Source of the DNA: Chloroflexota bacterium
GTDB lineage: Bacteria; Chloroflexota; UBA11872; VXOZ01
Direction of reading: 5' to 3'
Assembly: GCA_964291655.2 (NCBI GenBank)
Contig: OZ219802.1
Location: forward strand, 992,001 to 1,056,000
Length of the DNA: 64,000 bases
In this document: piece after piece, positions 1 to 64,000 of the stretch
Position numbering within the stretch: the stretch's first letter is position 1
Layout: each line of letters begins with the position of its first letter
Notes under the pieces: generated by a model
The model's database searches: none
What the model saw: only the letters and a program-made list of their open reading frames with translations
What the model was told of the DNA's origin: nothing
Made by a program: the position numbers and the translations under genes

Positions 1-718
1 CATTGCCCCACTCGCTGCCCGAAAGCACCACCTGGCGCGCGTCCAGTGCCTGTGTAAATACGCTCAACAGGTCTTGGGGGATAATGTTCACTTCATTGAG
101 CAGCAGCTTCTTGCCGGTGAGCATGGCATCAACCGCCGGACCCAGCACCGTCGCCGTGCTATGCGCCAGGCTGCCGTCCGGCGTCACAACTTCCACGGAC
201 TGATAGAAGTCGCTGAGGGCGGTATCGCCACTGAACGTGATCTCCACGCACGGTTCGCCTGCCAAGAAGCAAAAGGTCTTGGCCAGGGTCGTCTTGCCGC
301 AACCGGTGGGTCCGGTAAGCAGGATTGATGAGTTTGCGGCGTTGCCGCGCATCACGTGCGCCATCTGACGCAGTGTTGCCGTCATGCGCGGCGTACAGTG
401 ACGAAATACCTCGTGCTCCCGGGGAATTGCGCCGCCAAAGGTGCGCGCGCCGTCCCAGCCGTCAAACTGGCTGGGAATCTCGCAGTGTGTCGTGGCTTCA
501 TTACGTTCCAATGCCAGAGATTGCGGCGGCTGCCTGCGCGGATACCACTCTTTGCCAAGGACAAACGCGCCCTCGTAAAGCAAGACGCCACCGCCAAAAT
601 CGCGAAGCAATGCGCCACGTTCACCGTCTCTGCCGGCATCGCGTTGCACCGGGCGAACCGCAGGATGCAACTCCTCCTCGTCACGGTTGCCCAAGAGCCC
701 GCTCAGAATGTTCCGCAT
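1..718 (-). CDS. AAA+ ATPase, MoxR/dynein-related (AAA_5-like); partial, runs off window start
   Basis: Absent from the ORF track because it has no stop in the window. Manual translation of the minus strand from ATG 718 (alternative 790) is open to the edge, with Walker A ILLTGPTGCGKTTLAK and Walker B-like KLLLNEVN. Confidence 0.8.
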   Translation of the reverse strand, partial: MRNILSGLLGNRDEEELHPAVRPVQRDAGRDGERGALLRDFGGGVLLYEGAFVLGKEWYPRRQPPQSLALERNEATTHCEIPSQFDGWDGARTFGGAIPREHEVFRHCTPRMTATLRQMAHVMRGNAANSSILLTGPTGCGKTTLAKTFCFLAGEPCVEITFSGDTALSDFYQSVEVVTPDGSLAHSTATVLGPAVDAMLTGKKLLLNEVNIIPQDLLSVFTQALDARQVVLSGSEWGN

Positions 719-1071
719 GCGATTGCTTCTCTCTTTCGTGAGTTCGCGTCGATGTGACGCAAACTCGTCGCCCAGCCTGACTCTCGCCATGGCCGCCGCC
801 TGCGACCGCTCTCATTCCCGCGGCACAGCCATGCCAAGAGCAAAGTCTTCCTACACATTATAGCGTTACCGTAGCGGTGCCCGTGGCAGCGACCCGCGGG
901 ACTGGCGGCATTGGCTCTTCGCAACGCAATCTCGCGGCGCAGGTTTCTTGAATGTAGTAACCACTGCCGGATAAGGCGCCGAGTCCCATCGGAGACAGTT
1001 GCTTTGGTATAATGATGGCAATTCATCTCCTCGACTTCTCCCTCCGCTCACACTCACGAAGGGTTTTACCA

Positions 1072-1908
1072 ATGCAACTTGGCGCTCACGTGCGCACCGC
1101 AGGCGGCATCGCCACCTCAATTGCACGCGCAAGAGATCTGGGGTGCGAAAGCCTGCAGATCTTCAGCTCGAATCCCCGCGGCTGGCAACGCGCTCTACCC
1201 AAGGACGAGCACATAACCGCCTTCAACGCGGCTCAAGAGGAATCGCCGCTGCCCGCTCTCTTTCATACGCAATACCTCATTAATTCCGGTTCGCCGAAGC
1301 CGCAAGTCTACGATATGTCCGTAATGACACTGAAGTTCCAGCTCCAAACGGGCGACCTGCTCAATGCCGCAGGGGTAGTCACCCATGTGGGCAGCCATAT
1401 GGGCGACGGTCTGGATCAAGCGTTGCCTCGGATCGAGGCTGCGATTGGCGCGGCACTGGCAGCCTCCGATACCGTACCGCTCTTGCTGGAAAACAGCGCC
1501 GGGTCCGGGGGGAACATCGGCTCAAGCTTTAAGGAACTGGGTGCGATTCTTCGTGCTTGCGATAATCACGAGCGCATCAAGCTCTGTGTAGATACGGCCC
1601 ATGCGTTTGCGTCCGGCTACCACGTGGAAACTGCCGAGGGCTTCGACGCCATGCTCGCGGAGATCGATGAGGAATTCGGATTGGACCGGCTTGCCGCTTT
1701 TCACCTCAACGACTCCAAAGTGCCGTTCGACTCCCATAGGGACCGCCACGAGAACATTGGTGAAGGCCACATCGGACTGGAGGCATTCCGGTACATAGTC
1801 AATCATAAGGCGCTTGCCGGCATTCCGGCTGTGCTGGAAGTGCCGGGATTCGACGACAAGGGCCCTGATCAGGCCAATATGGACATTGTGCGGGGGCTGC
1901 AAGCATGA
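1072..1908 (+). CDS. nfo: Endonuclease IV (AP endonuclease)
   Basis: Motifs LGAHV, QIFSSNPRGW, YLIN, LLENSAG, CVDTAHAFASG, HLNDSK, DRHENIGEG. Confidence 0.93.
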   Translation: MQLGAHVRTAGGIATSIARARDLGCESLQIFSSNPRGWQRALPKDEHITAFNAAQEESPLPALFHTQYLINSGSPKPQVYDMSVMTLKFQLQTGDLLNAAGVVTHVGSHMGDGLDQALPRIEAAIGAALAASDTVPLLLENSAGSGGNIGSSFKELGAILRACDNHERIKLCVDTAHAFASGYHVETAEGFDAMLAEIDEEFGLDRLAAFHLNDSKVPFDSHRDRHENIGEGHIGLEAFRYIVNHKALAGIPAVLEVPGFDDKGPDQANMDIVRGLQA

Positions 1909-2723
1909 GCCCGAAACGCGACTACCGGCTCATAGCCATCGATCTGGACGGCACCCTCATCGACGATCGACTCACAATATCGCCGCGGGTAAAGCAGGCA
2001 CTTGCCGCCGCCCAGGCCCAGGGAATCACGGTCACGCTCGCCAGCGGACGTATGTTCAGGGCAATGGTTCCCTTTGCCCAGGAGCTCAATATCCAAGCGC
2101 CGCTCGTCTGCTACCAAGGGGGGTTGGTGCGGCATCCCGTTACGGAGGAGACGATCTTCCATCTGCCGGTCCCGGCAGCGCTGGCTCAGGAGGTTGTCAC
2201 TCTGGCGCGCACGAGCGGCATTCAAGTAAACGCCTTCATCGATGATCGTCTCCACGTGGAAAGCCTCTCGCCGGAAGCTGAGGTCTACATGCGGATTGCG
2301 CAGGTAGAGGCCACCGAGGTGCCGGATCTCCTGGACTTCCTGAATGACAATCCTTCAACAAAGCTTGTGCTCGTGAATCTCGACGAAGACAAGACGAATA
2401 GCTTGGTCGAAGCAATGACTGCGCACTTTGGCAGCCGGTTGGGCATAACAAAGTCCCACCGCTACTATACCGAGGCAATTCATGCGGACGTTTCCAAAGG
2501 CCGCGCCCTCAAGCAACTTGCCGGCGTCATGGGTCTCTCGCTGGACCAAGTAGTAGGGATCGGCGACAATCTCAACGACCTGAGTCTGGTGGAGACTGCC
2601 GGGTTCGGCGTGGCGATGGGAAATGGCGATCCCCGCGTCAAGGCCGCAGCGGACTTTGTCACCACCACCTACGAAGAGGACGGCGTCGCCGTAGCTATCG
2701 AGAAGCACGTGCTCCACGCCTGA
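1905..2723 (+). CDS. Cof-type HAD-IIB hydrolase
   Basis: DLDGTL, ASGR, SKGRAL, GDNLNDLSL, AMGNG motifs; ATGA overlap with nfo. Confidence 0.92.
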   Translation: MSPKRDYRLIAIDLDGTLIDDRLTISPRVKQALAAAQAQGITVTLASGRMFRAMVPFAQELNIQAPLVCYQGGLVRHPVTEETIFHLPVPAALAQEVVTLARTSGIQVNAFIDDRLHVESLSPEAEVYMRIAQVEATEVPDLLDFLNDNPSTKLVLVNLDEDKTNSLVEAMTAHFGSRLGITKSHRYYTEAIHADVSKGRALKQLAGVMGLSLDQVVGIGDNLNDLSLVETAGFGVAMGNGDPRVKAAADFVTTTYEEDGVAVAIEKHVLHA

Positions 2724-2891
2724 AAAGCCAGGGCGGCCTTGGTAGCATCAGCTTGATTGGATATTCCCGCGTTGGTCTTGCACACTCTCAAATTACTCAC
2801 GGTCGCAGTGAACTGCGACCGCATCGGAATTGGCGCCAAATCCCTCTCGTAGGTGGCGTCTATGTCGCCTGGGCCCGCTAGCGAGAAGACT

Positions 2892-2924
2892 CCCTTTCCC
2901 TGGGGAGAGGCTCGGGGTGAGGGG
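2892..2924 (+). repeat. REP-like palindrome of the CCCTCTCCC/GGGAGAGGG family (unoccupied copy)
   Basis: ccctttccctggggagaggctcggggtgagggg matches the family seen at ~5526, 15460, 21713, 23843, 43527, 47739. Confidence 0.75.
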
Positions 2925-2989
2925 CAAGCGCAGCAATCCGGCCCGTTTTCAACTGAACGACGACGATATCCACAGGAATTCTTCGAGAC

Positions 2990-3619
2990 ATGCAAGAGAG
3001 AATAGTCTGCGCTTCCGATCCCGCCGCAATCCAGCGCGCCGCGACGACAATCCGCAGTGGCGGCATCGTCGCCTATCCCACCGATACGGTGTATGGTCTT
3101 GGGGCCAACGTCTTTCTGCCGCAAGCGCTTGACAAGGTCATGGAGGCAAAACGGCGGCCCGACGAAAAGTCCCTGCCGGTCCTGATCGGGGACCAAGCAC
3201 ACCTTGGAGAACTCGTGACAAGCATTCCACAAGACGCGAGGCGGCTCATGGAGGTTTTCTGGCCGGGAGCGCTCACCATCGTTTTGACGAAGCAACCGCA
3301 TCTCTCGCCGCTCTTAGGGGAAGCGACGCTTGCCGTGCGCCAGCCGAATCATGCTGCGGTGCTTGCATTGCTCGCAGCGGCGGGATGTCCGCTCACAGGC
3401 ACCAGCGCCAACCGGAGCGGCTGGCCGCCTGCAACCACCGCTGAAGATGCGCAAGAGCAACTGGGTGAGGGGGTAGACCTGATTCTCGACGGCGGACCTG
3501 CCACCGGCAACACGCCATCTACCGTGCTTGACTGCACGGTGCAGCCCGCTCGCATACTCCGGGAGGGCGCGGTCACGCGGAGCGCGCTCGCCGCTGTTCT
3601 AGGAGACCTTGCGCCTTAG
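2990..3619 (+). CDS. tsaC: L-threonylcarbamoyladenylate synthase (TsaC/YrdC)
   Basis: YPTDTVYGLG, KRRP, FWPGALT, TSANRSG, PSTVLD motifs. Confidence 0.93.
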   Translation: MQERIVCASDPAAIQRAATTIRSGGIVAYPTDTVYGLGANVFLPQALDKVMEAKRRPDEKSLPVLIGDQAHLGELVTSIPQDARRLMEVFWPGALTIVLTKQPHLSPLLGEATLAVRQPNHAAVLALLAAAGCPLTGTSANRSGWPPATTAEDAQEQLGEGVDLILDGGPATGNTPSTVLDCTVQPARILREGAVTRSALAAVLGDLAP

Positions 3620-4094
3620 CCCAAATCCCGGCTTCGTTCGCAAAGCTCAAGGTTCCCGCCACCTGACCGAGCGGCACCCAAGTTACGGCGCTTACTTCCG
3701 GACTCTCGTCGCTCGTCTTCCCGCCGACGTATTCCATCAGATAGAAGAGCGCAGTCTTGGCAATCTGACGGCCCCGCACTCGAAAACCATAGCGAATCGT
3801 GCCGACGCGCTCCAATATTCGCGCGTCCACGCCGGTCTCCTCCTTCACTTCTCGCAGCGCCGCGTCGCTTGACGTCTCACCGTGCTCCAAGTGGCCTTTT
3901 GGGAATATCCAGCCATCGTGCGCGCTGCTCTGGGTTACCAGCACCACCACCTGCCCGTCATCCTCTCGGAACACGATGCCGCCTGCAGAGTGTTCTTTCT
4001 GCATGCGCTTCGTCCGCTTCCGACTGCGGTGCGGTTGTTTCGGCCCGTCGGCACCTTGCTTTATGCGGTTTCGATTCATGGCTTTTGCAGTCAC
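3573..4094 (-). CDS. NUDIX hydrolase with basic N-terminal extension
   Basis: SAGGIVFR plus Nudix box PKGHLEHGETSSDAALREVKEETG; start uncertain; 3' end overlaps tsaC. Confidence 0.88.
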   Translation of the reverse strand: MTAKAMNRNRIKQGADGPKQPHRSRKRTKRMQKEHSAGGIVFREDDGQVVVLVTQSSAHDGWIFPKGHLEHGETSSDAALREVKEETGVDARILERVGTIRYGFRVRGRQIAKTALFYLMEYVGGKTSDESPEVSAVTWVPLGQVAGTLSFANEAGIWAKAQGLLEQRRARSA

Positions 4095-4212
4095 CTGCTC
4101 CAGGTAACTATACTTGATGTATGTGCTCAGGCAGCTGAGCGATTCATTTTCCGTATACTTGTGAAATTTGGAAATAGCATACCACGTTCCCTTGGCAGGT
4201 GGAGGAATAACG

Positions 4213-5484
4213 ATGAGTGTAACGATCGATCTCCTAGCTGAGAAGCTCGTTCAGGCGCGTCTCGCATCACGCGCTATCGCGCAGCTTTCGACCAATACCA
4301 AGAATACGGTGCTCCAGGCAGTGGCTGACGCCATTGAAAGTGAGACGGAGCACCTTGTTAGCGAAAACAGCAGTGACGTTACCGCCGCAACCGCATCGGG
4401 AGTAGACGCCTACTCGATAGACCGTCTTACGCTTACACCGAAAGTCCTGGCAGGTATTGCCAGCGACGTGCGCAACGTAGCCGCTCTGGAAGACCCGGTG
4501 GGTGCGGTCACCGATATGCGCACGGTCGAGAGCGGGATTACCGTTGGGCGGATACGCGTGCCGTTCGGCGTCGTCGGCGCCATCTACGAATCGCGGCCGA
4601 ACGTAACGGTAGACATCGCCTGTCTCTGCTTTAAGTCCGGTAATGCCGTCGTGCTGCGCGGCGGATCCGAGGCCATTTCCTCTAACGTCGCTTTGGCTCG
4701 CGTAATCCATGACGCCGGCGTCGCTGCCGGAGCGCCCATGCATTGGGTGCAACTCATCGAAGACACCGACCGCGCCCACGTGCACAGCTTGCTGCAAGCA
4801 AAGGGCGACATCGACTTGGTGATACCCCGCGGGGGCGCCGGTCTCATCAATTTCGTCGTCGAGAATGCAACGGTGCCGGTGATCGAAACCGGAGCAGGTG
4901 TCTGCCACACGTACGTGGACGAACACGCCGACCTGGAGAAGGCACGGCGAATTGTGGTGAACGCCAAGACCCGTCGCTACTCGATTTGCAACACTCTTGA
5001 CACGCTGCTCGTCCATGCGGCTATTGCGCCGCAGTTTCTCCCCGCCGTCTATCCCGACCTGGCTGCGGCCGGCGTGGAGATTCACGGCTGCCCACGTACG
5101 CAAGCAATCCTTGGAGAGTCGCCGCACGTGCTGCCGGCCATCGACGAAGACTGGGGCAAGGAGTTCCTGGCGCTTACGATGGCAGTCAAGGTGGTCGATG
5201 ATTTCGATGCCGCCATGGACCACCTCCACACCTACACGTCCAGCCATTCCGAAGCGATCGTCACGCAAGACTATACCGCGGGACAGCGTTTCATGCGCGT
5301 GATGGATGCCGCCGCCGTCTACTGGAACGCCTCAACACAGTTCACCGACGGGGCGCAATTCGGTCTCGGTGCCGAAGTGGGCATCAGCACGCAAAAGCTC
5401 CACGCTCGCGGCCCTATGGCGCTGGAAGAAATGACCACGTATAAGTGGCTCGTCTACGGAGACGGAGCCATTCGGCCTCTCTAG
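4213..5484 (+). CDS. proA: Gamma-glutamyl phosphate reductase
   Basis: IYESRPNVT, PRGGAGLI, ICNTLDTLL, GAEVGISTQKLHARGPM; SD GGAGG before ATG 4213. Confidence 0.95.
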   Translation: MSVTIDLLAEKLVQARLASRAIAQLSTNTKNTVLQAVADAIESETEHLVSENSSDVTAATASGVDAYSIDRLTLTPKVLAGIASDVRNVAALEDPVGAVTDMRTVESGITVGRIRVPFGVVGAIYESRPNVTVDIACLCFKSGNAVVLRGGSEAISSNVALARVIHDAGVAAGAPMHWVQLIEDTDRAHVHSLLQAKGDIDLVIPRGGAGLINFVVENATVPVIETGAGVCHTYVDEHADLEKARRIVVNAKTRRYSICNTLDTLLVHAAIAPQFLPAVYPDLAAAGVEIHGCPRTQAILGESPHVLPAIDEDWGKEFLALTMAVKVVDDFDAAMDHLHTYTSSHSEAIVTQDYTAGQRFMRVMDAAAVYWNASTQFTDGAQFGLGAEVGISTQKLHARGPMALEEMTTYKWLVYGDGAIRPL

Positions 5485-5548
5485 CGAGCGGGAAGACTGT
5501 CGGGAGTTCTGGTGCCGGGATTCATCCCCTCACCCCAACCCTCTCCCC

Positions 5549-6813
5549 TGTATAGACCGGGTACATGGGTTACACATGTTCGGGCACATAGGTTACACCT
5601 TAAGGCATGGAGATTCTTACAGATGGAGGAGCGCCATGCCTTGGAAGGAGAGTACGGTTGTGTCTGAACGCAAGGAGTTCATTGCACTGGCACTGATGGA
5701 AGGGGCCAACATCAGCGAGCTGTGTCGCCGTCTGGAGATCAGTCGCAAGACGGCGTACAAGACGCTGGAGCGGTATGCGAAAGCTGGCGAAGACGGTTTG
5801 CACGACCGGTCGCGGCGGCCGCACACGTGTCCGCACCGCACGCGCCCGGCGCTGGAGGAGCGCATCATCGCCTTGCGCCTGGCGCATCCGAAGAAAGGCG
5901 CACACGTGCTGCGCCGGATGCTGCAGGACCAGGGGGTCACCGACGTGCCGGCCAAGAGCACCATCAATGCCATTCTCAAACGCCATGGGCTCATCGATCC
6001 AGCCCAGAGCGCCAAGCACACGCCCCATGTGCGCTTCGAACGACCCCAGCCCAACGAGCTGTGGCAGATGGACTTCAAGGGACATTTCGTCATGCAGCAG
6101 AACCGCTGTCATCCTCTCACCCTCCTAGACGATCACTCCCGCTTCAACCTCGGGTTACAGGCCTGTGCCAACGAGCGGGGAGAGACGGTCCAAGACCGCC
6201 TCACCGCTGTCTTTCGCCGCTACGGCTTGCCCCAGGCCATGCTCATGGACAACGGCTCTCCCTGGGGTAACGACAGTGCCCAGCCCTTCACGCCCCTCAC
6301 CGTCTGGCTCATGCAGCTGGGCATCAACGTCCTGCACAGCCGACCCTACCATCCCCAGACACTCGGCAAGCTGGAACGCTTCCACCGCTCCCTCAAGAGC
6401 GAACTGCTGGCAGGGACCACCTTTACCGACCTGGACCATTGCCAGCGCGCCTTTGACACCTGGCGCCACTTCTACAACTTGGAACGCCCACACCATGCCC
6501 TCGATCTCGACACTCCCATTACCAGATACACGCCTAGTCCTCGCCCTTTCCCAGAGACCTTGCCTGCCCTCGCCTACGCTCCCGACGACCGCGTACGCAG
6601 CGTCGATGTCTCCGGCCGCATCTCCTTCCAAGGCAGACGGCTCCGTGTGGGCAGGGCCTTCACGCACAAGCAAGTCGCCCTGCGACCCACCCGAACGGAC
6701 GGTGTCTGGGACGTGTACTTCTCGATCCAAAGAGTAAAAACCATAGACCTCAGAGCACAAAATGTGTAACCTATCTACCCGAACATCTGTTACCTATGTC
6801 CCCGGTCTGTACA
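5549..6813 (+). mobile_element. IS481-family insertion sequence, copy 1 (1265 bp)
   Basis: TGT...ACA ends with inverted subterminal repeats; 6-bp target duplication CTCCCC (5543-5548 / 6814-6819). Confidence 0.95.
5636..6769 (+). CDS. IS481-family transposase
   Basis: N-terminal HTH; integrase core WQMDFKG, DNGSPW, GKLERFHRSLK; SD GGAGG before ATG 5636. Confidence 0.95.
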   Translation: MPWKESTVVSERKEFIALALMEGANISELCRRLEISRKTAYKTLERYAKAGEDGLHDRSRRPHTCPHRTRPALEERIIALRLAHPKKGAHVLRRMLQDQGVTDVPAKSTINAILKRHGLIDPAQSAKHTPHVRFERPQPNELWQMDFKGHFVMQQNRCHPLTLLDDHSRFNLGLQACANERGETVQDRLTAVFRRYGLPQAMLMDNGSPWGNDSAQPFTPLTVWLMQLGINVLHSRPYHPQTLGKLERFHRSLKSELLAGTTFTDLDHCQRAFDTWRHFYNLERPHHALDLDTPITRYTPSPRPFPETLPALAYAPDDRVRSVDVSGRISFQGRRLRVGRAFTHKQVALRPTRTDGVWDVYFSIQRVKTIDLRAQNV

Positions 6814-6823
6814 CTCCCCAGGG

Positions 6824-6920
6824 AGAGGGAGTCTCCGGCCTGTCGGCGTGGGCTCTCCCCAGCAAGAGGGAGCCTTCGGCCTGTCGGCGTGGGTTCTCCA
6901 CAGCGAGAGGGAGCCTCTCC
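6824..6920 (+). repeat. 41-bp tandem repeat (~2.4 units) containing degenerate REP cores
   Basis: agagggag...cggcctgtcggcgtggg.tctcc.cagc repeated at 6824, 6865, 6906. Confidence 0.8.
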
Positions 6921-6995
6921 GTCTGCCAGGTACAGGTGTACAAGGTCGCCCAGGAAGTGGGAACCGGCTAGGTGCGCGCTTTTCACTGCCAACCT

Positions 6996-7185
6996 GTAGC
7001 GCGGAGGCTTGTCCTCCGCTCCTTGCCTCCCGATCCGCCGCACGAGGACACGCAACTCGACCATTGCTTGCCATCCCGTAGCGCGGGTGCTTGTCCCCCG
7101 CTCTTCGCCTCCCCATCTGCATCACGTGGTCACGCAACTCTACCCTTGCCTGCCATGCCGCAGTGTCGGGGGTTTTCCCTCACTG
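6996..7185 (+). repeat. 82-bp tandem repeat headed by a GTAG-type REP (GTAGCGCGGGGGCTTGTCCCCCGC)
   Basis: Units start at 6996, 7078 and 7160 (degenerate); same REP at 26978-27001, 28269-28292, 29184-29208, ~54730. Confidence 0.8.
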
Positions 7186-7223
7186 CTCGGCACGCATGAC
7201 TTTCGCCAAATTGAGCAAAGTGC

Positions 7224-7634
7224 TTAGTTACTCGGCTCAGGCGTTTTCACCACGGTGGGACCCGCCGGAGTAGGTGTAGGCTCCTGGCTTGGTGGTGCCG
7301 GAATCTTCAACTCCTGGCCGATGGAGAGAGGATAGGGGTCTTGTAGGTTGTTCGCTGCGGCGATCTGTTGCCACGTAACGCCTGGAAACTTGTCGGCAAT
7401 TGTGCTCAAAGTGTCCCCGGACACTACCGTATAGACAGAGTCTTCAGACGGTTGTGCCGTCGCTCCCGCCACAGGTGTCGGACTTGGTCGAATAATGGTA
7501 ATTGTCGGAGTCGGCGTGGGGGGTACTTCCTCGCCGTCCTCATCTCCCATGAATGGGATGCAGCCGGCTGCCAGCACGACCAGGGCGACGCCCAGCACCA
7601 TAGATTGCGCAATCGAACGACTATCCTGCTTCAT
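7224..7634 (-). CDS. LysM-domain lipoprotein with Pro/Thr-rich linkers
   Basis: Lipobox LAAGC; LysM YTVVSGDTLSTIA...IAAANNL...IGQELKIP. Confidence 0.9.
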   Translation of the reverse strand: MKQDSRSIAQSMVLGVALVVLAAGCIPFMGDEDGEEVPPTPTPTITIIRPSPTPVAGATAQPSEDSVYTVVSGDTLSTIADKFPGVTWQQIAAANNLQDPYPLSIGQELKIPAPPSQEPTPTPAGPTVVKTPEPSN

Positions 7635-8054
7635 GCTGACCCTCTCTGCTTCGTTACAGTTCGCAATGCCGCTCGTCTTCAGCCTTCGCTAGAATTCATT
7701 TACGAACCCCGACGTACTCAAGAGCTATCCCAGGAAACGACAAGGGATAACGCTGCACTGAACTACGTGAAACCCATGGAAACATAGGAGACGGAGGCAA
7801 TAAGGAGATACGAGGGGCTCTATCAGGAACGCTCCAGAGTCCTTGCTACATCGGCTTGGCCGCTCACTACGAGTGCGAATCGAGCTATCCAACGGGATTG
7901 CCAACTCCTCGGCGTTCAATGTTAATGTAGTACACACATAAAGCTCCTGACAAGTTTCTCGAGGAGCTGCACAGGTCGTCGTGTGCGTCGTGGGCGGCCA
8001 TCGAGATTGGGTCGAGCTAAATTCATTGAGCCGTTCCCACCCCTGAACGGTGTC

Positions 8055-8783
8055 TCACCCTGTTAGCAAATCGCCCGGCAGGTGCTCTACACGGTTTTGG
8101 TAGCGAATCACCGTCTCATTCTCTGTGAATTCCAGACTCGTCATGCCTGTATTGTAGTGATTGAAGTAGCATTCCCCCTGTTGCTGGCTGCCCATGAGAG
8201 CATGCAATAAGCCATTGGCCGCCGTGCCGTGGGTGATGATGGCAATGTGCTCATCCGTACTCTTTGCCATCGAGCGCAGCTCCTCCGCCACACGTGCCAG
8301 GCGTGGTAAATACTCTGCCTCTCCTTCCGGCGGACGGTTCCACCAACCGTCAGCGGCAAAGTCCGGCGGGATGACATAGCCAGGAAACTGCTCACCCACC
8401 TCTGCACGGGTAAGCCCCGCATGTCCGCGCGGGCCACGCCCGTTGCTTTCGTCATATCGTATGCCGCCCGACTCGTGCAGATCCAGCCAAATCTCCGGGT
8501 GAAGGCCGAGAGCGGCCGCCACCGGTTGCGTCGTTTGCAGCGCCCGCCGCATGGGACTACACAATAGCCGCGCGATGGCATAACCCGAACGATCGCCGTG
8601 CTGTGGCTGCTGGCCCGCTATCAACCTACTCTGCAAGTGCTCGCCAAGCAGCGCAGCCTGTCTCCGGCCCACGTCCGAAATGGCGGGGTCAGTCAGGTAA
8701 CACCGTTCGGCCGGAGGCATACTCGCAAGCCGAACGCCCCGGCGGTAGGTCACGTGGGCGTGGCGGATGATGTACAGTCTCAC
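8055..8783 (-). CDS. Histidine phosphatase (phosphoglycerate mutase) family protein
   Basis: YIIRHA, SPMRRALQT, IITHG motifs. Confidence 0.88.
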   Translation of the reverse strand: MRLYIIRHAHVTYRRGVRLASMPPAERCYLTDPAISDVGRRQAALLGEHLQSRLIAGQQPQHGDRSGYAIARLLCSPMRRALQTTQPVAAALGLHPEIWLDLHESGGIRYDESNGRGPRGHAGLTRAEVGEQFPGYVIPPDFAADGWWNRPPEGEAEYLPRLARVAEELRSMAKSTDEHIAIITHGTAANGLLHALMGSQQQGECYFNHYNTGMTSLEFTENETVIRYQNRVEHLPGDLLTG

Positions 8784-8936
8784 GCTCGTCCTCCGTCCAA
8801 TCTCCGTGTCGATTCATGCCGCGCTCGATGCCCGAGATTCTCATCCCGCTCGATACGTGCCTCCGACTTTGCGCCCGTAGCGCAGCGCATCAACGTCTGC
8901 TGCATTAGTCCTGTCGCTCCGCAATTCCCCAGGGCG

Positions 8937-9518
8937 TTAGCCGCCTTCCTCCGGTCGAAAGTTCAGATGCACCTTGCTCTCAGTGGGTTTGTCTTGGTCC
9001 TGGTACTTGCTGCCGAGTCCGGGTGAACCGTAGGGCCGGTCTACGGGAGTAGTCATCGTAAGAAACGAAATCTGCCCAATGAACATGCCCGGATAGAGCG
9101 GGATCGGGAGTTTTGCCACATTCGAGAGTTCCAGGGTTATCGTGCCGGAAAATCCCGGGTCGATGTATCCCGCCGTCGAGTGGATGATGAGACCGAGGCG
9201 CCCCAGCGAACTCTTACCTTCCAGGCGGCCCACCAAGTCTTCGGGCAGCCCCACGCGTTCAAGGGTAGTGCCGAGAGCAAATTCTCCCGGATGCAGCACG
9301 AACGGCTCGTCCTCCGCTACCTCGACACTCTGCGTGAGATCAGGCTGCGGCGCGCTCACGTCAATGTGCGTATAGCGGCTGTGCTCGAAAACGCGAAAGT
9401 GCCTGCCCAGCCGCACGTCCACGCTGGAGGGCTGCACGTGCTCCGCCGCGAACGGCTCGATGCACAAACGTCCCTGAGCTATAAGTTCTGAAATTGTTCG
9501 GTCGCTAAGAACAGACAT
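8937..9518 (-). CDS. dcd: dCTP deaminase
   Basis: QPSSVDVRLG, EGKSSLGRLG, AGYIDPGF, GTITLE, SKYQ. Confidence 0.95.
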   Translation of the reverse strand: MSVLSDRTISELIAQGRLCIEPFAAEHVQPSSVDVRLGRHFRVFEHSRYTHIDVSAPQPDLTQSVEVAEDEPFVLHPGEFALGTTLERVGLPEDLVGRLEGKSSLGRLGLIIHSTAGYIDPGFSGTITLELSNVAKLPIPLYPGMFIGQISFLTMTTPVDRPYGSPGLGSKYQDQDKPTESKVHLNFRPEEGG

Positions 9519-9756
9519 GAGTTGCCACGCGCCATCCTCGCCGCGAATTGTCTACGTGCCACTGGTCAGTATAGTGCAGACGGAAGAAGGCCGCGCCTTT
9601 CACGTGCCCTTCGCGGGACCACACACGTTCTCATGCAGTTGACGCTGGACCAGTCAAGGCACAGAGTGCTAACTGTCCCAGTTTCGTGCTATCCTATCGT
9701 GTAAGATTACTCCAATTCCACGTCAATTCCAAGAATACGCGAAAGGAAACTGCGGT

Positions 9757-11091
9757 ATGCAAGTCAAGTCGAAGCTGGCGTTACTTGGTGGCCCTAAGTC
9801 GGTGCAAAGCGATCCCGGTGACATTTTCAATTGGCCCATCGTGACCCCGGAGCACGAAGAAGCCGTCTTGGAAGTGCTGCGGCGGGGCGGCATGTCCGGG
9901 ACGGACGTTACCCGGCAATTTGAGAGTGAATACGCCGAGTGGATTGGCACAACGTATGCGCTCGGCGCGAACACGGGCACTGAGGCGCTGCGCGCGGCAA
10001 TGTACGGTTGCGGCGTGGGCGTAGGCGACGAGTTGATCTCGCCCAGCGTGACGTATTGGGCGTCGTGTCTGCAGGCGCTTTCGCTGGGCGCAAGCGTCGT
10101 CTTTGCCGACATCGACCCGGATACACTCTGCATTGACCCCAACGACATCGAGCACCGCATCTCCGATCGCACCAAGGCCATCGTGGCGGTTCATTACTGC
10201 GGGCATCCCGCCGACATGGACCCCATCATGGAGATCGCGCGCAAGCACAACCTCAAGGTCATCGAGGACGTTTCCCACGCCCACGGCGGGCTCTATAAGG
10301 GCCGCACGTTGGGCACGATCGGCGACGCTGCCGGCATGTCGCTCATGAGCGGTAAGTCATTTGCCACCGGCGAAGCGGGCATCATGACTACCAACAACCG
10401 CGAAATCTATGACCGCGCCGTGGCCTTCGGGCATTATGACCTGTACTCCGAAGAGAACATCGAGACTGACTACCTGAAGCCCTATGCCGGTCTGCCCCTC
10501 GGCGGGTATAAGTACCGCGTCAACCAGTTGAGTTCCGCCATGGGCAGGGTGACGCTGAAGTACTACGACGGCTACATCGCGGAAATCCAGCAAGCCATGA
10601 ACTATTTCTGGGACCTCTTGGAAGGCGTGCCCGGCATTGCGCCGCACCGTCCCGCCACAGATTCCAACAGCACCATGGGCGGCTGGTACGCGGCCCGCGG
10701 CCTCTATCGTCCCGAAGAGGTTGGCGGTCTTTCGATTTCGCGCTTCGCGCAGGCCGTCTCAGCCGAGGGCGCGCGCTGCAGTCCAGGCACCAACAAGCCC
10801 CTGCACCCGCATCCGCTCTTCCACGAGGCCGACGTCTACGGTCACGGCAAGCCCACCGCCATTGCCAACGCGAGTCGGGACGTGCGCCAACCGCTGGGCA
10901 GTCTGCCGGTCAGCGAAGGAATTAGCGCGCGGACCTACAGCATCCCGTGGTTCAAGAAGTTCCGACCGCAGATCATAGAAGAATATGCTAGCGCCTACCG
11001 CAAAGCCGCCGAGAACTACGAAGAGTTGTTGGAAGACGATGAAGGCGGCGGGGAAGACATTGGCACGTGGCGGTTTTTCACTCCGTCGTAA
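9757..11091 (+). CDS. DegT/DnrJ/EryC1/StrS PLP-dependent aminotransferase
   Basis: VFADID, VHYCGHPADMD, IEDVSHAHG, SLMSGKSF, GEAG. Confidence 0.92.
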   Translation: MQVKSKLALLGGPKSVQSDPGDIFNWPIVTPEHEEAVLEVLRRGGMSGTDVTRQFESEYAEWIGTTYALGANTGTEALRAAMYGCGVGVGDELISPSVTYWASCLQALSLGASVVFADIDPDTLCIDPNDIEHRISDRTKAIVAVHYCGHPADMDPIMEIARKHNLKVIEDVSHAHGGLYKGRTLGTIGDAAGMSLMSGKSFATGEAGIMTTNNREIYDRAVAFGHYDLYSEENIETDYLKPYAGLPLGGYKYRVNQLSSAMGRVTLKYYDGYIAEIQQAMNYFWDLLEGVPGIAPHRPATDSNSTMGGWYAARGLYRPEEVGGLSISRFAQAVSAEGARCSPGTNKPLHPHPLFHEADVYGHGKPTAIANASRDVRQPLGSLPVSEGISARTYSIPWFKKFRPQIIEEYASAYRKAAENYEELLEDDEGGGEDIGTWRFFTPS

Positions 11092-11553
11092 GAGTTACAC
11101 CTCTGTGAATGTCGCGTAGCTGCCAAAAGACACCTCAAACTAGGAATCCTGCGATCCACGAGGGTCATTTTCCTCGCTCGTAGTGATTTCACTGGTTGAG
11201 CAACTGAATGAGCATCGTGCGCCTGTTGTACAAACGTATGACAGGCGCATTTACATTCTGTGGCATCTTTCGTCTATTTAGAAATCCGCTAGGCGAGAAA
11301 CCTTGCGCCTAGCTTGTTGATTCGTATCCCCATGCGCAACTCCTCCCGGGAACGGTGCAGTCTGCCTCTAGATTCACGTCGTCTCCTGCAACAGCCCGGT
11401 CGCACCATGCGCGAGCAACCGCCCCAAATCCGGGATCACATCAACAAACATGCCTGCAAACCAGCGGTTTTTCGCACCAAACACTCTTTTGGCTTTCCGG
11501 CCTTTTGGCTTACACTGTCATTAAGAGGATAGTGTGGAACGCAGAGAGAGGTA

Positions 11554-11781
11554 ATGGCTATGGATCAATTAGGGATCGTCCTTCTTGTTGGTGTCCTTAT
11601 CATCAGCGCCTGGCTCATTATTCCCCGCATCTTTCCTCATCCGCAGATGAACTGCACTCGGTGTGAAGGCAGCGGCGCGGTAGACGAGAAGTGGCCTAAC
11701 CCCGACGAACCGAGCGGTTGGCACGAACTCAAGGGTCCCTGTCCCAAGTGCGAGGGCAAGGGCAAAGTACGGGCAGCCTAG
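11554..11781 (+). CDS. Small membrane-anchored protein with DnaJ-type zinc finger
   Basis: N-terminal TM helix; CTRCEGSG and CPKCEGKG motifs; SD before ATG. Confidence 0.8.
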   Translation: MAMDQLGIVLLVGVLIISAWLIIPRIFPHPQMNCTRCEGSGAVDEKWPNPDEPSGWHELKGPCPKCEGKGKVRAA

Positions 11782-11905
11782 CGTGCGCTTTGGGCCTATG
11801 GGAGCGCCTTGGCATGTCATGCCGAAGAGACTCTGGCACTAGCTGGCGCGATGCAAGCGCCCACCCGGAAACTGCGGCCGCTCACGGCGCCTGGAAAGGC
11901 CACAC

Positions 11906-12859
11906 GTGCTCCTCATACCCATTGACGCCGCACCCGAAGACGAGCGGCAACGGCAGCCCATCGTCACCGTCACGCTGGTGGCGATCAATATCGCAGTCTT
12001 CGTCGCCGCACATAGCTTTGGCTGGAGCGCTCGCGAATACGGCTTGCAACCCGCCGGACTGTGGGCAGGTGAATTAGACCAGCTCCGCAACCTCTTGCTC
12101 GCCGCCTTCCTCCATTTCGGTTTGCTCCACATAGCCGGCAACATGCTGTTTCTCTGGGTCTTTGGCGCAAACGTGGAAGACGAGATGGGACATCTGGGGT
12201 TTGCCGTCTTCTACCTGGTATGCGGACTGGGCGCGGGCATCATCGAGTCTGCCCTCTTTGCCAACGACACCATACCGCGCATTGGCGCCAGCGGCGCTAT
12301 TGCCGGCGTGCTGGGGGCGTATCTTGTCCTCTTTCCGCTGTCACCCATTGGCATTTTGCCAATTCATATCCTCGGCATCTGGATGCTGGGCCGTCTCACC
12401 GGTCATGCTGAGGACCGACCGCCGACCTTCGACGTCTCGGCTCTGATCGTCATTGGCGTCTGGTTGGTGCTCCAGATAATAGGTTCGGTAGGTTCAGCGG
12501 TAGGACAGGAAGGCGGGATAGCCTACACCGCGCATCTTGGTGGGTTTGCCGTTGGCTTTGCGATTGTGCAAGTGTTGCGGCGCGGCTTTGGCTTTGCGCC
12601 CGATGCGGACGACAGCGAACCCGCCATCGTGAGGCAGTCGGGAAGTCAACTCTTAGTGGCGAGGCGTCCGCTACCCGCCGGACATACGCTCAAACCTGAG
12701 GACATAGAACCATATACGTGGCGCCACTCCTTTCCCGATGGCTACTTCAAACCTGAAGAAGCCGCAAGCCTGTACGGAAGGCGGCTACTACGGAACCGCT
12801 ATCGGTACCATGCCATTCTTGAAGATGACTTGGAGTCTATGGATCCCGTTCCCTCGTAG
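11906..12859 (+). CDS. Rhomboid intramembrane serine protease with C-terminal SAF-like domain
   Basis: HIAGNMLFL, GASGAIAG (Ser), AHLGGF (His); tail LVARRPLPAGHTLKPEDI resembles SAF. Confidence 0.88.
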   Translation: MLLIPIDAAPEDERQRQPIVTVTLVAINIAVFVAAHSFGWSAREYGLQPAGLWAGELDQLRNLLLAAFLHFGLLHIAGNMLFLWVFGANVEDEMGHLGFAVFYLVCGLGAGIIESALFANDTIPRIGASGAIAGVLGAYLVLFPLSPIGILPIHILGIWMLGRLTGHAEDRPPTFDVSALIVIGVWLVLQIIGSVGSAVGQEGGIAYTAHLGGFAVGFAIVQVLRRGFGFAPDADDSEPAIVRQSGSQLLVARRPLPAGHTLKPEDIEPYTWRHSFPDGYFKPEEAASLYGRRLLRNRYRYHAILEDDLESMDPVPS

Positions 12860-13002
12860 TGACTGCGTGAGGCCGTCCTAAACGCTGTTTGGTCAAGCCT
12901 TTGATGTGCGTCACTTGGCCCAAACTCAATCTGTTTGCTGCAGGGCTTCCGCTACGTCTATGTAGCCCCTGGGTCGCAACATCGATTTCTTGAGTCTAGC
13001 AC

Positions 13003-13626
13003 TTACATCTTCTGCAGGATATTCGCCTTGAGCGTCTCGTATTCAGCCTCAGATATTAGCTCCTTGTCGAACATCTCTTTGGCTTTTGCCAGCTTCTCTA
13101 CCGGGTCTTCTGCCACACGCTCATGGACAACGTCGCCACCCTCAGGCATCGTTATTTGCGTGCCGCCGGCACGGGCGCGCTCCTCTTCCATCAGTCTTAC
13201 GCGCCGGCGCTCACGCCATTCCTGCTCCTTCTGTTGGCAAATTGTATAGAGGGCCCGAGCTTGGTCTTTTACGAGGTTGCTTGTCCGATACGTTTCCCCT
13301 TTGGTCAGCGTACACTCTAGAGCAGAAGAGAGCATGTTTTGATTTATCTTCACGTTCGCAACGTCTTCCCAGAGGAAGTCATGGAAATCGAATCCCCTAA
13401 ACCGGTGTCGCCGGAAAATGATCATGCGATTGTTTGTTGCCGCTACTGCGTCATACTTCTGGCCCAGTACGGTCCAAGCCTGGTAGGCGATGTACAAAAT
13501 GTTTTCATTCGCTGTGAGGACGGACCTGACCTCTTCGGCAATCGGACGCAGCACGTCTAGTTTCTGGCTTTCGTCAATTCGCTCGATGCCTAGCTCCTGG
13601 CGTGCACCTTCGCCGGAGTCTACCAT
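13003..13626 (-). CDS. Bacterial PH-domain protein with C-terminal SHOCT domain
   Basis: ATNNRMIIFR...WEDVANV; LAKAKEMFDKELISEAEYETLKANIL; SD GAAGGAG. Confidence 0.8.
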   Translation of the reverse strand: MVDSGEGARQELGIERIDESQKLDVLRPIAEEVRSVLTANENILYIAYQAWTVLGQKYDAVAATNNRMIIFRRHRFRGFDFHDFLWEDVANVKINQNMLSSALECTLTKGETYRTSNLVKDQARALYTICQQKEQEWRERRRVRLMEEERARAGGTQITMPEGGDVVHERVAEDPVEKLAKAKEMFDKELISEAEYETLKANILQKM

Positions 13627-13660
13627 GACAATCTCTCCTTCCATGGGGACGTGCAGGGAC

Positions 13661-14107
13661 CTACTTTGGCGGCAGTCTGACGATCGCGAACCAAAAGTCC
13701 TCCAAAGACTGCACCACCGTCGCAAACTGCTCCAAGCCGACCGGCTTGGTTATGTAGCAATTCGCGTGTAGTTGGTAGCTCTTCAATATGTCTTCATCCT
13801 GTGAAGACGTGGTGAGCACCGCCACGGGAATTGTCTTGAGATCGGAATCTTCTTTGATGTCTGCCAGCACCTCGCGCCCATCTTTGCGGGGCATGTTGAG
13901 ATCGAGCAAGATGAGGTCCGGCCGGGGCACGGCAGCATAGGCGCCTTCCTTGCGCAAGAAGGCGAGCGCTTCAACCCCGTCGCCTACCACGTGCAGGTTG
14001 GTACGAATCTTGCTGCCGAGGAGAGTTTCCTCGGTGAGAAGCACGTCGCCCGGATCATCCTCGACGAGGAGGACCTCAACCGGCTTCGCCGCCTGTTCGC
14101 TCGCCAT
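13661..14107 (-). CDS. Single-domain response regulator (Rcp1-like)
   Basis: [32 protein letters not shown]. Confidence 0.93.
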
Positions 14108-14113
14108 TCGCTC

Positions 14114-15409
14114 TTACTCCGTAACTTGTGGCAGGCTAAAGTAGAATGTAGCGCCGCAGCCTTCCTGGGATTCGACCCAGATGCGGCCGCCGTGTCGCTC
14201 GACGATCTTCTTGCACACGGATAGTCCGATACCCGTGCCCCCATACTCTTCCCGCGTGTGCAGCCGCTGGAAGATAACGAAGATGCGCTCGGCGTATTCC
14301 GGGGCAATGCCGATGCCGTTATCGCGTACGGAGAAGACCCATTCGTCGCTCTCATTTGCCGCTGCAATGTGGACCTGCGGTGCTGCTTCTCCACGGTACT
14401 TGATGGCATTGCCAACCAGATTCTGGAATAGGCGCCCGAGTTGCGCCATGTCACCGTTTACGGTTGGCAGCGGGTCGTGGGTAACGCGCGCGTTACCTTC
14501 CGTGACGGCCACGTCCAGGTTGGCCAGGGCTTCCTGGAGAGCATTGTTCAAGTCCACCGGCGCAAACTCTTTGCCGCGCGTGGTTACACGCGAATAGAGC
14601 AAGAGGTCATTGACCAGCGCCTGCATGCGCATTGCGCCATCCACAATGTAATGGAGGTAGACGTTCGCCTTCTCGTCCAACTGCTCGGCGTAACGCGATT
14701 CCAGCAGATTGCAGAAACTGGCGATCTTGCGCAGCGGCTCTTGGAGATCGTGGGAAGCCACATAGGCGAATTGCTCCAGCTCCTGGTTCGAGCGGCGCAA
14801 CTCCGTCACGGCTTGCTCAAGAGCTTGCTGGGCCGCTTCCAGCTTCTCAAATGCGAACGCATTGGCGATCGTTCCGGCGATCTGCGCGCCGATTCTCTCC
14901 GCCTGTGCCAGGTGATTCTCATCGTATGCGTACGGGCGCAACGAGCGGATATTCAAGGCGCCGACAAACACCCCTCGCGCAATGAGGGGCACGGCGATCC
15001 GGGTTTGAAAGTCGCCGCCAAGGTCCCGCGCCGGTTGCTGTCCCGCCTCTTCCTCTTCAGCCGGCGTTCTAAAGAGTATGCCGCGGCGCTCACGTTCCAG
15101 AATGTCACTTATGCCGCCCGGCACTATTTCGTGCACCACGTCGCGTTCCCAGCCCGGAATATCACCGCCCGCCGCATACACCGCACGCACCGTATGCGCT
15201 TCCATATCCACAGCCGAGATTGAGAGGCGATCAAATGGGATGAGCAGTGACACCTGATGGGCAAACTGCTCGTAGATCTCGTCGATATTGAGGGTTGAAC
15301 TGATGATGCGGCTAATCTCTGCGAGAACCGCAAATTCGGTGGCTTGTTGCCCCTGCTGCTCAAGCGAGACGACACCCTGGCTCCGGTCCTGTCGTGACGC
15401 CTCACTCAT
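14114..15409 (-). CDS. GAF-domain sensor histidine kinase (Cph1-like kinase core)
   Basis: FAYVASHDLQEPLR H-box, NLVGNAIKY, DNGIG, GTGIGL; start uncertain. Confidence 0.92.
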   Translation of the reverse strand: MSEASRQDRSQGVVSLEQQGQQATEFAVLAEISRIISSTLNIDEIYEQFAHQVSLLIPFDRLSISAVDMEAHTVRAVYAAGGDIPGWERDVVHEIVPGGISDILERERRGILFRTPAEEEEAGQQPARDLGGDFQTRIAVPLIARGVFVGALNIRSLRPYAYDENHLAQAERIGAQIAGTIANAFAFEKLEAAQQALEQAVTELRRSNQELEQFAYVASHDLQEPLRKIASFCNLLESRYAEQLDEKANVYLHYIVDGAMRMQALVNDLLLYSRVTTRGKEFAPVDLNNALQEALANLDVAVTEGNARVTHDPLPTVNGDMAQLGRLFQNLVGNAIKYRGEAAPQVHIAAANESDEWVFSVRDNGIGIAPEYAERIFVIFQRLHTREEYGGTGIGLSVCKKIVERHGGRIWVESQEGCGATFYFSLPQVTE

Positions 15410-15707
15410 CTGCTGCCCCCGGGAGACCTTGGCACAACCCATGCCTTCGGCGCAAAGTCCCCCTCTCCCTGGAAAGAGGTCCAAGGTGAGGAGAATTCTT
15501 CACCGTACTTGCCCAGCTCCTCGTGCCCCTCAGAATTGCGCCAAGGTCTTCTGGGGTATTTGCCGCTACTGTAAAGCCCACCGGTACGGAGTAGAGTCCC
15601 CAAATTTCATCTCTTCTGCCACGCTATTGGCGTGAGTATGCTAGAGTGGTACATGCATTCACGAGACAAGTTTACCACACCAATCAATCAGGGGAGCCGA
15701 CGACGGT

Positions 15708-16109
15708 ATGAACACGAATATCTTCGAAATCCTCCTCGTGGAAGACGATAGCGGCGACGCTGAACTGCTCTACGAACTGCTTGAGCAGGTGCCGAATATG
15801 CAGTTCGATGTTACGCACGTGACGCGACTCGCTGAGGCTAGCGAGCAGACGGAACTAGAGCCGTATGACGTCATCCTGCTCGACCTGGCGCTGCCGGATA
15901 GCCAGGGTATGGATACCATTCGCACGATGGTGAATGCCGCTCCCACTATTCCCATCGTCGTGTTGACAGGCAATAACGACGAAGAGACCGGCCTCGCAGC
16001 ACTAAGGAATGGCGCGCAGGACTACCTCGTAAAGGGTCAGGTGGACAGTGGCGCGGTCACGCGAGCTATGCGATTTGCAATTCAGCGGCACAATGAGCCA
16101 AGCTCATAG
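15708..16109 (+). CDS. Single-domain response regulator
   Basis: LLVEDD, ILLDLALPD, VLTG, GAQDYLVK. Confidence 0.9.
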   Translation: MNTNIFEILLVEDDSGDAELLYELLEQVPNMQFDVTHVTRLAEASEQTELEPYDVILLDLALPDSQGMDTIRTMVNAAPTIPIVVLTGNNDEETGLAALRNGAQDYLVKGQVDSGAVTRAMRFAIQRHNEPSS

Positions 16110-16178
16110 AGTAGGCAACGCGCAGACGGTCGGAGCGCCTGCGCCTATTCCACGGACGGCATTCGTCACCGCAGCAAC

Positions 16179-16805
16179 TTAGAGTTGCTTCTCTTCCATA
16201 ATCTTAACGACGATCCTCACGGCCGCATCACTATCGGTACGAGCCGCATTTATGACAAAGTCATAGAGTGATGGATCGTCCCAATCCACATTGAACATGC
16301 GGCGAATGTAACTGCGGCGTTCGTTATCAGAGCGCCGGACTTCCTCCTCGGCCCTGCCGAGATTCATGCCAATCGTCCTGGCTTGATAGCGGGCGCGGTC
16401 GTCCGCTGGGGCCACCAGGCGCAGCTTGAGCACGCCGCGCAAGTCACCGAGAATGATGCCCGCCCCGCGTCCGACGATGATGGCGTCGTCACGCCGGGCA
16501 ATCTCGCGGACCACCGAGCGCAAGGCTGTCCGGACAATCTCAGGCCGCACGCCACCCTCATCGCGCCGCTTGGACAGTTGGCGCCGCACGGGTCCTCCCG
16601 TGATCCGGGACAGGACGCTTTGTATTGCGCTGGGCTCTAGCCGTTCGTCGTATGCCCTCACCACGCCGGTGTGCACTTCCAGCTCTTCCGCGACCTGCTG
16701 GATGAGCCGGTCATCATACAGCGGGTAGCCAAGTGTATTCGTCAGTTTGTCCGTAAAATCGGCTTCACCGGTGCCAAGTTGTCGTGAGACGGTGATAATT
16801 GCCAT
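16179..16805 (-). CDS. Cytidylate kinase-like family protein
   Basis: IITVSRQLGTG, IIVGRGA, LVAP, YDFVIN pattern. Confidence 0.85.
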   Translation of the reverse strand: MAIITVSRQLGTGEADFTDKLTNTLGYPLYDDRLIQQVAEELEVHTGVVRAYDERLEPSAIQSVLSRITGGPVRRQLSKRRDEGGVRPEIVRTALRSVVREIARRDDAIIVGRGAGIILGDLRGVLKLRLVAPADDRARYQARTIGMNLGRAEEEVRRSDNERRSYIRRMFNVDWDDPSLYDFVINAARTDSDAAVRIVVKIMEEKQL

Positions 16806-16814
16806 AGAAACCTC

Positions 16815-17624
16815 CTAATCGACCACGTATCCCACTGCGGCGAGGGTGTCTTCCAAGAAGCGACGCGCGCGTACGGCCTGGTGATTCACCTCATCTAGGG
16901 CTTCGCCACTCAGGCACTCGACGACGCATGGGCCGGCAAAGCCCGCGTCTTTGAGCGCGGTGAACACGGCGGGAAAGTCAACCAAGCCGTCGCCCGGCGT
17001 GACCATTACGTCGCCCTGCTGGCCGCCCACCTCATCCTTGATACACATACCGCCCACGATTGGGGCAATCTCGCGAATGTGTGCCAGCGGATCCTCACCG
17101 GCGTAGTAGAGTAAGTTACCCGCGTCGTAGCAGATCTTGAAGTTCTGGTGATTTACCTTCTTCCACGATTCGATAGTGTCTCGTGTCGTATTGCTCAATC
17201 CGCCATGAGGCTTGAGCATGAGCGTAATGCCTTTGTGCAACGCATACTCAGCGCTCTCCCGCATGACGGCGTAGTACGTGTCGTACTGCGCCGGATCGGA
17301 CGCGCCGCCGGTCATCACGTGGCGAAAGCCGAGTTGCTCCACGTAGTCAAGCTCTTGATTTAGCGCCGCCACTCCCTCTTCCACACTCGTCAAGGGATAC
17401 GTCGCCATCATGATTGCAAATTTAAGGCCGGCATTCTTGACCGTGCGCTCGACTGCGGCCACTTCTTCCGGAGTCGATTCGTAGTCGATGAGGCGAGTCG
17501 GCCCCATGCTCATCGGGCCAAAATACTTGAAACCGGCGGCGCTCATCCCCGCGGCGGCGACCTCAATACCATATTCCCGCCACGGACGGGTAAAACATCC
17601 AAGCTGAATCTCCATATCCGGCAT
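16815..17624 (-). CDS. Sugar phosphate isomerase/epimerase (xylose isomerase-like TIM barrel)
   Basis: LKPHGG, YDAGN, IKD, PGDGLVDF, VVEC motifs. Confidence 0.85.
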   Translation of the reverse strand: MPDMEIQLGCFTRPWREYGIEVAAAGMSAAGFKYFGPMSMGPTRLIDYESTPEEVAAVERTVKNAGLKFAIMMATYPLTSVEEGVAALNQELDYVEQLGFRHVMTGGASDPAQYDTYYAVMRESAEYALHKGITLMLKPHGGLSNTTRDTIESWKKVNHQNFKICYDAGNLLYYAGEDPLAHIREIAPIVGGMCIKDEVGGQQGDVMVTPGDGLVDFPAVFTALKDAGFAGPCVVECLSGEALDEVNHQAVRARRFLEDTLAAVGYVVD

Positions 17625-17681
17625 CTCTCCTCGCTGCGCTAGCTTCTTTACGTCACCCTCTTGTGCACATGCTTCGTCCAA

Positions 17682-18857
17682 CTACGATTCCGACGGCATT
17701 GTGCCGGCAGGCCGTTTCGCGCTGGGCCGAAAGTCCGGCACTGTCAACAACTTCGAATTCTGTTCAATCGACTCTGCGGCCAATATTGCCGGCGCCGCAG
17801 TGTCCATTGCCCGATACAGGTCAAATTCCAGCGGCCTCGTGCCCAAGACGGCATCACGAAACGCCGCGTGCACGTAGTAGTCAGCGTCGCCGTGGCCGCT
17901 GCCTCGCGCTTCTCTAGGGGCATCCGTGCGTTGAAACTGCCAGTCCACTTCCGCCAAATCGTGCATTTGGGCCTTTGCAAGCCACATCTTCGGTCGCTCC
18001 CGGGCCGACCGCCGCCATTCCACTGACCCCTGCGTCCCCATGATCTGGTACCAATGGTAATCACGCGGCGGTTGCGGCTGCGCGAAGCTCGCAGCCAACC
18101 GCAAAATCGCATCCTTTTCAGTCTTCATCAAGCAGACCTGCATGTCCGGTTGGGGAATTACGGGGTGGGCGTAGCTTGGAGCCTGCGTACTCATGCCCGT
18201 AACAGATACTACCCGATCGTCAAGCACGTACAACAGCGGGCTCAATTCGTGCGGCAGATAGTGGATGGAGGGCATGAGCGCACTCCACGTGGGCTCCGCC
18301 TCGGGGTGATCGGAAACTTCCGTGGGTCCGTAGAACGTGCCGGTCTCCTTTTCCCAAAAGAACTGAGAGACGTAATAGTGGAAGTACTGTCCTTCGACAA
18401 AGGTAACCCTACCGAGTTGGCCTTCCGCCACCATATCGTGCCACGCTTGCATTACTCCCATGTAGCGAGTTTGCTCCGCCAACTGGTAGACCTTGCCGGA
18501 GCGCTCAGCGGCCACGACAATGCGCCAGCAGTCCTCGATATAGTGCGCCGCCGGCACTTCCGCGTTGACGTGCTTGCCGGCCTCAAGGGCCTGCGCCGCC
18601 AATGCCCCTTGCCGCGGGCTGCGCACGGTCAATGCAATGGCTTCCACGTTGGAATCGGCGAGGATATCTTCGAATTGGGCGTAGGTGGCCACACCGTCAC
18701 TATTCTCAAGCGCAGCCAGGGCCCGCTCATGTGTGGCAGTGATGGGATCACAGAGCGCGACAATGCGATAGCCCGGTACGCGTTGCAGCAGGCGCATCCA
18801 GCTGAGCCCACGGCCACCAAGCCCCGCTACACCTATCCGAATCTCTTCCATTACCAC
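17682..18857 (-). CDS. Gfo/Idh/MocA family oxidoreductase
   Basis: IGVAGLGGRG, AGKHVNAEVP, GSGHGDADY. Confidence 0.88.
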   Translation of the reverse strand: MVMEEIRIGVAGLGGRGLSWMRLLQRVPGYRIVALCDPITATHERALAALENSDGVATYAQFEDILADSNVEAIALTVRSPRQGALAAQALEAGKHVNAEVPAAHYIEDCWRIVVAAERSGKVYQLAEQTRYMGVMQAWHDMVAEGQLGRVTFVEGQYFHYYVSQFFWEKETGTFYGPTEVSDHPEAEPTWSALMPSIHYLPHELSPLLYVLDDRVVSVTGMSTQAPSYAHPVIPQPDMQVCLMKTEKDAILRLAASFAQPQPPRDYHWYQIMGTQGSVEWRRSARERPKMWLAKAQMHDLAEVDWQFQRTDAPREARGSGHGDADYYVHAAFRDAVLGTRPLEFDLYRAMDTAAPAILAAESIEQNSKLLTVPDFRPSAKRPAGTMPSES

Positions 18858-19004
18858 GTCCTTGTTTCGTATAACACCATTGGCTCTCGACTTGCAGCAT
18901 CATGACACAGCGGCCGCGCCAAGCCGGTGACACCCCGGCCGTTCGCGCGGTCTTCTTCCATCAGACGGCAAGTCCCACGCAGGCAAGACGGTGAGCTCTG
19001 ATTG

Positions 19005-19823
19005 TTAGCCTTCTGCACCCACCGCCGCATCATTGCGCAATGGCTGCGCCGCTGCCAGAAACTCATCCGAAGTTATTGTTCCCGCGATGTCTCGCAACTC
19101 GTAATCGTGAATAGCAGTATTTGTGCAGAGCAAACCGTCGATCGTGTCGCTCGTTTCGATACCGGTCGTGCAGTCGCGCAGGAGGATGAGGCCGTACCCG
19201 CGCTCGCGCATGGCCAACATTCCGTAGTCCCGATGGGGCACACAGAGATTGGTGGCAAAACCAACGTAGAAGAGATAGAGAATCTTGCGGTGCGTGCAAA
19301 GCCGGTGGAGCTGATGGCCGTTGGCGATGACAAAGTCATCCGGTTGCGGAAAGACCGATGCATCGATGTACCGGTCCTGGTTGATCTGCTCGATCTCTGC
19401 GGCCCACGTGTCCGTACGATCCGCGCGCAGGTGCGCCCACTCCCCCCTGCGCTTGGCAAAGTCCTCAGGCGGCCAGGCCGGCGCGGGACTCGCTTGCGGT
19501 GAGAGTTCACTGTCGCCGGCATAGCGCAGCCACTGGGGTAACTTGTGTGCCACACTGGGCGACGGCGCATGAATCACCGTTACGCCAATGTCACGGCAGG
19601 CGTCAAGCACCGGACGAATGCGCTCTCGGCAAATCTGCCCTGTCCGCTCCACGTGACTCGCCGTAATGTGAATGTCCCAGCAGTCTACTAAGACAATGCC
19701 GGCCTGCTCCGGTGGGACTGTCAGACCAGCAGAACGGTAGCCAAAGTTTTCTTCACGAAAAGGGAGGCCTGGCGCGGTGGGTTCGTGGACGACATGCCGC
19801 GTCGAAATCGCGAGTGATGCCAA
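19005..19823 (-). CDS. Isochorismatase/cysteine hydrolase family protein
   Basis: VLVDCWD, VIHAP, VGFATNLCV, LRDCT; SD GAAGGAG before TTG 19823. Confidence 0.8.
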   Translation of the reverse strand: MASLAISTRHVVHEPTAPGLPFREENFGYRSAGLTVPPEQAGIVLVDCWDIHITASHVERTGQICRERIRPVLDACRDIGVTVIHAPSPSVAHKLPQWLRYAGDSELSPQASPAPAWPPEDFAKRRGEWAHLRADRTDTWAAEIEQINQDRYIDASVFPQPDDFVIANGHQLHRLCTHRKILYLFYVGFATNLCVPHRDYGMLAMRERGYGLILLRDCTTGIETSDTIDGLLCTNTAIHDYELRDIAGTITSDEFLAAAQPLRNDAAVGAEG

Positions 19824-20222
19824 AGCGCAATCTCCTTCATCATACTGGCGACCTCTGCTCAGTTTCAGCGCGAGGCGGCGACCGCCCACACCTACAAAGA
19901 CTATGGTGCAGCCACCGCCTCGTTGTCAAGAAATAGCCGCGGCTAACGGGGTATTCTGCTCCCTCTCTACACGTGTTCCGACATAGCGTACCCCGTATCT
20001 GTCTCCTGCCGCTGAACACCCCGATCGACTGGAGCGCAACGGCTTCCACATCTCCCTGCTCTATCCACCCTTGTTGTTACTTGGGTATAATACAAGCAGT
20101 GCAACCCCGGTCGTGTCTCGTTTCATTTCTCCTTCCCTAGCCAATTCACGAGTCCGGTACGTTCAATCCCCAATCGCCGCACCCAAGGGCGCTAACCTCG
20201 CCATCAGAGAAGGCGCACGTAC

Positions 20223-21620
20223 ATGAGTCCCCTCCCAGTGGCATCCATTGACTCTGCCCAGACCACCCAGGACTTCGAGTTGCTGGCGTTGCATCGCTGC
20301 ATTCACCAATCCAATCGCAACTTTCGGCTGGGACTGGGACAGGGACAAGAACTCATCAAGCTCGGTCTAACGAATCGACCCGCGGCGGCAATGACCTACC
20401 GCCTCACGCACCGCATCACCGTAAACCCAGGTATGCTCGCGCCGGATGGGATCGTTACGGGCGCGCTCGCCGCCGACACGACTTCCGGAACGTTCTTGGA
20501 ACAACGACGCGCGGGCATTCTCTACAGACTTACCGATGCGAACCTCTTCGGCCTACGCCGGGAAGTGGCCCGGCTCGAACGCTGGCAAAAGCACCTCGTG
20601 GTGCCAATTCCCCAGGATACCGGCGCAGATGCGTTTGGGCGCTACCTTGACAATCTTGTCCGCGAATTCCAGCCCAGCGCAATCATCATCGGCAATGAGG
20701 AAAACCTGCACGACATTCATGTCGAAGGCCAGAACAGAATTCAGTGGTACGTGGACCGTTTCGTGACGGGCCATCGCGCAGTAAAGAGAGCCGATCCTCT
20801 GGTGAGCGTCCACATGTACGGCGAGGCGTACCACACGCTGCAGGACAATCGCCCATTCCTCCAAGGCGTACTTGGCATCCTTCAAAAGCGCAGCATCTTG
20901 CCGGATGCGCTATTGGTGCACTTTTACGATCACGCCAATCTCCTCCAACCATGGCTTGATGAGATTAGCGCGGCGACAGCGCATGCAATCCAGCAGCGGC
21001 TGCCAATTATCGTTGGCGAACTCGGCCACTATGGCGACGTGGTTGGCGGCGGAAACATCGTGCGCCGGGACGCGGAACGTGAACAGCGGCTTACACCGGA
21101 CGATCAGTCTCGCGCCGTAGCCCAACTCCTCACCGCCGCCACTGCCAGCATCGCCAAGCAAGCCTTCTATTTTGGCGCTATTGACACAATTAGCACCGGC
21201 GGCTACGAAAGCAGGAAGGGCTTGACGGTGTACAACGATAGCATCGGCAACATGACCCCACGACCGGCCTTGACGGTTTTCCGCTTTGTGACTGACCTGC
21301 TCGCCGGCGCCAGCGCGTCATTGAGCAGCACCCCGGAGCATGGCCTTTCGGTCGCGCACTTTGTGCGCCCTCCGCTCACGCCCGATGAAGAACGTGACCT
21401 GGAAGGCTGGTTCGTATGGTCGAATGACCAGCGCGGCCGGCCGCGGGAATTCACGTTGCCACCGGGATTCGTCGGATATGACGTCTATGGCAGAATGCAA
21501 TACGCTGCTCGGGACGAACCGCAAGTGGTGAGCTTGCACGAATCTCTCAACCCACACATCGGCGGCGAGACTTTCATATTCTTCCGTCTCACCGGAAACA
21601 CAGCGTTTTCACTGCCGTAG
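20223..21620 (+). CDS. Divergent clan GH-A-like glycoside hydrolase fold protein
   Basis: IIIGNEEN (acid/base-like), LVHFYD, IIVGELG (nucleophile-like). Confidence 0.6.
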   Translation: MSPLPVASIDSAQTTQDFELLALHRCIHQSNRNFRLGLGQGQELIKLGLTNRPAAAMTYRLTHRITVNPGMLAPDGIVTGALAADTTSGTFLEQRRAGILYRLTDANLFGLRREVARLERWQKHLVVPIPQDTGADAFGRYLDNLVREFQPSAIIIGNEENLHDIHVEGQNRIQWYVDRFVTGHRAVKRADPLVSVHMYGEAYHTLQDNRPFLQGVLGILQKRSILPDALLVHFYDHANLLQPWLDEISAATAHAIQQRLPIIVGELGHYGDVVGGGNIVRRDAEREQRLTPDDQSRAVAQLLTAATASIAKQAFYFGAIDTISTGGYESRKGLTVYNDSIGNMTPRPALTVFRFVTDLLAGASASLSSTPEHGLSVAHFVRPPLTPDEERDLEGWFVWSNDQRGRPREFTLPPGFVGYDVYGRMQYAARDEPQVVSLHESLNPHIGGETFIFFRLTGNTAFSLP

Positions 21621-21674
21621 GAGACCCCTGCGTTAGATGGGTCCTGAGGAAAGTGTATTATCCCCTCTCCCTGG

Positions 21675-23556
21675 GGAGACCATTGCGAAACCTAAGGGGA
21701 AACGAGAGCGTCCCCTCTCCCTCGACGGGAGAGGGCTAGGTTGAGGGTGAATCTCCAGAAAGCTATCCACATGCACCGAATCTGCCCTGATACATCTTGA
21801 CACTTCACTGCGTAAAGGGCCATTGTATAAAAAGACCCCCTCATCCCAACCCTCTCCCCCAGAGGGTGTCTCAAAAATAGATCTACTGGATATATACTGG
21901 TGTGAAGAGAAGCAAGGTGAGGTGGTGGGATAGTTTGTAGAGAGGTAGTGACGATGCCGTTGAGACCGTTTAGTCGTGAACAGGCCTGGCTGTTGCCGCC
22001 GACGCTGGACGAACTGATCCCGGACGACCATCCTGTCAGGTTTGCGGCAGCGTTCGTGGACAGCCTCGATGCTGCGGCCTGGGAGGCGATGGAGATTGAC
22101 CTGCAAGGCGATCCGCGTGGCGCCGGGGCCTACCATCCGCGCGCGCTGCTGGGCGTATGGGTCTACGGCTTCATGACCGGCGTGCGCTCGAGCCGCAAGC
22201 TGGAGGCAGCCTGCCGGGATCAGGTACCGTACCTGTGGCTGGTGGGGATGCAGCAGCCGGACCACAACACGCTGTGGCGCTTCTACAAGGCGCACCGCGA
22301 CCGGATGCGGATGCTGCTCAAGCGCACGGTGCGCACGGCGGTGCGAGCCGGCCTGGTGGAGTTGGCAATCCAGGCGGTGGACGGCACCAGGATCGCGGCC
22401 AACGCCGGGACGCGGCATACCCACGACGCGCAGGGGCTGCAGCGGCTGTTGTCCCGCACCGAGCAAGCGATCGCGGACCTGGAGGCGCAGAACGCCACGG
22501 GGGGCGACGCGCCGCCAGCGACTTTGCCGCAGGAACTTGCCGATGCCCAGGCCCTGCGGCGGCGGGTGGACGACGCGCTCGCCCGCGTCGCGGCTGAGGA
22601 CGGGCCGCGCTACACGAACCTGACTGATGCGGACGCGGCCCTGCTCAAGACTGGCATGGGTGGCTTCATCACCGGCTACAACGCCCAGGCGCTGGTCTCC
22701 CCTCTTGCGTCCCCGGACGAGGGCGCAGGGGGGAGGTTGATCACAGCCGTGGACGTGAGCGCCAGTGCCGACGACCATCCCCACCTGGCGCCGCTGATCG
22801 AGGCGGCGCAGGAGAACATCGACGCCGCGCGGGACGTGGTGACCGTTGCGGACGCCGGCTACCATTCGGGGGCCAACCTCGCCACGTGCCACGCCGGCGG
22901 CCACACGGTATTGATGCCCACGACCCACGAGCGCAGACGCCGCAACCCCTACCATAAAGACCACTTCACCTACCGTCCAGAGACCGACACCTACCTGTGT
23001 CCCCAGCAAAAGGTGCTCACCTACACGCACCGCTTGACCCACAGCAACGGCTACCGGGTCAAGCGGTACCAAGCCAACGGCCGGGACTGCAGAACCTGTC
23101 CGGCCTTCGGCGTCTGCACCTCCTCCCAGAGGGGCCGCTCCATAAAGATCAGCGCCTACGAGCCAATACTGCAACGGCACAGGCAGTTGATGGCCACCGC
23201 GCCTGCCAAGCAGGTGTACCGCCGCCGGAGTACCATCGTCGAGCCGGTCTTTGGCCTGCTCAAGGAGTGGCACAGTGCCAGGCGCTTCCTGCTCAGAGGC
23301 CGCAGCCACGTGACGTCCGAATGGCACCTGCTGGCCACCGCGTTCAATCTCAAGAGCCTCCACGCCCTGTGGCGGTCTGGGTGTAGTCCAGCGTCGCCCC
23401 GGGGACGAGTCTCTCACTGGCACCGTCTTGTTCATACCACCCGCCATCTGTCTGTCCTTCTCACCCCATTCACCGTGCCCCGCACCAAAATATTGAGACA
23501 GCCTCCCCAGGAGAGGGAGTGCCCCTGCTTGAATGTGGGGCTATGCAAAAGTCTCC
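21675..23556. mobile_element. MITE (~234 bp empty) interrupted by IS1182-family element
   Basis: Termini GGAGACCATTGCG...TGCAAAAGTCTCC, flanked by TGG/TGG; reverse-complement homolog of 42081-43587. Confidence 0.8.
21862..23505 (+). mobile_element. IS1182-family insertion sequence
   Basis: IRs GAGGGTGTCTCAAAA / TATTGAGACAGCCTC; 4-bp duplication CCCA. Confidence 0.88.
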
Positions 23557-23588
23557 TGGGGGGACCTTTGCACAACTCAAGCCGGTAA
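21948..23588 (+). CDS. IS1182-family transposase
   Basis: LIPDDHPVR, YHPRALL, SSRKLE, PDHNTL, AVDGTRI, GYNAQ, ADAGY, VEPVFG, AFNL motifs. Confidence 0.93.
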   Translation: MTMPLRPFSREQAWLLPPTLDELIPDDHPVRFAAAFVDSLDAAAWEAMEIDLQGDPRGAGAYHPRALLGVWVYGFMTGVRSSRKLEAACRDQVPYLWLVGMQQPDHNTLWRFYKAHRDRMRMLLKRTVRTAVRAGLVELAIQAVDGTRIAANAGTRHTHDAQGLQRLLSRTEQAIADLEAQNATGGDAPPATLPQELADAQALRRRVDDALARVAAEDGPRYTNLTDADAALLKTGMGGFITGYNAQALVSPLASPDEGAGGRLITAVDVSASADDHPHLAPLIEAAQENIDAARDVVTVADAGYHSGANLATCHAGGHTVLMPTTHERRRRNPYHKDHFTYRPETDTYLCPQQKVLTYTHRLTHSNGYRVKRYQANGRDCRTCPAFGVCTSSQRGRSIKISAYEPILQRHRQLMATAPAKQVYRRRSTIVEPVFGLLKEWHSARRFLLRGRSHVTSEWHLLATAFNLKSLHALWRSGCSPASPRGRVSHWHRLVHTTRHLSVLLTPFTVPRTKILRQPPQERECPCLNVGLCKSLLGGPLHNSSR

Positions 23589-24077
23589 GAGAGAAGATCC
23601 CCTCACTCCCGTATCAAGTTCGGGGCAGGCTCTAACCCTCTCCCTCAGGAGAACTTTGCGTAACTCCGTCATTCCGGCTTGCGCCGGAATCCAGAGCGCC
23701 TTTACACCTAAAGATAGCATAATGTCAAGTCATTTCACCCTCAGCCCCGAATCGTGTCCCTTCGCTGTATCGAGTACAGGGCAGGCTCCAGCCGTCTCCC
23801 GTCCAGGAGACCTTTGCATAGCCCTTACCGAGGCGAGGATGTCCCCTCTCCCGGCGGGAGAGGGTTAGGGTGAGGGGGAATCCCCGCAATCCGGGCTATT
23901 TTCACCGAAAGTACACACATTCGTGTAAGTGTTAGAGGTCTAAAGGACAGGATAGGCGGTATCCCCTCACCCCAGAGAGAGGGTGCAATTCTAGCGCCGT
24001 TGGCCGAGGTTACGCAAAGGTCTTCGTCGAGAGAGAGGGAACTTTCTCGCTGCGGCAAGGGTTATGCAATGGTCTCC
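23560..24077. mobile_element. Cluster of nested/tandem MITEs and palindromes
   Basis: Left termini at 23560, 23648, 23806; right termini ending 24025 and 24077; internal REP hairpins and GTCATTCCGGC...GCCGGAATC palindrome. Confidence 0.7.
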
Positions 24078-24199
24078 ATAGGCGGGCAGACGCCGGGTGT
24101 TCGTTCAATCGATAAGCGTTGCCCGCTTCTCGTACGGCGCGTTGACCGGCCGCGAGCGCAGGCTGCTTGACGGTTAGGGCCCATGAGCGCACTTGCAAC

Positions 24200-26761
24200 T
24201 TAGTCTTGCGCTTTTTTCTTCAGTTCGTAGAGCGTACTGATCGCTTCCAACGGGGTCATGGCGTCCACGTCAAGATCTTGCAGCTCCGTAATCACCGGAT
24301 GAGGGCCGCTGAAGAGTGGCAGTTGATCGGCGCCATTCGATCCGGTCAAGGCTGGTGCTTCACCCCGCAAGTGCCGCTCTTCCAGTTCGTGCAGCACCTG
24401 CTCCGCGCGCCTCAGCACCGGGCGGGGCAGTCCGGCAAGCTTGGCAACATTAACGCCATACGAACGGTCGGCGCCACCGGGTACCACTTTGTGCAGAAAG
24501 ACCACATTGCCTTGCTCTTCCAATACGTCCACGCGGGAGTTCCTTACGCGTGGCAGCGTACCCTCCAATTCAGCCAACTCGTGAAAGTGGGTGGCAAACA
24601 GGGTCTTGGAGTTGAGGCCGGAGTGATTGTGCAAGTACTCCAGCACGGCGCGGGCGATTGCCAGTCCATCGTACGTGCTGGTGCCGCGCCCTACCTCGTC
24701 GAAGACCACCAGTGATCGCGGCGTTGCGTGAGTGAGGATATAGCTCGTCTCCGTCATTTCTACCATGAACGTGCTGGCGCCGGCGGCAATTTCGTCCTGC
24801 GCGCCCACGCGCGTGAAGATGCGGTCCACGATGCCGACGTGCGCCGACCGGGCAGCTACAAAACTGCCAATCTGCGCCATGAGAACGGTGAGGGCAACCT
24901 GTCGCAGGTACGTAGACTTCCCCGCCATGTTCGGGCCGGTGAGCACAATGATTTGCTGCTCCGCATCCAGCCGCACGTCGTTGGGGATAATGGGAGCTCC
25001 TCCCAGTGTCGCCTCCACTACAGGATGGCGCCCCTCGACAATCTCGATACAGTCACCTTCATCCAACACCGGACGCACATAGTTGCGGCGCGCAGCCACC
25101 CTGGCAAACGCGGCAAAGACATCGAGCTCAGCGAGGGCGTACGCCAACCGCCGCAACCGACGCTCCTCCGCGGCTACGCTCTTCACGATGCCGGCAAATA
25201 TCTGCTGCTCGAGTACGCTCTGCTCTTCTTCCGCGTTGAGCATGAGGGACTCGGCATCCTGTAATTCCGTGGTGCTATACCGCTCGCCGGTTGTCAGGGT
25301 CTGCTTGCGCATATACCGCTCCGGTACGTTGGGCAGTGCGCCTTTGCTCACTTCAAGGTAATAGCCATAGACCTTGTTGTGGCCAACCTTAAGGGACTTG
25401 ATGCCGGTGGCGTGCCGCTCCTTTGCTTCGAGATTCGCGATGAAGGCCCGCGCCTCCTGTGTACGCCGCACCAACTCATCCAGCTCTTTGCTATACCCTG
25501 ACTTGATCGGTGGTTGTCCCGGCTCCGTTGCAATAGAAGTAGCAATTAATGCCGCCACTTCCGGCGCCGGATCGACGGTAGCCGCGCGGGCTTGGATCGG
25601 AGGGTCCGAAGATGCGTTCAACAAGCCCTCTATGTCCGCTGCAACTTCCAGCGAGCGGCCCAAGCGTGCCAGATCCTGCGGTGTTGCCAGGCCCTGCAAA
25701 GCGCGATGGGCAAGCCGCTCGACGTCGGCGAGTTTCCCCAGTTTTTCCCGCAACCGCTCCAACAAGACATGGTCCCGTGTCAATGTCTCGACAATCGCCA
25801 AACGCCCCTCGATAGCAGGCACATCCACCAGGGGCTGGGTAAGCCATTGGCGGAGCAGGCGACCGCCGATTGCCGAGCGCGTTTCATCTAGGACACCGAG
25901 CAGCGAGCCTTCTTCCTGTTGCGTGCGGTTATTGCGCAAAATCTCCAGGTTACGCAGCGTGGCGGGATCCAGACCCATAAAGGAATCGAGGGAGTACGTG
26001 CGCAGGCCGTCCAGACCGCCCAGGAATGACTTTTGCGTTTCCTCCAGATACGCCAGGAGCCCACCGGCGGCGCGGGTCGCCAATGGCAGGTCGGCGCAGC
26101 CAAAGCCGTCAAGCGCGGCAACTGCAAGTACCCGCAGCAAGGTGCTTGTCGCTTCCTGCAAGTCGAAGTGCCATGCTGCATACGAGGTGAGCGCCGTGGA
26201 GGGCAGCTGCAGAGTCTTGCCTTCGGGAAACACACACTCTGCCGGCTGCAGCCGTCCCAATTCAGCGGCAAGGACAGCATCGGTGTCTTCCCGGATCTCG
26301 GTGGCGGCGAACTCCCCCGTGCTGACGTCAGCGTACGCCAGTCCCACGCCCCTCTTATCGTGTACGACGGCGGCCACGTAGGTATTCTGCTTGGCCGCAA
26401 GCAAGTCCGGGTCTACAATCGTGCCCGGTGTGGCGACTCGCACCACCGCTCGCTCCACCAGACCGTGTCCGGGCTCAGAGACCTGTTCGCAAATCGCAAC
26501 GCGGTGTCCCGCCGCGAGCAGTCGTCCCAGGTATGTTTCCGCGGCATGTGCGGGCACACCGCACATCGGCATCTTCTGACCCTTACCGAATTCGCGTGCG
26601 GTGAGGACAATCTGCAAGGTCTCAGAGGCAACCTTGGCATCATCCCCAAAAAGCTCATAGAAGTCGCCGAGGCGAAAGAAGAGGAGCGCATCCGGGTAGT
26701 TCTGCTTGATGCGGTAGTACTGCTCTTGTACAGGCGTCATGCTCCGGGAGGACTTAGGCAT
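24200..26761 (-). CDS. mutS: DNA mismatch repair protein MutS
   Basis: FFRLGDFYELF, TGPNMAGKSTY, STFMVEM, DEVGRGTST, ATHFHEL; upstream ORF extension judged spurious. Confidence 0.97.
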   Translation of the reverse strand: MPKSSRSMTPVQEQYYRIKQNYPDALLFFRLGDFYELFGDDAKVASETLQIVLTAREFGKGQKMPMCGVPAHAAETYLGRLLAAGHRVAICEQVSEPGHGLVERAVVRVATPGTIVDPDLLAAKQNTYVAAVVHDKRGVGLAYADVSTGEFAATEIREDTDAVLAAELGRLQPAECVFPEGKTLQLPSTALTSYAAWHFDLQEATSTLLRVLAVAALDGFGCADLPLATRAAGGLLAYLEETQKSFLGGLDGLRTYSLDSFMGLDPATLRNLEILRNNRTQQEEGSLLGVLDETRSAIGGRLLRQWLTQPLVDVPAIEGRLAIVETLTRDHVLLERLREKLGKLADVERLAHRALQGLATPQDLARLGRSLEVAADIEGLLNASSDPPIQARAATVDPAPEVAALIATSIATEPGQPPIKSGYSKELDELVRRTQEARAFIANLEAKERHATGIKSLKVGHNKVYGYYLEVSKGALPNVPERYMRKQTLTTGERYSTTELQDAESLMLNAEEEQSVLEQQIFAGIVKSVAAEERRLRRLAYALAELDVFAAFARVAARRNYVRPVLDEGDCIEIVEGRHPVVEATLGGAPIIPNDVRLDAEQQIIVLTGPNMAGKSTYLRQVALTVLMAQIGSFVAARSAHVGIVDRIFTRVGAQDEIAAGASTFMVEMTETSYILTHATPRSLVVFDEVGRGTSTYDGLAIARAVLEYLHNHSGLNSKTLFATHFHELAELEGTLPRVRNSRVDVLEEQGNVVFLHKVVPGGADRSYGVNVAKLAGLPRPVLRRAEQVLHELEERHLRGEAPALTGSNGADQLPLFSGPHPVITELQDLDVDAMTPLEAISTLYELKKKAQD

Positions 26762-27124
26762 TGGCGTACTGTTCTTAGGAGACAGGCTTCTCGCTATGTC
26801 ACGACCGCTTGGAAGAAGACGGCTCTGATTCATTCTAAACTGTTGGGACATGTAGGTGTTCAGGTGAAGCGCTACACTCCCCGGTAGCGCAGGTTCGCAC
26901 GAGAGACGTGCAAACTTGCGCCCACCTGCCAACGAGGCAATCCGATTGATTGCGCTTTGCTGCCCTTGCACCAAGATGCGGGGGACAAGCCCCCGCGCTA
27001 CGGCTCTATAAATCGGGGTCGAGCCTATGGTGGCAAGGGAACACAAATGAGTCGAGGTACTAAGTCGCGGTGCAGTCTCTTTGCAAGCGGTGAAAGGGAT
27101 GCTTTCCGCTTGGACTGACTTGGC

Positions 27125-28195
27125 TCATGCGTCGGGCGACGCCGGTTCGTCCTGGAGAATCGCCGGCCAGCGATTGACGAACGTGAGCAGCAAGGTCGTG
27201 AGATTGGTGAGAGAGTCAAGGTGTACCAATTCAAAGCCGTGCGTGTTTTCGCACGGGAAGGCCAACGCCGCAATGCGGCCGATTGCCGCTACCTTGCGGG
27301 CTATGGAAGCATTGGTGCCATAGGATTCCAAGGCAGCGTGTTGCACATCTAGTTCGAGTTCCTTGGCCAGAGAGGCAAAGCGCCGCAGGATGCCCTCATC
27401 GTATACGTTGTAGGCGTCTTTATACACCAAGACCGGCGCGCCGCCGGCTTCCAGGCCGTATTCGTCAGCCACCGGGGCAATCTCTAACGCAATGTACGTA
27501 TCTCCCGGCAAGGTACGCGCCGCAAACGGACCGCCGCCGCCGGCGTTTTCTTCCGTGCTAGAGAAGACCAGGTACACGTCTTGCGGCGGCGGACTGCCCG
27601 CAAGCAGTGTGGCGAGAGAAAGGAGAATTGCCACGGCGCCCTTGTCGTCCAGAGCATACGTGCCCACGAAGTCGCCAATGCGTACCGGGTGCTTGCGCTC
27701 GCGCGAGACGACCGCCTTACAGCCGGGATGCACCCCCTGCTCCAAGAGTTCGTCCTTGCTGAGTTTCGCATCCAGGTGGCAATCCGACCATTTGAGCTGC
27801 CGGCCCCCACCTGAGCGCACGGCCTGAATCGGGCTCTCTTCCGTCACGTGCATGGCGCCAAAGCAAAGTACAGCGGGTACCGTGCCGGCGTCCCCCAGAA
27901 TGTCCATGGGGCCCTCACCGTACTTCCAGGGATACGTGCCGCCCAGGGTAGCTACCCGTATCTTGCCGTCGTCTTCAATGCGCTTGATGATCAGGCCAAG
28001 TTCATCTTTATGGGCGTCCAGGATCAACGGGCAGTCGCTGGCCGCGCCCGCAATCTTGGCAATTACGTTATTGGCAGAATCTTGCCAAACGTCGCATGGC
28101 AGAGGATCAAGATGTCTGCGGAGTACAGCGTCTATCTCCCGTTCGTTGCCTACGGGAGAATGGGCTGTCGTCAGTTCTGCGATGAGGTCGAACAT
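27125..28195 (-). CDS. M42/M20-family metallopeptidase
   Basis: AHKDELG, ALDDKG, STEE, THGFE motifs. Confidence 0.88.
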   Translation of the reverse strand: MFDLIAELTTAHSPVGNEREIDAVLRRHLDPLPCDVWQDSANNVIAKIAGAASDCPLILDAHKDELGLIIKRIEDDGKIRVATLGGTYPWKYGEGPMDILGDAGTVPAVLCFGAMHVTEESPIQAVRSGGGRQLKWSDCHLDAKLSKDELLEQGVHPGCKAVVSRERKHPVRIGDFVGTYALDDKGAVAILLSLATLLAGSPPPQDVYLVFSSTEENAGGGGPFAARTLPGDTYIALEIAPVADEYGLEAGGAPVLVYKDAYNVYDEGILRRFASLAKELELDVQHAALESYGTNASIARKVAAIGRIAALAFPCENTHGFELVHLDSLTNLTTLLLTFVNRWPAILQDEPASPDA

Positions 28196-28355
28196 CAGAC
28201 GTTTCGTCCGTTCTGCGCTACTTTGCCGTGACGTTGGGGCTCGTCCCCCGCCTCTTCCCTACCATGCCGTAGCGCGGGGGCTTGTCCCCCGCCTCTTGGC
28301 GCAACATCATGCCCATACTTGATTCGAGGGCAAACACCATCTCAAGGCAAGGCAC

Positions 28356-28979
28356 TTAGAAGAGTGGCAGTTTTACCGTAATGAAGCGGCGGTGGATGCT
28401 ACCCAGCGCGTGCACGGGGATTCGGTTCTCTGTTCTATCATTCGTTAGCGTGTCGACCACCTTCAAGCTCTGGAGCTTGTGCGTAAACGGGTCCACGCGC
28501 ATCTCATCCCAGTGTCCTACCTTGGCGTAGACATCCCGCACAAACGTGTTTCCATCGAGCTCGGCGTCGGGTACGAATGTATCAGGCAATGCGGCGGCTT
28601 CCGTATCCAGGCTGCCGTCGGCGCGGGTTCGCAGCACCAGCGGGATGCCCGCAATAGAGTCGACGTCGGGATACGCTTCCAAGGATTGGGACAAATCAGC
28701 ATGCGTAAGCGCAAGAGTTATCGCTTTGCCGGAAACGCCGCGTATGAGTGACAGCGGGACCTGCACGCGCACAATGCCTTCGGCAGACGTGGAGGGGGTG
28801 GTTGCCCGCCCCTCCCGCACGGCTTCTATCTCCACCGCCGCCGGCACGATAAGAGCTTGATCGAGGAATAACACGATCGCCTTTACGGTACGCGAAAGTG
28901 GATCGATTGTGATGCCACCGAGCGTGCCAACCGCTTCTCCACCCTCAGCAGAGATCGGTGCGCCGAGCGGTAGATCCAT
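28356..28979 (-). CDS. PRC-barrel-like domain protein
   Basis: Two segments of type VGTLGGITIDP / VGHWDEMRVDP. Confidence 0.6.
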   Translation of the reverse strand: MDLPLGAPISAEGGEAVGTLGGITIDPLSRTVKAIVLFLDQALIVPAAVEIEAVREGRATTPSTSAEGIVRVQVPLSLIRGVSGKAITLALTHADLSQSLEAYPDVDSIAGIPLVLRTRADGSLDTEAAALPDTFVPDAELDGNTFVRDVYAKVGHWDEMRVDPFTHKLQSLKVVDTLTNDRTENRIPVHALGSIHRRFITVKLPLF

Positions 28980-29023
28980 CAGTCTTCTCCCGTATTTCCG
29001 GCAGTTGCCGCAAGCCGCCAAGT

Positions 29024-29261
29024 CCGTCATTCCGGCGAAAGCCGGAATCTATCTTTGCCACTAGGTTGTTTTGATTGTTTCAACAACCGGTTCGTCATTG
29101 ATCTGAAAACAGGCAACAACCCCGGCCCGTCATTCCCGTGAAAGCGGGAAGCCATCCACTCCGTACGGCGCAGGCTGTCTCAAGCGGGGGGACAAGCCCT
29201 CGCGCTACGCTATAGATTCCTCGCCGCGCTCGGAATGACCTGAATTGTCAACACTTCCTAG
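29024..29261. repeat. Mixed palindrome cluster (GTCATTCC-type plus GTAG REP)
   Basis: gtcattccggcgaaagccggaatc, gtcattcccgtgaaagcgggaa, REP at 29184-29208, gattcc...ggaatgac. Confidence 0.75.
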
Positions 29262-29370
29262 CCACACGTCAGATTGAAGCCATTGTAGCGGAATCGGTCC
29301 TGGCTGGCTACCGCTACCCAACTCTAGTGAAACCGGCTGGATTCCCAGGTACGTGCACACGCGCTAAGCG

Positions 29371-29784
29371 TTAGCTCGGCACAGTCAGGATCATGCTGAC
29401 GACAAACCCCACTAACAGTCCCCACCAGCGCCAGTCCGGCGGTTGCCAACTTCCCTCGCTGCGAGTTTCGGTCCATGCAAACGCGGCAAAGTGCGATAGA
29501 CCCATCAGCAAGAGCGCAAGCCACGCCCACCAATAGCCGTCGCGGATGCCCCAATAAGCCAGCCCCCACCACGCCACGCCCATGATGAAGACGTGCAAAG
29601 CAATGTGACGCGAAAACGCGCCCACTTCCGGTACGTCGCTTGCACCCAGCCGGGGCGCCAGACGCTTTCCATAGGGTCCGAAGCCGAGCAACGTCGCTAC
29701 GGTTAGCGCGAAGTGAATGAGCGCTCCCAGCAGGAGAAGGAGCCAGCCGGCGCTAAAGAGACTTAGGTCAAATGACATCTCCAA
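29371..29784 (-). CDS. Hypothetical 4-TM membrane protein
   Basis: Four hydrophobic, Trp-rich segments. Confidence 0.65.
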   Translation of the reverse strand: MEMSFDLSLFSAGWLLLLLGALIHFALTVATLLGFGPYGKRLAPRLGASDVPEVGAFSRHIALHVFIMGVAWWGLAYWGIRDGYWWAWLALLLMGLSHFAAFAWTETRSEGSWQPPDWRWWGLLVGFVVSMILTVPS

Positions 29785-29955
29785 GAACCCTACATTGTGC
29801 CTTCAATGTGAACGTCACCAGCTATGCCATCAGCAGTTTCCGGAATTTGGCGACGTCGAGTCCGTGATTGAGTATGCGTGACTTCTTGACTTCTGTATGG
29901 CGACTGCTGTCCTCCAAGACTCTCTCACGCATTTCGTCTCCCGCCGACCGCGGTG

Positions 29956-31155
29956 TCAGGATAGGGCGCGCCGCTCGCGCTGGTTCCGGGTTTCCGGTAC
30001 AAACCACGCCAGGTTACTTGCCGCCAGTGCGCCAACGCCCGCCAGGACAATGGCGGCAAGGCCGAGACCGGTAAGGTCCGCCACGGCGCCCACAACGAGC
30101 GGTCCACCGGTATTCCCACCGTCGCCAATTAGCCGCCACATGCCGAGGAATTCACCCATGGCATCGCGCGGCGCAAGATCGCTCCCCAGGGTCATCATTG
30201 TGCCGGAGCCGAGGCCGTTGCCTAAGCCCATGATAGCAGCCGCCGCGAGCAATCCGCCGTACCCTCCGGCCAAGGGCACCATGGCCATGCCCACGCCCAG
30301 GATTATCATAGAAGGAACCGATGCCCACTTGCGCCCCATGCGGTCCTGCAAAAACCCGGCGATGCCAAAGAGGGACATGTCGATCGCAGCGGACACGGTG
30401 ATAATGACGCCGACCGCAGTTGGGTCCAGCCCCAGTACCGTGGCGCCGTAGAGAGGCACGATGATATCGCGTCCGGCGCGGATCATCTGTGCGAGGACTT
30501 GGGCGCTTCCCGCCGACAGCAAGTCACGGCGGTATGTCCCCACGATTTGCGCCATGGTGCGCCAGTGGGGGCGGCGGTGCGCAGCTTCGACCGGCTTACG
30601 CGACTCCGGCACGTACAGGAGCGTGATTACGAAGGCCACTCCGGTCAAAGCCGCCGCCAGCAAGAATGGCGTTTGCAATCCAAGATTCGCTCCCACGAAT
30701 CCGCCAATTGCCGGGCTCGCAAACACGCCGATACGGCTCACACCGCCAAACGCCGAAAGGGCCCGACCCCGCACTTCTACCGGGATGACTTCTGAGATGA
30801 AGGCCATGCGGGAGAGCATCCACATAGCCGCACCGCCCCCGGCGATTAACCGCAGTAGCACAAGCACTTGGAAGTTCTCGATGAGACCCATGAGCGCCAG
30901 GCAAATACATGCCACTCCCACACCCAGCAACATCACCTTGCGGCTCCCCAGGCGTTCCAGCATGACGCCCGACGGGAGATCCATGGCCAGCGTGCCTATG
31001 CCGCGGGCCGCTACCGCCAGGCTTACCAAGCTGAACGACACACCAAAGGTCGTGGCATACAAAGGCAAGGTTGGGATCAAGAGTCCCTGTGTAAATGCCA
31101 GCAGAAAGCTGGGCACGTACACCGGCAGCATGAGCGCAAGGACACGGCGACTCAT
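29956..31155 (-). CDS. MFS transporter
   Basis: ~12 TM segments; GVMLERLGSRK and LQDRMGRK loop motifs. Confidence 0.9.
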   Translation of the reverse strand: MSRRVLALMLPVYVPSFLLAFTQGLLIPTLPLYATTFGVSFSLVSLAVAARGIGTLAMDLPSGVMLERLGSRKVMLLGVGVACICLALMGLIENFQVLVLLRLIAGGGAAMWMLSRMAFISEVIPVEVRGRALSAFGGVSRIGVFASPAIGGFVGANLGLQTPFLLAAALTGVAFVITLLYVPESRKPVEAAHRRPHWRTMAQIVGTYRRDLLSAGSAQVLAQMIRAGRDIIVPLYGATVLGLDPTAVGVIITVSAAIDMSLFGIAGFLQDRMGRKWASVPSMIILGVGMAMVPLAGGYGGLLAAAAIMGLGNGLGSGTMMTLGSDLAPRDAMGEFLGMWRLIGDGGNTGGPLVVGAVADLTGLGLAAIVLAGVGALAASNLAWFVPETRNQRERRALS

Positions 31156-31480
31156 GAGTGGCAATAAGAAGGAATCGCCGCGACAAGGTGGCAGCAACTA
31201 CCTTTAACGAGTACAAGAGCAGGCAGAAGTCGGTCTATGCTACCGGCCCTGCCTGCCGCACTCAAGACGTGCGATGGGAGGGGGCCTACAGAAGAGTTCG
31301 TCAGCATCGCTCAGCAAGGGGCTCGTCGCTATCGCCACACAACGCACCGGCGCACTTACTATAGCACATGCCTCCCTGCCAGCAGCCTGCATTGCCTCGT
31401 TATGTCTTAGGTATCCGCACGTCATGGCAGCGAGGCAACTGCCCGGGTTAAGCACGCGCGCATCTATTGACTTAGCGAGC

Positions 31481-31509
31481 TTGCATAGATACGAGCAGTC
31501 TCGTATACT
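31481..31509 (+). promoter_or_regulatory. sigma70-type promoter of zinc-ribbon gene
   Basis: TTGCAT-17 bp-TATACT. Confidence 0.65.
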
Positions 31510-31655
31510 TGGGCAATCATTTCATGTCATGCGTATGGTGTGATTGCTTGAGAGATGAGCGAAAGTGGTGCTGCAAATGCAGTTGACCGTTACCACACGA
31601 TTTGGCCTGAAGCGAGACGAAGCGCGGTGAGACCCAACGCAAGGAGAAGATCACA

Positions 31656-31934
31656 GTGTCACCCGAGGATCGCACGATAGTTTGCGCGGAGTGCAGCCAG
31701 TCGTTCGTGTTTACTGCTGGCGAACAGGAATTCTATCAAGAAAAAGGCCTCATGCACGAACCGCGCCGCTGTCAGGATTGCCGCAACTCACGGCGTCGGG
31801 AACGCCAAGGTGAGCGTCAGATGCATGAAGGAGTGTGCGCAGAGTGCGGTACCGTCGCACGCGTGCCTTTTGTGCCGAGAGACGACCGACCCATCTACTG
31901 CAGCGACTGTTTCACAAACCGCCGCGACAATTAG
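31656..31934 (+). CDS. Zinc-ribbon protein (CxxC-x17-CxxC type)
   Basis: CAEC..FVFTAGEQEFY..PRRCQDCR; CAECG..VPF.P..RPIYCSDCF; SD AAGGAG. Confidence 0.9.
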   Translation: MSPEDRTIVCAECSQSFVFTAGEQEFYQEKGLMHEPRRCQDCRNSRRRERQGERQMHEGVCAECGTVARVPFVPRDDRPIYCSDCFTNRRDN

Positions 31935-32136
31935 CAGAACCTGGGGTTTCGTCGGCTGTATGCGAAGAGTTGGATCACTGACACTGTGATTCCTTAGCCA
32001 AGTCTATAGGCGACGCGTGCTTGGAATTCGCTCGTGGGACAGGGCCATAGTCGGCAGAGCAGGTCTCTACATATCCGCCGCTTTTCCTCACCCGCACCCG
32101 TGGGTCATTTTGTTGCAGATTCTTCCAGTTCGTCGG

Positions 32137-32193
32137 TTGACAGGGATTCCACCGTTTGGTAATCTTGACTGTGAAGCGTGAGCTCTATATAAT
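32137..32193 (+). promoter_or_regulatory. Tandem sigma70-type promoters for rho
   Basis: TTGACA-17-TAATCT (32137-32165) and TTGACT-17-TATAAT (32165-32193). Confidence 0.75.
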
Positions 32194-32523
32194 CCTCCGA
32201 AATACCCGCACCACAATCTGTTAGAATAGCTATAGAAGCACCTGCTTCGTCACTCTGTTCTTTCCACAAGCCCATCAGTTACCTATTACTGCTTATCGGC
32301 GCCTAGACATTTCGAGACTTTGTAGTCTCTTTATCTTCCACTTTTCGATACGGTTTACTTGGCGCATCGCACGTAAACAACTCGCGGCAGGGTAACTCAC
32401 CAAAGGCGAAGGTCGTATCTGTTTTAATGCACCACGCCTACTATGCTGGGTACAGCACTAGTTGAATTCAGCATTGCTCTATATGGGTCTGGTTCGTTGT
32501 ATTGCTCTTGAAGGAGGACACAT

Positions 32524-33906
32524 CTGTCAACGGTAATACCCTCTCGCAAACGTGGCAATCGTCGTCGCAAACGTTCTACCCGCCATTGGATGCAACGTAA
32601 TGGAACGAACCATACATCCAATCCAACCAACCAAAGGAGCGACCCCGGAGTGCAATACGCAGATTTAGACGCCAAACCATTGGCCGAACTGCGAGAGCGT
32701 GCGAGAGAACTGGGAATTAGCGGTTACTCAGTCCTCAAGAAGCACGAACTCGTCAACCGGCTGCTGCAGGCGCAATCCGAAGAACAAGGCAATCTCTACC
32801 GCACCGGGCTCCTCGAAACCATCGACGATGGGTATGGATTCCTGCGGCTTCATCGGTATTGGAATACCGGCTGGGCCGAGGATGTCTACGTAGCCCCCAC
32901 GCAAATTCGCCGCTTGAGTCTGCGTACCGGAGACATGATCGCAGGGCAAGTGCGTCCGCCGAAGGAAGGCGAGAAGTACTACGGCCTGCTGCGGGTCGAG
33001 ACCGTCAATAACCTCGATCCGGAAGAAGCCAAGCGCCGCCCGCATTTTGAGAACTTAACGGCGATTTTCCCCGATGAACACCTCAACCTCGAGACGGCTT
33101 CCCCCAGCATTACGGGCCGTCTCATCAATCTCGTCTCGCCGATTGGCCGCGGTCAGCGCGGATTGGTCGTTGCTCCGCCCAAGACCGGTAAGACAATGCT
33201 CCTGCAGAGCATTGCGAACGCCGTCATGGCAAATTACCCCGACGTGCACGTCATGGTGGTCCTCATCGGTGAACGACCTGAGGAAGTAACGGACTGGGAA
33301 CGCAGTGTGGGTGCTGAGGTCGTCGCTTCTACATTCGATGAGATTCCGGAGAATCAAACCCGTATCGCTGAACTGGCACTGGAGCGGGCAAAGCGGATGG
33401 TGGAAGGCGGGCAGGACGTGATGCTGCTGCTCGACTCTATCACGCGCCTCACGAGAGCCTATAATCAGGCCATTCCGCCCAGCGGCAGGACGCTCTCCGG
33501 CGGTATCGACCCCGCCGCGATCTACCCGCCGAAACGGTTCTACGGCGCGGCCCGGAATGTCGACAATGGTAGCAGCCTCACGATGATTGCAACGTGTCTG
33601 GTTGAGACGGAAAGCCGCATGGACGACGTCATCTACGAGGAATTTAAGGGCACCGGCAACATGGAACTGCGGCTCGACCGCAAATTCGCCGAGCGCCGCA
33701 TCTACCCGGCGATTGACGTTGCACGTTCCGGCACCAGACGCGAGGAATTGCTGTTTGAGTCTGAGATGCTCAGGAAAGTAGTCACGTTGCGCCGCATGCT
33801 CTCGGCCCTCGGCAATACCGAAGGGTATGAAGCCATGCTCAACCGTCTGGAGCGCACGAAATCAAATGCGGACTTCCTCGCACGCTTGAGCAAAGACGCG
33901 GTCTAG
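32524..33906 (+). CDS. rho: Transcription termination factor Rho (probable CTG start 32524; first ATG 32590)
   Basis: GYGFLR, PIGRGQRG, APPKTGKT, ERPEEVTD, LDSITRL, EEFKGTGNME, SGTRREE. Confidence 0.97.
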   Translation: MSTVIPSRKRGNRRRKRSTRHWMQRNGTNHTSNPTNQRSDPGVQYADLDAKPLAELRERARELGISGYSVLKKHELVNRLLQAQSEEQGNLYRTGLLETIDDGYGFLRLHRYWNTGWAEDVYVAPTQIRRLSLRTGDMIAGQVRPPKEGEKYYGLLRVETVNNLDPEEAKRRPHFENLTAIFPDEHLNLETASPSITGRLINLVSPIGRGQRGLVVAPPKTGKTMLLQSIANAVMANYPDVHVMVVLIGERPEEVTDWERSVGAEVVASTFDEIPENQTRIAELALERAKRMVEGGQDVMLLLDSITRLTRAYNQAIPPSGRTLSGGIDPAAIYPPKRFYGAARNVDNGSSLTMIATCLVETESRMDDVIYEEFKGTGNMELRLDRKFAERRIYPAIDVARSGTRREELLFESEMLRKVVTLRRMLSALGNTEGYEAMLNRLERTKSNADFLARLSKDAV

Positions 33907-33947
33907 GCGCGGCACTCGCTTCTCGCCGGGCACGTGCTCCTGCATCA

Positions 33948-35147
33948 ATGAGTCCCCCTGGACCGCAGGCTGCGCTGCTATCTCTCGCACGACTCTGGTT
34001 GCGGCATGTATTGTGCCTTCTCCTTGTCTTGCTCCTGGTCGCTTGCGCTTCGTCTGACTCTTCACGTCCGCTCCTCGAACTCCAGGTGAGTCCTGCTTTG
34101 CTGCAGGCCGACGGCTCGGGGTCTGTCACCATTCATTACCAAGTCGCGCGCGAGGCAGCCGTTTCGCTAGCGCTGCAGTCTGCCAATGGCACGGTGGCTG
34201 TCTTGCGGGACAGCGTTGCGCGCGGGCCGGGCGCGTTCTCCTTTGTCTTTCAGGGCGCCGTTGACGGTCGCGTGCTGCCCAACGGTGCATACACCGTTGT
34301 CGCCACAGCGGAGGACTCCCATTCAGGTGCGTCCATTGAACAGCGACAGCCGCTAGCGATCGCCAACGCCGATACGTCACCCCCAGTGATCGCAGACCTC
34401 CAGGTCTCACCGGCGGTGTTCTCACCAAACCAAGACGGTGTAAACGACCGCCAGACACTTAGCTTCGCCGTTGCCGAGCCCGTGATCGTGGAAGTACGCC
34501 TCTTAGCAGGCGACGATACGCGGTGGCTGCTGCGCAGTGTCGCTGCGCCCGCCGGCACGGTGCGCACGTCGTGGCCTCCATCGGTGCGGCACGCTCCCAG
34601 TCTCAATCAGGCGGTGGACCGTTTACCTGCCGGCCGGGCGGAGGTGGAAGTCGCGATTTGGGATCCCGCGGGCAACCGCACCGTGCAGCGCCACACCATT
34701 GAAATCGGCGAGACGGGCATTCCGCAGGCGCAAGTATCTGGACTTGAGATCACACCCGTAGCCGTACCGCCCGGCGGTTCGATTGCGGTCTCTGCAATTA
34801 TCACGAACGTCGGCGCGGTCACATTGCGTGCGGCGCCTCCGGGTCCAGCCACGTATGCCTGGGGTCAGGATGCCCCCTCGCTTGGGTACACGGCGGCCGC
34901 CGGAACCGTGCGCTGGGGCGTAGACTTTTCACTCAACCGCAGCGGGATCGGTTATCCGTTTCGCTGGAGCCTGGGTCGCGACCTCGCGCCAGGCGAGAGC
35001 GCCGCGGTAACTGGCACAATTACCGTGAATGAGAACTTTCCGCAAGATCCGGTACAGCTCTGGATCGGCGTTATTCATGAGAACAACCGGGTGCTTGCCG
35101 ACAAGCGCGGCAACACCCGCTTGCACCTCGTGGACGAGGACAACTAA
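33948..35147 (+). CDS. Lipoprotein with FlgD/Ig-like domains
   Basis: Lipobox LVAC; LPNGAYTV, FSPNQDGVND, DPAGN motifs. Confidence 0.7.
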   Translation: MSPPGPQAALLSLARLWLRHVLCLLLVLLLVACASSDSSRPLLELQVSPALLQADGSGSVTIHYQVAREAAVSLALQSANGTVAVLRDSVARGPGAFSFVFQGAVDGRVLPNGAYTVVATAEDSHSGASIEQRQPLAIANADTSPPVIADLQVSPAVFSPNQDGVNDRQTLSFAVAEPVIVEVRLLAGDDTRWLLRSVAAPAGTVRTSWPPSVRHAPSLNQAVDRLPAGRAEVEVAIWDPAGNRTVQRHTIEIGETGIPQAQVSGLEITPVAVPPGGSIAVSAIITNVGAVTLRAAPPGPATYAWGQDAPSLGYTAAAGTVRWGVDFSLNRSGIGYPFRWSLGRDLAPGESAAVTGTITVNENFPQDPVQLWIGVIHENNRVLADKRGNTRLHLVDEDN

Positions 35148-35162
35148 GACGAGAGCAAGAGT

Positions 35163-35675
35163 TTAGCGTGCTCCCTTCGCGGCGCTCGAAACGCAATACA
35201 TCGATGCGTTGATCCCTTCCATCTCGCCGGTGACGATTGAGTCCACACGCTCGCAGATGTTGGTCACCCGGTCGGCGGTGCGCTCCTCGTTGTGGATTAC
35301 GCAGGCTAGGTATAGCGCGCGTAGCATCGTGCACGGCTCCTCGATCATGAAGCTAATGAATTCGCGCGCCACCTGATCGCGCATGGCATCCACCGCATCA
35401 TCTTCATGCGAAACACGTTTGGCCTTCACTACGTCGCGCTCCACTGAGGCTTCACGCGAGCGGCTCAGCATACCGTTTGCTGTCGCCGCCATACGGGGAA
35501 TGTCGATCAGGGGCCTTACGAGCGGTTCATCACCCGGCATGACATTGATCTTGCAGATTCCCTCCGCCTGGTCGACTGCAACGCCCACCATGTGCCCGAA
35601 AGCAACCACTTCGTCTTGAAATTCGTGGAGTACTGCCATGAAGGGTGCTCGCAATTCGATGCCATCCTCACCCAT
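35163..35675 (-). pseudogene. phoU: Internally deleted PhoU
   Basis: PLIDIPRMA, DDAVD, ERTADRVTNICER present; the first-repeat QQP..DLR..ELER segment is missing. Confidence 0.75.
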
Positions 35676-35773
35676 AGCCGGTTAGCCGAAGTATTATACT
35701 TACTCTCAGCAGACACATGTCTGTAGTCACGGTGTAACAATCGTAGAGTCAACAGGTACACATTAACTCCACC

Positions 35774-36754
35774 ATGTCCGTAGACGAAACCTTCTACCGA
35801 CGTGTCATTGAAACGTGCTTCCCTAATCTTCGGGTTGCGCACATCCGATTCATAGGCGGCGGGACTTGCCGCGTGTTCGTCGTCAATCATTCGCTGATAT
35901 TTCGTTTTCCTCACGCAGGCGGCTCAGTAGATAACGGCGACGCACCTGAGGAAAACGGCGCATTCCTCTTCCACGAGAAACGCGTGTACGATTCCGTAGC
36001 GCCTTTACTCCGGCTCCCAGTCCCGCGCTACCGCTACTTTAGCGCGGGTTGCGAGCAGTTCCCGTACCCGGTGGCGGGCTACGCTAGGCTGTCCGGCCGG
36101 AGCCTGTCCGGCTGCTCCCTTTCGGAAGATGAGCTTCAGCGCGTGGCGGGCCAGATTGGCGCGTTCCTCTCAGAGCTTCATGCCATCCCGCTATCAACCT
36201 TACCGGTAGAGCTGCGCCCGCCTTCCCCATCGACAATTGGGCGTGACAACGCGCGCAGCCTGTTCCGCCAGGTGAAAGCGCAGGCGTTCCCGCTGCTTAG
36301 TCCGGAGGAGCAGACGTGGACGAGCAATCTGTTCCGGGAGATGTCCGGCGACAGTTCTCTGTGGGAACTCACGCCCGTGTTTACTCACGGCGACTTCGAT
36401 GGATCGAATATTCTCTACGATGAATCACGAGGAGAAGTCAGCGGCGTCATAGACTTCGAGGAAGCCGGGCAGAAGGGCGACCCGGCGGTAGACTTTTGCG
36501 CATTGCTCGCGGGCTTCGGTACCGCCTTCCTGGAGGCCGTACTCAACACCTACACGCTGGACGTGTCTCGTGCTATGCGCCGCCGCATCGAACTCATCGC
36601 AAAACGCATCCTCTTCATAGAGTTGCTCTACGGCATTCAGGTTAACGACCGGCGCTTTATTGACAATGGGCTCCAACGCCTCCACCGCGCACGACACGAT
36701 ATCGACCCCATCGGCGACTGGCTGGACGTCTCCACCAGCGCGACGAGAGAGTAG
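35774..36754 (+). CDS. Aminoglycoside phosphotransferase (APH/kinase-like) family protein
   Basis: IFRFP, FLSELH, HGDFDGSNIL, GVIDFE, GDPAVDF. Confidence 0.88.
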   Translation: MSVDETFYRRVIETCFPNLRVAHIRFIGGGTCRVFVVNHSLIFRFPHAGGSVDNGDAPEENGAFLFHEKRVYDSVAPLLRLPVPRYRYFSAGCEQFPYPVAGYARLSGRSLSGCSLSEDELQRVAGQIGAFLSELHAIPLSTLPVELRPPSPSTIGRDNARSLFRQVKAQAFPLLSPEEQTWTSNLFREMSGDSSLWELTPVFTHGDFDGSNILYDESRGEVSGVIDFEEAGQKGDPAVDFCALLAGFGTAFLEAVLNTYTLDVSRAMRRRIELIAKRILFIELLYGIQVNDRRFIDNGLQRLHRARHDIDPIGDWLDVSTSATRE

Positions 36755-36899
36755 GCGGTGACTATCGGCGTACACAGGCAACGCGGTCGCTGATTCACAA
36801 ACCCGTCTCGTCTGCGGTATGGTTGATTCAGGAGAGTTTGACGTACCGCCGTCCGGCGCTCAGACGCCGCGACGCCTGCAAAGGAGCATCCTGATCATC

Positions 36900-37982
36900 A
36901 TGACTAGAAGAAAACTGCTCGGTCAGGGATTGGCTCTGGCCACCGTGTGCTTGGCAGCGGCGTGCGGCGGCACTTCGGATGAAACGGCGGAGGAGCCCAC
37001 TGCCTCCCCCATGCCAACTCCCATGCCAGCCGCGACTCCGCTGACAAAAACTGAATCCATGCCGAAGCCCACGGCGGAGAGTGTCTCCCTGCAGGAATTT
37101 CCCGTTCCAAGCGGTGCGCACCCCCACGACGTGGCACCGGCGCTGGAGACCAACGGCATCATATGGTATACGGCCCAGCACCAAGAAGCCCTGGGCATTC
37201 TCGATCCCACCACCGGTGAAACGCGCCACATTCACCTTGGCAGCGGCGCGCGGCCTCACGGCGTGATCGTGGGTCCGGACAGCGCGCCCTGGATCACCGA
37301 CGGCGGCCTCAACGCCATGGTGCGCGTCGATCCAGCCACAGAGGACGTAGCCGTCTTCCCGCTGCCGGCAAGCACGGGCTATGCCAATCTCAACACGGCA
37401 ACGTTCGACTCCAATGGCATCTGTTGGTTCACCGGACAGAGCGGCATCTACGGTCGCGTTGATCCGCAGAGTGGGGAATTGCAGGTCTTTAATGCTCCAC
37501 GCGGTCGCGGCCCGTATGGCATCTGCACCACACCCGACGGCAACGTCTATTACGCCTCACTCGCGGGGAGCTACGTGGGGCACGTAGACACGACTACCGG
37601 CGCCGTCACGGAACTGGAGCCGCCCACGGCGGGCCAGGGCGCCCGGCGCGTGTGGTCGGATTCGCAAAGCCGCATCTGGGTGGCGGAGTGGAATGCCGGA
37701 CAGGTCAGTCTCTACGACCCGACAGATCAGAGCTGGCGGGAGTGGCGGCTCCCTGGCGATTCACCCCGCGCCTACGCCGTTTATGTTGACGACCACGATT
37801 TGGTCTGGCTTACGGACTTTGGCGCCAACGCCCTTGTGCGCTTCGACCCAACTGACGAATCATTCGCCGCCTATCCCTGGCCCAGCAGCGGTGCCGCGGT
37901 GCGACAACTCCTCGGTAGGCCTGGCGAAGTTTGGGGCGCAGAATCCGGCGTCGATGCACTTGTCGTGGCCCGCACAGGGTAG
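36900..37982 (+). CDS. Vgb (virginiamycin B lyase)-like beta-propeller lipoprotein
   Basis: HPHDVAP, PHGVIVGPD, GPYGI repeats; N-terminal RR and LAAAC signal. Confidence 0.85.
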   Translation: MTRRKLLGQGLALATVCLAAACGGTSDETAEEPTASPMPTPMPAATPLTKTESMPKPTAESVSLQEFPVPSGAHPHDVAPALETNGIIWYTAQHQEALGILDPTTGETRHIHLGSGARPHGVIVGPDSAPWITDGGLNAMVRVDPATEDVAVFPLPASTGYANLNTATFDSNGICWFTGQSGIYGRVDPQSGELQVFNAPRGRGPYGICTTPDGNVYYASLAGSYVGHVDTTTGAVTELEPPTAGQGARRVWSDSQSRIWVAEWNAGQVSLYDPTDQSWREWRLPGDSPRAYAVYVDDHDLVWLTDFGANALVRFDPTDESFAAYPWPSSGAAVRQLLGRPGEVWGAESGVDALVVARTG

Positions 37983-38046
37983 CCTTGTGCACCGTAATCC
38001 GCGCAGTTTGACCGCTTAGGTCGCTGTACGTGAAGGGATATCCGCC

Positions 38047-39254
38047 ATAGCCAGCGCACGAGAGCCTCAGGCGCGCCCCGCTGAGCGTGCCGTCCTCATC
38101 ATCGGCGGCGGCATAGGCGGTCTGGCAGCCGCCCTTTCCTTGCAACAGGCCGGCATTCCCGCCGCTGTTTACGAACGCGCGCCGCTGTTGCAGGAAGTTG
38201 GGGCGGGTATCGGCATCGGCGCGAATGGTATGTACGCGCTGGAAAAACTCGGCGCAGCCCATGCGGTGAGAGCTGCGGGATCGCCAGTAGAGGCGTCGAG
38301 CTATGCGCGCAAGACGGCGCGGTCTTGAGCGCATTGTCCACGGGGCCAACCGAAAGAAAACTCGGCGTTGCGACCACGCTGGTGCACCGTGCGGACCTGC
38401 ATGCGGCATTGGCAGCGAGGCTGGATTCAGACTTCGTGCGGCTGGGCAGTGAATGCGTTGGGTTTTCCCAGGACGACACCCGTGTAACGGCGAGATTCGC
38501 CAATGGCGAAGAAGCGCGAGGCGATCTGCTGATTGGCGCTGACGGACTATACAGCACCGTTCGCAGGCAACTGTGGGGTGATGTGCCGCCACGGTACGCA
38601 GGCTACACGTCATGCCGTGGAATTGTCGACTCCGACACGATAGCTCTGCAGGTGGGCACAGGGTTCGAAGCCTGGGGGCGCGGTCTCCGGTTTGGGCTCT
38701 TCCACATCGGCAAAGGACGTGCCTACTGGTACGCCACCTGGAACGCGCCCGCAGGGGAATCGCAGTCCGGGCAGCCGCTCAAGCGCCGATTGCAGGAATT
38801 CTTCGCAGACTGGGACGCGCCGGTGCCGCAAGCACTTGACGCCACCCCAGCGGAAACTCTGGTCCGCACCGACATCTGCGATCGCCCTCAGCTCTCCAGG
38901 TGGGGACTAGATCGCGTGTCTCTGCTCGGTGACGCGGCGCATCCCACCACCCCGAATCTCGGGCAAGGCGCGTGCATGGCAATCGAAGATGCGGTGGTCC
39001 TTGCCCAGTGCCTTAGCCACCAGAGCGACCCCGTTGCGGCATTGCGCACGTATGAGGGTCGCCGCCGCGCGCGTACGGCCAACATCGTGAGCGCCTCCAG
39101 GCGCATGGGATGGATCGGTCAATGGCAGAATCCCCTCGCCTGCGCCCTGCGTAATACCGCCCTGAGACTCACCCCGCAGCGGCTTGCCCAAAGTCGCGGT
39201 GATGGGGGACTCCGAGCAGCCGTTAGAAATCTGGACCCACAGGGCTTGCCCTAA
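38047..39254 (+). pseudogene. FAD-dependent monooxygenase, frameshifted
   Basis: IIGGGIGGL in one frame (ATA at expected start), frameshift near 38310-38325, then GADGLYS and LLGDAAHPTTPNLGQG. Confidence 0.8.
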
Positions 39255-39361
39255 ACAACGGCTTGCACCGGTCTTGGCGACTTCACCCGACCTCTGAGCG
39301 AGTTCCCATGGTATGGCATCTGCAAGTGAAGTTCACTCAAGCGGACTGCTTCTGCTTCCGT

Positions 39362-39841
39362 CTATGTCTGCGTCGTAGACTTTTCGTACGCCTCGTCAAC
39401 CGGCAAATCCTTGCCCCGCGCCGCCGCGTTCGCGAGCGCATCGCAGCGCTCGTTTTCCGGTATTCCCTTGTGACCGGGTACCCACTTGAAAGTAACGCGG
39501 TGCGTGGCAGCTAGGTTGAGCAAGATCTCCCAGAGATCGGGATTGGCGGCCTTGCCCTGCTTTCCACGTTTCCACCCCTGCGCTTTCCACCTCTCTGCCC
39601 AACCTTGCATCATTGCATTCACAAGATATGCGGAATCACTATGCAAGGTCACCTCGCAGGGCTCGGTGAGCGTTTCCAATGCCCGGATGGCCGCAAGAAT
39701 CTCCATGCGGTTGTTCGTCGTCATGCGAAATCCGCCGGCAATTTCCTTGCGGTGTTGATTGAACATGATTACCGCGCCGTAGCCGCCCGGCCCGGGGTTA
39801 CCGATGCAAGCACCGTCCGTGTAGATAGTGACACGTTTCAT
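39362..39841 (-). CDS. rnhA: Ribonuclease HI
   Basis: YTDGACIGNPGPGG, TTNNRME, DSAY, WVPGH, NERCD. Confidence 0.97.
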   Translation of the reverse strand: MKRVTIYTDGACIGNPGPGGYGAVIMFNQHRKEIAGGFRMTTNNRMEILAAIRALETLTEPCEVTLHSDSAYLVNAMMQGWAERWKAQGWKRGKQGKAANPDLWEILLNLAATHRVTFKWVPGHKGIPENERCDALANAAARGKDLPVDEAYEKSTTQT

Positions 39842-40084
39842 ATGGACATATTGGGTCGTCCCATGCTGCAATTAGACCACGCTCAGCCATGCAGTCAGCT
39901 TGCGCTAGGCCACGCCAAGGCCCGTGCTGCATAGTCGCCGCTCCTCTCCCCAATCGGCGCAATCTTCTTCAGCGAACCCCTAGCGCGCGCTGCCTTGCCC
40001 CAATTCCCTCCATAGCAGACTCTTGCACAACATGAAGGCTCTTGCACCCTCTAGGCTGGCAGCAGCGGAAACCCCCGCTCCTTG

Positions 40085-40224
40085 GGAGACCTTTGCGTAA
40101 CTCCGTCATTCCGGCGAAAGCCGGAATCCAGAGCGCTTTTACAACTAAAGACAGCATGATGTCAAGTCATTTCACCCCCATCCCAACCTTCCCCTCAAAG
40201 GTGAAGGGTTATGCAAAGGTCTCT
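40085..40224. mobile_element. 140-bp MITE
   Basis: GGAGACCTTTGCGTAAC...GTTATGCAAAGGTCTCT, flanked by TTG/TTG; interior homologous to 23648-23740. Confidence 0.8.
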
Positions 40225-40413
40225 TTGGGAAGAGGACCGGGCTGAGGAGAAAACTTCGTCGCTTCAGTCTAGATTCTTGCTATTTGTCAGAGCTACACGA
40301 TGGTCTCTTTCACATACACAATCACGGGGCAATATCTGTAGACTGAGTTAGCCCTCTAGAATCGAACATTGGAGGATCTTTCCACGGATGTGGAACCTTA
40401 AACTTGCCTCGAC

Positions 40414-41859
40414 CTATCCACGTGCCAGACGGGAATATTGCTCGCGTCCGGTGTTGAAGATTTCCAGCATGCGTTGCCGCTGGTCGTTATGGTCGAAGCG
40501 GCCTTTTGTTGAAATCCATGCGATAGCGCGCTCGATTGCTGCCACGAAGAACTCAGCCGACGCCCTGGTAGCCGGGTTGAAGCCGCCTGCTTGCACGTAC
40601 ACCGGACTAGTGTGGGCCCATTGCGCATGGCCGTAACTATCGCGCTGCCGACCCCAGCAGCGCGCGGCAATCCAACTGTCATTTGGTACCGTCAAGCGAG
40701 TGCGCAAGACGCCCTCACGCAGGCCGTCACCGTATTCCTCCCGCGCCACCACCTCCCCGTTGCAGATGAGTTCGATGCGTTGCACCGGCCGCAATGCCTG
40801 CCAGCGCACAAAGGTATTCACCTGCTTGCGTCTGCTGGTGCGCATGTCCAGCACGCTGCCAGGCGGCTGGCCGGCAACGCGAAGAGTGAGCGATGGGCCG
40901 TTCGTTATGAACGTTGCCCCGCTCTTGAGACCATCCAACCACGTGTCGTACGAGAAAGAGTCCTCGAGCTGCACGTACACCCGGTTCGCTGAGCACACAA
41001 ACCAGTCTGAGCCGGTGCTGACCGGCAGTTGAAATCCGCAATTGAGCAGGTGGTACCACAGATCGTACTCGGGGTCCGACCAGTAGGGGTCAAAGAGATT
41101 CAGGGCATCCAGCCGCCCCAAACCGGCGGCAATGGGCGCCTCCATTCCCTGGCCGTTGTGACACCAGATCGTCACTCCGCCCTGCTCCTGCGCGGCGGTA
41201 CAGGCATCGATGAGGGGCGGGTAGTCCGGCGCTGATTCATCCACCAGCACACCGCGACTCAGTGGCTCCACGTGCTCTTGCAGCCGCACCAGCATCACAT
41301 GGCCGTAGCCGATATCCCAAGGGGTGCGATTGTGACGAGATTCCTCACCTACGTCCAGCACGTGTCCCGGCGTGGTGGGGTGCTCCATTTGTCCCACTGG
41401 AAAGCGATTTGTCGCGTACTCCAATTCCTGGCGCTGCAGCACGCTGATGATGGTCACGGTGAGGTCTTCTACTGTGGAGTCGAAGCGCAGGCGTTCCTCC
41501 GGCCGGCTTTCAAACTCACGGTAGTGGATGTGGGTATTGCCGGGGTAGAGACCTTGCTTGGGCAGACTTATCCAGCGCTGGAGCGGCATTTCGAGGTTGA
41601 CCGTGCCTTGTGTTGGGAGGTCTACGGTCATTTCGAGCGGCGCGTACTCGGTTCCTCGCTCCACGCGCACGTCCACCTGTCCCCGCGGGCCCTCGAGCGT
41701 GAAAGCGCCGTCGCAGTAGAAGAACGGGTTGGTCGTGCCAACGGTCTCCAAGCTGTCTTCAGGGACAAGGAATCTGCCCTGACTGCTTTGCACCGAGACC
41801 TTCGCTGCCAGCGGGCTGCCGGTAGATGCATCGTGAATTGTGCCCGTAAGAGTTGCCAC
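40414..41859 (-). CDS. CehA/McbA-like PHP-type metallohydrolase
   Basis: VERGTEY, GNTHIH, GEE..H, YGHV, STGSDW, TNGP, AHTSPVYV. Confidence 0.8.
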   Translation of the reverse strand: MATLTGTIHDASTGSPLAAKVSVQSSQGRFLVPEDSLETVGTTNPFFYCDGAFTLEGPRGQVDVRVERGTEYAPLEMTVDLPTQGTVNLEMPLQRWISLPKQGLYPGNTHIHYREFESRPEERLRFDSTVEDLTVTIISVLQRQELEYATNRFPVGQMEHPTTPGHVLDVGEESRHNRTPWDIGYGHVMLVRLQEHVEPLSRGVLVDESAPDYPPLIDACTAAQEQGGVTIWCHNGQGMEAPIAAGLGRLDALNLFDPYWSDPEYDLWYHLLNCGFQLPVSTGSDWFVCSANRVYVQLEDSFSYDTWLDGLKSGATFITNGPSLTLRVAGQPPGSVLDMRTSRRKQVNTFVRWQALRPVQRIELICNGEVVAREEYGDGLREGVLRTRLTVPNDSWIAARCWGRQRDSYGHAQWAHTSPVYVQAGGFNPATRASAEFFVAAIERAIAWISTKGRFDHNDQRQRMLEIFNTGREQYSRLARG

Positions 41860-41947
41860 CGTTATCTCTTCTCCCTGATTGAGCCCATCGCATGACCCGC
41901 GCCGGCCGCCATGAAGACCTAAATCTCCAAGAATGCCGTTGGAAGTC

Positions 41948-42080
41948 TTGTTACCTCTCCCTCCCCAGGAGCAAGACTTGCCCTTCTCACTCCGCTAGCA
42001 CAAGAGCTTCCCTCTCGCACTCCCTAGGCGCGAGACTTGCTCCCTCTCCCTTAGGCGTATAACTTGCTCCCTCTCCCTTA
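41948..42080 (+). repeat. Degenerate ~27-30-bp tandem repeat (cttgctccctctcccttaggcgtataa type)
   Basis: About 5 units; the array continues at 43588-43622 beyond the MITE. Confidence 0.7.
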
Positions 42081-42134
42081 GGAGACCTCTGCATAACCCC
42101 ACTTTCAATCAGGGGCACTCCCTCTCCTGGGGGA

Positions 42135-43399
42135 TGTATAGACCGGGTACATGGGTTACACATGTTCGGGCACATAGGTTACACCTTAAGGCATGGAGAT
42201 TCTTACAGATGGAGGAGCGCCATGCCTTGGAAGGAGAGTACGGTTGTGTCTGAACGCAAGGAGTTCATTGCACTGGCACTGATGGAAGGGGCCAACATCA
42301 GCGAGCTGTGTCGCCGTCTGGAGATCAGTCGCAAGACGGCGTACAAGACGCTGGAGCGGTATGCGAAAGCTGGCGAAGACGGTTTGCACGACCGGTCGCG
42401 GCGGCCGCACACGTGTCCGCACCGCACGCGCCCGGCGCTGGAGGAACGCATCATCGCCTTGCGCCTGGCGCATCCGAAGAAAGGCGCACACGTGCTGCGC
42501 CGGATGCTGCAGGACCAGGGGGTCACCGACGTGCCGGCCAAGAGCACCATCCACGCTGTGCTCACACGCCATGGGCTCATTGATCCCACAGAGAGCGCCA
42601 AGCACACGCCCCATGTGCGCTTCGAACGACCCCAGCCCAACGAGCTGTGGCAGATGGACTTCAAGGGACATTTCGTCATGCAGCAGAACCGCTGTCATCC
42701 TCTCACCCTCCTAGACGATCACTCCCGCTTCAACCTCGGGTTACAGGCCTGTGCCAACGAGCGGGGAGAGACGGTCCAAGACCGCCTCACCGCTGTCTTT
42801 CGCCGCTACGGCTTGCCCCAGGCCATGCTCATGGACAACGGCTCTCCCTGGGGTAACGACAGTGCCCAGCCCTTCACGCCCCTCACCGTCTGGCTCATGC
42901 AGCTGGGCATCAACGTCCTGCACAGCCGACCCTACCATCCCCAGACACTCGGCAAGCTGGAACGCTTCCACCGCTCCCTCAAGAGCGAACTGCTGGCAGG
43001 GACCACCTTTACCGACCTGGACCATTGCCAGCGCGCCTTTGACACCTGGCGCCACTTCTACAACTTGGAACGCCCACACCATGCCCTCGATCTCGACACT
43101 CCCATTACCAGATACACGCCTAGTCCTCGCCCTTTCCCAGAGACCTTGCCTGCCCTCGCCTACGCTCCCGACGACCGCGTACGCAGCGTCGATGTCTCCG
43201 GCCGCATCTCCTTCCAAGGCAGACGGCTCCGTGTGGGCAGGGCCTTCACGCACAAGCAAGTCGCCCTGCGACCCACCCGAACGGACGGTGTCTGGGACGT
43301 GTACTTCTCGATCCAAAGAGTAAAAACCATAGACCTCAGAGCACAAAATGTGTAACCTATCTACCCGAACATCTGTTACCTATGTCCCCGGTCTGTACA
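42135..43399 (+). mobile_element. IS481-family insertion sequence, copy 2 (1265 bp)
   Basis: Nearly identical to copy 1; 5-bp duplication GGGGA. Confidence 0.95.
42222..43355 (+). CDS. IS481-family transposase
   Basis: Near-identical to 5636-6769. Confidence 0.95.
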   Translation: MPWKESTVVSERKEFIALALMEGANISELCRRLEISRKTAYKTLERYAKAGEDGLHDRSRRPHTCPHRTRPALEERIIALRLAHPKKGAHVLRRMLQDQGVTDVPAKSTIHAVLTRHGLIDPTESAKHTPHVRFERPQPNELWQMDFKGHFVMQQNRCHPLTLLDDHSRFNLGLQACANERGETVQDRLTAVFRRYGLPQAMLMDNGSPWGNDSAQPFTPLTVWLMQLGINVLHSRPYHPQTLGKLERFHRSLKSELLAGTTFTDLDHCQRAFDTWRHFYNLERPHHALDLDTPITRYTPSPRPFPETLPALAYAPDDRVRSVDVSGRISFQGRRLRVGRAFTHKQVALRPTRTDGVWDVYFSIQRVKTIDLRAQNV

Positions 43400-43622
43400 G
43401 GGGAGAGGGTCGGGGTGAGGGGAATCTTTTTGCTACAATGGCCCTTTACGCTGAGTAGTGTCAAGACGTATCAGGCAGAATCGGTGTGCATGTGGAGAGA
43501 CTTCAGGAGATTCACCCTCACCCTAGCCCTCTCCCGTCGAGGGAGAGGGAACACTCTCGCTTCCGCTTAGGTTTCGCAAAGGTCTCCTTATGGCGTATAA
43601 CTTCCTCCCTCTCCTGGGGGAG

Positions 43623-44887
43623 TGTATAGACCGGGTTGATGGGTAACGCTTGTTCGGGTTGATAGGTTACACCTATAGGCATGGAGAATCTTGCAGCGGG
43701 AGGATGACCATGTCGTGGAAGGTGGAAACGCTTATGTCTGCCCGGGAAGAGTTTATTGCTCTGGCCAATAGTGGCGCGGTGAGAATGAGCGAATTGTGCG
43801 GTCGGTTCAACATCAGCCGCAAGACTGGCTACAAGTGGTTGCGGCGGTACGCGTCGGGGGGAGCGCAGAGCCTGCGTGACCGTTCGCACCGCACGCACAC
43901 GTGTCCGCACCGCACGCGCCCGGCGATGGAGGAACGCATCATCGCGCTGCGTCTGGCGCATCCTACGAAGGGCGCCCATGTGCTGCGCAGAATGCTGCAG
44001 AACCAGGGGCATACTGACGTGCCGGCCAAGAGCACCATCAATGCCATTCTCAAACGCCATGGGCTCATCGACCCGGCCCAGAGCGCCAAGCACACGCCCC
44101 ATGTGCGCTTCGAACGACCCCAGCCCAACGAGCTGTGGCAGATGGACTTCAAGGGACATTTCGTCATGCAGCAGAACCGCTGCCATCCGCTTACCCTCCT
44201 GGACGATCATTCCCGCTTCAACCTAGGTTTACAGGCCTGCGCCAACGAGCGGGGAGAGACGGTTCAAGACCGCCTCACCACTGTCTTTCGGCGCTACGGC
44301 CTGCCCCAGGCCATGCTCATGGATAACGGCTCCCCCTGGGGCAACGACAGTGCCCAGCCTTTTACGCCCCTCACCGTCTGGCTCATGCAGCTGGGCATCA
44401 GCGTGCTCCACAGTAGACCCTATCATCCCCAGACACTCGGCAAGCTGGAACGCTTCCACCGCTCGCTCAAGAGCGAACTGCTGGCAGGAACCAGCTTCAC
44501 CGACCTGGAGCACTGCCAGGGCGCCTTCGACACCTGGCGCGACTTCTACAACTTGGAACGCCCCCATCATGCCCTCGATCTCGACACACCCATCACCAGA
44601 TACACGCCTAGTCCGCGCCCCTTCCCTGAGACGTTGCCTGCCCTCGACTACGCTCCTGACGACCACGTGCGCAGCGTCGATGTCTCCGGTCGCATCTCCT
44701 TCCAGGGCAGACGGCTCCGTGTGGGCAGGGCCTTCACCCACAAACAGGTCGCACTCAGGCCTGCCCAAACCGACGGCATCTGGAACGTGCACTTCTCAAT
44801 ACAACGCATCAAAACCATAGACCTCAGAGAACAAAATGTGTAACCTATCAACCCGAACACCTGTTACCTATCAGCCCAGTCTGTACA
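43623..44887 (+). mobile_element. IS481-family insertion sequence, variant copy 3 (1265 bp)
   Basis: TGT...ACA ends; 6-bp duplication GGGGAG. Confidence 0.95.
43710..44843 (+). CDS. IS481-family transposase (variant N-terminus)
   Basis: Same core as copies 1/2; divergent HTH. Confidence 0.95.
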   Translation: MSWKVETLMSAREEFIALANSGAVRMSELCGRFNISRKTGYKWLRRYASGGAQSLRDRSHRTHTCPHRTRPAMEERIIALRLAHPTKGAHVLRRMLQNQGHTDVPAKSTINAILKRHGLIDPAQSAKHTPHVRFERPQPNELWQMDFKGHFVMQQNRCHPLTLLDDHSRFNLGLQACANERGETVQDRLTTVFRRYGLPQAMLMDNGSPWGNDSAQPFTPLTVWLMQLGISVLHSRPYHPQTLGKLERFHRSLKSELLAGTSFTDLEHCQGAFDTWRDFYNLERPHHALDLDTPITRYTPSPRPFPETLPALDYAPDDHVRSVDVSGRISFQGRRLRVGRAFTHKQVALRPAQTDGIWNVHFSIQRIKTIDLREQNV

Positions 44888-45101
44888 GGGGAGAGGGCCG
44901 GGGTGGGGGGGATCGGGTGCCCATCTACCCCAATTCCATTTGCATGCCAGAGCTACACAAGTGCCTGCTTGTGCGTTCAGGCAACTACCATTGCTGCAGA
45001 CCTGTCCGCCTTCTTTCAAGATCAGGATACACAACCTGCGCGGCTACGGTATACACCTGTGGCAGTGATCCTGCCGCATGGCACATCGAGCCGCGTCACG
45101 C

Positions 45102-46283
45102 TCATTCGAAGGGAAACTTTCGCTTGGCTGCCTCCAGATCAATGTCCACACCCAAGCCGGGCCCATCTGGAATCGTCACGCAGCCCTCACTGTCTATCGA
45201 AGGCGGCGGTGCGATCAGTTCGGTAAAGAGCGGATTGCCGCCCTGGCGAAACTCGATGATCGGACAATTGGGCAGTGCCGCCGCCAGTTGCATGCTGGCA
45301 TAGAAGAGGAGCGCCGATCCCCAAATGTGCGGGGCCACCTGCAGATTTGCCGCATGTGCCAGGGTGCCAATGCGGCGTGCTGCTGTAAACCCGCCGACCA
45401 CCGCAAGATCGGGTTGCAGGATGTCTGCCGCCTCGCGCGCGATGATGTCGCGAAAATCGAAGTGGGTGAAGTCATTCTCACCGGTTGAAATGGGAATTGA
45501 CGTTGCCTGTCGCACCCGTCGCATTCCATTCCAGTTGTCGCTGCTCACCGGCTCCTCGAACCAGTCAATATCATATTCCTCAGCCGCCTGCGCCAAGCGA
45601 ATCGCCTGGCCCTCATTAAGGGAACCGTGGGCGTCCAGCATGATTCTGTTGTCGGGTCCGACAGCCTCCCGTACGGCGCGAATGCGCGCGATGCCGTCCT
45701 TAACGATGCGGGGCGCATCCATGGCGCCCACGCGCATCTTCACTGCCCGAAAGCCCTGTGCAATGTAGCCCAGCGCCTCATCTCCCGCGCCGTCCGCGTC
45801 AGCGTGACCGCCGCTCGCATACGTTGGCAAGCGCGAGCGGTACCCGCCGCCCAGCAGCTTATAGATCGGCACACCGAGCGACCGGGCAAAAATGTCCCAA
45901 AGCGCCATGTCAATGCCACCCATAGCGCAAATGGTCACACCCCGGCGGCCCATGCGCGGCGCACTCTGTCCGTAGGTGAGCGCAATGTCCAGGCGCGGGC
46001 CGTTGTACATCTTTTCCCAGACATACTCAGGCTGCGTGGGGTCTTGACCAATAATCTCCGGTCCGAGTTCCCGCTCGACAATGGCTTGCAATGAATAGCA
46101 CGCGCCTCGCGTGTAGCCATAGCCCGGATGAACCTCGCCATGGCCGACGAGCCCGTCGTCCGTCTCGATCCTTACAATGATGGCGTGTGTCTCGTCGTGA
46201 TGCCCATAGTCCGAGGGCCGCTCGCGGCCGCTGCCCTGCACCGGCCACCGCAGCGGCACTGCCTCTACCGTGCGGATCTTCAT
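45102..46283 (-). CDS. Mandelate racemase/muconate lactonizing enzyme family protein
   Basis: IDMALWD, KMRVG, MLDAH, WFEEP, TGEN, QPD, APH. Confidence 0.92.
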   Translation of the reverse strand: MKIRTVEAVPLRWPVQGSGRERPSDYGHHDETHAIIVRIETDDGLVGHGEVHPGYGYTRGACYSLQAIVERELGPEIIGQDPTQPEYVWEKMYNGPRLDIALTYGQSAPRMGRRGVTICAMGGIDMALWDIFARSLGVPIYKLLGGGYRSRLPTYASGGHADADGAGDEALGYIAQGFRAVKMRVGAMDAPRIVKDGIARIRAVREAVGPDNRIMLDAHGSLNEGQAIRLAQAAEEYDIDWFEEPVSSDNWNGMRRVRQATSIPISTGENDFTHFDFRDIIAREAADILQPDLAVVGGFTAARRIGTLAHAANLQVAPHIWGSALLFYASMQLAAALPNCPIIEFRQGGNPLFTELIAPPPSIDSEGCVTIPDGPGLGVDIDLEAAKRKFPFE

Positions 46284-46692
46284 GCGCTCTTCCTCATGGA
46301 AACACCCATTCTCGTTGACGACGCTCGCGCTTTCCCTCGCGCGGCTCACGCGGAGCGATGCGGTAGACAGCAGAGCCTACTGCATCTTGCGTCCAGCCAC
46401 GCACACATTGTAGCATTGCGTTTCAGACCGGTCTGCCCGCGGGCGCCGGGAACGAGCGCAGAGTTGTGGCGTGTGGTTGTCACTGCCAAACCGAAAACCC
46501 TTATAATGTGTAGTTAACTGGGACAGGGAAATCTCGAAAGCTCTGCACGGTGTTATTCACGGATAGGCTGAAAGTCGAAGACAACGTAGAGTTCTGTATC
46601 GCGGTATCCACGGCTGATCCCGCGCACAAGGAAGTGACCGGCACTGTTTAACTGGAAGTACAGCGTCCGTGCCGGTGGGAGGAAAGTGTTCA

Positions 46693-47535
46693 ATGGGAGA
46701 TATGCAAGCAACGGATCACTCCTTCGAGCCATTCGCTCGGCATGAATTCTATCGTGAAACCAACACACGACTGGTTGAATCCGCCCTAGGCTTTCTCGAG
46801 CGGCTTGATCCGACCGTGCAGCGGCGCATCGTGGACCTGGGCTGCGGCACCGGCGCCATTACGCGGCTGGTCCTCACCAAAGTGCAGGATCTCGGGCTGA
46901 AAGCACAGATTCTGGGGATAGACCCTTCTCCCTTGGCGTTGGAGAAGGCACGGCAGAGCGTTACCAGTACCATGGTCAAGTTTCTCAATGGCAGCGCCGA
47001 AAACGTATCCCAATTGGTCTCTTCTGCCGACGCGCTCTTCTTCTGCAATGCCATTCACCTGATCGAGGACAAACAGGCTGTCTTGCGGGAGGTCGGCAAG
47101 GCCCTCAATCCCGGCGGTGTCATTGCCTTCAATACGACGTTCTTCGACGGGGCCTACCTTCCCATTACAGAGAAGGCCAATCGTATATGGATCGTCCGTG
47201 CAGTGCAGAAGCTGCGGCGAGAGTACCCCAATGTCAAAGTCGTCAAGGATGCAAAGACAACCGCCATGCGCTGGCTCTCCCCGGATCAATACGAAGCGCT
47301 GCTCGGAGAGAACGGCTTTGCCGTTACCCACATGGAGTGCCGGCAAGTCGAAATGACTCAGGAAAGCCTGGAAGACATTAGCGATTACTCTCTCTTCATC
47401 GAAGGAGTCTTGCCCAGCGTGCCGTTGGACATAGGCGCCGAGGTGCTCAAGCACGGCATCCGGGAAGCGCTAAAGGAGTTGAAACTTACCACGGTGCCCC
47501 GCTACTGGCTGCAGGTTGTCGCCGAAAAGACGTGA
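46693..47535 (+). CDS. Class I SAM-dependent methyltransferase
   Basis: VDLGCGTG, GIDPS, NAIHL, LNPGG. Confidence 0.9.
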   Translation: MGDMQATDHSFEPFARHEFYRETNTRLVESALGFLERLDPTVQRRIVDLGCGTGAITRLVLTKVQDLGLKAQILGIDPSPLALEKARQSVTSTMVKFLNGSAENVSQLVSSADALFFCNAIHLIEDKQAVLREVGKALNPGGVIAFNTTFFDGAYLPITEKANRIWIVRAVQKLRREYPNVKVVKDAKTTAMRWLSPDQYEALLGENGFAVTHMECRQVEMTQESLEDISDYSLFIEGVLPSVPLDIGAEVLKHGIREALKELKLTTVPRYWLQVVAEKT

Positions 47536-47904
47536 CGCTTTTCGCTCCGCAACGGTCTGAGCTTGCCGTAGAGCGTAACCGGCGCATTCGCGAGTTGTCC
47601 CTTTTGGTGACGTTTGCGCAACCACAGCGAGCAGCAGGAGTCCTCTCTATTGCGGGCAATGAACTGTCCGCACAACCTGGAGGGGACTCCCTCTCCCTCG
47701 GAGACTCTTGCTCAGTCCAAGTCGGCAGCCAAAGTGACTCCCTCTCTCTGGGGAGAAAGCCGGGGTGAGGGGGAACTTTGCTTGAACCGTCCCCAAGACC
47801 GTTAGTCTAGTTCAAGTACGCTAGAACTAGCTGAGGCCTCGGGTCTCAACCGCCACTACAGAAACGTAATGTCCAGCCAAGCTCTCCCGCAACGCACTGA
47901 GAAT

Positions 47905-48663
47905 ATGGAACAACATCTCGCCGGCAAAACGGCGCTCGTAACGGGAGCCTCGCGTGGCATCGGGCGCACTATAGCGCTCCATCTCGCCGCAGCCGGCGCT
48001 AACGTAGCGATCAATTACCAGGTCAACGAAGAAGCCGCGTTCGAAACTGTAGCGCAGATCCAAAGCGATGGCGGCAACGCGATGGCAGTCAGCGGGGACG
48101 TGCGGGACGCCGCAGCGGTCACGTCTGTCGTAGACGAAACCCTGAGCCGGTTCGACAGCATCCACGTCTTGGTGAACAATGCCGGCATCACCAAAGATAC
48201 TCTCGTCCTCAAGATGAGCGAAGATGACTGGGACCTGGTAGTAGACACCAACCTGCGCGGCGCCTTTCTCTGCACCCGCGCGGCGTTGCGCCCCATGCTG
48301 GCGCAGCGCTGGGGCCGCATAGTCAACATCACGTCGGTCGGCTGGTTGGTCGGCAATCCCGGGCAAGCGAACTACACTGCCGCTAAGGCCGGAGTCGTCG
48401 CGTTAACCCGCTCCACAGCCGTGGAGATGGGCAGCAGGGGTATCACGGTCAATGCTATCGCGCCCGGTTACATCCCCACCGACCTGACCCACGACATACC
48501 GCCGCACCTCATGGATCGCCTTATGCAGAAGCTTCCCATCAAGCGCGCGGGAACTCCCGAGGAGATTGCTGCGCTCGTCGGATACTTGACGAGTGATTCT
48601 GCCTCGTACATCACCGGCCAAGTGATCCACATTGACGGTGGTCTGACGGCGGGGCTGCTCTAA
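47905..48663 (+). CDS. fabG: 3-oxoacyl-ACP reductase (SDR)
   Basis: TGASRGIG, NNAGITKD, GNPGQANYTAAK, IAPGYI, GQVIHIDGG. Confidence 0.88.
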   Translation: MEQHLAGKTALVTGASRGIGRTIALHLAAAGANVAINYQVNEEAAFETVAQIQSDGGNAMAVSGDVRDAAAVTSVVDETLSRFDSIHVLVNNAGITKDTLVLKMSEDDWDLVVDTNLRGAFLCTRAALRPMLAQRWGRIVNITSVGWLVGNPGQANYTAAKAGVVALTRSTAVEMGSRGITVNAIAPGYIPTDLTHDIPPHLMDRLMQKLPIKRAGTPEEIAALVGYLTSDSASYITGQVIHIDGGLTAGLL

Positions 48664-49139
48664 CTGCTGACCGCAGAGTGGGTCATTCACCCTTAGTGCA
48701 GTTCTCATTCCTGTATTGTTCAATGCTGCGCAGTATTTCTCTGAATTGCAGTTCTTTGACTTGCCGCAAGATTGCGACTGTGTTAGACTAATTACGTTCA
48801 CATCTTTTGCTCCCTTCTTTCTTTTATTTTCCATCCTTTCTCTTTTTTCCTTGTTTTCTCTTCATTAATTCAGATTATCTTTCGGAATCGTGTGAATATA
48901 ACCCATTGACATTGGGTGTCTTCTCTCCTGAGTCGCAGTTCGCACGAGCTATTCCATGTCCAGATTATCTCTCTCGTTTACTGTCTCGTTGAACCAACGA
49001 GACACCTAGTTACTCCCCTCCGAAACAGTCCAGCGCCGCGTCTAAGTCAAGGGGCGACGTCGCGAATCCCAGCTTCTTTCCTGTCCGAGACTTCGACCTC
49101 CCTATGAGTCATTCCTATCAAACTGCAGGAGTTCAGCCT

Positions 49140-50075
49140 ATGCGATCGGTGGTTATACTTGCAGCATTCTTCCTCACCTTCTTAGCAACAACACCTACAG
49201 CCTTTGCCGGCGCCGGACCACCTACAGATACGAAAACTCTCGAGCGAAAACTCACGTTTACCTTGACGCTGAGCCAATCGTCCATGAAAGCGGATGCCGG
49301 CCTCGTCAACGTGACCGCGACCATTAATTTCGTCACTACGTTCGACACGGATGAAAATGTAACCATCACAATTGGCAAAGCGCATGACAACGCCAAGCCC
49401 GGCCGCGATTTTACCGTTAACGCGGACAAGCTTACCGTCACAATTCCCGCCGGACAGACCAGCGGAACAGTGGAATTTCAACTCACACCCGTCGCCACGG
49501 GCTCTCAGAGTACGAGACGGATTACCGTATCTGCATCCGGCGACCGCTTGCTCTACCTGGAAGGGTATGTCTTCATCGAGCCTGTCCCGCCTCCGGCCAC
49601 GCCCACGGTTGCTCCGACACCGCAACCAGCATCGACAGAAGTTTTGCCCCAAAGTACCCCCACGGTAGTCTCCACACCAAGACCGCCGCCGAGGGCAACT
49701 CTGCCACAAAGGACGCCCAAGACTGTCGTCACGCCAAAACCGGTACCAACCGCCGCGCCGAGCGAGTCAAGACCGACATCGAGGTCAGATTCGACGATAG
49801 GCGGACGGAGTACTTCCGCGGCGGCGCCTGTACGTCAGGCAAGGTCTATCGGCTGCACAGATGAAGAGAGGAAAGATGCAACAGGCGTCCGGTCGGTGAA
49901 TCCCACAGGACCATACTGCGTACTCTTCTTTAACCACGACACACGCTGCTACATCATGGTGTATTGGCAAGCGCAGGAAAACGGCGTGTACGGGCACACT
50001 GTCCTCTACGAGGGCACCCGCGACGTGGACTTTGCCGACTTCCACCCTCAATGCACGGGACACATGTATCCGTGA
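49140..50075 (+). CDS. Secreted protein: Calx-beta/Ig-like domain, Pro/Thr linker, Cys-containing C-terminal domain
   Basis: Signal peptide ending AFA; AKPGRDF..VTIPAGQTSGT motif; PT-rich linker. Confidence 0.75.
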   Translation: MRSVVILAAFFLTFLATTPTAFAGAGPPTDTKTLERKLTFTLTLSQSSMKADAGLVNVTATINFVTTFDTDENVTITIGKAHDNAKPGRDFTVNADKLTVTIPAGQTSGTVEFQLTPVATGSQSTRRITVSASGDRLLYLEGYVFIEPVPPPATPTVAPTPQPASTEVLPQSTPTVVSTPRPPPRATLPQRTPKTVVTPKPVPTAAPSESRPTSRSDSTIGGRSTSAAAPVRQARSIGCTDEERKDATGVRSVNPTGPYCVLFFNHDTRCYIMVYWQAQENGVYGHTVLYEGTRDVDFADFHPQCTGHMYP

Positions 50076-50169
50076 CCGCTTCTCCGCTCGCATGAGTACA
50101 AGACGCATGGGAGGCACTCTGGCACGCGCAAAGTCACCGGCTGTGCCTCCTATCCCAACCCTACGCCAA

Positions 50170-50374
50170 GGCCGCCCGGCCCTCTCCAACGACCCGACCA
50201 ATGACATCCCGCCTCGCCCCCGTGGGCGTCCTCAATTTGTAGTTCCCCATCAAGTGCCTGGAAATCTGAGAGGTGATCGACACCCTCGTCACGCATTTCA
50301 CGACCGGAGCAGCCTCTTGCCTCACCGGTCAGGTAATCCACTTCGACGGCGGCCTAGCAGCAGGATTGCCCTAA
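50170..50374 (+). pseudogene. Decayed duplicate of fabG 3' end
   Basis: DPTNDIPP, FPIK, ASCLTGQVIHFDGGLAAGLP* versus FabG DLTHDIPP, LPIK, ASYITGQVIHIDGGLTAGLL*. Confidence 0.85.
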
Positions 50375-51955
50375 CTCTGTTAAATCTGCAGAGTAGGTCG
50401 AACGCACGTAGAACGAAGCCACTTAGACACCTCTGTTTTCCGAGAGCGTGATCAGTTCAATCAAGGGACAGTCAAGGCTTCCCGTAGAAACGTGTGAGGA
50501 TTGATGTCTCCCCGCTGCCGCGCTTCGCTATCATTGGTACTCCCATTAGCCGATGAGCATTCCAGCTATTCGAGAGCCCGTGAGCGCATCTGGATGCTTT
50601 GGGCTCAGGCAGTCCCGAAATTAGGGACATTCTCCCAACTCTTGCCTCGCCCGGCTCCTCTCGCCTGCCATTCTGAGGATCGCTACGACAAGCTCAGTGC
50701 AAGTATTGCGACAGAGATTCTCGTGTCGCGGGATTCTAGATCCCACGCCATTGACGAAGCCGGCGGACTCTAAACGACACTACGTTCGGCATGAACGGTA
50801 GTTCCGCTCAACGAAGGCTTCAAGTCCACATCTACTGCCACCGTGTGAAAGGAGTTTTGTCCCGCCTATCGTACGTATGCTAAACTATAACTTGGAAAGA
50901 TTGTCCTCCGTTGTGTGACCCTTTTTCTCGTTTCGCTTCCTTGTTTTTGCTTTCCTGAGTACTCCCGCTCTACACATTTTTCTTCGAATAGCCTTCTTTT
51001 TTAAAGCTTCCCTTCGTCGAGCCACCCTTGGGCAAATTTCTAAATTTACACTAAAGCAAACTATCCCAGGCAGTGTCCTAACTCAATTCTCTTCTGACTT
51101 CACTTCCTACTATGAGTCTGCCGAAGGCGTCAGCCGTAGTAGCTGCACCACTATAGAATCACTGGCGGCAGCATGCGGTTTCCCACATCCAAGCCTTCCA
51201 TCAGCATGTTCGTGGCGAGCAATCTAGCTCAACGACTCTGCTATTGCAATTTCAAGCGCAGCTATATCCGGCACCTGCAACGTCATTGGCGCTCTGTTTC
51301 CTTCAACTTAGTCAGCAAGCGACGACTCCTCAGCCCTGCCATCTGGGTAGGTAGACGAGTCGTGTGCGTGCATATCGCCATACATCCGGGCGTGCACCTG
51401 CCCCAATCTAGTCAACCCTATGGGCAACGCGCTGCGCCCCGTACCTGGAACCCATTGCAGTGTTATTTGGCAAGGATTGCACACCCACGCATACGTGCCT
51501 TGGGCCGGTTCTTTGGTTTGGCGCTCAACAGTACTGTCAATGCGAGTAGAACATGCGTGGCTGCACCGTCTCTCCAATCAACATGTGCTGATGTAGTCAC
51601 TTTCAAATACGCCGCTAGAGCGCCGCACCACAATCTCTGCATTGACATCGGCTCGGTGGCCGAACGCAATCCTGATAGAACGGGTCACGAACACCACCTA
51701 ACAGACAACCTCGCTCAGGTGTATTACAGCATGTCCGCAGCGTTGTTTCGTGTATTGACACGTAATGAAAAGTCTTCTCCGGCAGCCGTCAATTACCAGA
51801 AATATTTCTCAAACTGATGGCGCCCAATTTCGCTACCCTGGAGATTCCGGGCTCTCGCCAATCACCAATTACCCACCATCCTGTAGACCTTCCCTCAATT
51901 CACAACCGAAACCCCATACAATTTCGCACATCTCTCGCTGAGGCGAAGACGAGTA

Positions 51956-53539
51956 GTGGATAGGACACCTCCAACACCCTCGCGGCGAACACCTTTTGCC
52001 ACTGTTTTCCAATGTCTCTTAGGCATCGGGAACCGATTCATCGTGGCGGGACTGCTGACGCTTGCCTTGCTGGCTCTCCTCTGGGGACGGCTTGCTAACT
52101 CTCGGCAGCGTCTTTCCCCTGCCGGCCTGGTGTCGCTCGCTCTGATAGCCCTCTTCTGGGGACGGATGGGGGGCTATAAGCTGCGGTCCGCTATCGCTGG
52201 ATCGCTGCTCGTCGCCCTTATCGCCGTCAGCGCCGGCACGACGCTTGGCGTAGATGAGCCCTACCTTAAGGTGTCCCTGCCTGCTGGGATGGCAGAGACG
52301 CGCGATGACTTCGGTCGCTTGCGACTGGAGATACGGCCGGGAATGACCGTGACATACACTATTGATTTCGTTGGCGACCCATTGGACCACCCCAATGTCA
52401 ACTGCGGAGACTACCTGCAAGTCCACGTATTTAGTGGTGAGTGGCTGGATTACCTTGAGTTCAGCACAATCAACCATGGCTGGTATACCGATGGAAATGA
52501 CGATGGCGACTGTGATGACCCCGAGGATGGACAGTGGGACGACTTCTTTGGAACGACTGTTGCAGTTACCGTAGATGAAGACGCGGTCGGTGATATAAGC
52601 CTTGGGATTTCCTATGAGGTTGAAAGGCAGTTTTGGAGAGTGATAGCGCCGCGTACGATAGTGCGTATTAGCTTAAAGGGCGTCGAACCTCCCGACCCAA
52701 CACCGACACCCACGCTTACTTCGACACCTCCTCCCACGCCTGTTCCCGGTTCGCCCAACCCGGGCAATGGGGACACGTCCGGCAACGGTACCAACCCCGA
52801 CGGGACTACACCCGGTGGCACTACACCCGGTGGCACTACGCCTGGTGGCACTACATCCGGTACTGATACCCGCGCGCCAGGTGGCTCCGGCGCCACTCCA
52901 GGTGTAGGCTCTGATTCTCCTGATAGCTGCCCGGCTCCGGCCACGCCGACGCAGGCTGCCTACATCGGCTCCACGGACGCCGCAATAGCCAACGAATTCT
53001 TCCCCAGCAATCTCTGGGTCTTTCGAAAAGATGTCCGCAACGCCGACCTCGAATTCAGTATTGGGTGGCTGTCGGCAGACGGCCGCACATACCTGGTCGC
53101 CGGCATCATCCGCGACCCGGAGGGTCAGACCTATACCATCATCCGCCATGAGAACGACGACTGCATCGTCCGTCGCTGGATCCCGCCCTACCACTCGCTG
53201 GTGCAGTCTCTTCCCTGGGAATACATCAATGCCGAGTTCACCGTGCCGAAGAATGTGTTGGGCGCCGTGCCATTGGACCCGCTCAAACCGGTGCACAACC
53301 AGCTCATTCACCGCTTCGACGGTGAAGAAGAACGCATTTATGCTTTTGACGCGACCCTCCAGCAGTGGCGGCATGTACCGGACATAGCATCCTTCCAGGC
53401 GCTCGGTTTCTACTGGTGTGACGTAACGGCAGCAAGCGCATCCTACTACGCCCGCCTGAGCATCGGCCCCCCGCTGCCGACAACTTCCATTCCGGCCCGT
53501 GACGACTACCCCACCTGCCACACGTTTCTAGGATCCTGA
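51956..53539 (+). CDS. Putative surface protein with PT/GTTPG linker and distinct C-terminal domain
   Basis: Hydrophobic N-terminus, Asp-rich motif, 15-bp tandem repeats (~52802-52861), aromatic-rich C-domain. Confidence 0.78.
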   Translation: MDRTPPTPSRRTPFATVFQCLLGIGNRFIVAGLLTLALLALLWGRLANSRQRLSPAGLVSLALIALFWGRMGGYKLRSAIAGSLLVALIAVSAGTTLGVDEPYLKVSLPAGMAETRDDFGRLRLEIRPGMTVTYTIDFVGDPLDHPNVNCGDYLQVHVFSGEWLDYLEFSTINHGWYTDGNDDGDCDDPEDGQWDDFFGTTVAVTVDEDAVGDISLGISYEVERQFWRVIAPRTIVRISLKGVEPPDPTPTPTLTSTPPPTPVPGSPNPGNGDTSGNGTNPDGTTPGGTTPGGTTPGGTTSGTDTRAPGGSGATPGVGSDSPDSCPAPATPTQAAYIGSTDAAIANEFFPSNLWVFRKDVRNADLEFSIGWLSADGRTYLVAGIIRDPEGQTYTIIRHENDDCIVRRWIPPYHSLVQSLPWEYINAEFTVPKNVLGAVPLDPLKPVHNQLIHRFDGEEERIYAFDATLQQWRHVPDIASFQALGFYWCDVTAASASYYARLSIGPPLPTTSIPARDDYPTCHTFLGS

Positions 53540-53680
53540 GCCGTTTGGCTGCCAGCATTGCAACTGCTGCCCATTGCTGCCCTGCGCTTCAGGCTTCCTG
53601 CCAGCTACTTTCAACTGCCCTGAATACGTTGATACATTGGAGCGGACAAGCCACGCCTGGCACCAACTGGTACCACTTGG

Positions 53681-54001
53681 ATGATTGGGATTCCCTTATC
53701 AGCCACTATAGTCGTCCTCGTTAACGGCTTGTTATTCATACCCCTCGACCACCGCTTCCCCGTGGACAATATGCTCGTCCGCCGCTTCGACGGCCAAGAC
53801 GATCGCATCTTCGCGTTCGATGCTACTCTCCAGCAACGGCGTCAAATCCCGGACTGCGCTACCTTCCAGTCCTTCGACTTCTATTGGTGCGATGTCACCG
53901 CAGCCGATGCCGCCTTCGTCGACCGCATGAACGTCGGCCTGCCCTATCCACGCACCACCACATCCGCCTAGCCCACCTACCCCAACTGCCATAACGTGTG
54001 A
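53681..54001 (+). pseudogene. Orphan relic of the C-terminal domain of the upstream surface protein
   Basis: PLD..P..N...RFDG..RIFAFDATLQQ...FYWCDVTAA shared; in-frame TAG at 53969 followed by YPNCH. Confidence 0.85.
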
Positions 54002-54205
54002 GCCGCGCACGACACTGTCTTCAATTGCTGCGGGCAGTGAACAGAACCGGTAGCAATGCGGGCACAGGCGTAAAGCCTGCGCCCTCACTATTGCCGCCTC
54101 TCAGTCAGGTACGTTCGGTTTCCGGTGGTATACTGGCGGCAGGTTCTCGGATGGCGCCACCGCATCTCTCAAACCTTCCCAAACACGCGGAGTAAACTTA
54201 GACTT

Positions 54206-54676
54206 ATGTCCAGTACAGTAACCGAGCGACTCCTCAGCCTTCTGCGCGACCACGAAGTATCCTTTTCGTTCAAAGAACACGCACCGGTGAAGACCAGTCA
54301 GGAAGCGGCAGCGGTGCGCGGCACGCCTCTGCACGAGGGCGCGAAAGCCCTTGTCTTTGCCGCGGACGAAGCGATGGTGCTGGCAGTGGTGCCCGCCCAT
54401 CGACGAGTGGGCACGCGTGCTTTCAAGCGAGCGTTTGGCATCAAGAACCTGCGCATGGTCAATCCGGATGAACTGCGTGAACTGACGGGGCTGCCCGTCG
54501 GAGCGGTACCCCCGTTTGGCAGCGTCATAGATCTTCCAACCTATGTGGACCGCGGCCTGCTGGCGAATGAGCGCATCTCATTCAACGCGGGCAGCCGCAC
54601 GGCCTCGATCGTCATGGCATGCCAAGACTACATCGACGTCGAGCAACCCACCCTCGCCGATTTTGCGGCAGACTAG
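54206..54676 (+). CDS. YbaK/EbsC (aminoacyl-tRNA editing) family protein
   Basis: GAKALV, TGLPVGAVPPFG, FNAGSR. Confidence 0.88.
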   Translation: MSSTVTERLLSLLRDHEVSFSFKEHAPVKTSQEAAAVRGTPLHEGAKALVFAADEAMVLAVVPAHRRVGTRAFKRAFGIKNLRMVNPDELRELTGLPVGAVPPFGSVIDLPTYVDRGLLANERISFNAGSRTASIVMACQDYIDVEQPTLADFAAD

Positions 54677-55032
54677 CCACTCCACGCCAGGAAGATCGCT
54701 TGTTCTCAGCGGCCTTGAATCGGGAGCAGTGCGGGGGGCAAGCCCCCGCGCCGCTTTTCTCCACCTGAGCCAACCTGCTCAAACCATTGAATGGACATCT
54801 CGCCAGCCTCGACGCACGCAGTCGTGCGTCGAGAGTCCGCAGCTCACAGCGCCCTGTTTCTCTTCGGTAGCGCAGGTTTGAAACCTGCGTCAGGTGTAGA
54901 CATCACCCTCATGCCTACTGGCCATGCGAAGCGAATGCATCCGCCTGACCGGCCCGCTAAGACTTCCTCTCACACCGGCAAGAATGCGGTTTGGGGTTTG
55001 CCAGCCGGCTGGCAAACCGGCCTGCCCGCAAT

Positions 55033-58000
55033 CTACCGCAGCTCCCGTGCAGGAGAATAGGAGCCAGCTTGGGTCATCAAGCTTGCCGCCTCAGTGTAGG
55101 GCATGAAAGCTGCCACATCCTGGGGAGCGGCGGCGCTATGCGGCGGCGCCAGGAGCTTCCGCAGCGCCTGCGCGATCTGAACACTCTCAACTCGGCGCAT
55201 TTCCGCACCGCGGCTGACGGCCCCGAGCGGCGGGAATGTACATTCCCAAGTCAGGCGGTCGTCCACGGTCACAAGACTTGCTGCCAGTGTGCTGCGTTCT
55301 TCCACAACCGCACCGATCTGCTCACATATTTGCCTCGCCTCAGCCTCCTGTGCACGTTGCCCCCTCTGCTGACCGGGAGGAAGGGTGATGACTCTCACCG
55401 CGCCACGCTCCAGGAGCGCAGACGGCAGCGAGTCCAACAGGCGTTCCACCGTGGTCAGGGCCAAGTGCGGACTCCACACGGTCACATGGCGCTCTGCCGC
55501 TTGCAGGTCTTCCAAGAGAAGGCGCCAGCCGGTAGGTTTGCCGGACCGCTTGGCGTCCGCTCCTTGCGAGGGAGACGGCGCCAGCGGCATGCGTGGCAGC
55601 GCACCGGCACGTTCGCTTCGCACAAGCTCGGACGCCGAAACCGCCCACCCGGACTGCACGGCCTCTCCCAGCATGCGCCGCAAGAGCGCACGCGCGCCAA
55701 ACGTGTCGCGCACGTGCTTCCAATGGGCGACGATCATTACCCGCTGCCGCGCCTGACTGAACACGCCGCTAAAGAGGGCATACGCCTGGGAATCGGGGCG
55801 GGAATCGTCAAGAGCAGACCAAGTGAAAGTACCCGGCGTCTCCACGGTATCCAAAATCACAATGTCTGCCGCTTGCTGTGGCAGGCAGGGAGGCGCATAA
55901 ATGTCGATGCCGGCGTTGATCTCCCGGTCGCGGGCCAAGTGAAGCAAGAGGCGAGCTTGTGCAGCGTATGGCGTCACTACCGCAATGGCTGCCTCTGGTT
56001 CTGCCGTGCGGAGCCGTTCCGCGAGCGCTACCGCCGCTAGGGCCCCCCCGATGTTCATGCGCCCTTCCTGCGGAATCGCTTCACTCCACGGCTTCAATGC
56101 ACCGGTATCTACGAGCAACAATGGACTTTCCTGCCCCAGCGCCTTCTCAAGGGGCACGGTATGTCCACGAACCGGTAAGCGCCGCCGCACGCTGCGGCGC
56201 GGCCCCTGCAGTCGGCTTGGCGCCTGCACTAACAGCGATTTGCTGCCGTCCCCGGCAACGTCGAGCCAGCGCGAGACGGCTTCGGCAAACGACGGCTGAA
56301 GCGTATGGCGTTCCGAGAGGTTGACTACCCAGGCCGCAGACTGCGCCCCCAGGCCCGCCATGTATTCGACAAACGAGCGCCCCAGCCAGCGCCCGGCAAC
56401 CGTAGCTTGGGCGCAGTGCCAGGGTTGTAGCGCGGTCTCCTCGGTCGTAACTACGAGACGCGAGTGCGCGAGGCCGGCGGCCCAGAAGAGATGCGGCAGA
56501 GGAATTCTGTGGGCGTCGTCAACAAGCACGACGTCAAACGATTCAGCAGCGAGGAATTCCGCGGCGAGAGCCTGCGAGACCGTGCTCGCCACAAGTCGTG
56601 CTCTTTCACGGGTGGCGAGTCGCACGCCTTTCATACTGCCCAGAGCATTCCGGTGCTTTTCATCCACTTCACTCAGGTGTGCTTCCGTATCTGCAAGCGC
56701 CGCATCAAAACTGTCTGTGGTCAGCTCGTATTGCGCAAGCTGTTGCTGAATGCTGGCACGCAGGCGCTCCGCAGCCGCCTCATTCTCTGCGAGACGGCGC
56801 CGCGCTTCCGCAAGCCGTTGCGCAAATCCGTAGGCCTCCTGCCGCTGCCGCTCCGGATCAACGCGAAAGGTGCGCCGGCCAACGCCTGTGGGCCGCCGGG
56901 TGAGACGCCTGGCCTGCTGCCACACAAGCTCCCACCGCTCCTTCAAGTACTGCACTCCCGAGGGTTCAACAGGTCTGGAGGCCGCGGCTTCCTGCCGCGC
57001 CAGCAGCGCATCCACCTCTGCCTGCACAGCATCACGCTCCTCCGCTGCCCGCTGAGCCAGACCTACGGCCTTCTGCAGGACGCGAAGGGCTTGATTTCGC
57101 TCCGCTAGAGCCTTGCGCTCAGCCTGCAGAGCCGCCAGCTCTTGCTCAAGCTCGGCTTTGAGGTGGCTTTCAGCTCGCTCCATTGCAAGCAACGGGTAGG
57201 CGCTCTGCACAGCCGGATCTGCGCTGCAGCCGCTCCGGAGCACTTCACCGGCTGTGTAGGCGGTCCTGCTTCCGGTCTCGATCAACGTATGGAGCATTGA
57301 ATCTATCGCGCTGTTGGATGGAGCGAGCACGAGCACACGATAGCCGGCCGCTATACAGGTTGCCGCAATGCTGCTGAGCAGGTGGGTCTTCCCGGAGTTT
57401 GCCGGACCGGCAATGACCGTCAACGTTCTTTGAAGCGCCGTGTCAATCGCCTGCTGCTGTGCCTCGTCGAGCATCGTCACCGGAGCGCTTGTCGATTCTT
57501 CAAGTACCTCTTCTGCGGCTAAAGATTCACCTTCAAAGAGCGCGGCACTCAATCCTGAGCTCGTGCCTGGCTCGCTCGACTGCTCCCCGAGCGCCGCGTG
57601 GAGCCGCGCAAGCGCAACCCACGGTTGCGCCACAAGTGTGGCACGCTCGATGAAGCGTGCGGGAGCAACTGCCAGCCGCAGCGACGCGCGCAAACCTTGC
57701 ACGGCAACTATGCGGCATGGATGCACATGGCTGCCAATGTGGAGTTCGCCCGGCGTATCATCCGGGATTGGCAGCAGCGAACTCAATGAGAACGCATAGG
57801 TGTAACCGCTGTCAGTTTCTGAAGTCAGTGTGCCGGACAACACCTCTGCATGAAACGTTGCCGCTTGGGCCCTCATTGCCGCGACTTCAGCAGCCACCGC
57901 CTCTTGCAGTTCTATGGGCAGGCGCGGGGAGCTCTCTCTTGCAGTAGCAGTGTCGGGCGGGCGCACGTTCACTTTGCGATTACCGATCGAAATGTCGTCT

Positions 58001-58086
58001 ACACTACCGCCTATAATACCGCCTAACACGGGCGGCGCTCCAAATCGACCGCCAAGAGTGGCAGCCCCGGCAGGCAAGTCTGGCAA
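55033..58086 (-). CDS. DNA2/NAM7-type SF1 helicase-like protein with coiled coil and C-terminal PLD-like domain (degenerate motifs)
   Basis: LDEAQQQAI, GPANSGKT, VLAPSNSAID, FDVVLVDD, VVTPYAAQ; start uncertain. Confidence 0.75.
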   Translation of the reverse strand: MPDLPAGAATLGGRFGAPPVLGGIIGGSVDDISIGNRKVNVRPPDTATARESSPRLPIELQEAVAAEVAAMRAQAATFHAEVLSGTLTSETDSGYTYAFSLSSLLPIPDDTPGELHIGSHVHPCRIVAVQGLRASLRLAVAPARFIERATLVAQPWVALARLHAALGEQSSEPGTSSGLSAALFEGESLAAEEVLEESTSAPVTMLDEAQQQAIDTALQRTLTVIAGPANSGKTHLLSSIAATCIAAGYRVLVLAPSNSAIDSMLHTLIETGSRTAYTAGEVLRSGCSADPAVQSAYPLLAMERAESHLKAELEQELAALQAERKALAERNQALRVLQKAVGLAQRAAEERDAVQAEVDALLARQEAAASRPVEPSGVQYLKERWELVWQQARRLTRRPTGVGRRTFRVDPERQRQEAYGFAQRLAEARRRLAENEAAAERLRASIQQQLAQYELTTDSFDAALADTEAHLSEVDEKHRNALGSMKGVRLATRERARLVASTVSQALAAEFLAAESFDVVLVDDAHRIPLPHLFWAAGLAHSRLVVTTEETALQPWHCAQATVAGRWLGRSFVEYMAGLGAQSAAWVVNLSERHTLQPSFAEAVSRWLDVAGDGSKSLLVQAPSRLQGPRRSVRRRLPVRGHTVPLEKALGQESPLLLVDTGALKPWSEAIPQEGRMNIGGALAAVALAERLRTAEPEAAIAVVTPYAAQARLLLHLARDREINAGIDIYAPPCLPQQAADIVILDTVETPGTFTWSALDDSRPDSQAYALFSGVFSQARQRVMIVAHWKHVRDTFGARALLRRMLGEAVQSGWAVSASELVRSERAGALPRMPLAPSPSQGADAKRSGKPTGWRLLLEDLQAAERHVTVWSPHLALTTVERLLDSLPSALLERGAVRVITLPPGQQRGQRAQEAEARQICEQIGAVVEERSTLAASLVTVDDRLTWECTFPPLGAVSRGAEMRRVESVQIAQALRKLLAPPHSAAAPQDVAAFMPYTEAASLMTQAGSYSPARELR

Positions 58087-58259
58087 GTTGGCAATTGGCT
58101 ACGAGGTTAGTAGCATTGAAGAGAATCATGCTAACCAGTCTTCGGAATAGGCCGCACGCCTCATGAGATGACGCAAGGAACGCATTCTACTGTCGTTGCA
58201 GTCGTGTAGCTAAGACTAGCAAATCTTACAGAGTCATCGCGGTAAAAGGGAAGCAGCCC

Positions 58260-60335
58260 ATGGCAGAAGCAAGCCCAAAACGAATACTCATCGACAATCA
58301 TCTTGGCCCCTACGGCGCACACACGCTCTCACAGGTGGATCCCGCCGCGCAGATGGCGGCGTTGGGCGACATCGGCACGGACGGAGTGTTGCTGCAAGCC
58401 AAATGCCATTGGGGTCACGCTTACTATGATTCTGCCATCGGCAAGCGGCATCCGGCCCTCGACTTCGACCTGATCGCGGCCCAGGTTAACGCTGCGCGCG
58501 AGCATGGTATCGATCCGGCGCTCTATTACTCGGTGCGCTGGGACGAGCACGCCTATCGGTCCCATCCTGAATGGCGCAGCCACGATGCAGATGGCAACCC
58601 TCAGCCCGGCCCGCACACGCGCTGGCGCTGGCTCTGCCTCAACTCGCCCTACCGCGACTACACCTACGCCATGCTCGACGAGTTGCTTTCACAATACACG
58701 TTTTCACGGCTCTTCTTGGACATCGTCCACTACCGGATGCTCTGTTTCTGCGATCACTGCCGGCAAGCCTGGGGAGAATTCTTTGGGGAACCCTTTCCCG
58801 AGGTGCCAACGCCTCCTTCCGGCTCTCAGCGCCGATCTAGAAGAGGGCGCGGCGCGCGCGGACATCGCCGTCGCTTTGCGCTGGAGCACCGGGCGCGCCT
58901 CGCCGCTTTTGGCAATCACGTAGTTGAAACGTATCTCGCAGGGGTTAAGGAGCGCATCCAAGCCAGCGGCAAAGACATTCAGCTCACCCATAACGCCTTT
59001 TGGCCGTACACGCACGACGACTACCTCTTTGGCGAATCCGATGCCACCGGCGCCAACTTCTTTGCACCCGCCATGCAGACGCACCGCCTGCGGGCAGTGG
59101 CGAAGGGGCGACCCGTCGAAATCGCCTTCTGCTGGGACAACGTCATGTACGCGGGGGTCAGCGAAAGCCAGCTAACGTACCAGGCCGCCAGCGCGCTCAG
59201 CGCCGGTGCAAATGCAACAATCATCTGGGGCGCGCCGGATACGCGTACGGGTTTCTTCGGCGAACCGGTGCTCAACAAAGTTGCCACGACATTCAAGAAG
59301 ATCGGGCCGCTCGCGGACGAGCGTGCACGAGCAACAGCGTACGCGGAAGTCGGCCTGCTCTTTTCTGATGAGCAGGTGGCGATCGGGAACGTGCCAACCG
59401 TACAGGGCTTCAGCCGCGACACGGCCGGCGCGTACAAGTACCTTACCGAACAGCACTTTCCCCTCCGGCTGCTCTGCGATGACGTGCTGGAGGCATCCGA
59501 TCTCGCCGGCTTGAAAGCAGTCATCGTCGCCCATCCGGGCGATCTCCGGCCGGAATCGCTGCCAATCCTGCGGGAATTCGTGGAAGGCGGCGGCCGGATG
59601 CTCGTCACCGGCGCGAACAACCTGCAGCGCGAACTCGGCATCATCCTTGCCGAGCGAAAAGACCATCGCGGCAGGAGGCAGGACGGTTGGTTTATCCACG
59701 CGCCTGAGGCGTGGCAGATTCCCGACTGGGAGTTGGCATGTTCCCTCGGCCACTGGCCGCTGCGGAATTTTCCCGGCTTTGGAGAGCTTGCGTATTCTCT
59801 AAAACCCGTTGTTGAGCCCCATGGCGAGGTGTGGGACAGCCACGGCACGCGCTGGAGCACGGAGACCGGCATGCCGGCGGTGGTCTTTGGGCGTATGGGC
59901 GCGGGCCAAATCGCCTACTGCAACCATGAGCCATTCGCTGAATACATGGTGCGGGGCGCGCGAGCCTTTGGACGCATGGCAATGCGGATACTGCAATTCA
60001 TCGGCTATGCCGCCGACCTGCGACTGCAAGGCGTGCCCAACGTTGAAGCCACCTACACCAAAGACGGCAACGAACTCAAGCTCTTTCTCGTCAACTGTCC
60101 CGTGACACGGCCCCTCGGCGATGGCGTTGGCCGCGGCCGGCGCGCCGGAGCCTGGGTCGACATACCGGAAGCGGTGCCGTTAGCCGACGTAACCATCAAG
60201 ACTGCGCTTGAGGTCAGCGCGGCAACCGCCGCCAGCGGCCAATCGGTGCACGTTGAGCGCAATGGCAAGCACACGTTCGTTACGCTGCCGCGCTTGGTAG
60301 AGATCGACGTCGTGTCACTGCAGATTGCTGAATAA
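58260..60335 (+). CDS. GHL6/alpha-fucosidase-like glycoside hydrolase with glutamine amidotransferase-like trimerisation domain
   Basis: AKCHWGHAYYDS, YYSVRWD, LCLNSPY, FLDI, CFCDHC, LREFVEGGG. Confidence 0.78.
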   Translation: MAEASPKRILIDNHLGPYGAHTLSQVDPAAQMAALGDIGTDGVLLQAKCHWGHAYYDSAIGKRHPALDFDLIAAQVNAAREHGIDPALYYSVRWDEHAYRSHPEWRSHDADGNPQPGPHTRWRWLCLNSPYRDYTYAMLDELLSQYTFSRLFLDIVHYRMLCFCDHCRQAWGEFFGEPFPEVPTPPSGSQRRSRRGRGARGHRRRFALEHRARLAAFGNHVVETYLAGVKERIQASGKDIQLTHNAFWPYTHDDYLFGESDATGANFFAPAMQTHRLRAVAKGRPVEIAFCWDNVMYAGVSESQLTYQAASALSAGANATIIWGAPDTRTGFFGEPVLNKVATTFKKIGPLADERARATAYAEVGLLFSDEQVAIGNVPTVQGFSRDTAGAYKYLTEQHFPLRLLCDDVLEASDLAGLKAVIVAHPGDLRPESLPILREFVEGGGRMLVTGANNLQRELGIILAERKDHRGRRQDGWFIHAPEAWQIPDWELACSLGHWPLRNFPGFGELAYSLKPVVEPHGEVWDSHGTRWSTETGMPAVVFGRMGAGQIAYCNHEPFAEYMVRGARAFGRMAMRILQFIGYAADLRLQGVPNVEATYTKDGNELKLFLVNCPVTRPLGDGVGRGRRAGAWVDIPEAVPLADVTIKTALEVSAATAASGQSVHVERNGKHTFVTLPRLVEIDVVSLQIAE

Positions 60336-60501
60336 CGAGACTATGAGCGCCGGAGACTAACTGATGGCCGCACTAACGTCTCGGTGAGGCAGCGCATTAT
60401 GAAGAAAAACGCAAGTCGGCATTAGCTGCGATCGAAGGCCGGCGAGCGGGCGCGCAACCGGTAGCGCAGATTTGAATCTTGCGCCTACGGCACCACAGGC
60501 T

Positions 60502-61437
60502 CTACCTTCTGATAGCCTCTCTGACTTGCGATTCTATCTCCGCTAGCGTCTCACCGGTCCAGAGTGTCAACCTGGGCAGCACAGTTTCAATGGTGATTGG
60601 CCTATGCGCGCTGTCAATCACCGCCAAAGTCTGGAGCGGACACACAATTTGCCACGGCGCACCATCAAGCACGAGTACGTAATCCTCGTCCCGCGCGAGG
60701 AATGGCTCTCTTTCTGTGTCCTGCAGTACCATGAGCGTTTGGCCGGCTTGCACCGAATGCAACGCGAAGGGATGCATCAGGTCACGCACGACCCGTACAG
60801 TCAGCCACCCCCAGCGCCCGCTTGAATCGACCGTGCTGCTCTCAATGCGGCCGTGAATGATCGGCCGGTTCATGCGCAGCACATCGCTCGCATCCGCGCA
60901 CGATGGTGCTCTCCGTGGCTCCGGCTGCGACACAACTTCAACTATAATGCGCAACACGCTCGCATCCGCCCGGGCCTCAATCTCCCAACAACCGGGGGCG
61001 GAGAATATCAAACGGCTCGGTTGAAAGTCATTGGTATACCCTGCGGGAAGCGAAGCCCAGAGCGGAGCGGAGTCACCGTCGAGACGCTGTCCCTGTATCA
61101 CCAATTGCGATCCAAGCGGCTTGATCCAGGGTACTTTGTGGCTCCCTTGTCGCCATGGCACTGCGACTGCCCAGATCTTCTTGTCGGCGCTCACGAAATA
61201 CTCACCCCGCGGCAGCGGACTAGTCTCGTGAAACAGCTCCGGTGGGTGCACCTGAATGGGTGTGGTTACCGGGCACGCCGTGCTCTGGTCAGACTGCGCT
61301 ACGCCCGTGGCCCCGGGACTTACCGTCGCGTCAGCCGACTCCGGTGGAAGCTCACCTGTCTCTATGGCGCAACCTGAGAATGCGATCGCAATGATGAGCA
61401 CGAAGACTAACCCTGCAAATCGGCGTGGTTGAACCAC
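60502..61437 (-). CDS. Hypothetical lipoprotein
   Basis: Lipobox FSGC; GQRLDG, PSRLIF..PGCWEIEA motif. Confidence 0.7.
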   Translation of the reverse strand: MVQPRRFAGLVFVLIIAIAFSGCAIETGELPPESADATVSPGATGVAQSDQSTACPVTTPIQVHPPELFHETSPLPRGEYFVSADKKIWAVAVPWRQGSHKVPWIKPLGSQLVIQGQRLDGDSAPLWASLPAGYTNDFQPSRLIFSAPGCWEIEARADASVLRIIVEVVSQPEPRRAPSCADASDVLRMNRPIIHGRIESSTVDSSGRWGWLTVRVVRDLMHPFALHSVQAGQTLMVLQDTEREPFLARDEDYVLVLDGAPWQIVCPLQTLAVIDSAHRPITIETVLPRLTLWTGETLAEIESQVREAIRR

Positions 61438-61659
61438 TCTCTCATCCTTTCTGTACTAGGGTGGTGCCCGTCGCGCCATTACCTCTGCAGTCAGAAAAGC
61501 TCACTACCCGCGGCACACCCCCCCTGAAGACTCAGGCTCTCCGCACTCTGAGAAACCGCGCCGTCACCTACCTAAATTCTACACATCGCCAAGCCGAGTG
61601 CGGTACCATGAGAGGTGCATTTCTTCATTAGATTCACGCAAGTCAGGAGCCGGAAATAG

Positions 61660-62979
61660 ATGATTGAAGTAGCAGATCGGGTGTTGCCCGTTTCCGCAGA
61701 AGTGTCCGACAGCGGCGTACTTGCCATAGGCGGAATGCCTGTCACGGAACTGGCAAAGGAATTCGGCACGCCGCTCTATATCTATGACGAAGCAACCCTG
61801 CGCACGAACATGCGCCGTTATGTAAATGCCCTCAACGCCAATTACCCGGATGCCCTCCCACTCTACGCCAGCAAGGCGTATTCCGACCCCCACGTGGTCA
61901 AGATCGCCGCTGAAGAGGGCATGGGGCTGGACGTGGTGTCGGCGGGTGAAATCGCGGTTGCTGTTGCTGCCGGTTTCCCGTTGGAACGCATGTACTTCCA
62001 CGGCAACAACAAGCTGCCGGAAGAGCTTGCCTACGCGCTGGAAGTCGGCGTGGGACGCATCGTGGTGGATAACTTCTACGAGATCGACCTGCTCAATTCC
62101 ATCGCGGGCGAAGCCGGGAAGCGGGCGCAAATACTGCTGCGCATCGGCCCCGGCGTCGAGGCGCACACCCACGATTACATCAAGACCGGCGCGCTCGATT
62201 CCAAGTTCGGGTTTGCGCTGCCCATCGGCCAAGCCGAAGAGGCCGTCAAGCGGGCACAAGCTGCCCCGCACCTGGACCTCATCGGCATCCACGCCCACAT
62301 TGGCAGCCAGATTTTCGACATCGAGCCCTACGTAGACACTCTCGACTTGCTGATTCAGTTCGCGCAAGAGATGGCCGACAAATACGGCCTCTCGGTCCAG
62401 GAGCTTTCGCCCGGCGGCGGCTGGGGCATTCGCTACACCGGCGCCGACGACCCGCCGCCCATCGAAGACCTGGCGGAAACGGTGACGGCCACAGTGAAGG
62501 ACCGCATGGCCGCGTTGGGCTGGGAGCTGCCGCGCCTGGTGGTGGAACCGGGACGCTCCATCGTGGGACAGGCCGGCGTCGGCCTCTACACGGTAGGGTC
62601 GAGCAAGACGATTCCGGATTTGCGCAAATACGTCGCGGTGGACGGCGGCATGGCGGATAATATCCGACCGGCGCTCTACGACGCGCTCTATACCGTGCTT
62701 GTCGGCAACCGCATGCACGATCCTGCTGAGGAGACGGTGACCATCGCCGGCCGTTACTGCGAGAGCGGCGACGTGCTTTTCAAAGACATCGAAATGCCCA
62801 AGCTCAACCCCGGCGACCTGATCGCCGTGCCCAGTTCCGGCGCGTACTGCCTTGCCATGTCCAGCAACTATAATCTGGTGCCGCGGCCGGCAGTGGTGCT
62901 TGTGAATGACGGCAGCGCCCGCTTGATCCGCCGCCGCGAGACCCTGGACGATCTGATCCAACCGCACCTGGACGTCTAG
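61660..62979 (+). CDS. lysA: Diaminopimelate decarboxylase
   Basis: FGTPLYIYD, YASKA, SKFG, HIGSQ, EPGRS, CESGD, GAY..MSSNYN. Confidence 0.97.
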   Translation: MIEVADRVLPVSAEVSDSGVLAIGGMPVTELAKEFGTPLYIYDEATLRTNMRRYVNALNANYPDALPLYASKAYSDPHVVKIAAEEGMGLDVVSAGEIAVAVAAGFPLERMYFHGNNKLPEELAYALEVGVGRIVVDNFYEIDLLNSIAGEAGKRAQILLRIGPGVEAHTHDYIKTGALDSKFGFALPIGQAEEAVKRAQAAPHLDLIGIHAHIGSQIFDIEPYVDTLDLLIQFAQEMADKYGLSVQELSPGGGWGIRYTGADDPPPIEDLAETVTATVKDRMAALGWELPRLVVEPGRSIVGQAGVGLYTVGSSKTIPDLRKYVAVDGGMADNIRPALYDALYTVLVGNRMHDPAEETVTIAGRYCESGDVLFKDIEMPKLNPGDLIAVPSSGAYCLAMSSNYNLVPRPAVVLVNDGSARLIRRRETLDDLIQPHLDV

Positions 62980-63061
62980 GGGCTGCGACAGAGCGAATTC
63001 CAGGCAGGTGACGACCCTGGCCTGTGCGGCCGGTCTCGCAATTTGATCTCGCTTTCCGGTG

Positions 63062-63091
63062 TTGACAGTGCTACCGCTGGGCGGCTATAGT
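63062..63091 (+). promoter_or_regulatory. sigma70-type promoter
   Basis: TTGACA-18 bp-TATAGT. Confidence 0.6.
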
Positions 63092-63163
63092 GATTCCGAA
63101 TGTTGAAAGATGTATTGTGTTCGGACCACGTTGCCGCAGTGCAGCGATCAAGGAGAAAGAGTC

Positions 63164-63607
63164 ATGGCAGATAAGCTCGTACCCCTGATTGGCTCATGTG
63201 AAGCCGGTCCCTTGGGAGCAGTGCACTTGCCTCGCCTGTGGCTAAAGGTCACGCTGGCGGCGAACGGCAGGCTGCCCGATGATTATGACGAGTGCGGCGC
63301 GGGCTTCGACCAGATGGTCTTAGACGGCCTCAACGTCAACCGCGACGCGGCGCTGGCCTACTTGCGGTCCAACCGGCCGTCGTACCTGGAGTTTGAGCAG
63401 TGGGTCGTGGATCAGAACGGCGGGAGCATTGCTGCGGAGACCGTCGAGGCGAGTAATGCGGCAATTCTCGGTTACAACCATGACGGTGACACGGTCGCCG
63501 GGATTTGCCATGCCACCGGCCTCGCAAATGATGGCAATATTACGGATGCTGCCACGCTAAATGCACTAGAGGACTGGCAAGAGTTACACAGCTCGCTATC
63601 CGGCTAA
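63164..63607 (+). CDS. DUF5069-like protein
   Basis: GPLGAVHLPRLWLK, GFDQMVL, PSYLEFEQWV; SD AGGAG. Confidence 0.75.
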   Translation: MADKLVPLIGSCEAGPLGAVHLPRLWLKVTLAANGRLPDDYDECGAGFDQMVLDGLNVNRDAALAYLRSNRPSYLEFEQWVVDQNGGSIAAETVEASNAAILGYNHDGDTVAGICHATGLANDGNITDAATLNALEDWQELHSSLSG

Positions 63608-63633
63608 CGTACGCATAAGGAACGACTGCAATT

Positions 63634-63676
63634 GCCGTTCGGCCTGACCATCGCGTGGGCCGAACGGCTCTTTATT
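63634..63676 (+). terminator. Intrinsic terminator-like hairpin
   Basis: gccgttcggcc...ggccgaacggc followed by tctttatt. Confidence 0.55.
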
Positions 63677-63696
63677 AATACGAAAGGGAGAGAGTC

Positions 63697-64000
63697 ATGG
63701 GAAACGACTATGGAACGGTCGGTGTTGTGGGCGTGGGTCGGATGGGTGCGAACATTGCCCGCCACCTGAATGACGAGGGCTACGCCGTATCCGCCGTCTA
63801 CGACGTGAACTCCGCCATTGCCCAGGAACTCGCCGGGGAAATCGGCGCGCAGGCCTGCGATTCGCTGGCAAACGTCACGAGCCTCGCCGACACGATCATT
63901 ACCGTCGTCACCGATGACCAGGCAATGTATACGATCTTCGCGGAAACTGGCGATAGCCTCCTGCAGGGAGCCGCCGGAAAAATCTTCGTGAACTGCGCCA
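63697..64000 (+). CDS. NAD(P)-dependent oxidoreductase, 3-hydroxyisobutyrate dehydrogenase family; partial
   Basis: Manual translation MGNDYGTVGVVGVGRMGANIA...IITVVTDD...NCA; runs off window end. Confidence 0.85.
   Translation, partial: MGNDYGTVGVVGVGRMGANIARHLNDEGYAVSAVYDVNSAIAQELAGEIGAQACDSLANVTSLADTIITVVTDDQAMYTIFAETGDSLLQGAAGKIFVNCA

Follow-up and report, generated by a model that had tools for sequence, protein, structure and literature searches.

A REP-like hairpin repeat is the common insertion site of IS481 and IS1182 elements and of a MITE family in a compact bacterial genome

The window analyzed here, a continuous stretch of 64,000 nucleotides, carries IS481 and IS1182 elements and a number of MITEs associated with one REP-like repeat of about 35 bp (Table 1). 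The repeat consists of a C-rich 5' arm (CCCTCTCC), a loop of 3 to 5 nt, and a G-rich 3' arm (GGAGAGGG); it is usually adjoined by a GGGGTGAGGGG module and is found both solo and as cargo of a nonautonomous family with ends GGAGACCTTTGC, referred to as GGAGACC MITEs. The window holds 21 copies of CCCTCTCC, where 2.15 would be expected and none of 100 shuffled versions had more than 6. Genome-wide, 161 unoccupied hairpins have exact arms and 227 have at most one mismatch per arm; about 120 occupied hairpins are additional to these, and the genome share of the hairpins is about 0.14 to 0.2% (0.14% for the unoccupied ones). As a short palindrome with more than 100 copies, the hairpin resembles RAYT-dependent REPs, but the palindrome flanking the single RAYT gene of the genome (C2:2523380-2524060; NCBIfam score of 82 bits versus a cut-off of 80) is GCGGGCG-AGA-CGCCCGC and not the CCCTCTCC hairpin. 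The unoccupied hairpin at 43527-43549, of the 23-nt subtype, folds at -10.7 kcal/mol as single-stranded DNA, and that at 23844-23864 has a predicted fold of -13.2 kcal/mol; an Rfam search of the window gave no matches.

Table 1. Mobile elements, hairpins, and hairpin halves in the window
Feature	Position	Strand	Remarks
Left half of split hairpin: module CCCCTCACCCC, 2 nt, CCCTCTCC + CC	5526..5548		Last 6 nt (CTCCCC) are one duplication copy
IS481-A copy 1, 1265 bp, ends TGTATAGACCGGG...CCCGGTCTGTACA	5549..6813	+	Transposase ORF 5576-6769
Right half of split hairpin: CTCCCC, AG, arm GGAGAGGG	6814..6829		CTCCCC is the second duplication copy
MITE target half-site: arm CCCTCTCC + CTGGG	21663..21675		Directly before GGAGACC-MITE end
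235-bp-type GGAGACC MITE, 1880 bp in all	21676..23555		IS1182 nested in one of two internal hairpins; CTGGG on both sides
Unoccupied hairpin CCCTCTCCC-TCGAC-GGGAGAGGG	21713..21735		Within MITE 21676..23555; 23-nt subtype
IS1182 copy, 1644 bp, ends GAGGGTGTCTCAA...TTGAGACAGCCTC	21862..23505	+	Loop CCCA duplicated (21858-21861, 23506-23509)
Cluster of GGAGACC-type MITE ends	23649..24076		Starts 23561, 23649, 23807; ends 24024, 24076; nested/abutting MITEs; unoccupied hairpin 23844-23864
139-bp-type GGAGACC MITE	40086..40223		Degenerate hairpin target (CCCGCTCC-TTGG / GGAAGAGG)
235-bp-type GGAGACC MITE	42082..43586		Hairpin harbors IS481-A copy 2; MITE inserted after CCCTCTCC + CTTAG
IS481-A copy 2, 99% identity to copy 1	42135..43399	+	Duplication GGGGA; rebuilt empty site CCCTCTCCTGGGGGAGAGGG
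Unoccupied hairpin CCCTCTCCC-GTCGA-GGGAGAGGG	43527..43549		Second hairpin of MITE 42082..43586
IS481-A copy 3, 86% identity to copy 1	43623..44887	+	Duplication GGGGAG; rebuilt empty site CCCTCTCCTGGGGGAGAGGG

Members of the IS481 family typically have TGT...ACA ends and duplicate about 5 to 6 bp. The elements at 5549-6813, 42135-43399, and 43623-44887 (IS481-A) belong to this family according to the family model, their terminal inverted repeats, and their short duplications: the transposase scored 290.2 bits with the NCBIfam IS481 equivalog NF033577 (cut-off of 224) and also matched Pfam rve, rve_3, and LZ_Tnp_IS481. The transposase ORF of the element at 21862-23505 begins at 21948 and runs through the element without a stop codon; its score of 364.2 bits with the NCBIfam equivalog NF033551 (cut-off of 270) places it in the IS1182 family, and it also matched Pfam DDE_Tnp_1_6, DUF772, and DDE_Tnp_1. 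As claimed in a preliminary description of this DNA, the sites of all four elements rebuild one hairpin family. Copy 1 of IS481-A, with flanks ...CCCTCTCCCC and CTCCCCAGGGAGAGGG and the duplication CTCCCC, leaves CCCTCTCCCCAGGGAGAGGG; copies 2 and 3 leave one and the same site, and the flanks of copy 3 (43607-43622 and 44888-44910) restore the hairpin together with its module; IS1182 has CCCA on both sides, between arms CCCTCTCC and GGAGAGGG. The five MITE starts singled out in that description (21676, 23649, 23807, 40086, and 42082) each lie 4 to 7 nt past an arm with at most one mismatch.

The enrichment check proposed there was strongly positive when extended to the whole genome. By a strict automated rebuild of empty sites, 66 of 68 IS481-A insertions were in the hairpin (24/24 full 1265-bp copies and 42/44 287-bp MITEs). 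The duplication was 5 bp long at 43 of the 68 sites, 6 bp at 15, and 3 bp at one, and 9 sites had none. The staggered cut lies at the arm/loop junction; 57 duplications fall on the arm next to the module and 6 on the other arm (p=1.6e-11). The module adjoins 64 of 66 IS481-A-occupied hairpins, whereas only 147 of the 227 unoccupied hairpins have it (Fisher 1.4e-8). A solitary arm is the site of 0/68 of these insertions, even though 216 of the 839 arm 8-mers fall neither in a hairpin nor beside a recognized element; this contrast might suggest that palindrome geometry matters but is confounded, as many of the 216 are missed MITE junctions or genic. A second IS481 element, IS481-B, is in the hairpin in 4/4 copies; its 5-bp duplication is invariably CCCTC/GAGGG, at the outer end of the arm, and its cut is 4 nt farther out than that of IS481-A on the same arm. 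All 23 complete copies of IS1182 are likewise in the hairpin, and the spacing between each arm and the adjacent element end is always exactly 4 nt. Their 4-nt flanks are identical, with the loop duplicated, in 13 copies and nonidentical in 10, which we tentatively attribute to recombination between copies that are about 99.5% identical. One hairpin carries IS481-B and IS1182 jointly, each at its own position.

Such a pattern could in principle arise by random insertion followed by purifying selection that left only the copies in harmless repeats, given a compact genome whose genes are free of IS copies. However, the hairpins constitute about 0.2% of the genome, far below the intergenic share, the chance of 24/24 is P ~1e-64, and the same nucleotide positions in the hairpin are used repeatedly. 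This positional precision practically refutes the idea, which we regard as extremely improbable.

Two outcomes had been named in advance as fatal to hairpin targeting, namely, insertion mostly outside the repeat and hairpin halves that belong to the elements and travel along with them. The first fails, as insertions are predominantly in the hairpin genome-wide. The second might be suspected from the similar flanks at every IS copy, from the resemblance of the IS1182 and MITE termini (GAGGG..., GGAGAC...) to the G-rich arm, and from the true cargo status of the hairpin in the 235-bp and 98-bp MITEs (the 235-bp type carries two), and yet it is hardly credible. The elements occur in both orientations relative to the asymmetric module (11 to 13 for IS481-A, 18 to 22 for the 287-bp MITE, and 10 to 9 for IS1182), and the loops vary among copies, although the flanks match within a copy in 59/68 IS481-A and 13/23 IS1182 insertions. 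Further, 161 to 227 hairpins, depending on the mismatches allowed, are unoccupied, and intact orthologous hairpins in relatives contradict it: at the site of IS481-A copy 3 the hairpin is uninterrupted in the closest relative (G008) and in G003, the MITE-IS1182 unit at 21676-23555 is absent from G008, where its target site is uninterrupted, and at the site of the MITE at 42082..43586 G008 has uninterrupted CCCTCTCCCTTAGGCG.

Ends of GGAGACC MITEs adjoin an arm in 168 of 299 cases genome-wide, compared with 1,230 of 200,000 random positions (0.6%), and these MITEs duplicate the 3- to 5-nt loop. Among 42 insertions with clear duplications, 14 are in nonhairpin targets whose only common feature is a short YCC-NNN-GGR pattern. 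The label "IS5-like," previously given to them, is not confirmed: no transposase-bearing element with GGAGACC ends was found in the genome (which is 97.6% complete, so that absence is not proven), the 25 genomic matches to the PF01609 profile are all IS1182 copies, and a PF13359 profile search of the genome gave zero matches. As for long GGAGACC end-pairs, nested IS481 or IS1182 elements or additional MITEs nested inside explain 43 of 45, and the other 2 are apparently mispaired.

Searches of the genome with rve and DDE_Tnp_1 models found 53 transposase-bearing IS copies, all belonging to hairpin-associated elements. That unrelated transposases converge on a single repeat, as originally proposed, is real, and the pattern is much stronger across the whole genome than within the window; the accompanying proposal of a shared, structure- or host-guided mechanism is the part that we do not favor. 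Under that proposal, a repeat-bound host protein or an extruded hairpin/cruciform would recruit any transposase. It would account for the use of one repeat by an orphan MITE and by transposases of two unrelated families, and for the fact that all 53 IS copies are of hairpin-associated elements; the bias of IS481-A to module-bearing hairpins and to the module-side arm could reflect a module-bound protein, and IS1272 targeting has been proposed as structure-dependent (PMC5678879). However, four distinct cut positions and duplication lengths occur inside one 20-nt hairpin, and hairpin-subtype preferences differ among the elements: the 20-nt subtype holds 41/58 IS481-A insertions and the 21-nt subtype 17/26 GGAGACC MITEs, while the 23-nt subtype holds 2/58 IS481-A insertions versus 56/227 unoccupied hairpins (p=9e-5) and 0/23 IS1182 copies (p=0.003), contrasts that are inflated because the unoccupied pool is the remainder after insertion. 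Other abundant hairpin families of the same cell are spared, with 0/95 examined IS481/IS1182 insertions in GCGGGGG (150 copies), CGCAGGT (about 72 to 75), or GGCACGA (45) stems and 1/95 in the CCCCGTA palindrome family. As each element has its own cut position, duplication, and subtype and almost never hits the other families, the choice of target appears to lie in each transposase, and we consider shared guidance unlikely.

The relatives of IS481-A point the same way. Of 20 homologues from four congeneric species, 18 have both arms, and, among relatives in other genomes (60 to 71% protein identity), 18/28 are in perfect palindromes with stems of at least 6 bp, against a background of 266/5000 random positions. 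IS481 relatives from other phyla are likewise in C-arm/G-arm hairpins, which fits a transposase-borne property better than a host-borne one. The same comparisons bring up another possibility, that geometry (stem length, loop size, and arm polarity) is recognized rather than bases, the present family being simply the commonest right-shaped hairpin. The stems of more distant relatives differ in sequence and yet stay complementary (CCTTCCCCC/GGGGGAAGG, CCCCCTCCC/GGGAGGGGG, and CCCTCCCCG/CGGGGAGGG). One IS481-A MITE is in a sequence-unrelated hairpin, CCCCGTA-CTCGA-TACGGGG, at the equivalent position, and a relative in another species (L058) is in a CCCCGTA-type site with the same duplication as that MITE. 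IS1182 and MITE duplications follow the loop length, the pattern expected from model c of PMC5678879, in which the loop becomes duplicated through attack at its feet. Against a reading of structure alone, the module-side bias and the preference for module-bearing hairpins are asymmetries beyond a symmetric stem-loop, one-third of the clear-duplication MITE insertions (14/42) are at nonhairpin sites, and similar-size palindromes of opposite polarity (GCGGGGG...CCCCCGC) are never used. We thus find this possibility improbable, although some observations suggest that the shape of the palindrome is recognized in addition to bases.

We hypothesize that each mobile element has a built-in, nucleotide-precise preference for the repeat and that the convergence is evolutionary and not mechanistic, a reading that we hold to be probable on the basis of fixed insertions seen in sequence. 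For IS481-A and its 287-bp MITE, we picture staggered cleavage where arm and loop meet, chiefly on the side of the module, with 5 to 6 bp duplicated as a result; IS1182 would join at both feet of the loop, so that the 4-nt loop is duplicated; and the GGAGACC MITE would join at the loop feet in the same manner, with loops of 3 to 5 nt. In a compact genome, elements aiming at an abundant, harmless, and self-renewing repeat would multiply and others would be purged. Each insertion of a 235-bp MITE would supply two fresh hairpins, and the target supply would thereby grow with the mobile load. The insertion positions, the duplications, the counts, the empty sites, and the conservation in relatives are shown directly by the sequences; that recognition resides in each transposase and that selection caused the convergence is what we infer from them.

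The preliminary description cited REP targeting by some IS3 and IS110 members but did not recognize a shared safe-harbour mechanism as described. Close parallels are in print for REPs and for the stem-loops used by IS1272 (PMC5678879). Tobes and Pareja (2006; PMC1525189) reported REP targeting, with several IS per genome, by members of IS3 (IS1397, ISKpn1, and ISPsy8), IS110 (IS621, ISPpu9, ISPpu10, ISPa11, and ISRm19), IS4 (ISRm22), IS256 (ISRm5), and IS5 (ISNm1106); in Sinorhizobium meliloti, three IS families are on the same REP repeat. As in those systems, several IS families here share one repeat per genome, and all or most copies are inside a short, abundant, extragenic palindrome that acts as a gene-sparing hot spot; IS481-A (24/24), IS481-B (4/4), and IS1182 (23/23) each show the "type 1 association" of those authors. 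In contrast to the systems in the available text of that paper, which has 0 mentions each of IS481 and IS1182, this genome has no detectable IS copy outside the association, the four elements each have a defined position of their own within a single 20-nt hairpin, and the repeat does not flank the RAYT gene and has many MITE-borne copies.

IS1272, also of the IS1182 family, shows stem-loop-directed transposition, and some IS1182 members target palindromes, according to a review cited in PMC5678879. The transposase family and the inverted-repeat targets are thus shared, and the transposase gene can be without its own stop codon, as in TnSha1 (PMC5678879). However, IS1272 is reported to replace its target stem-loop, to leave no duplication, and to accept unrelated sequences, whereas IS1182 here keeps the arms, has the 4-nt loop duplicated (13/23), and uses one sequence family (23/23). 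It corresponds to "pathway c" of the model in PMC5678879 and not to the pathway favored there, and stem-loop replacement of the IS1272 type was rejected because the arms are retained in 23/23 copies and the loop is duplicated in 13/23. Very specific insertion into REP sequences is also known for IS621, ISPpu9, and ISPpu10, of the IS110/IS1111 group, which is guided by bridge/seek RNA (PMC11208160 and PMC11187229). Those elements combine a DEDD recombinase with a guide RNA, whereas the transposases here are of the rve type (IS481) and DDE_Tnp_1 type (IS1182) and make target duplications, and nothing in these elements indicated a guide RNA; RNA-guided targeting of the IS110 type, with a DEDD recombinase and no target duplication, was rejected on the grounds of the transposase types and the duplications. 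With REP/REPIN-RAYT systems (PMC3116915 and PMC3333891) the repeat shares short GC-rich palindromes in hundreds of copies and frequent inverted pairing, as in the 235-bp MITE, but the RAYT gene here has a different palindrome at its flanks, and the CCCTCTCC hairpin is instead dispersed, at least partly, in inverted-repeat MITEs.

Targeting of this kind has been described in other bacteria before, and this genome illustrates it with unusual completeness. Compared with those precedents, three features look new. The first is hairpin targeting by IS481-family members, which extends to relatives with protein identities as low as about 60% and, less clearly, to more divergent ones; the second is how complete the pattern is; and the third is a MITE that targets the very hairpin it carries.

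The window (G000:C2:992001-1056000, from a source genome of two contigs, 3.47 Mb, and 59% G+C) contains every element listed in the preliminary description, namely three IS481 copies, one IS1182 copy, and the MITE starts, and their flanks read as given there. The 1265-bp IS481 element (IS481-A; ends TGTATAGACCGGG...CCCGGTCTGTACA) encodes a transposase scoring above the cut-off of the curated IS481 model (290 versus 224 bits), and the transposase of the 1644-bp IS1182 element (ends GAGGGTGTCTCAA...TTGAGACAGCCTC) likewise exceeds that of the IS1182 model (364 versus 270 bits). Within the window, 21 instances of the hairpin arm word CCCTCTCC were counted where 2.15 would be expected, and neither the hairpin nor the MITE matched a known RNA family in Rfam in the window at gathering thresholds.

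Positions of elements, repeat units, and shared hairpins in the source genome
Feature	Coordinates	Strand	Remarks
Segment missing in most sister species	window 5486-7225		about 27 bases at that place instead
IS481-A transposase	window 5576-6769		IS481 model match stops at residue 318 of 397
Two copies of a unit of about 45 bases, ...TCCGGCCTGTCGGCGTGGG(C/T)TCTCC...	window 6830-6900		immediately past IS481 copy 1
MITE+IS1182 unit	window 21676-23555
IS1182 transposase frame	window 21948-23588		519 codons open to the element's last base, no internal stop
139-bp GGAGACC MITE	window 40086-40223 and 23649 onward		own hairpin CATTCCGGC-GAAA-GCCGGAATC, about 86 copies genome-wide; no CCCTCTCC hairpin
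Tandem units of about 27 bases, GCGTATAACTTGCTCCCTCTCCCTTAG-like	window 41990-42081		each closes with a lone left arm; precede a MITE
MITE+IS481 unit	window 42082-43586
IS1182 and IS481-A, likewise sharing a hairpin	C2:1158653-1161837
IS481-B and IS1182 in one hairpin	C2:1707063-1710009		each at its proper place, 12 bases apart
IS481-A and IS481-B, likewise sharing a hairpin	near C2:2406571-2409369
Single RAYT-type tyrosine transposase	G000:C2:2523380-2524060 (locus L001, 1399-2079)	minus	NF047646, 82 bits, cut-off 80

The convergence of these elements on one hairpin repeat, first noticed in the window, holds throughout the genome: at rebuilt sites, insertions of IS481-A, a second IS481 element (IS481-B), IS1182, and the MITEs lie strongly in the hairpin family. 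IS481-A is present as 24 full copies and 44 derived MITEs of 286 to 288 bp with ends identical in type, and removal of one duplication copy rebuilt a family hairpin (at most one mismatch per arm, loop of 2 to 8 nt) at 66 of these 68 sites. The two remaining sites comprise one with family arms on both sides but mismatched flanks and one within another palindrome, CCCCGTA-CTCGA-TACGGGG, beside a GGGGTGAGGG module. All four copies of IS481-B (1287 bp, about 72% identical to IS481-A over 486 bases) are in the hairpin. At each of the 23 complete IS1182 copies, CCCTCTCC ends exactly 4 nt before the element and GGAGAGGG begins exactly 4 nt after it, while two further copies are cut by contig ends, one with a hairpin flank and one with none. 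Contigs C1 and C2 each terminate inside an IS1182 copy, at an identical position about 73 nt in from the element's left end, so it was at this repeat that the assembly broke, leaving it unclosed.

Unoccupied hairpins number 161 with exact arms and 227 with one mismatch allowed per arm (a few of the latter probably due to chance), and they cover 4,741 bases, or 0.14% of the genome. With occupied sites included in the target space, the probability that 24 of 24 IS481-A copies would lie in the hairpin is about 1e-64, and chance therefore cannot explain the occupancy. As homology among IS copies reaches at most about 300 bases past the element in a self-comparison of the genome, the copies represent separate insertions rather than segmental duplications. 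Approximately 95 IS or IS-derived insertions of three elements occupy nucleotide-defined positions in one 20-nt hairpin. The same self-comparison yielded no control IS family aimed elsewhere: only IS481-A, IS481-B, and IS1182 are multicopy, PF01609 and rve matches fall solely in their copies, and the 16 low-copy repeats that were checked are mostly adjacent paralogues (74 to 86% identity) or a pair of dispersed, nearly identical segments in which no transposase-like frame is seen. A test of whether one arm is enough for insertion gives no more than a hint, as selection against insertions in genes and MITE junctions outside the pattern both confound it.

Each element uses its own position within the hairpin. 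The IS481-A duplication (5 bp in 43 cases, 6 bp in 15) is typically CTCCC(C)/(G)GGGAG at the arm/loop junction and lies on the arm next to the asymmetric module in 57 cases versus 6 on the other; module-bearing hairpins are favored, as 64 of 66 IS481-A sites carry the module versus 147 of 227 unoccupied hairpins. For IS481-B, the duplicated sequence is CCCTC/GAGGG, situated at that arm's outer end. The IS1182 duplication is the 4-nt loop, with identical flanks in 13 of the 23 copies; in the remaining 10 the flanks differ, either at one base or entirely, and we attribute this to recombination among near-identical copies. The duplication of the GGAGACC MITE is C-NNN-G, i.e., a loop of 3 to 5 nt. 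The elements also differ in the hairpin lengths they use: the 20-nt form makes up 41 of 58 IS481-A sites and all 23 IS1182 sites, the 21-nt form 17 of 26 GGAGACC MITE sites, and the 23-nt form, although it accounts for 56 of the 227 free hairpins, is avoided by both IS481-A (2/58) and IS1182 (0/23).

The preliminary description suggested a single shared guiding mechanism. If any hairpin that becomes extruded served as the guide, or if a host protein binding hairpins in general did, insertions should be less selective than they are. A genome-wide census of perfect palindromes (7-bp stem, 3- to 6-nt loop) found several other abundant families, including the ATTCCGG hairpin of the 139-bp MITE (86 copies) and palindromes of CGCAGGT (about 72 to 75), ATTCCCG (61), CCCCGTA (45), and GGCACGA (45), and yet only one of the 95 IS481-A, IS481-B, and IS1182 insertions lies in any of the other abundant families. 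The sparing of other hairpins and the element-specific positions lead us not to favor shared guidance, and we prefer recognition of this hairpin by each element. The commonest perfect palindrome, GCGGGGG-CTTGT-CCCCCGC (150 copies), often follows TGTAGC and is not of the target family; its arm polarity is opposite to that of the target hairpin, and it is never used by IS481 or IS1182. We also considered the target hairpin as a classical RAYT-REP system and rejected this, since the sole RAYT gene is flanked by another palindrome: it is followed by three tandem units with GCGGGCG-AGA-CGCCCGC, which constitute a separate REP system.

The hairpin is no part of the IS elements. Their orientation relative to the asymmetric module is mixed (11 to 13 for IS481-A, 18 to 22 for its MITE, and 10 to 9 for IS1182), and the loop sequence varies from site to site but agrees across both sides of one copy. 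Further, empty sites exist in other species of the genus. At the orthologous site of IS481 copy 3, the closest relative, G008 (flanks 94 to 95% identical), has ...CTTCCTCCCTCTCCTTGGGGAGAGGGCCGGGGTGAGGGG... uninterrupted, and another species, G003, has the same intact unit; G008 also lacks the entire MITE+IS1182 and MITE+IS481 units. The tandem units with lone left arms form a half-hairpin array in the window, and G008 has more such units.

The GGAGACC MITE both carries and uses the hairpin. Its 235-bp form contains two hairpin-plus-module units in inverted orientation, its 98-bp form contains one, and its 139-bp form has a different hairpin, so the family is modular. Among 299 recognizable MITE ends (GGAGACCTTTGC), 168 lie within 9 nt of an arm, versus 1,230 of 200,000 random positions; for 42 end-pairs with a clear duplication, a strict family hairpin was rebuilt in 26 and not in 14. 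The MITE inserts into hairpin loops or into pseudo-hairpins composed of an arm plus the GGAGAC terminus of a previously inserted MITE. The MITE thus disseminates the very landing pad that it uses. The 227 unoccupied hairpins divide into 44 enclosed by a complete MITE, 84 with a single MITE end no more than 260 bases away, and 99 with no MITE end nearby. Nesting of IS481-A, IS481-B, or IS1182 inside a GGAGACC MITE is seen in at least 23 end-pairs, as for IS1182 and IS481 copy 2 in the window, and end-pairs of about 525 bases fit a nested 287-bp MITE. No autonomous partner of the GGAGACC MITE was found in this genome, and by eye its ends bear no likeness to those of IS1182.

The search covered 12 other species of the genus, and each of them has relatives of IS481-A; of 20 copies read from four of these species, 18 have both arms and 19 have one or both. 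When one genome per species was scanned, 552 stretches encoding relatives emerged, of which the best 80 were read (76 loci with readable flanks). Scored as a perfect palindrome with a stem of at least 6 bp spanning the rebuilt site, with mismatched flanks counted as misses so that the shares are minimum values, sites were palindromic in 11 of 20 cases at 73 to 84% protein identity, 18 of 28 at 60 to 71%, and 7 of 28 at 56 to 60%, versus 266 of 5,000 random positions. These shares indicate that hairpin targeting is an old trait of this IS481 subclade. Although the stems vary (CCTTCCCCC, CCCCCTCCC, CCCTCCCCG, and a 15-bp TCCCCCTCTCCCTTA), the 5' arm is C-rich and the 3' arm G-rich in every one; as compensated stem changes are tolerated, palindromy is probably read together with sequence. 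A relative in another species (L058) occupies a CCCCGTA hairpin with an ATACG duplication, the same as the one exception in this genome.

For the best 80 of the 552 relatives, the records bear titles of Chloroflexota or Dehalococcoidia MAGs, apart from single loci whose MAGs are labelled Desulfobaccales, Planctomycetota, Thiotrichales, and Desulfurivibrio; the subclade with conserved TGTATAGACCGG ends is found in Chloroflexota-labelled MAGs and as single loci in Thiotrichales and Desulfobaccales MAGs. The latter two (L091 and L095) have 57 to 58% protein identity to this IS481 and the same terminal motif, and they too lie in C-arm/G-arm palindromes, which suggests transfer of the IS481 element between phyla into hosts with similar repeats. 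For IS1182, no relatives outside the genus appeared in five other genomes of the class, a weak negative. In G003, seven listed IS1182 copies match over 12 to 26 bases past both IS ends, a length that would fit the same hairpin arms. The IS481-A transposase ends in a C-terminal tail of about 80 aa with no family match, a candidate target-reading region.

Taken together, we tentatively put forward, as a possible though rather doubtful reading, that an IS481 subclade is specialized for hairpins whose 5' arm is C-rich and whose 3' arm is G-rich, favoring geometry and polarity over exact bases; that the target is shared in the genus with IS1182 and a two-hairpin, loop-inserting MITE; and that the pad multiplies with its users, forming a self-expanding safe-harbor network. 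If so, a 3.5-Mb genome could carry about 160 element copies without gene damage. The case illustrates how numerous mobile elements can be borne by a compact genome if they aim at a harmless repeat that a MITE disseminates. The locus, together with the second MITE family and the empty sites in sister species, offers a clean natural data set on target choice by DDE transposases, and such highly site-selective enzymes, with no guide RNA indicated, are of practical interest for insertion tools.

REP hot spots common to several IS families of one genome have been described since 2006 (Tobes and Pareja, PMC1525189), and the kind of phenomenon is thus known and involves no new principle. That text does not mention IS481 or IS1182, and in the open-access literature searched we found no description of hairpin or REP targeting by an IS481-family element, although supplementary tables may list more. 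For the IS1182 family, Wan et al. (PMC5678879) show that IS1272 inserts at inverted repeats and cite a review according to which some members target palindromes. In every IS1182 copy here, the transposase frame lacks a stop codon of its own, so translation must end in flanking DNA and the open frames vary from 454 to 624 aa; the same is mentioned there for TnSha1. One path in their model duplicates the loop alone, which matches IS1182 here, whereas the path they favor, stem-loop deletion without duplication, does not; IS1182 thereby gains a case of loop duplication in place of deletion. Several aspects look new: IS481 members now count among the repeat-targeting IS, the pattern is complete, a single hairpin is used in four registers, and one MITE is at once a carrier of the landing pad and an element that targets it.
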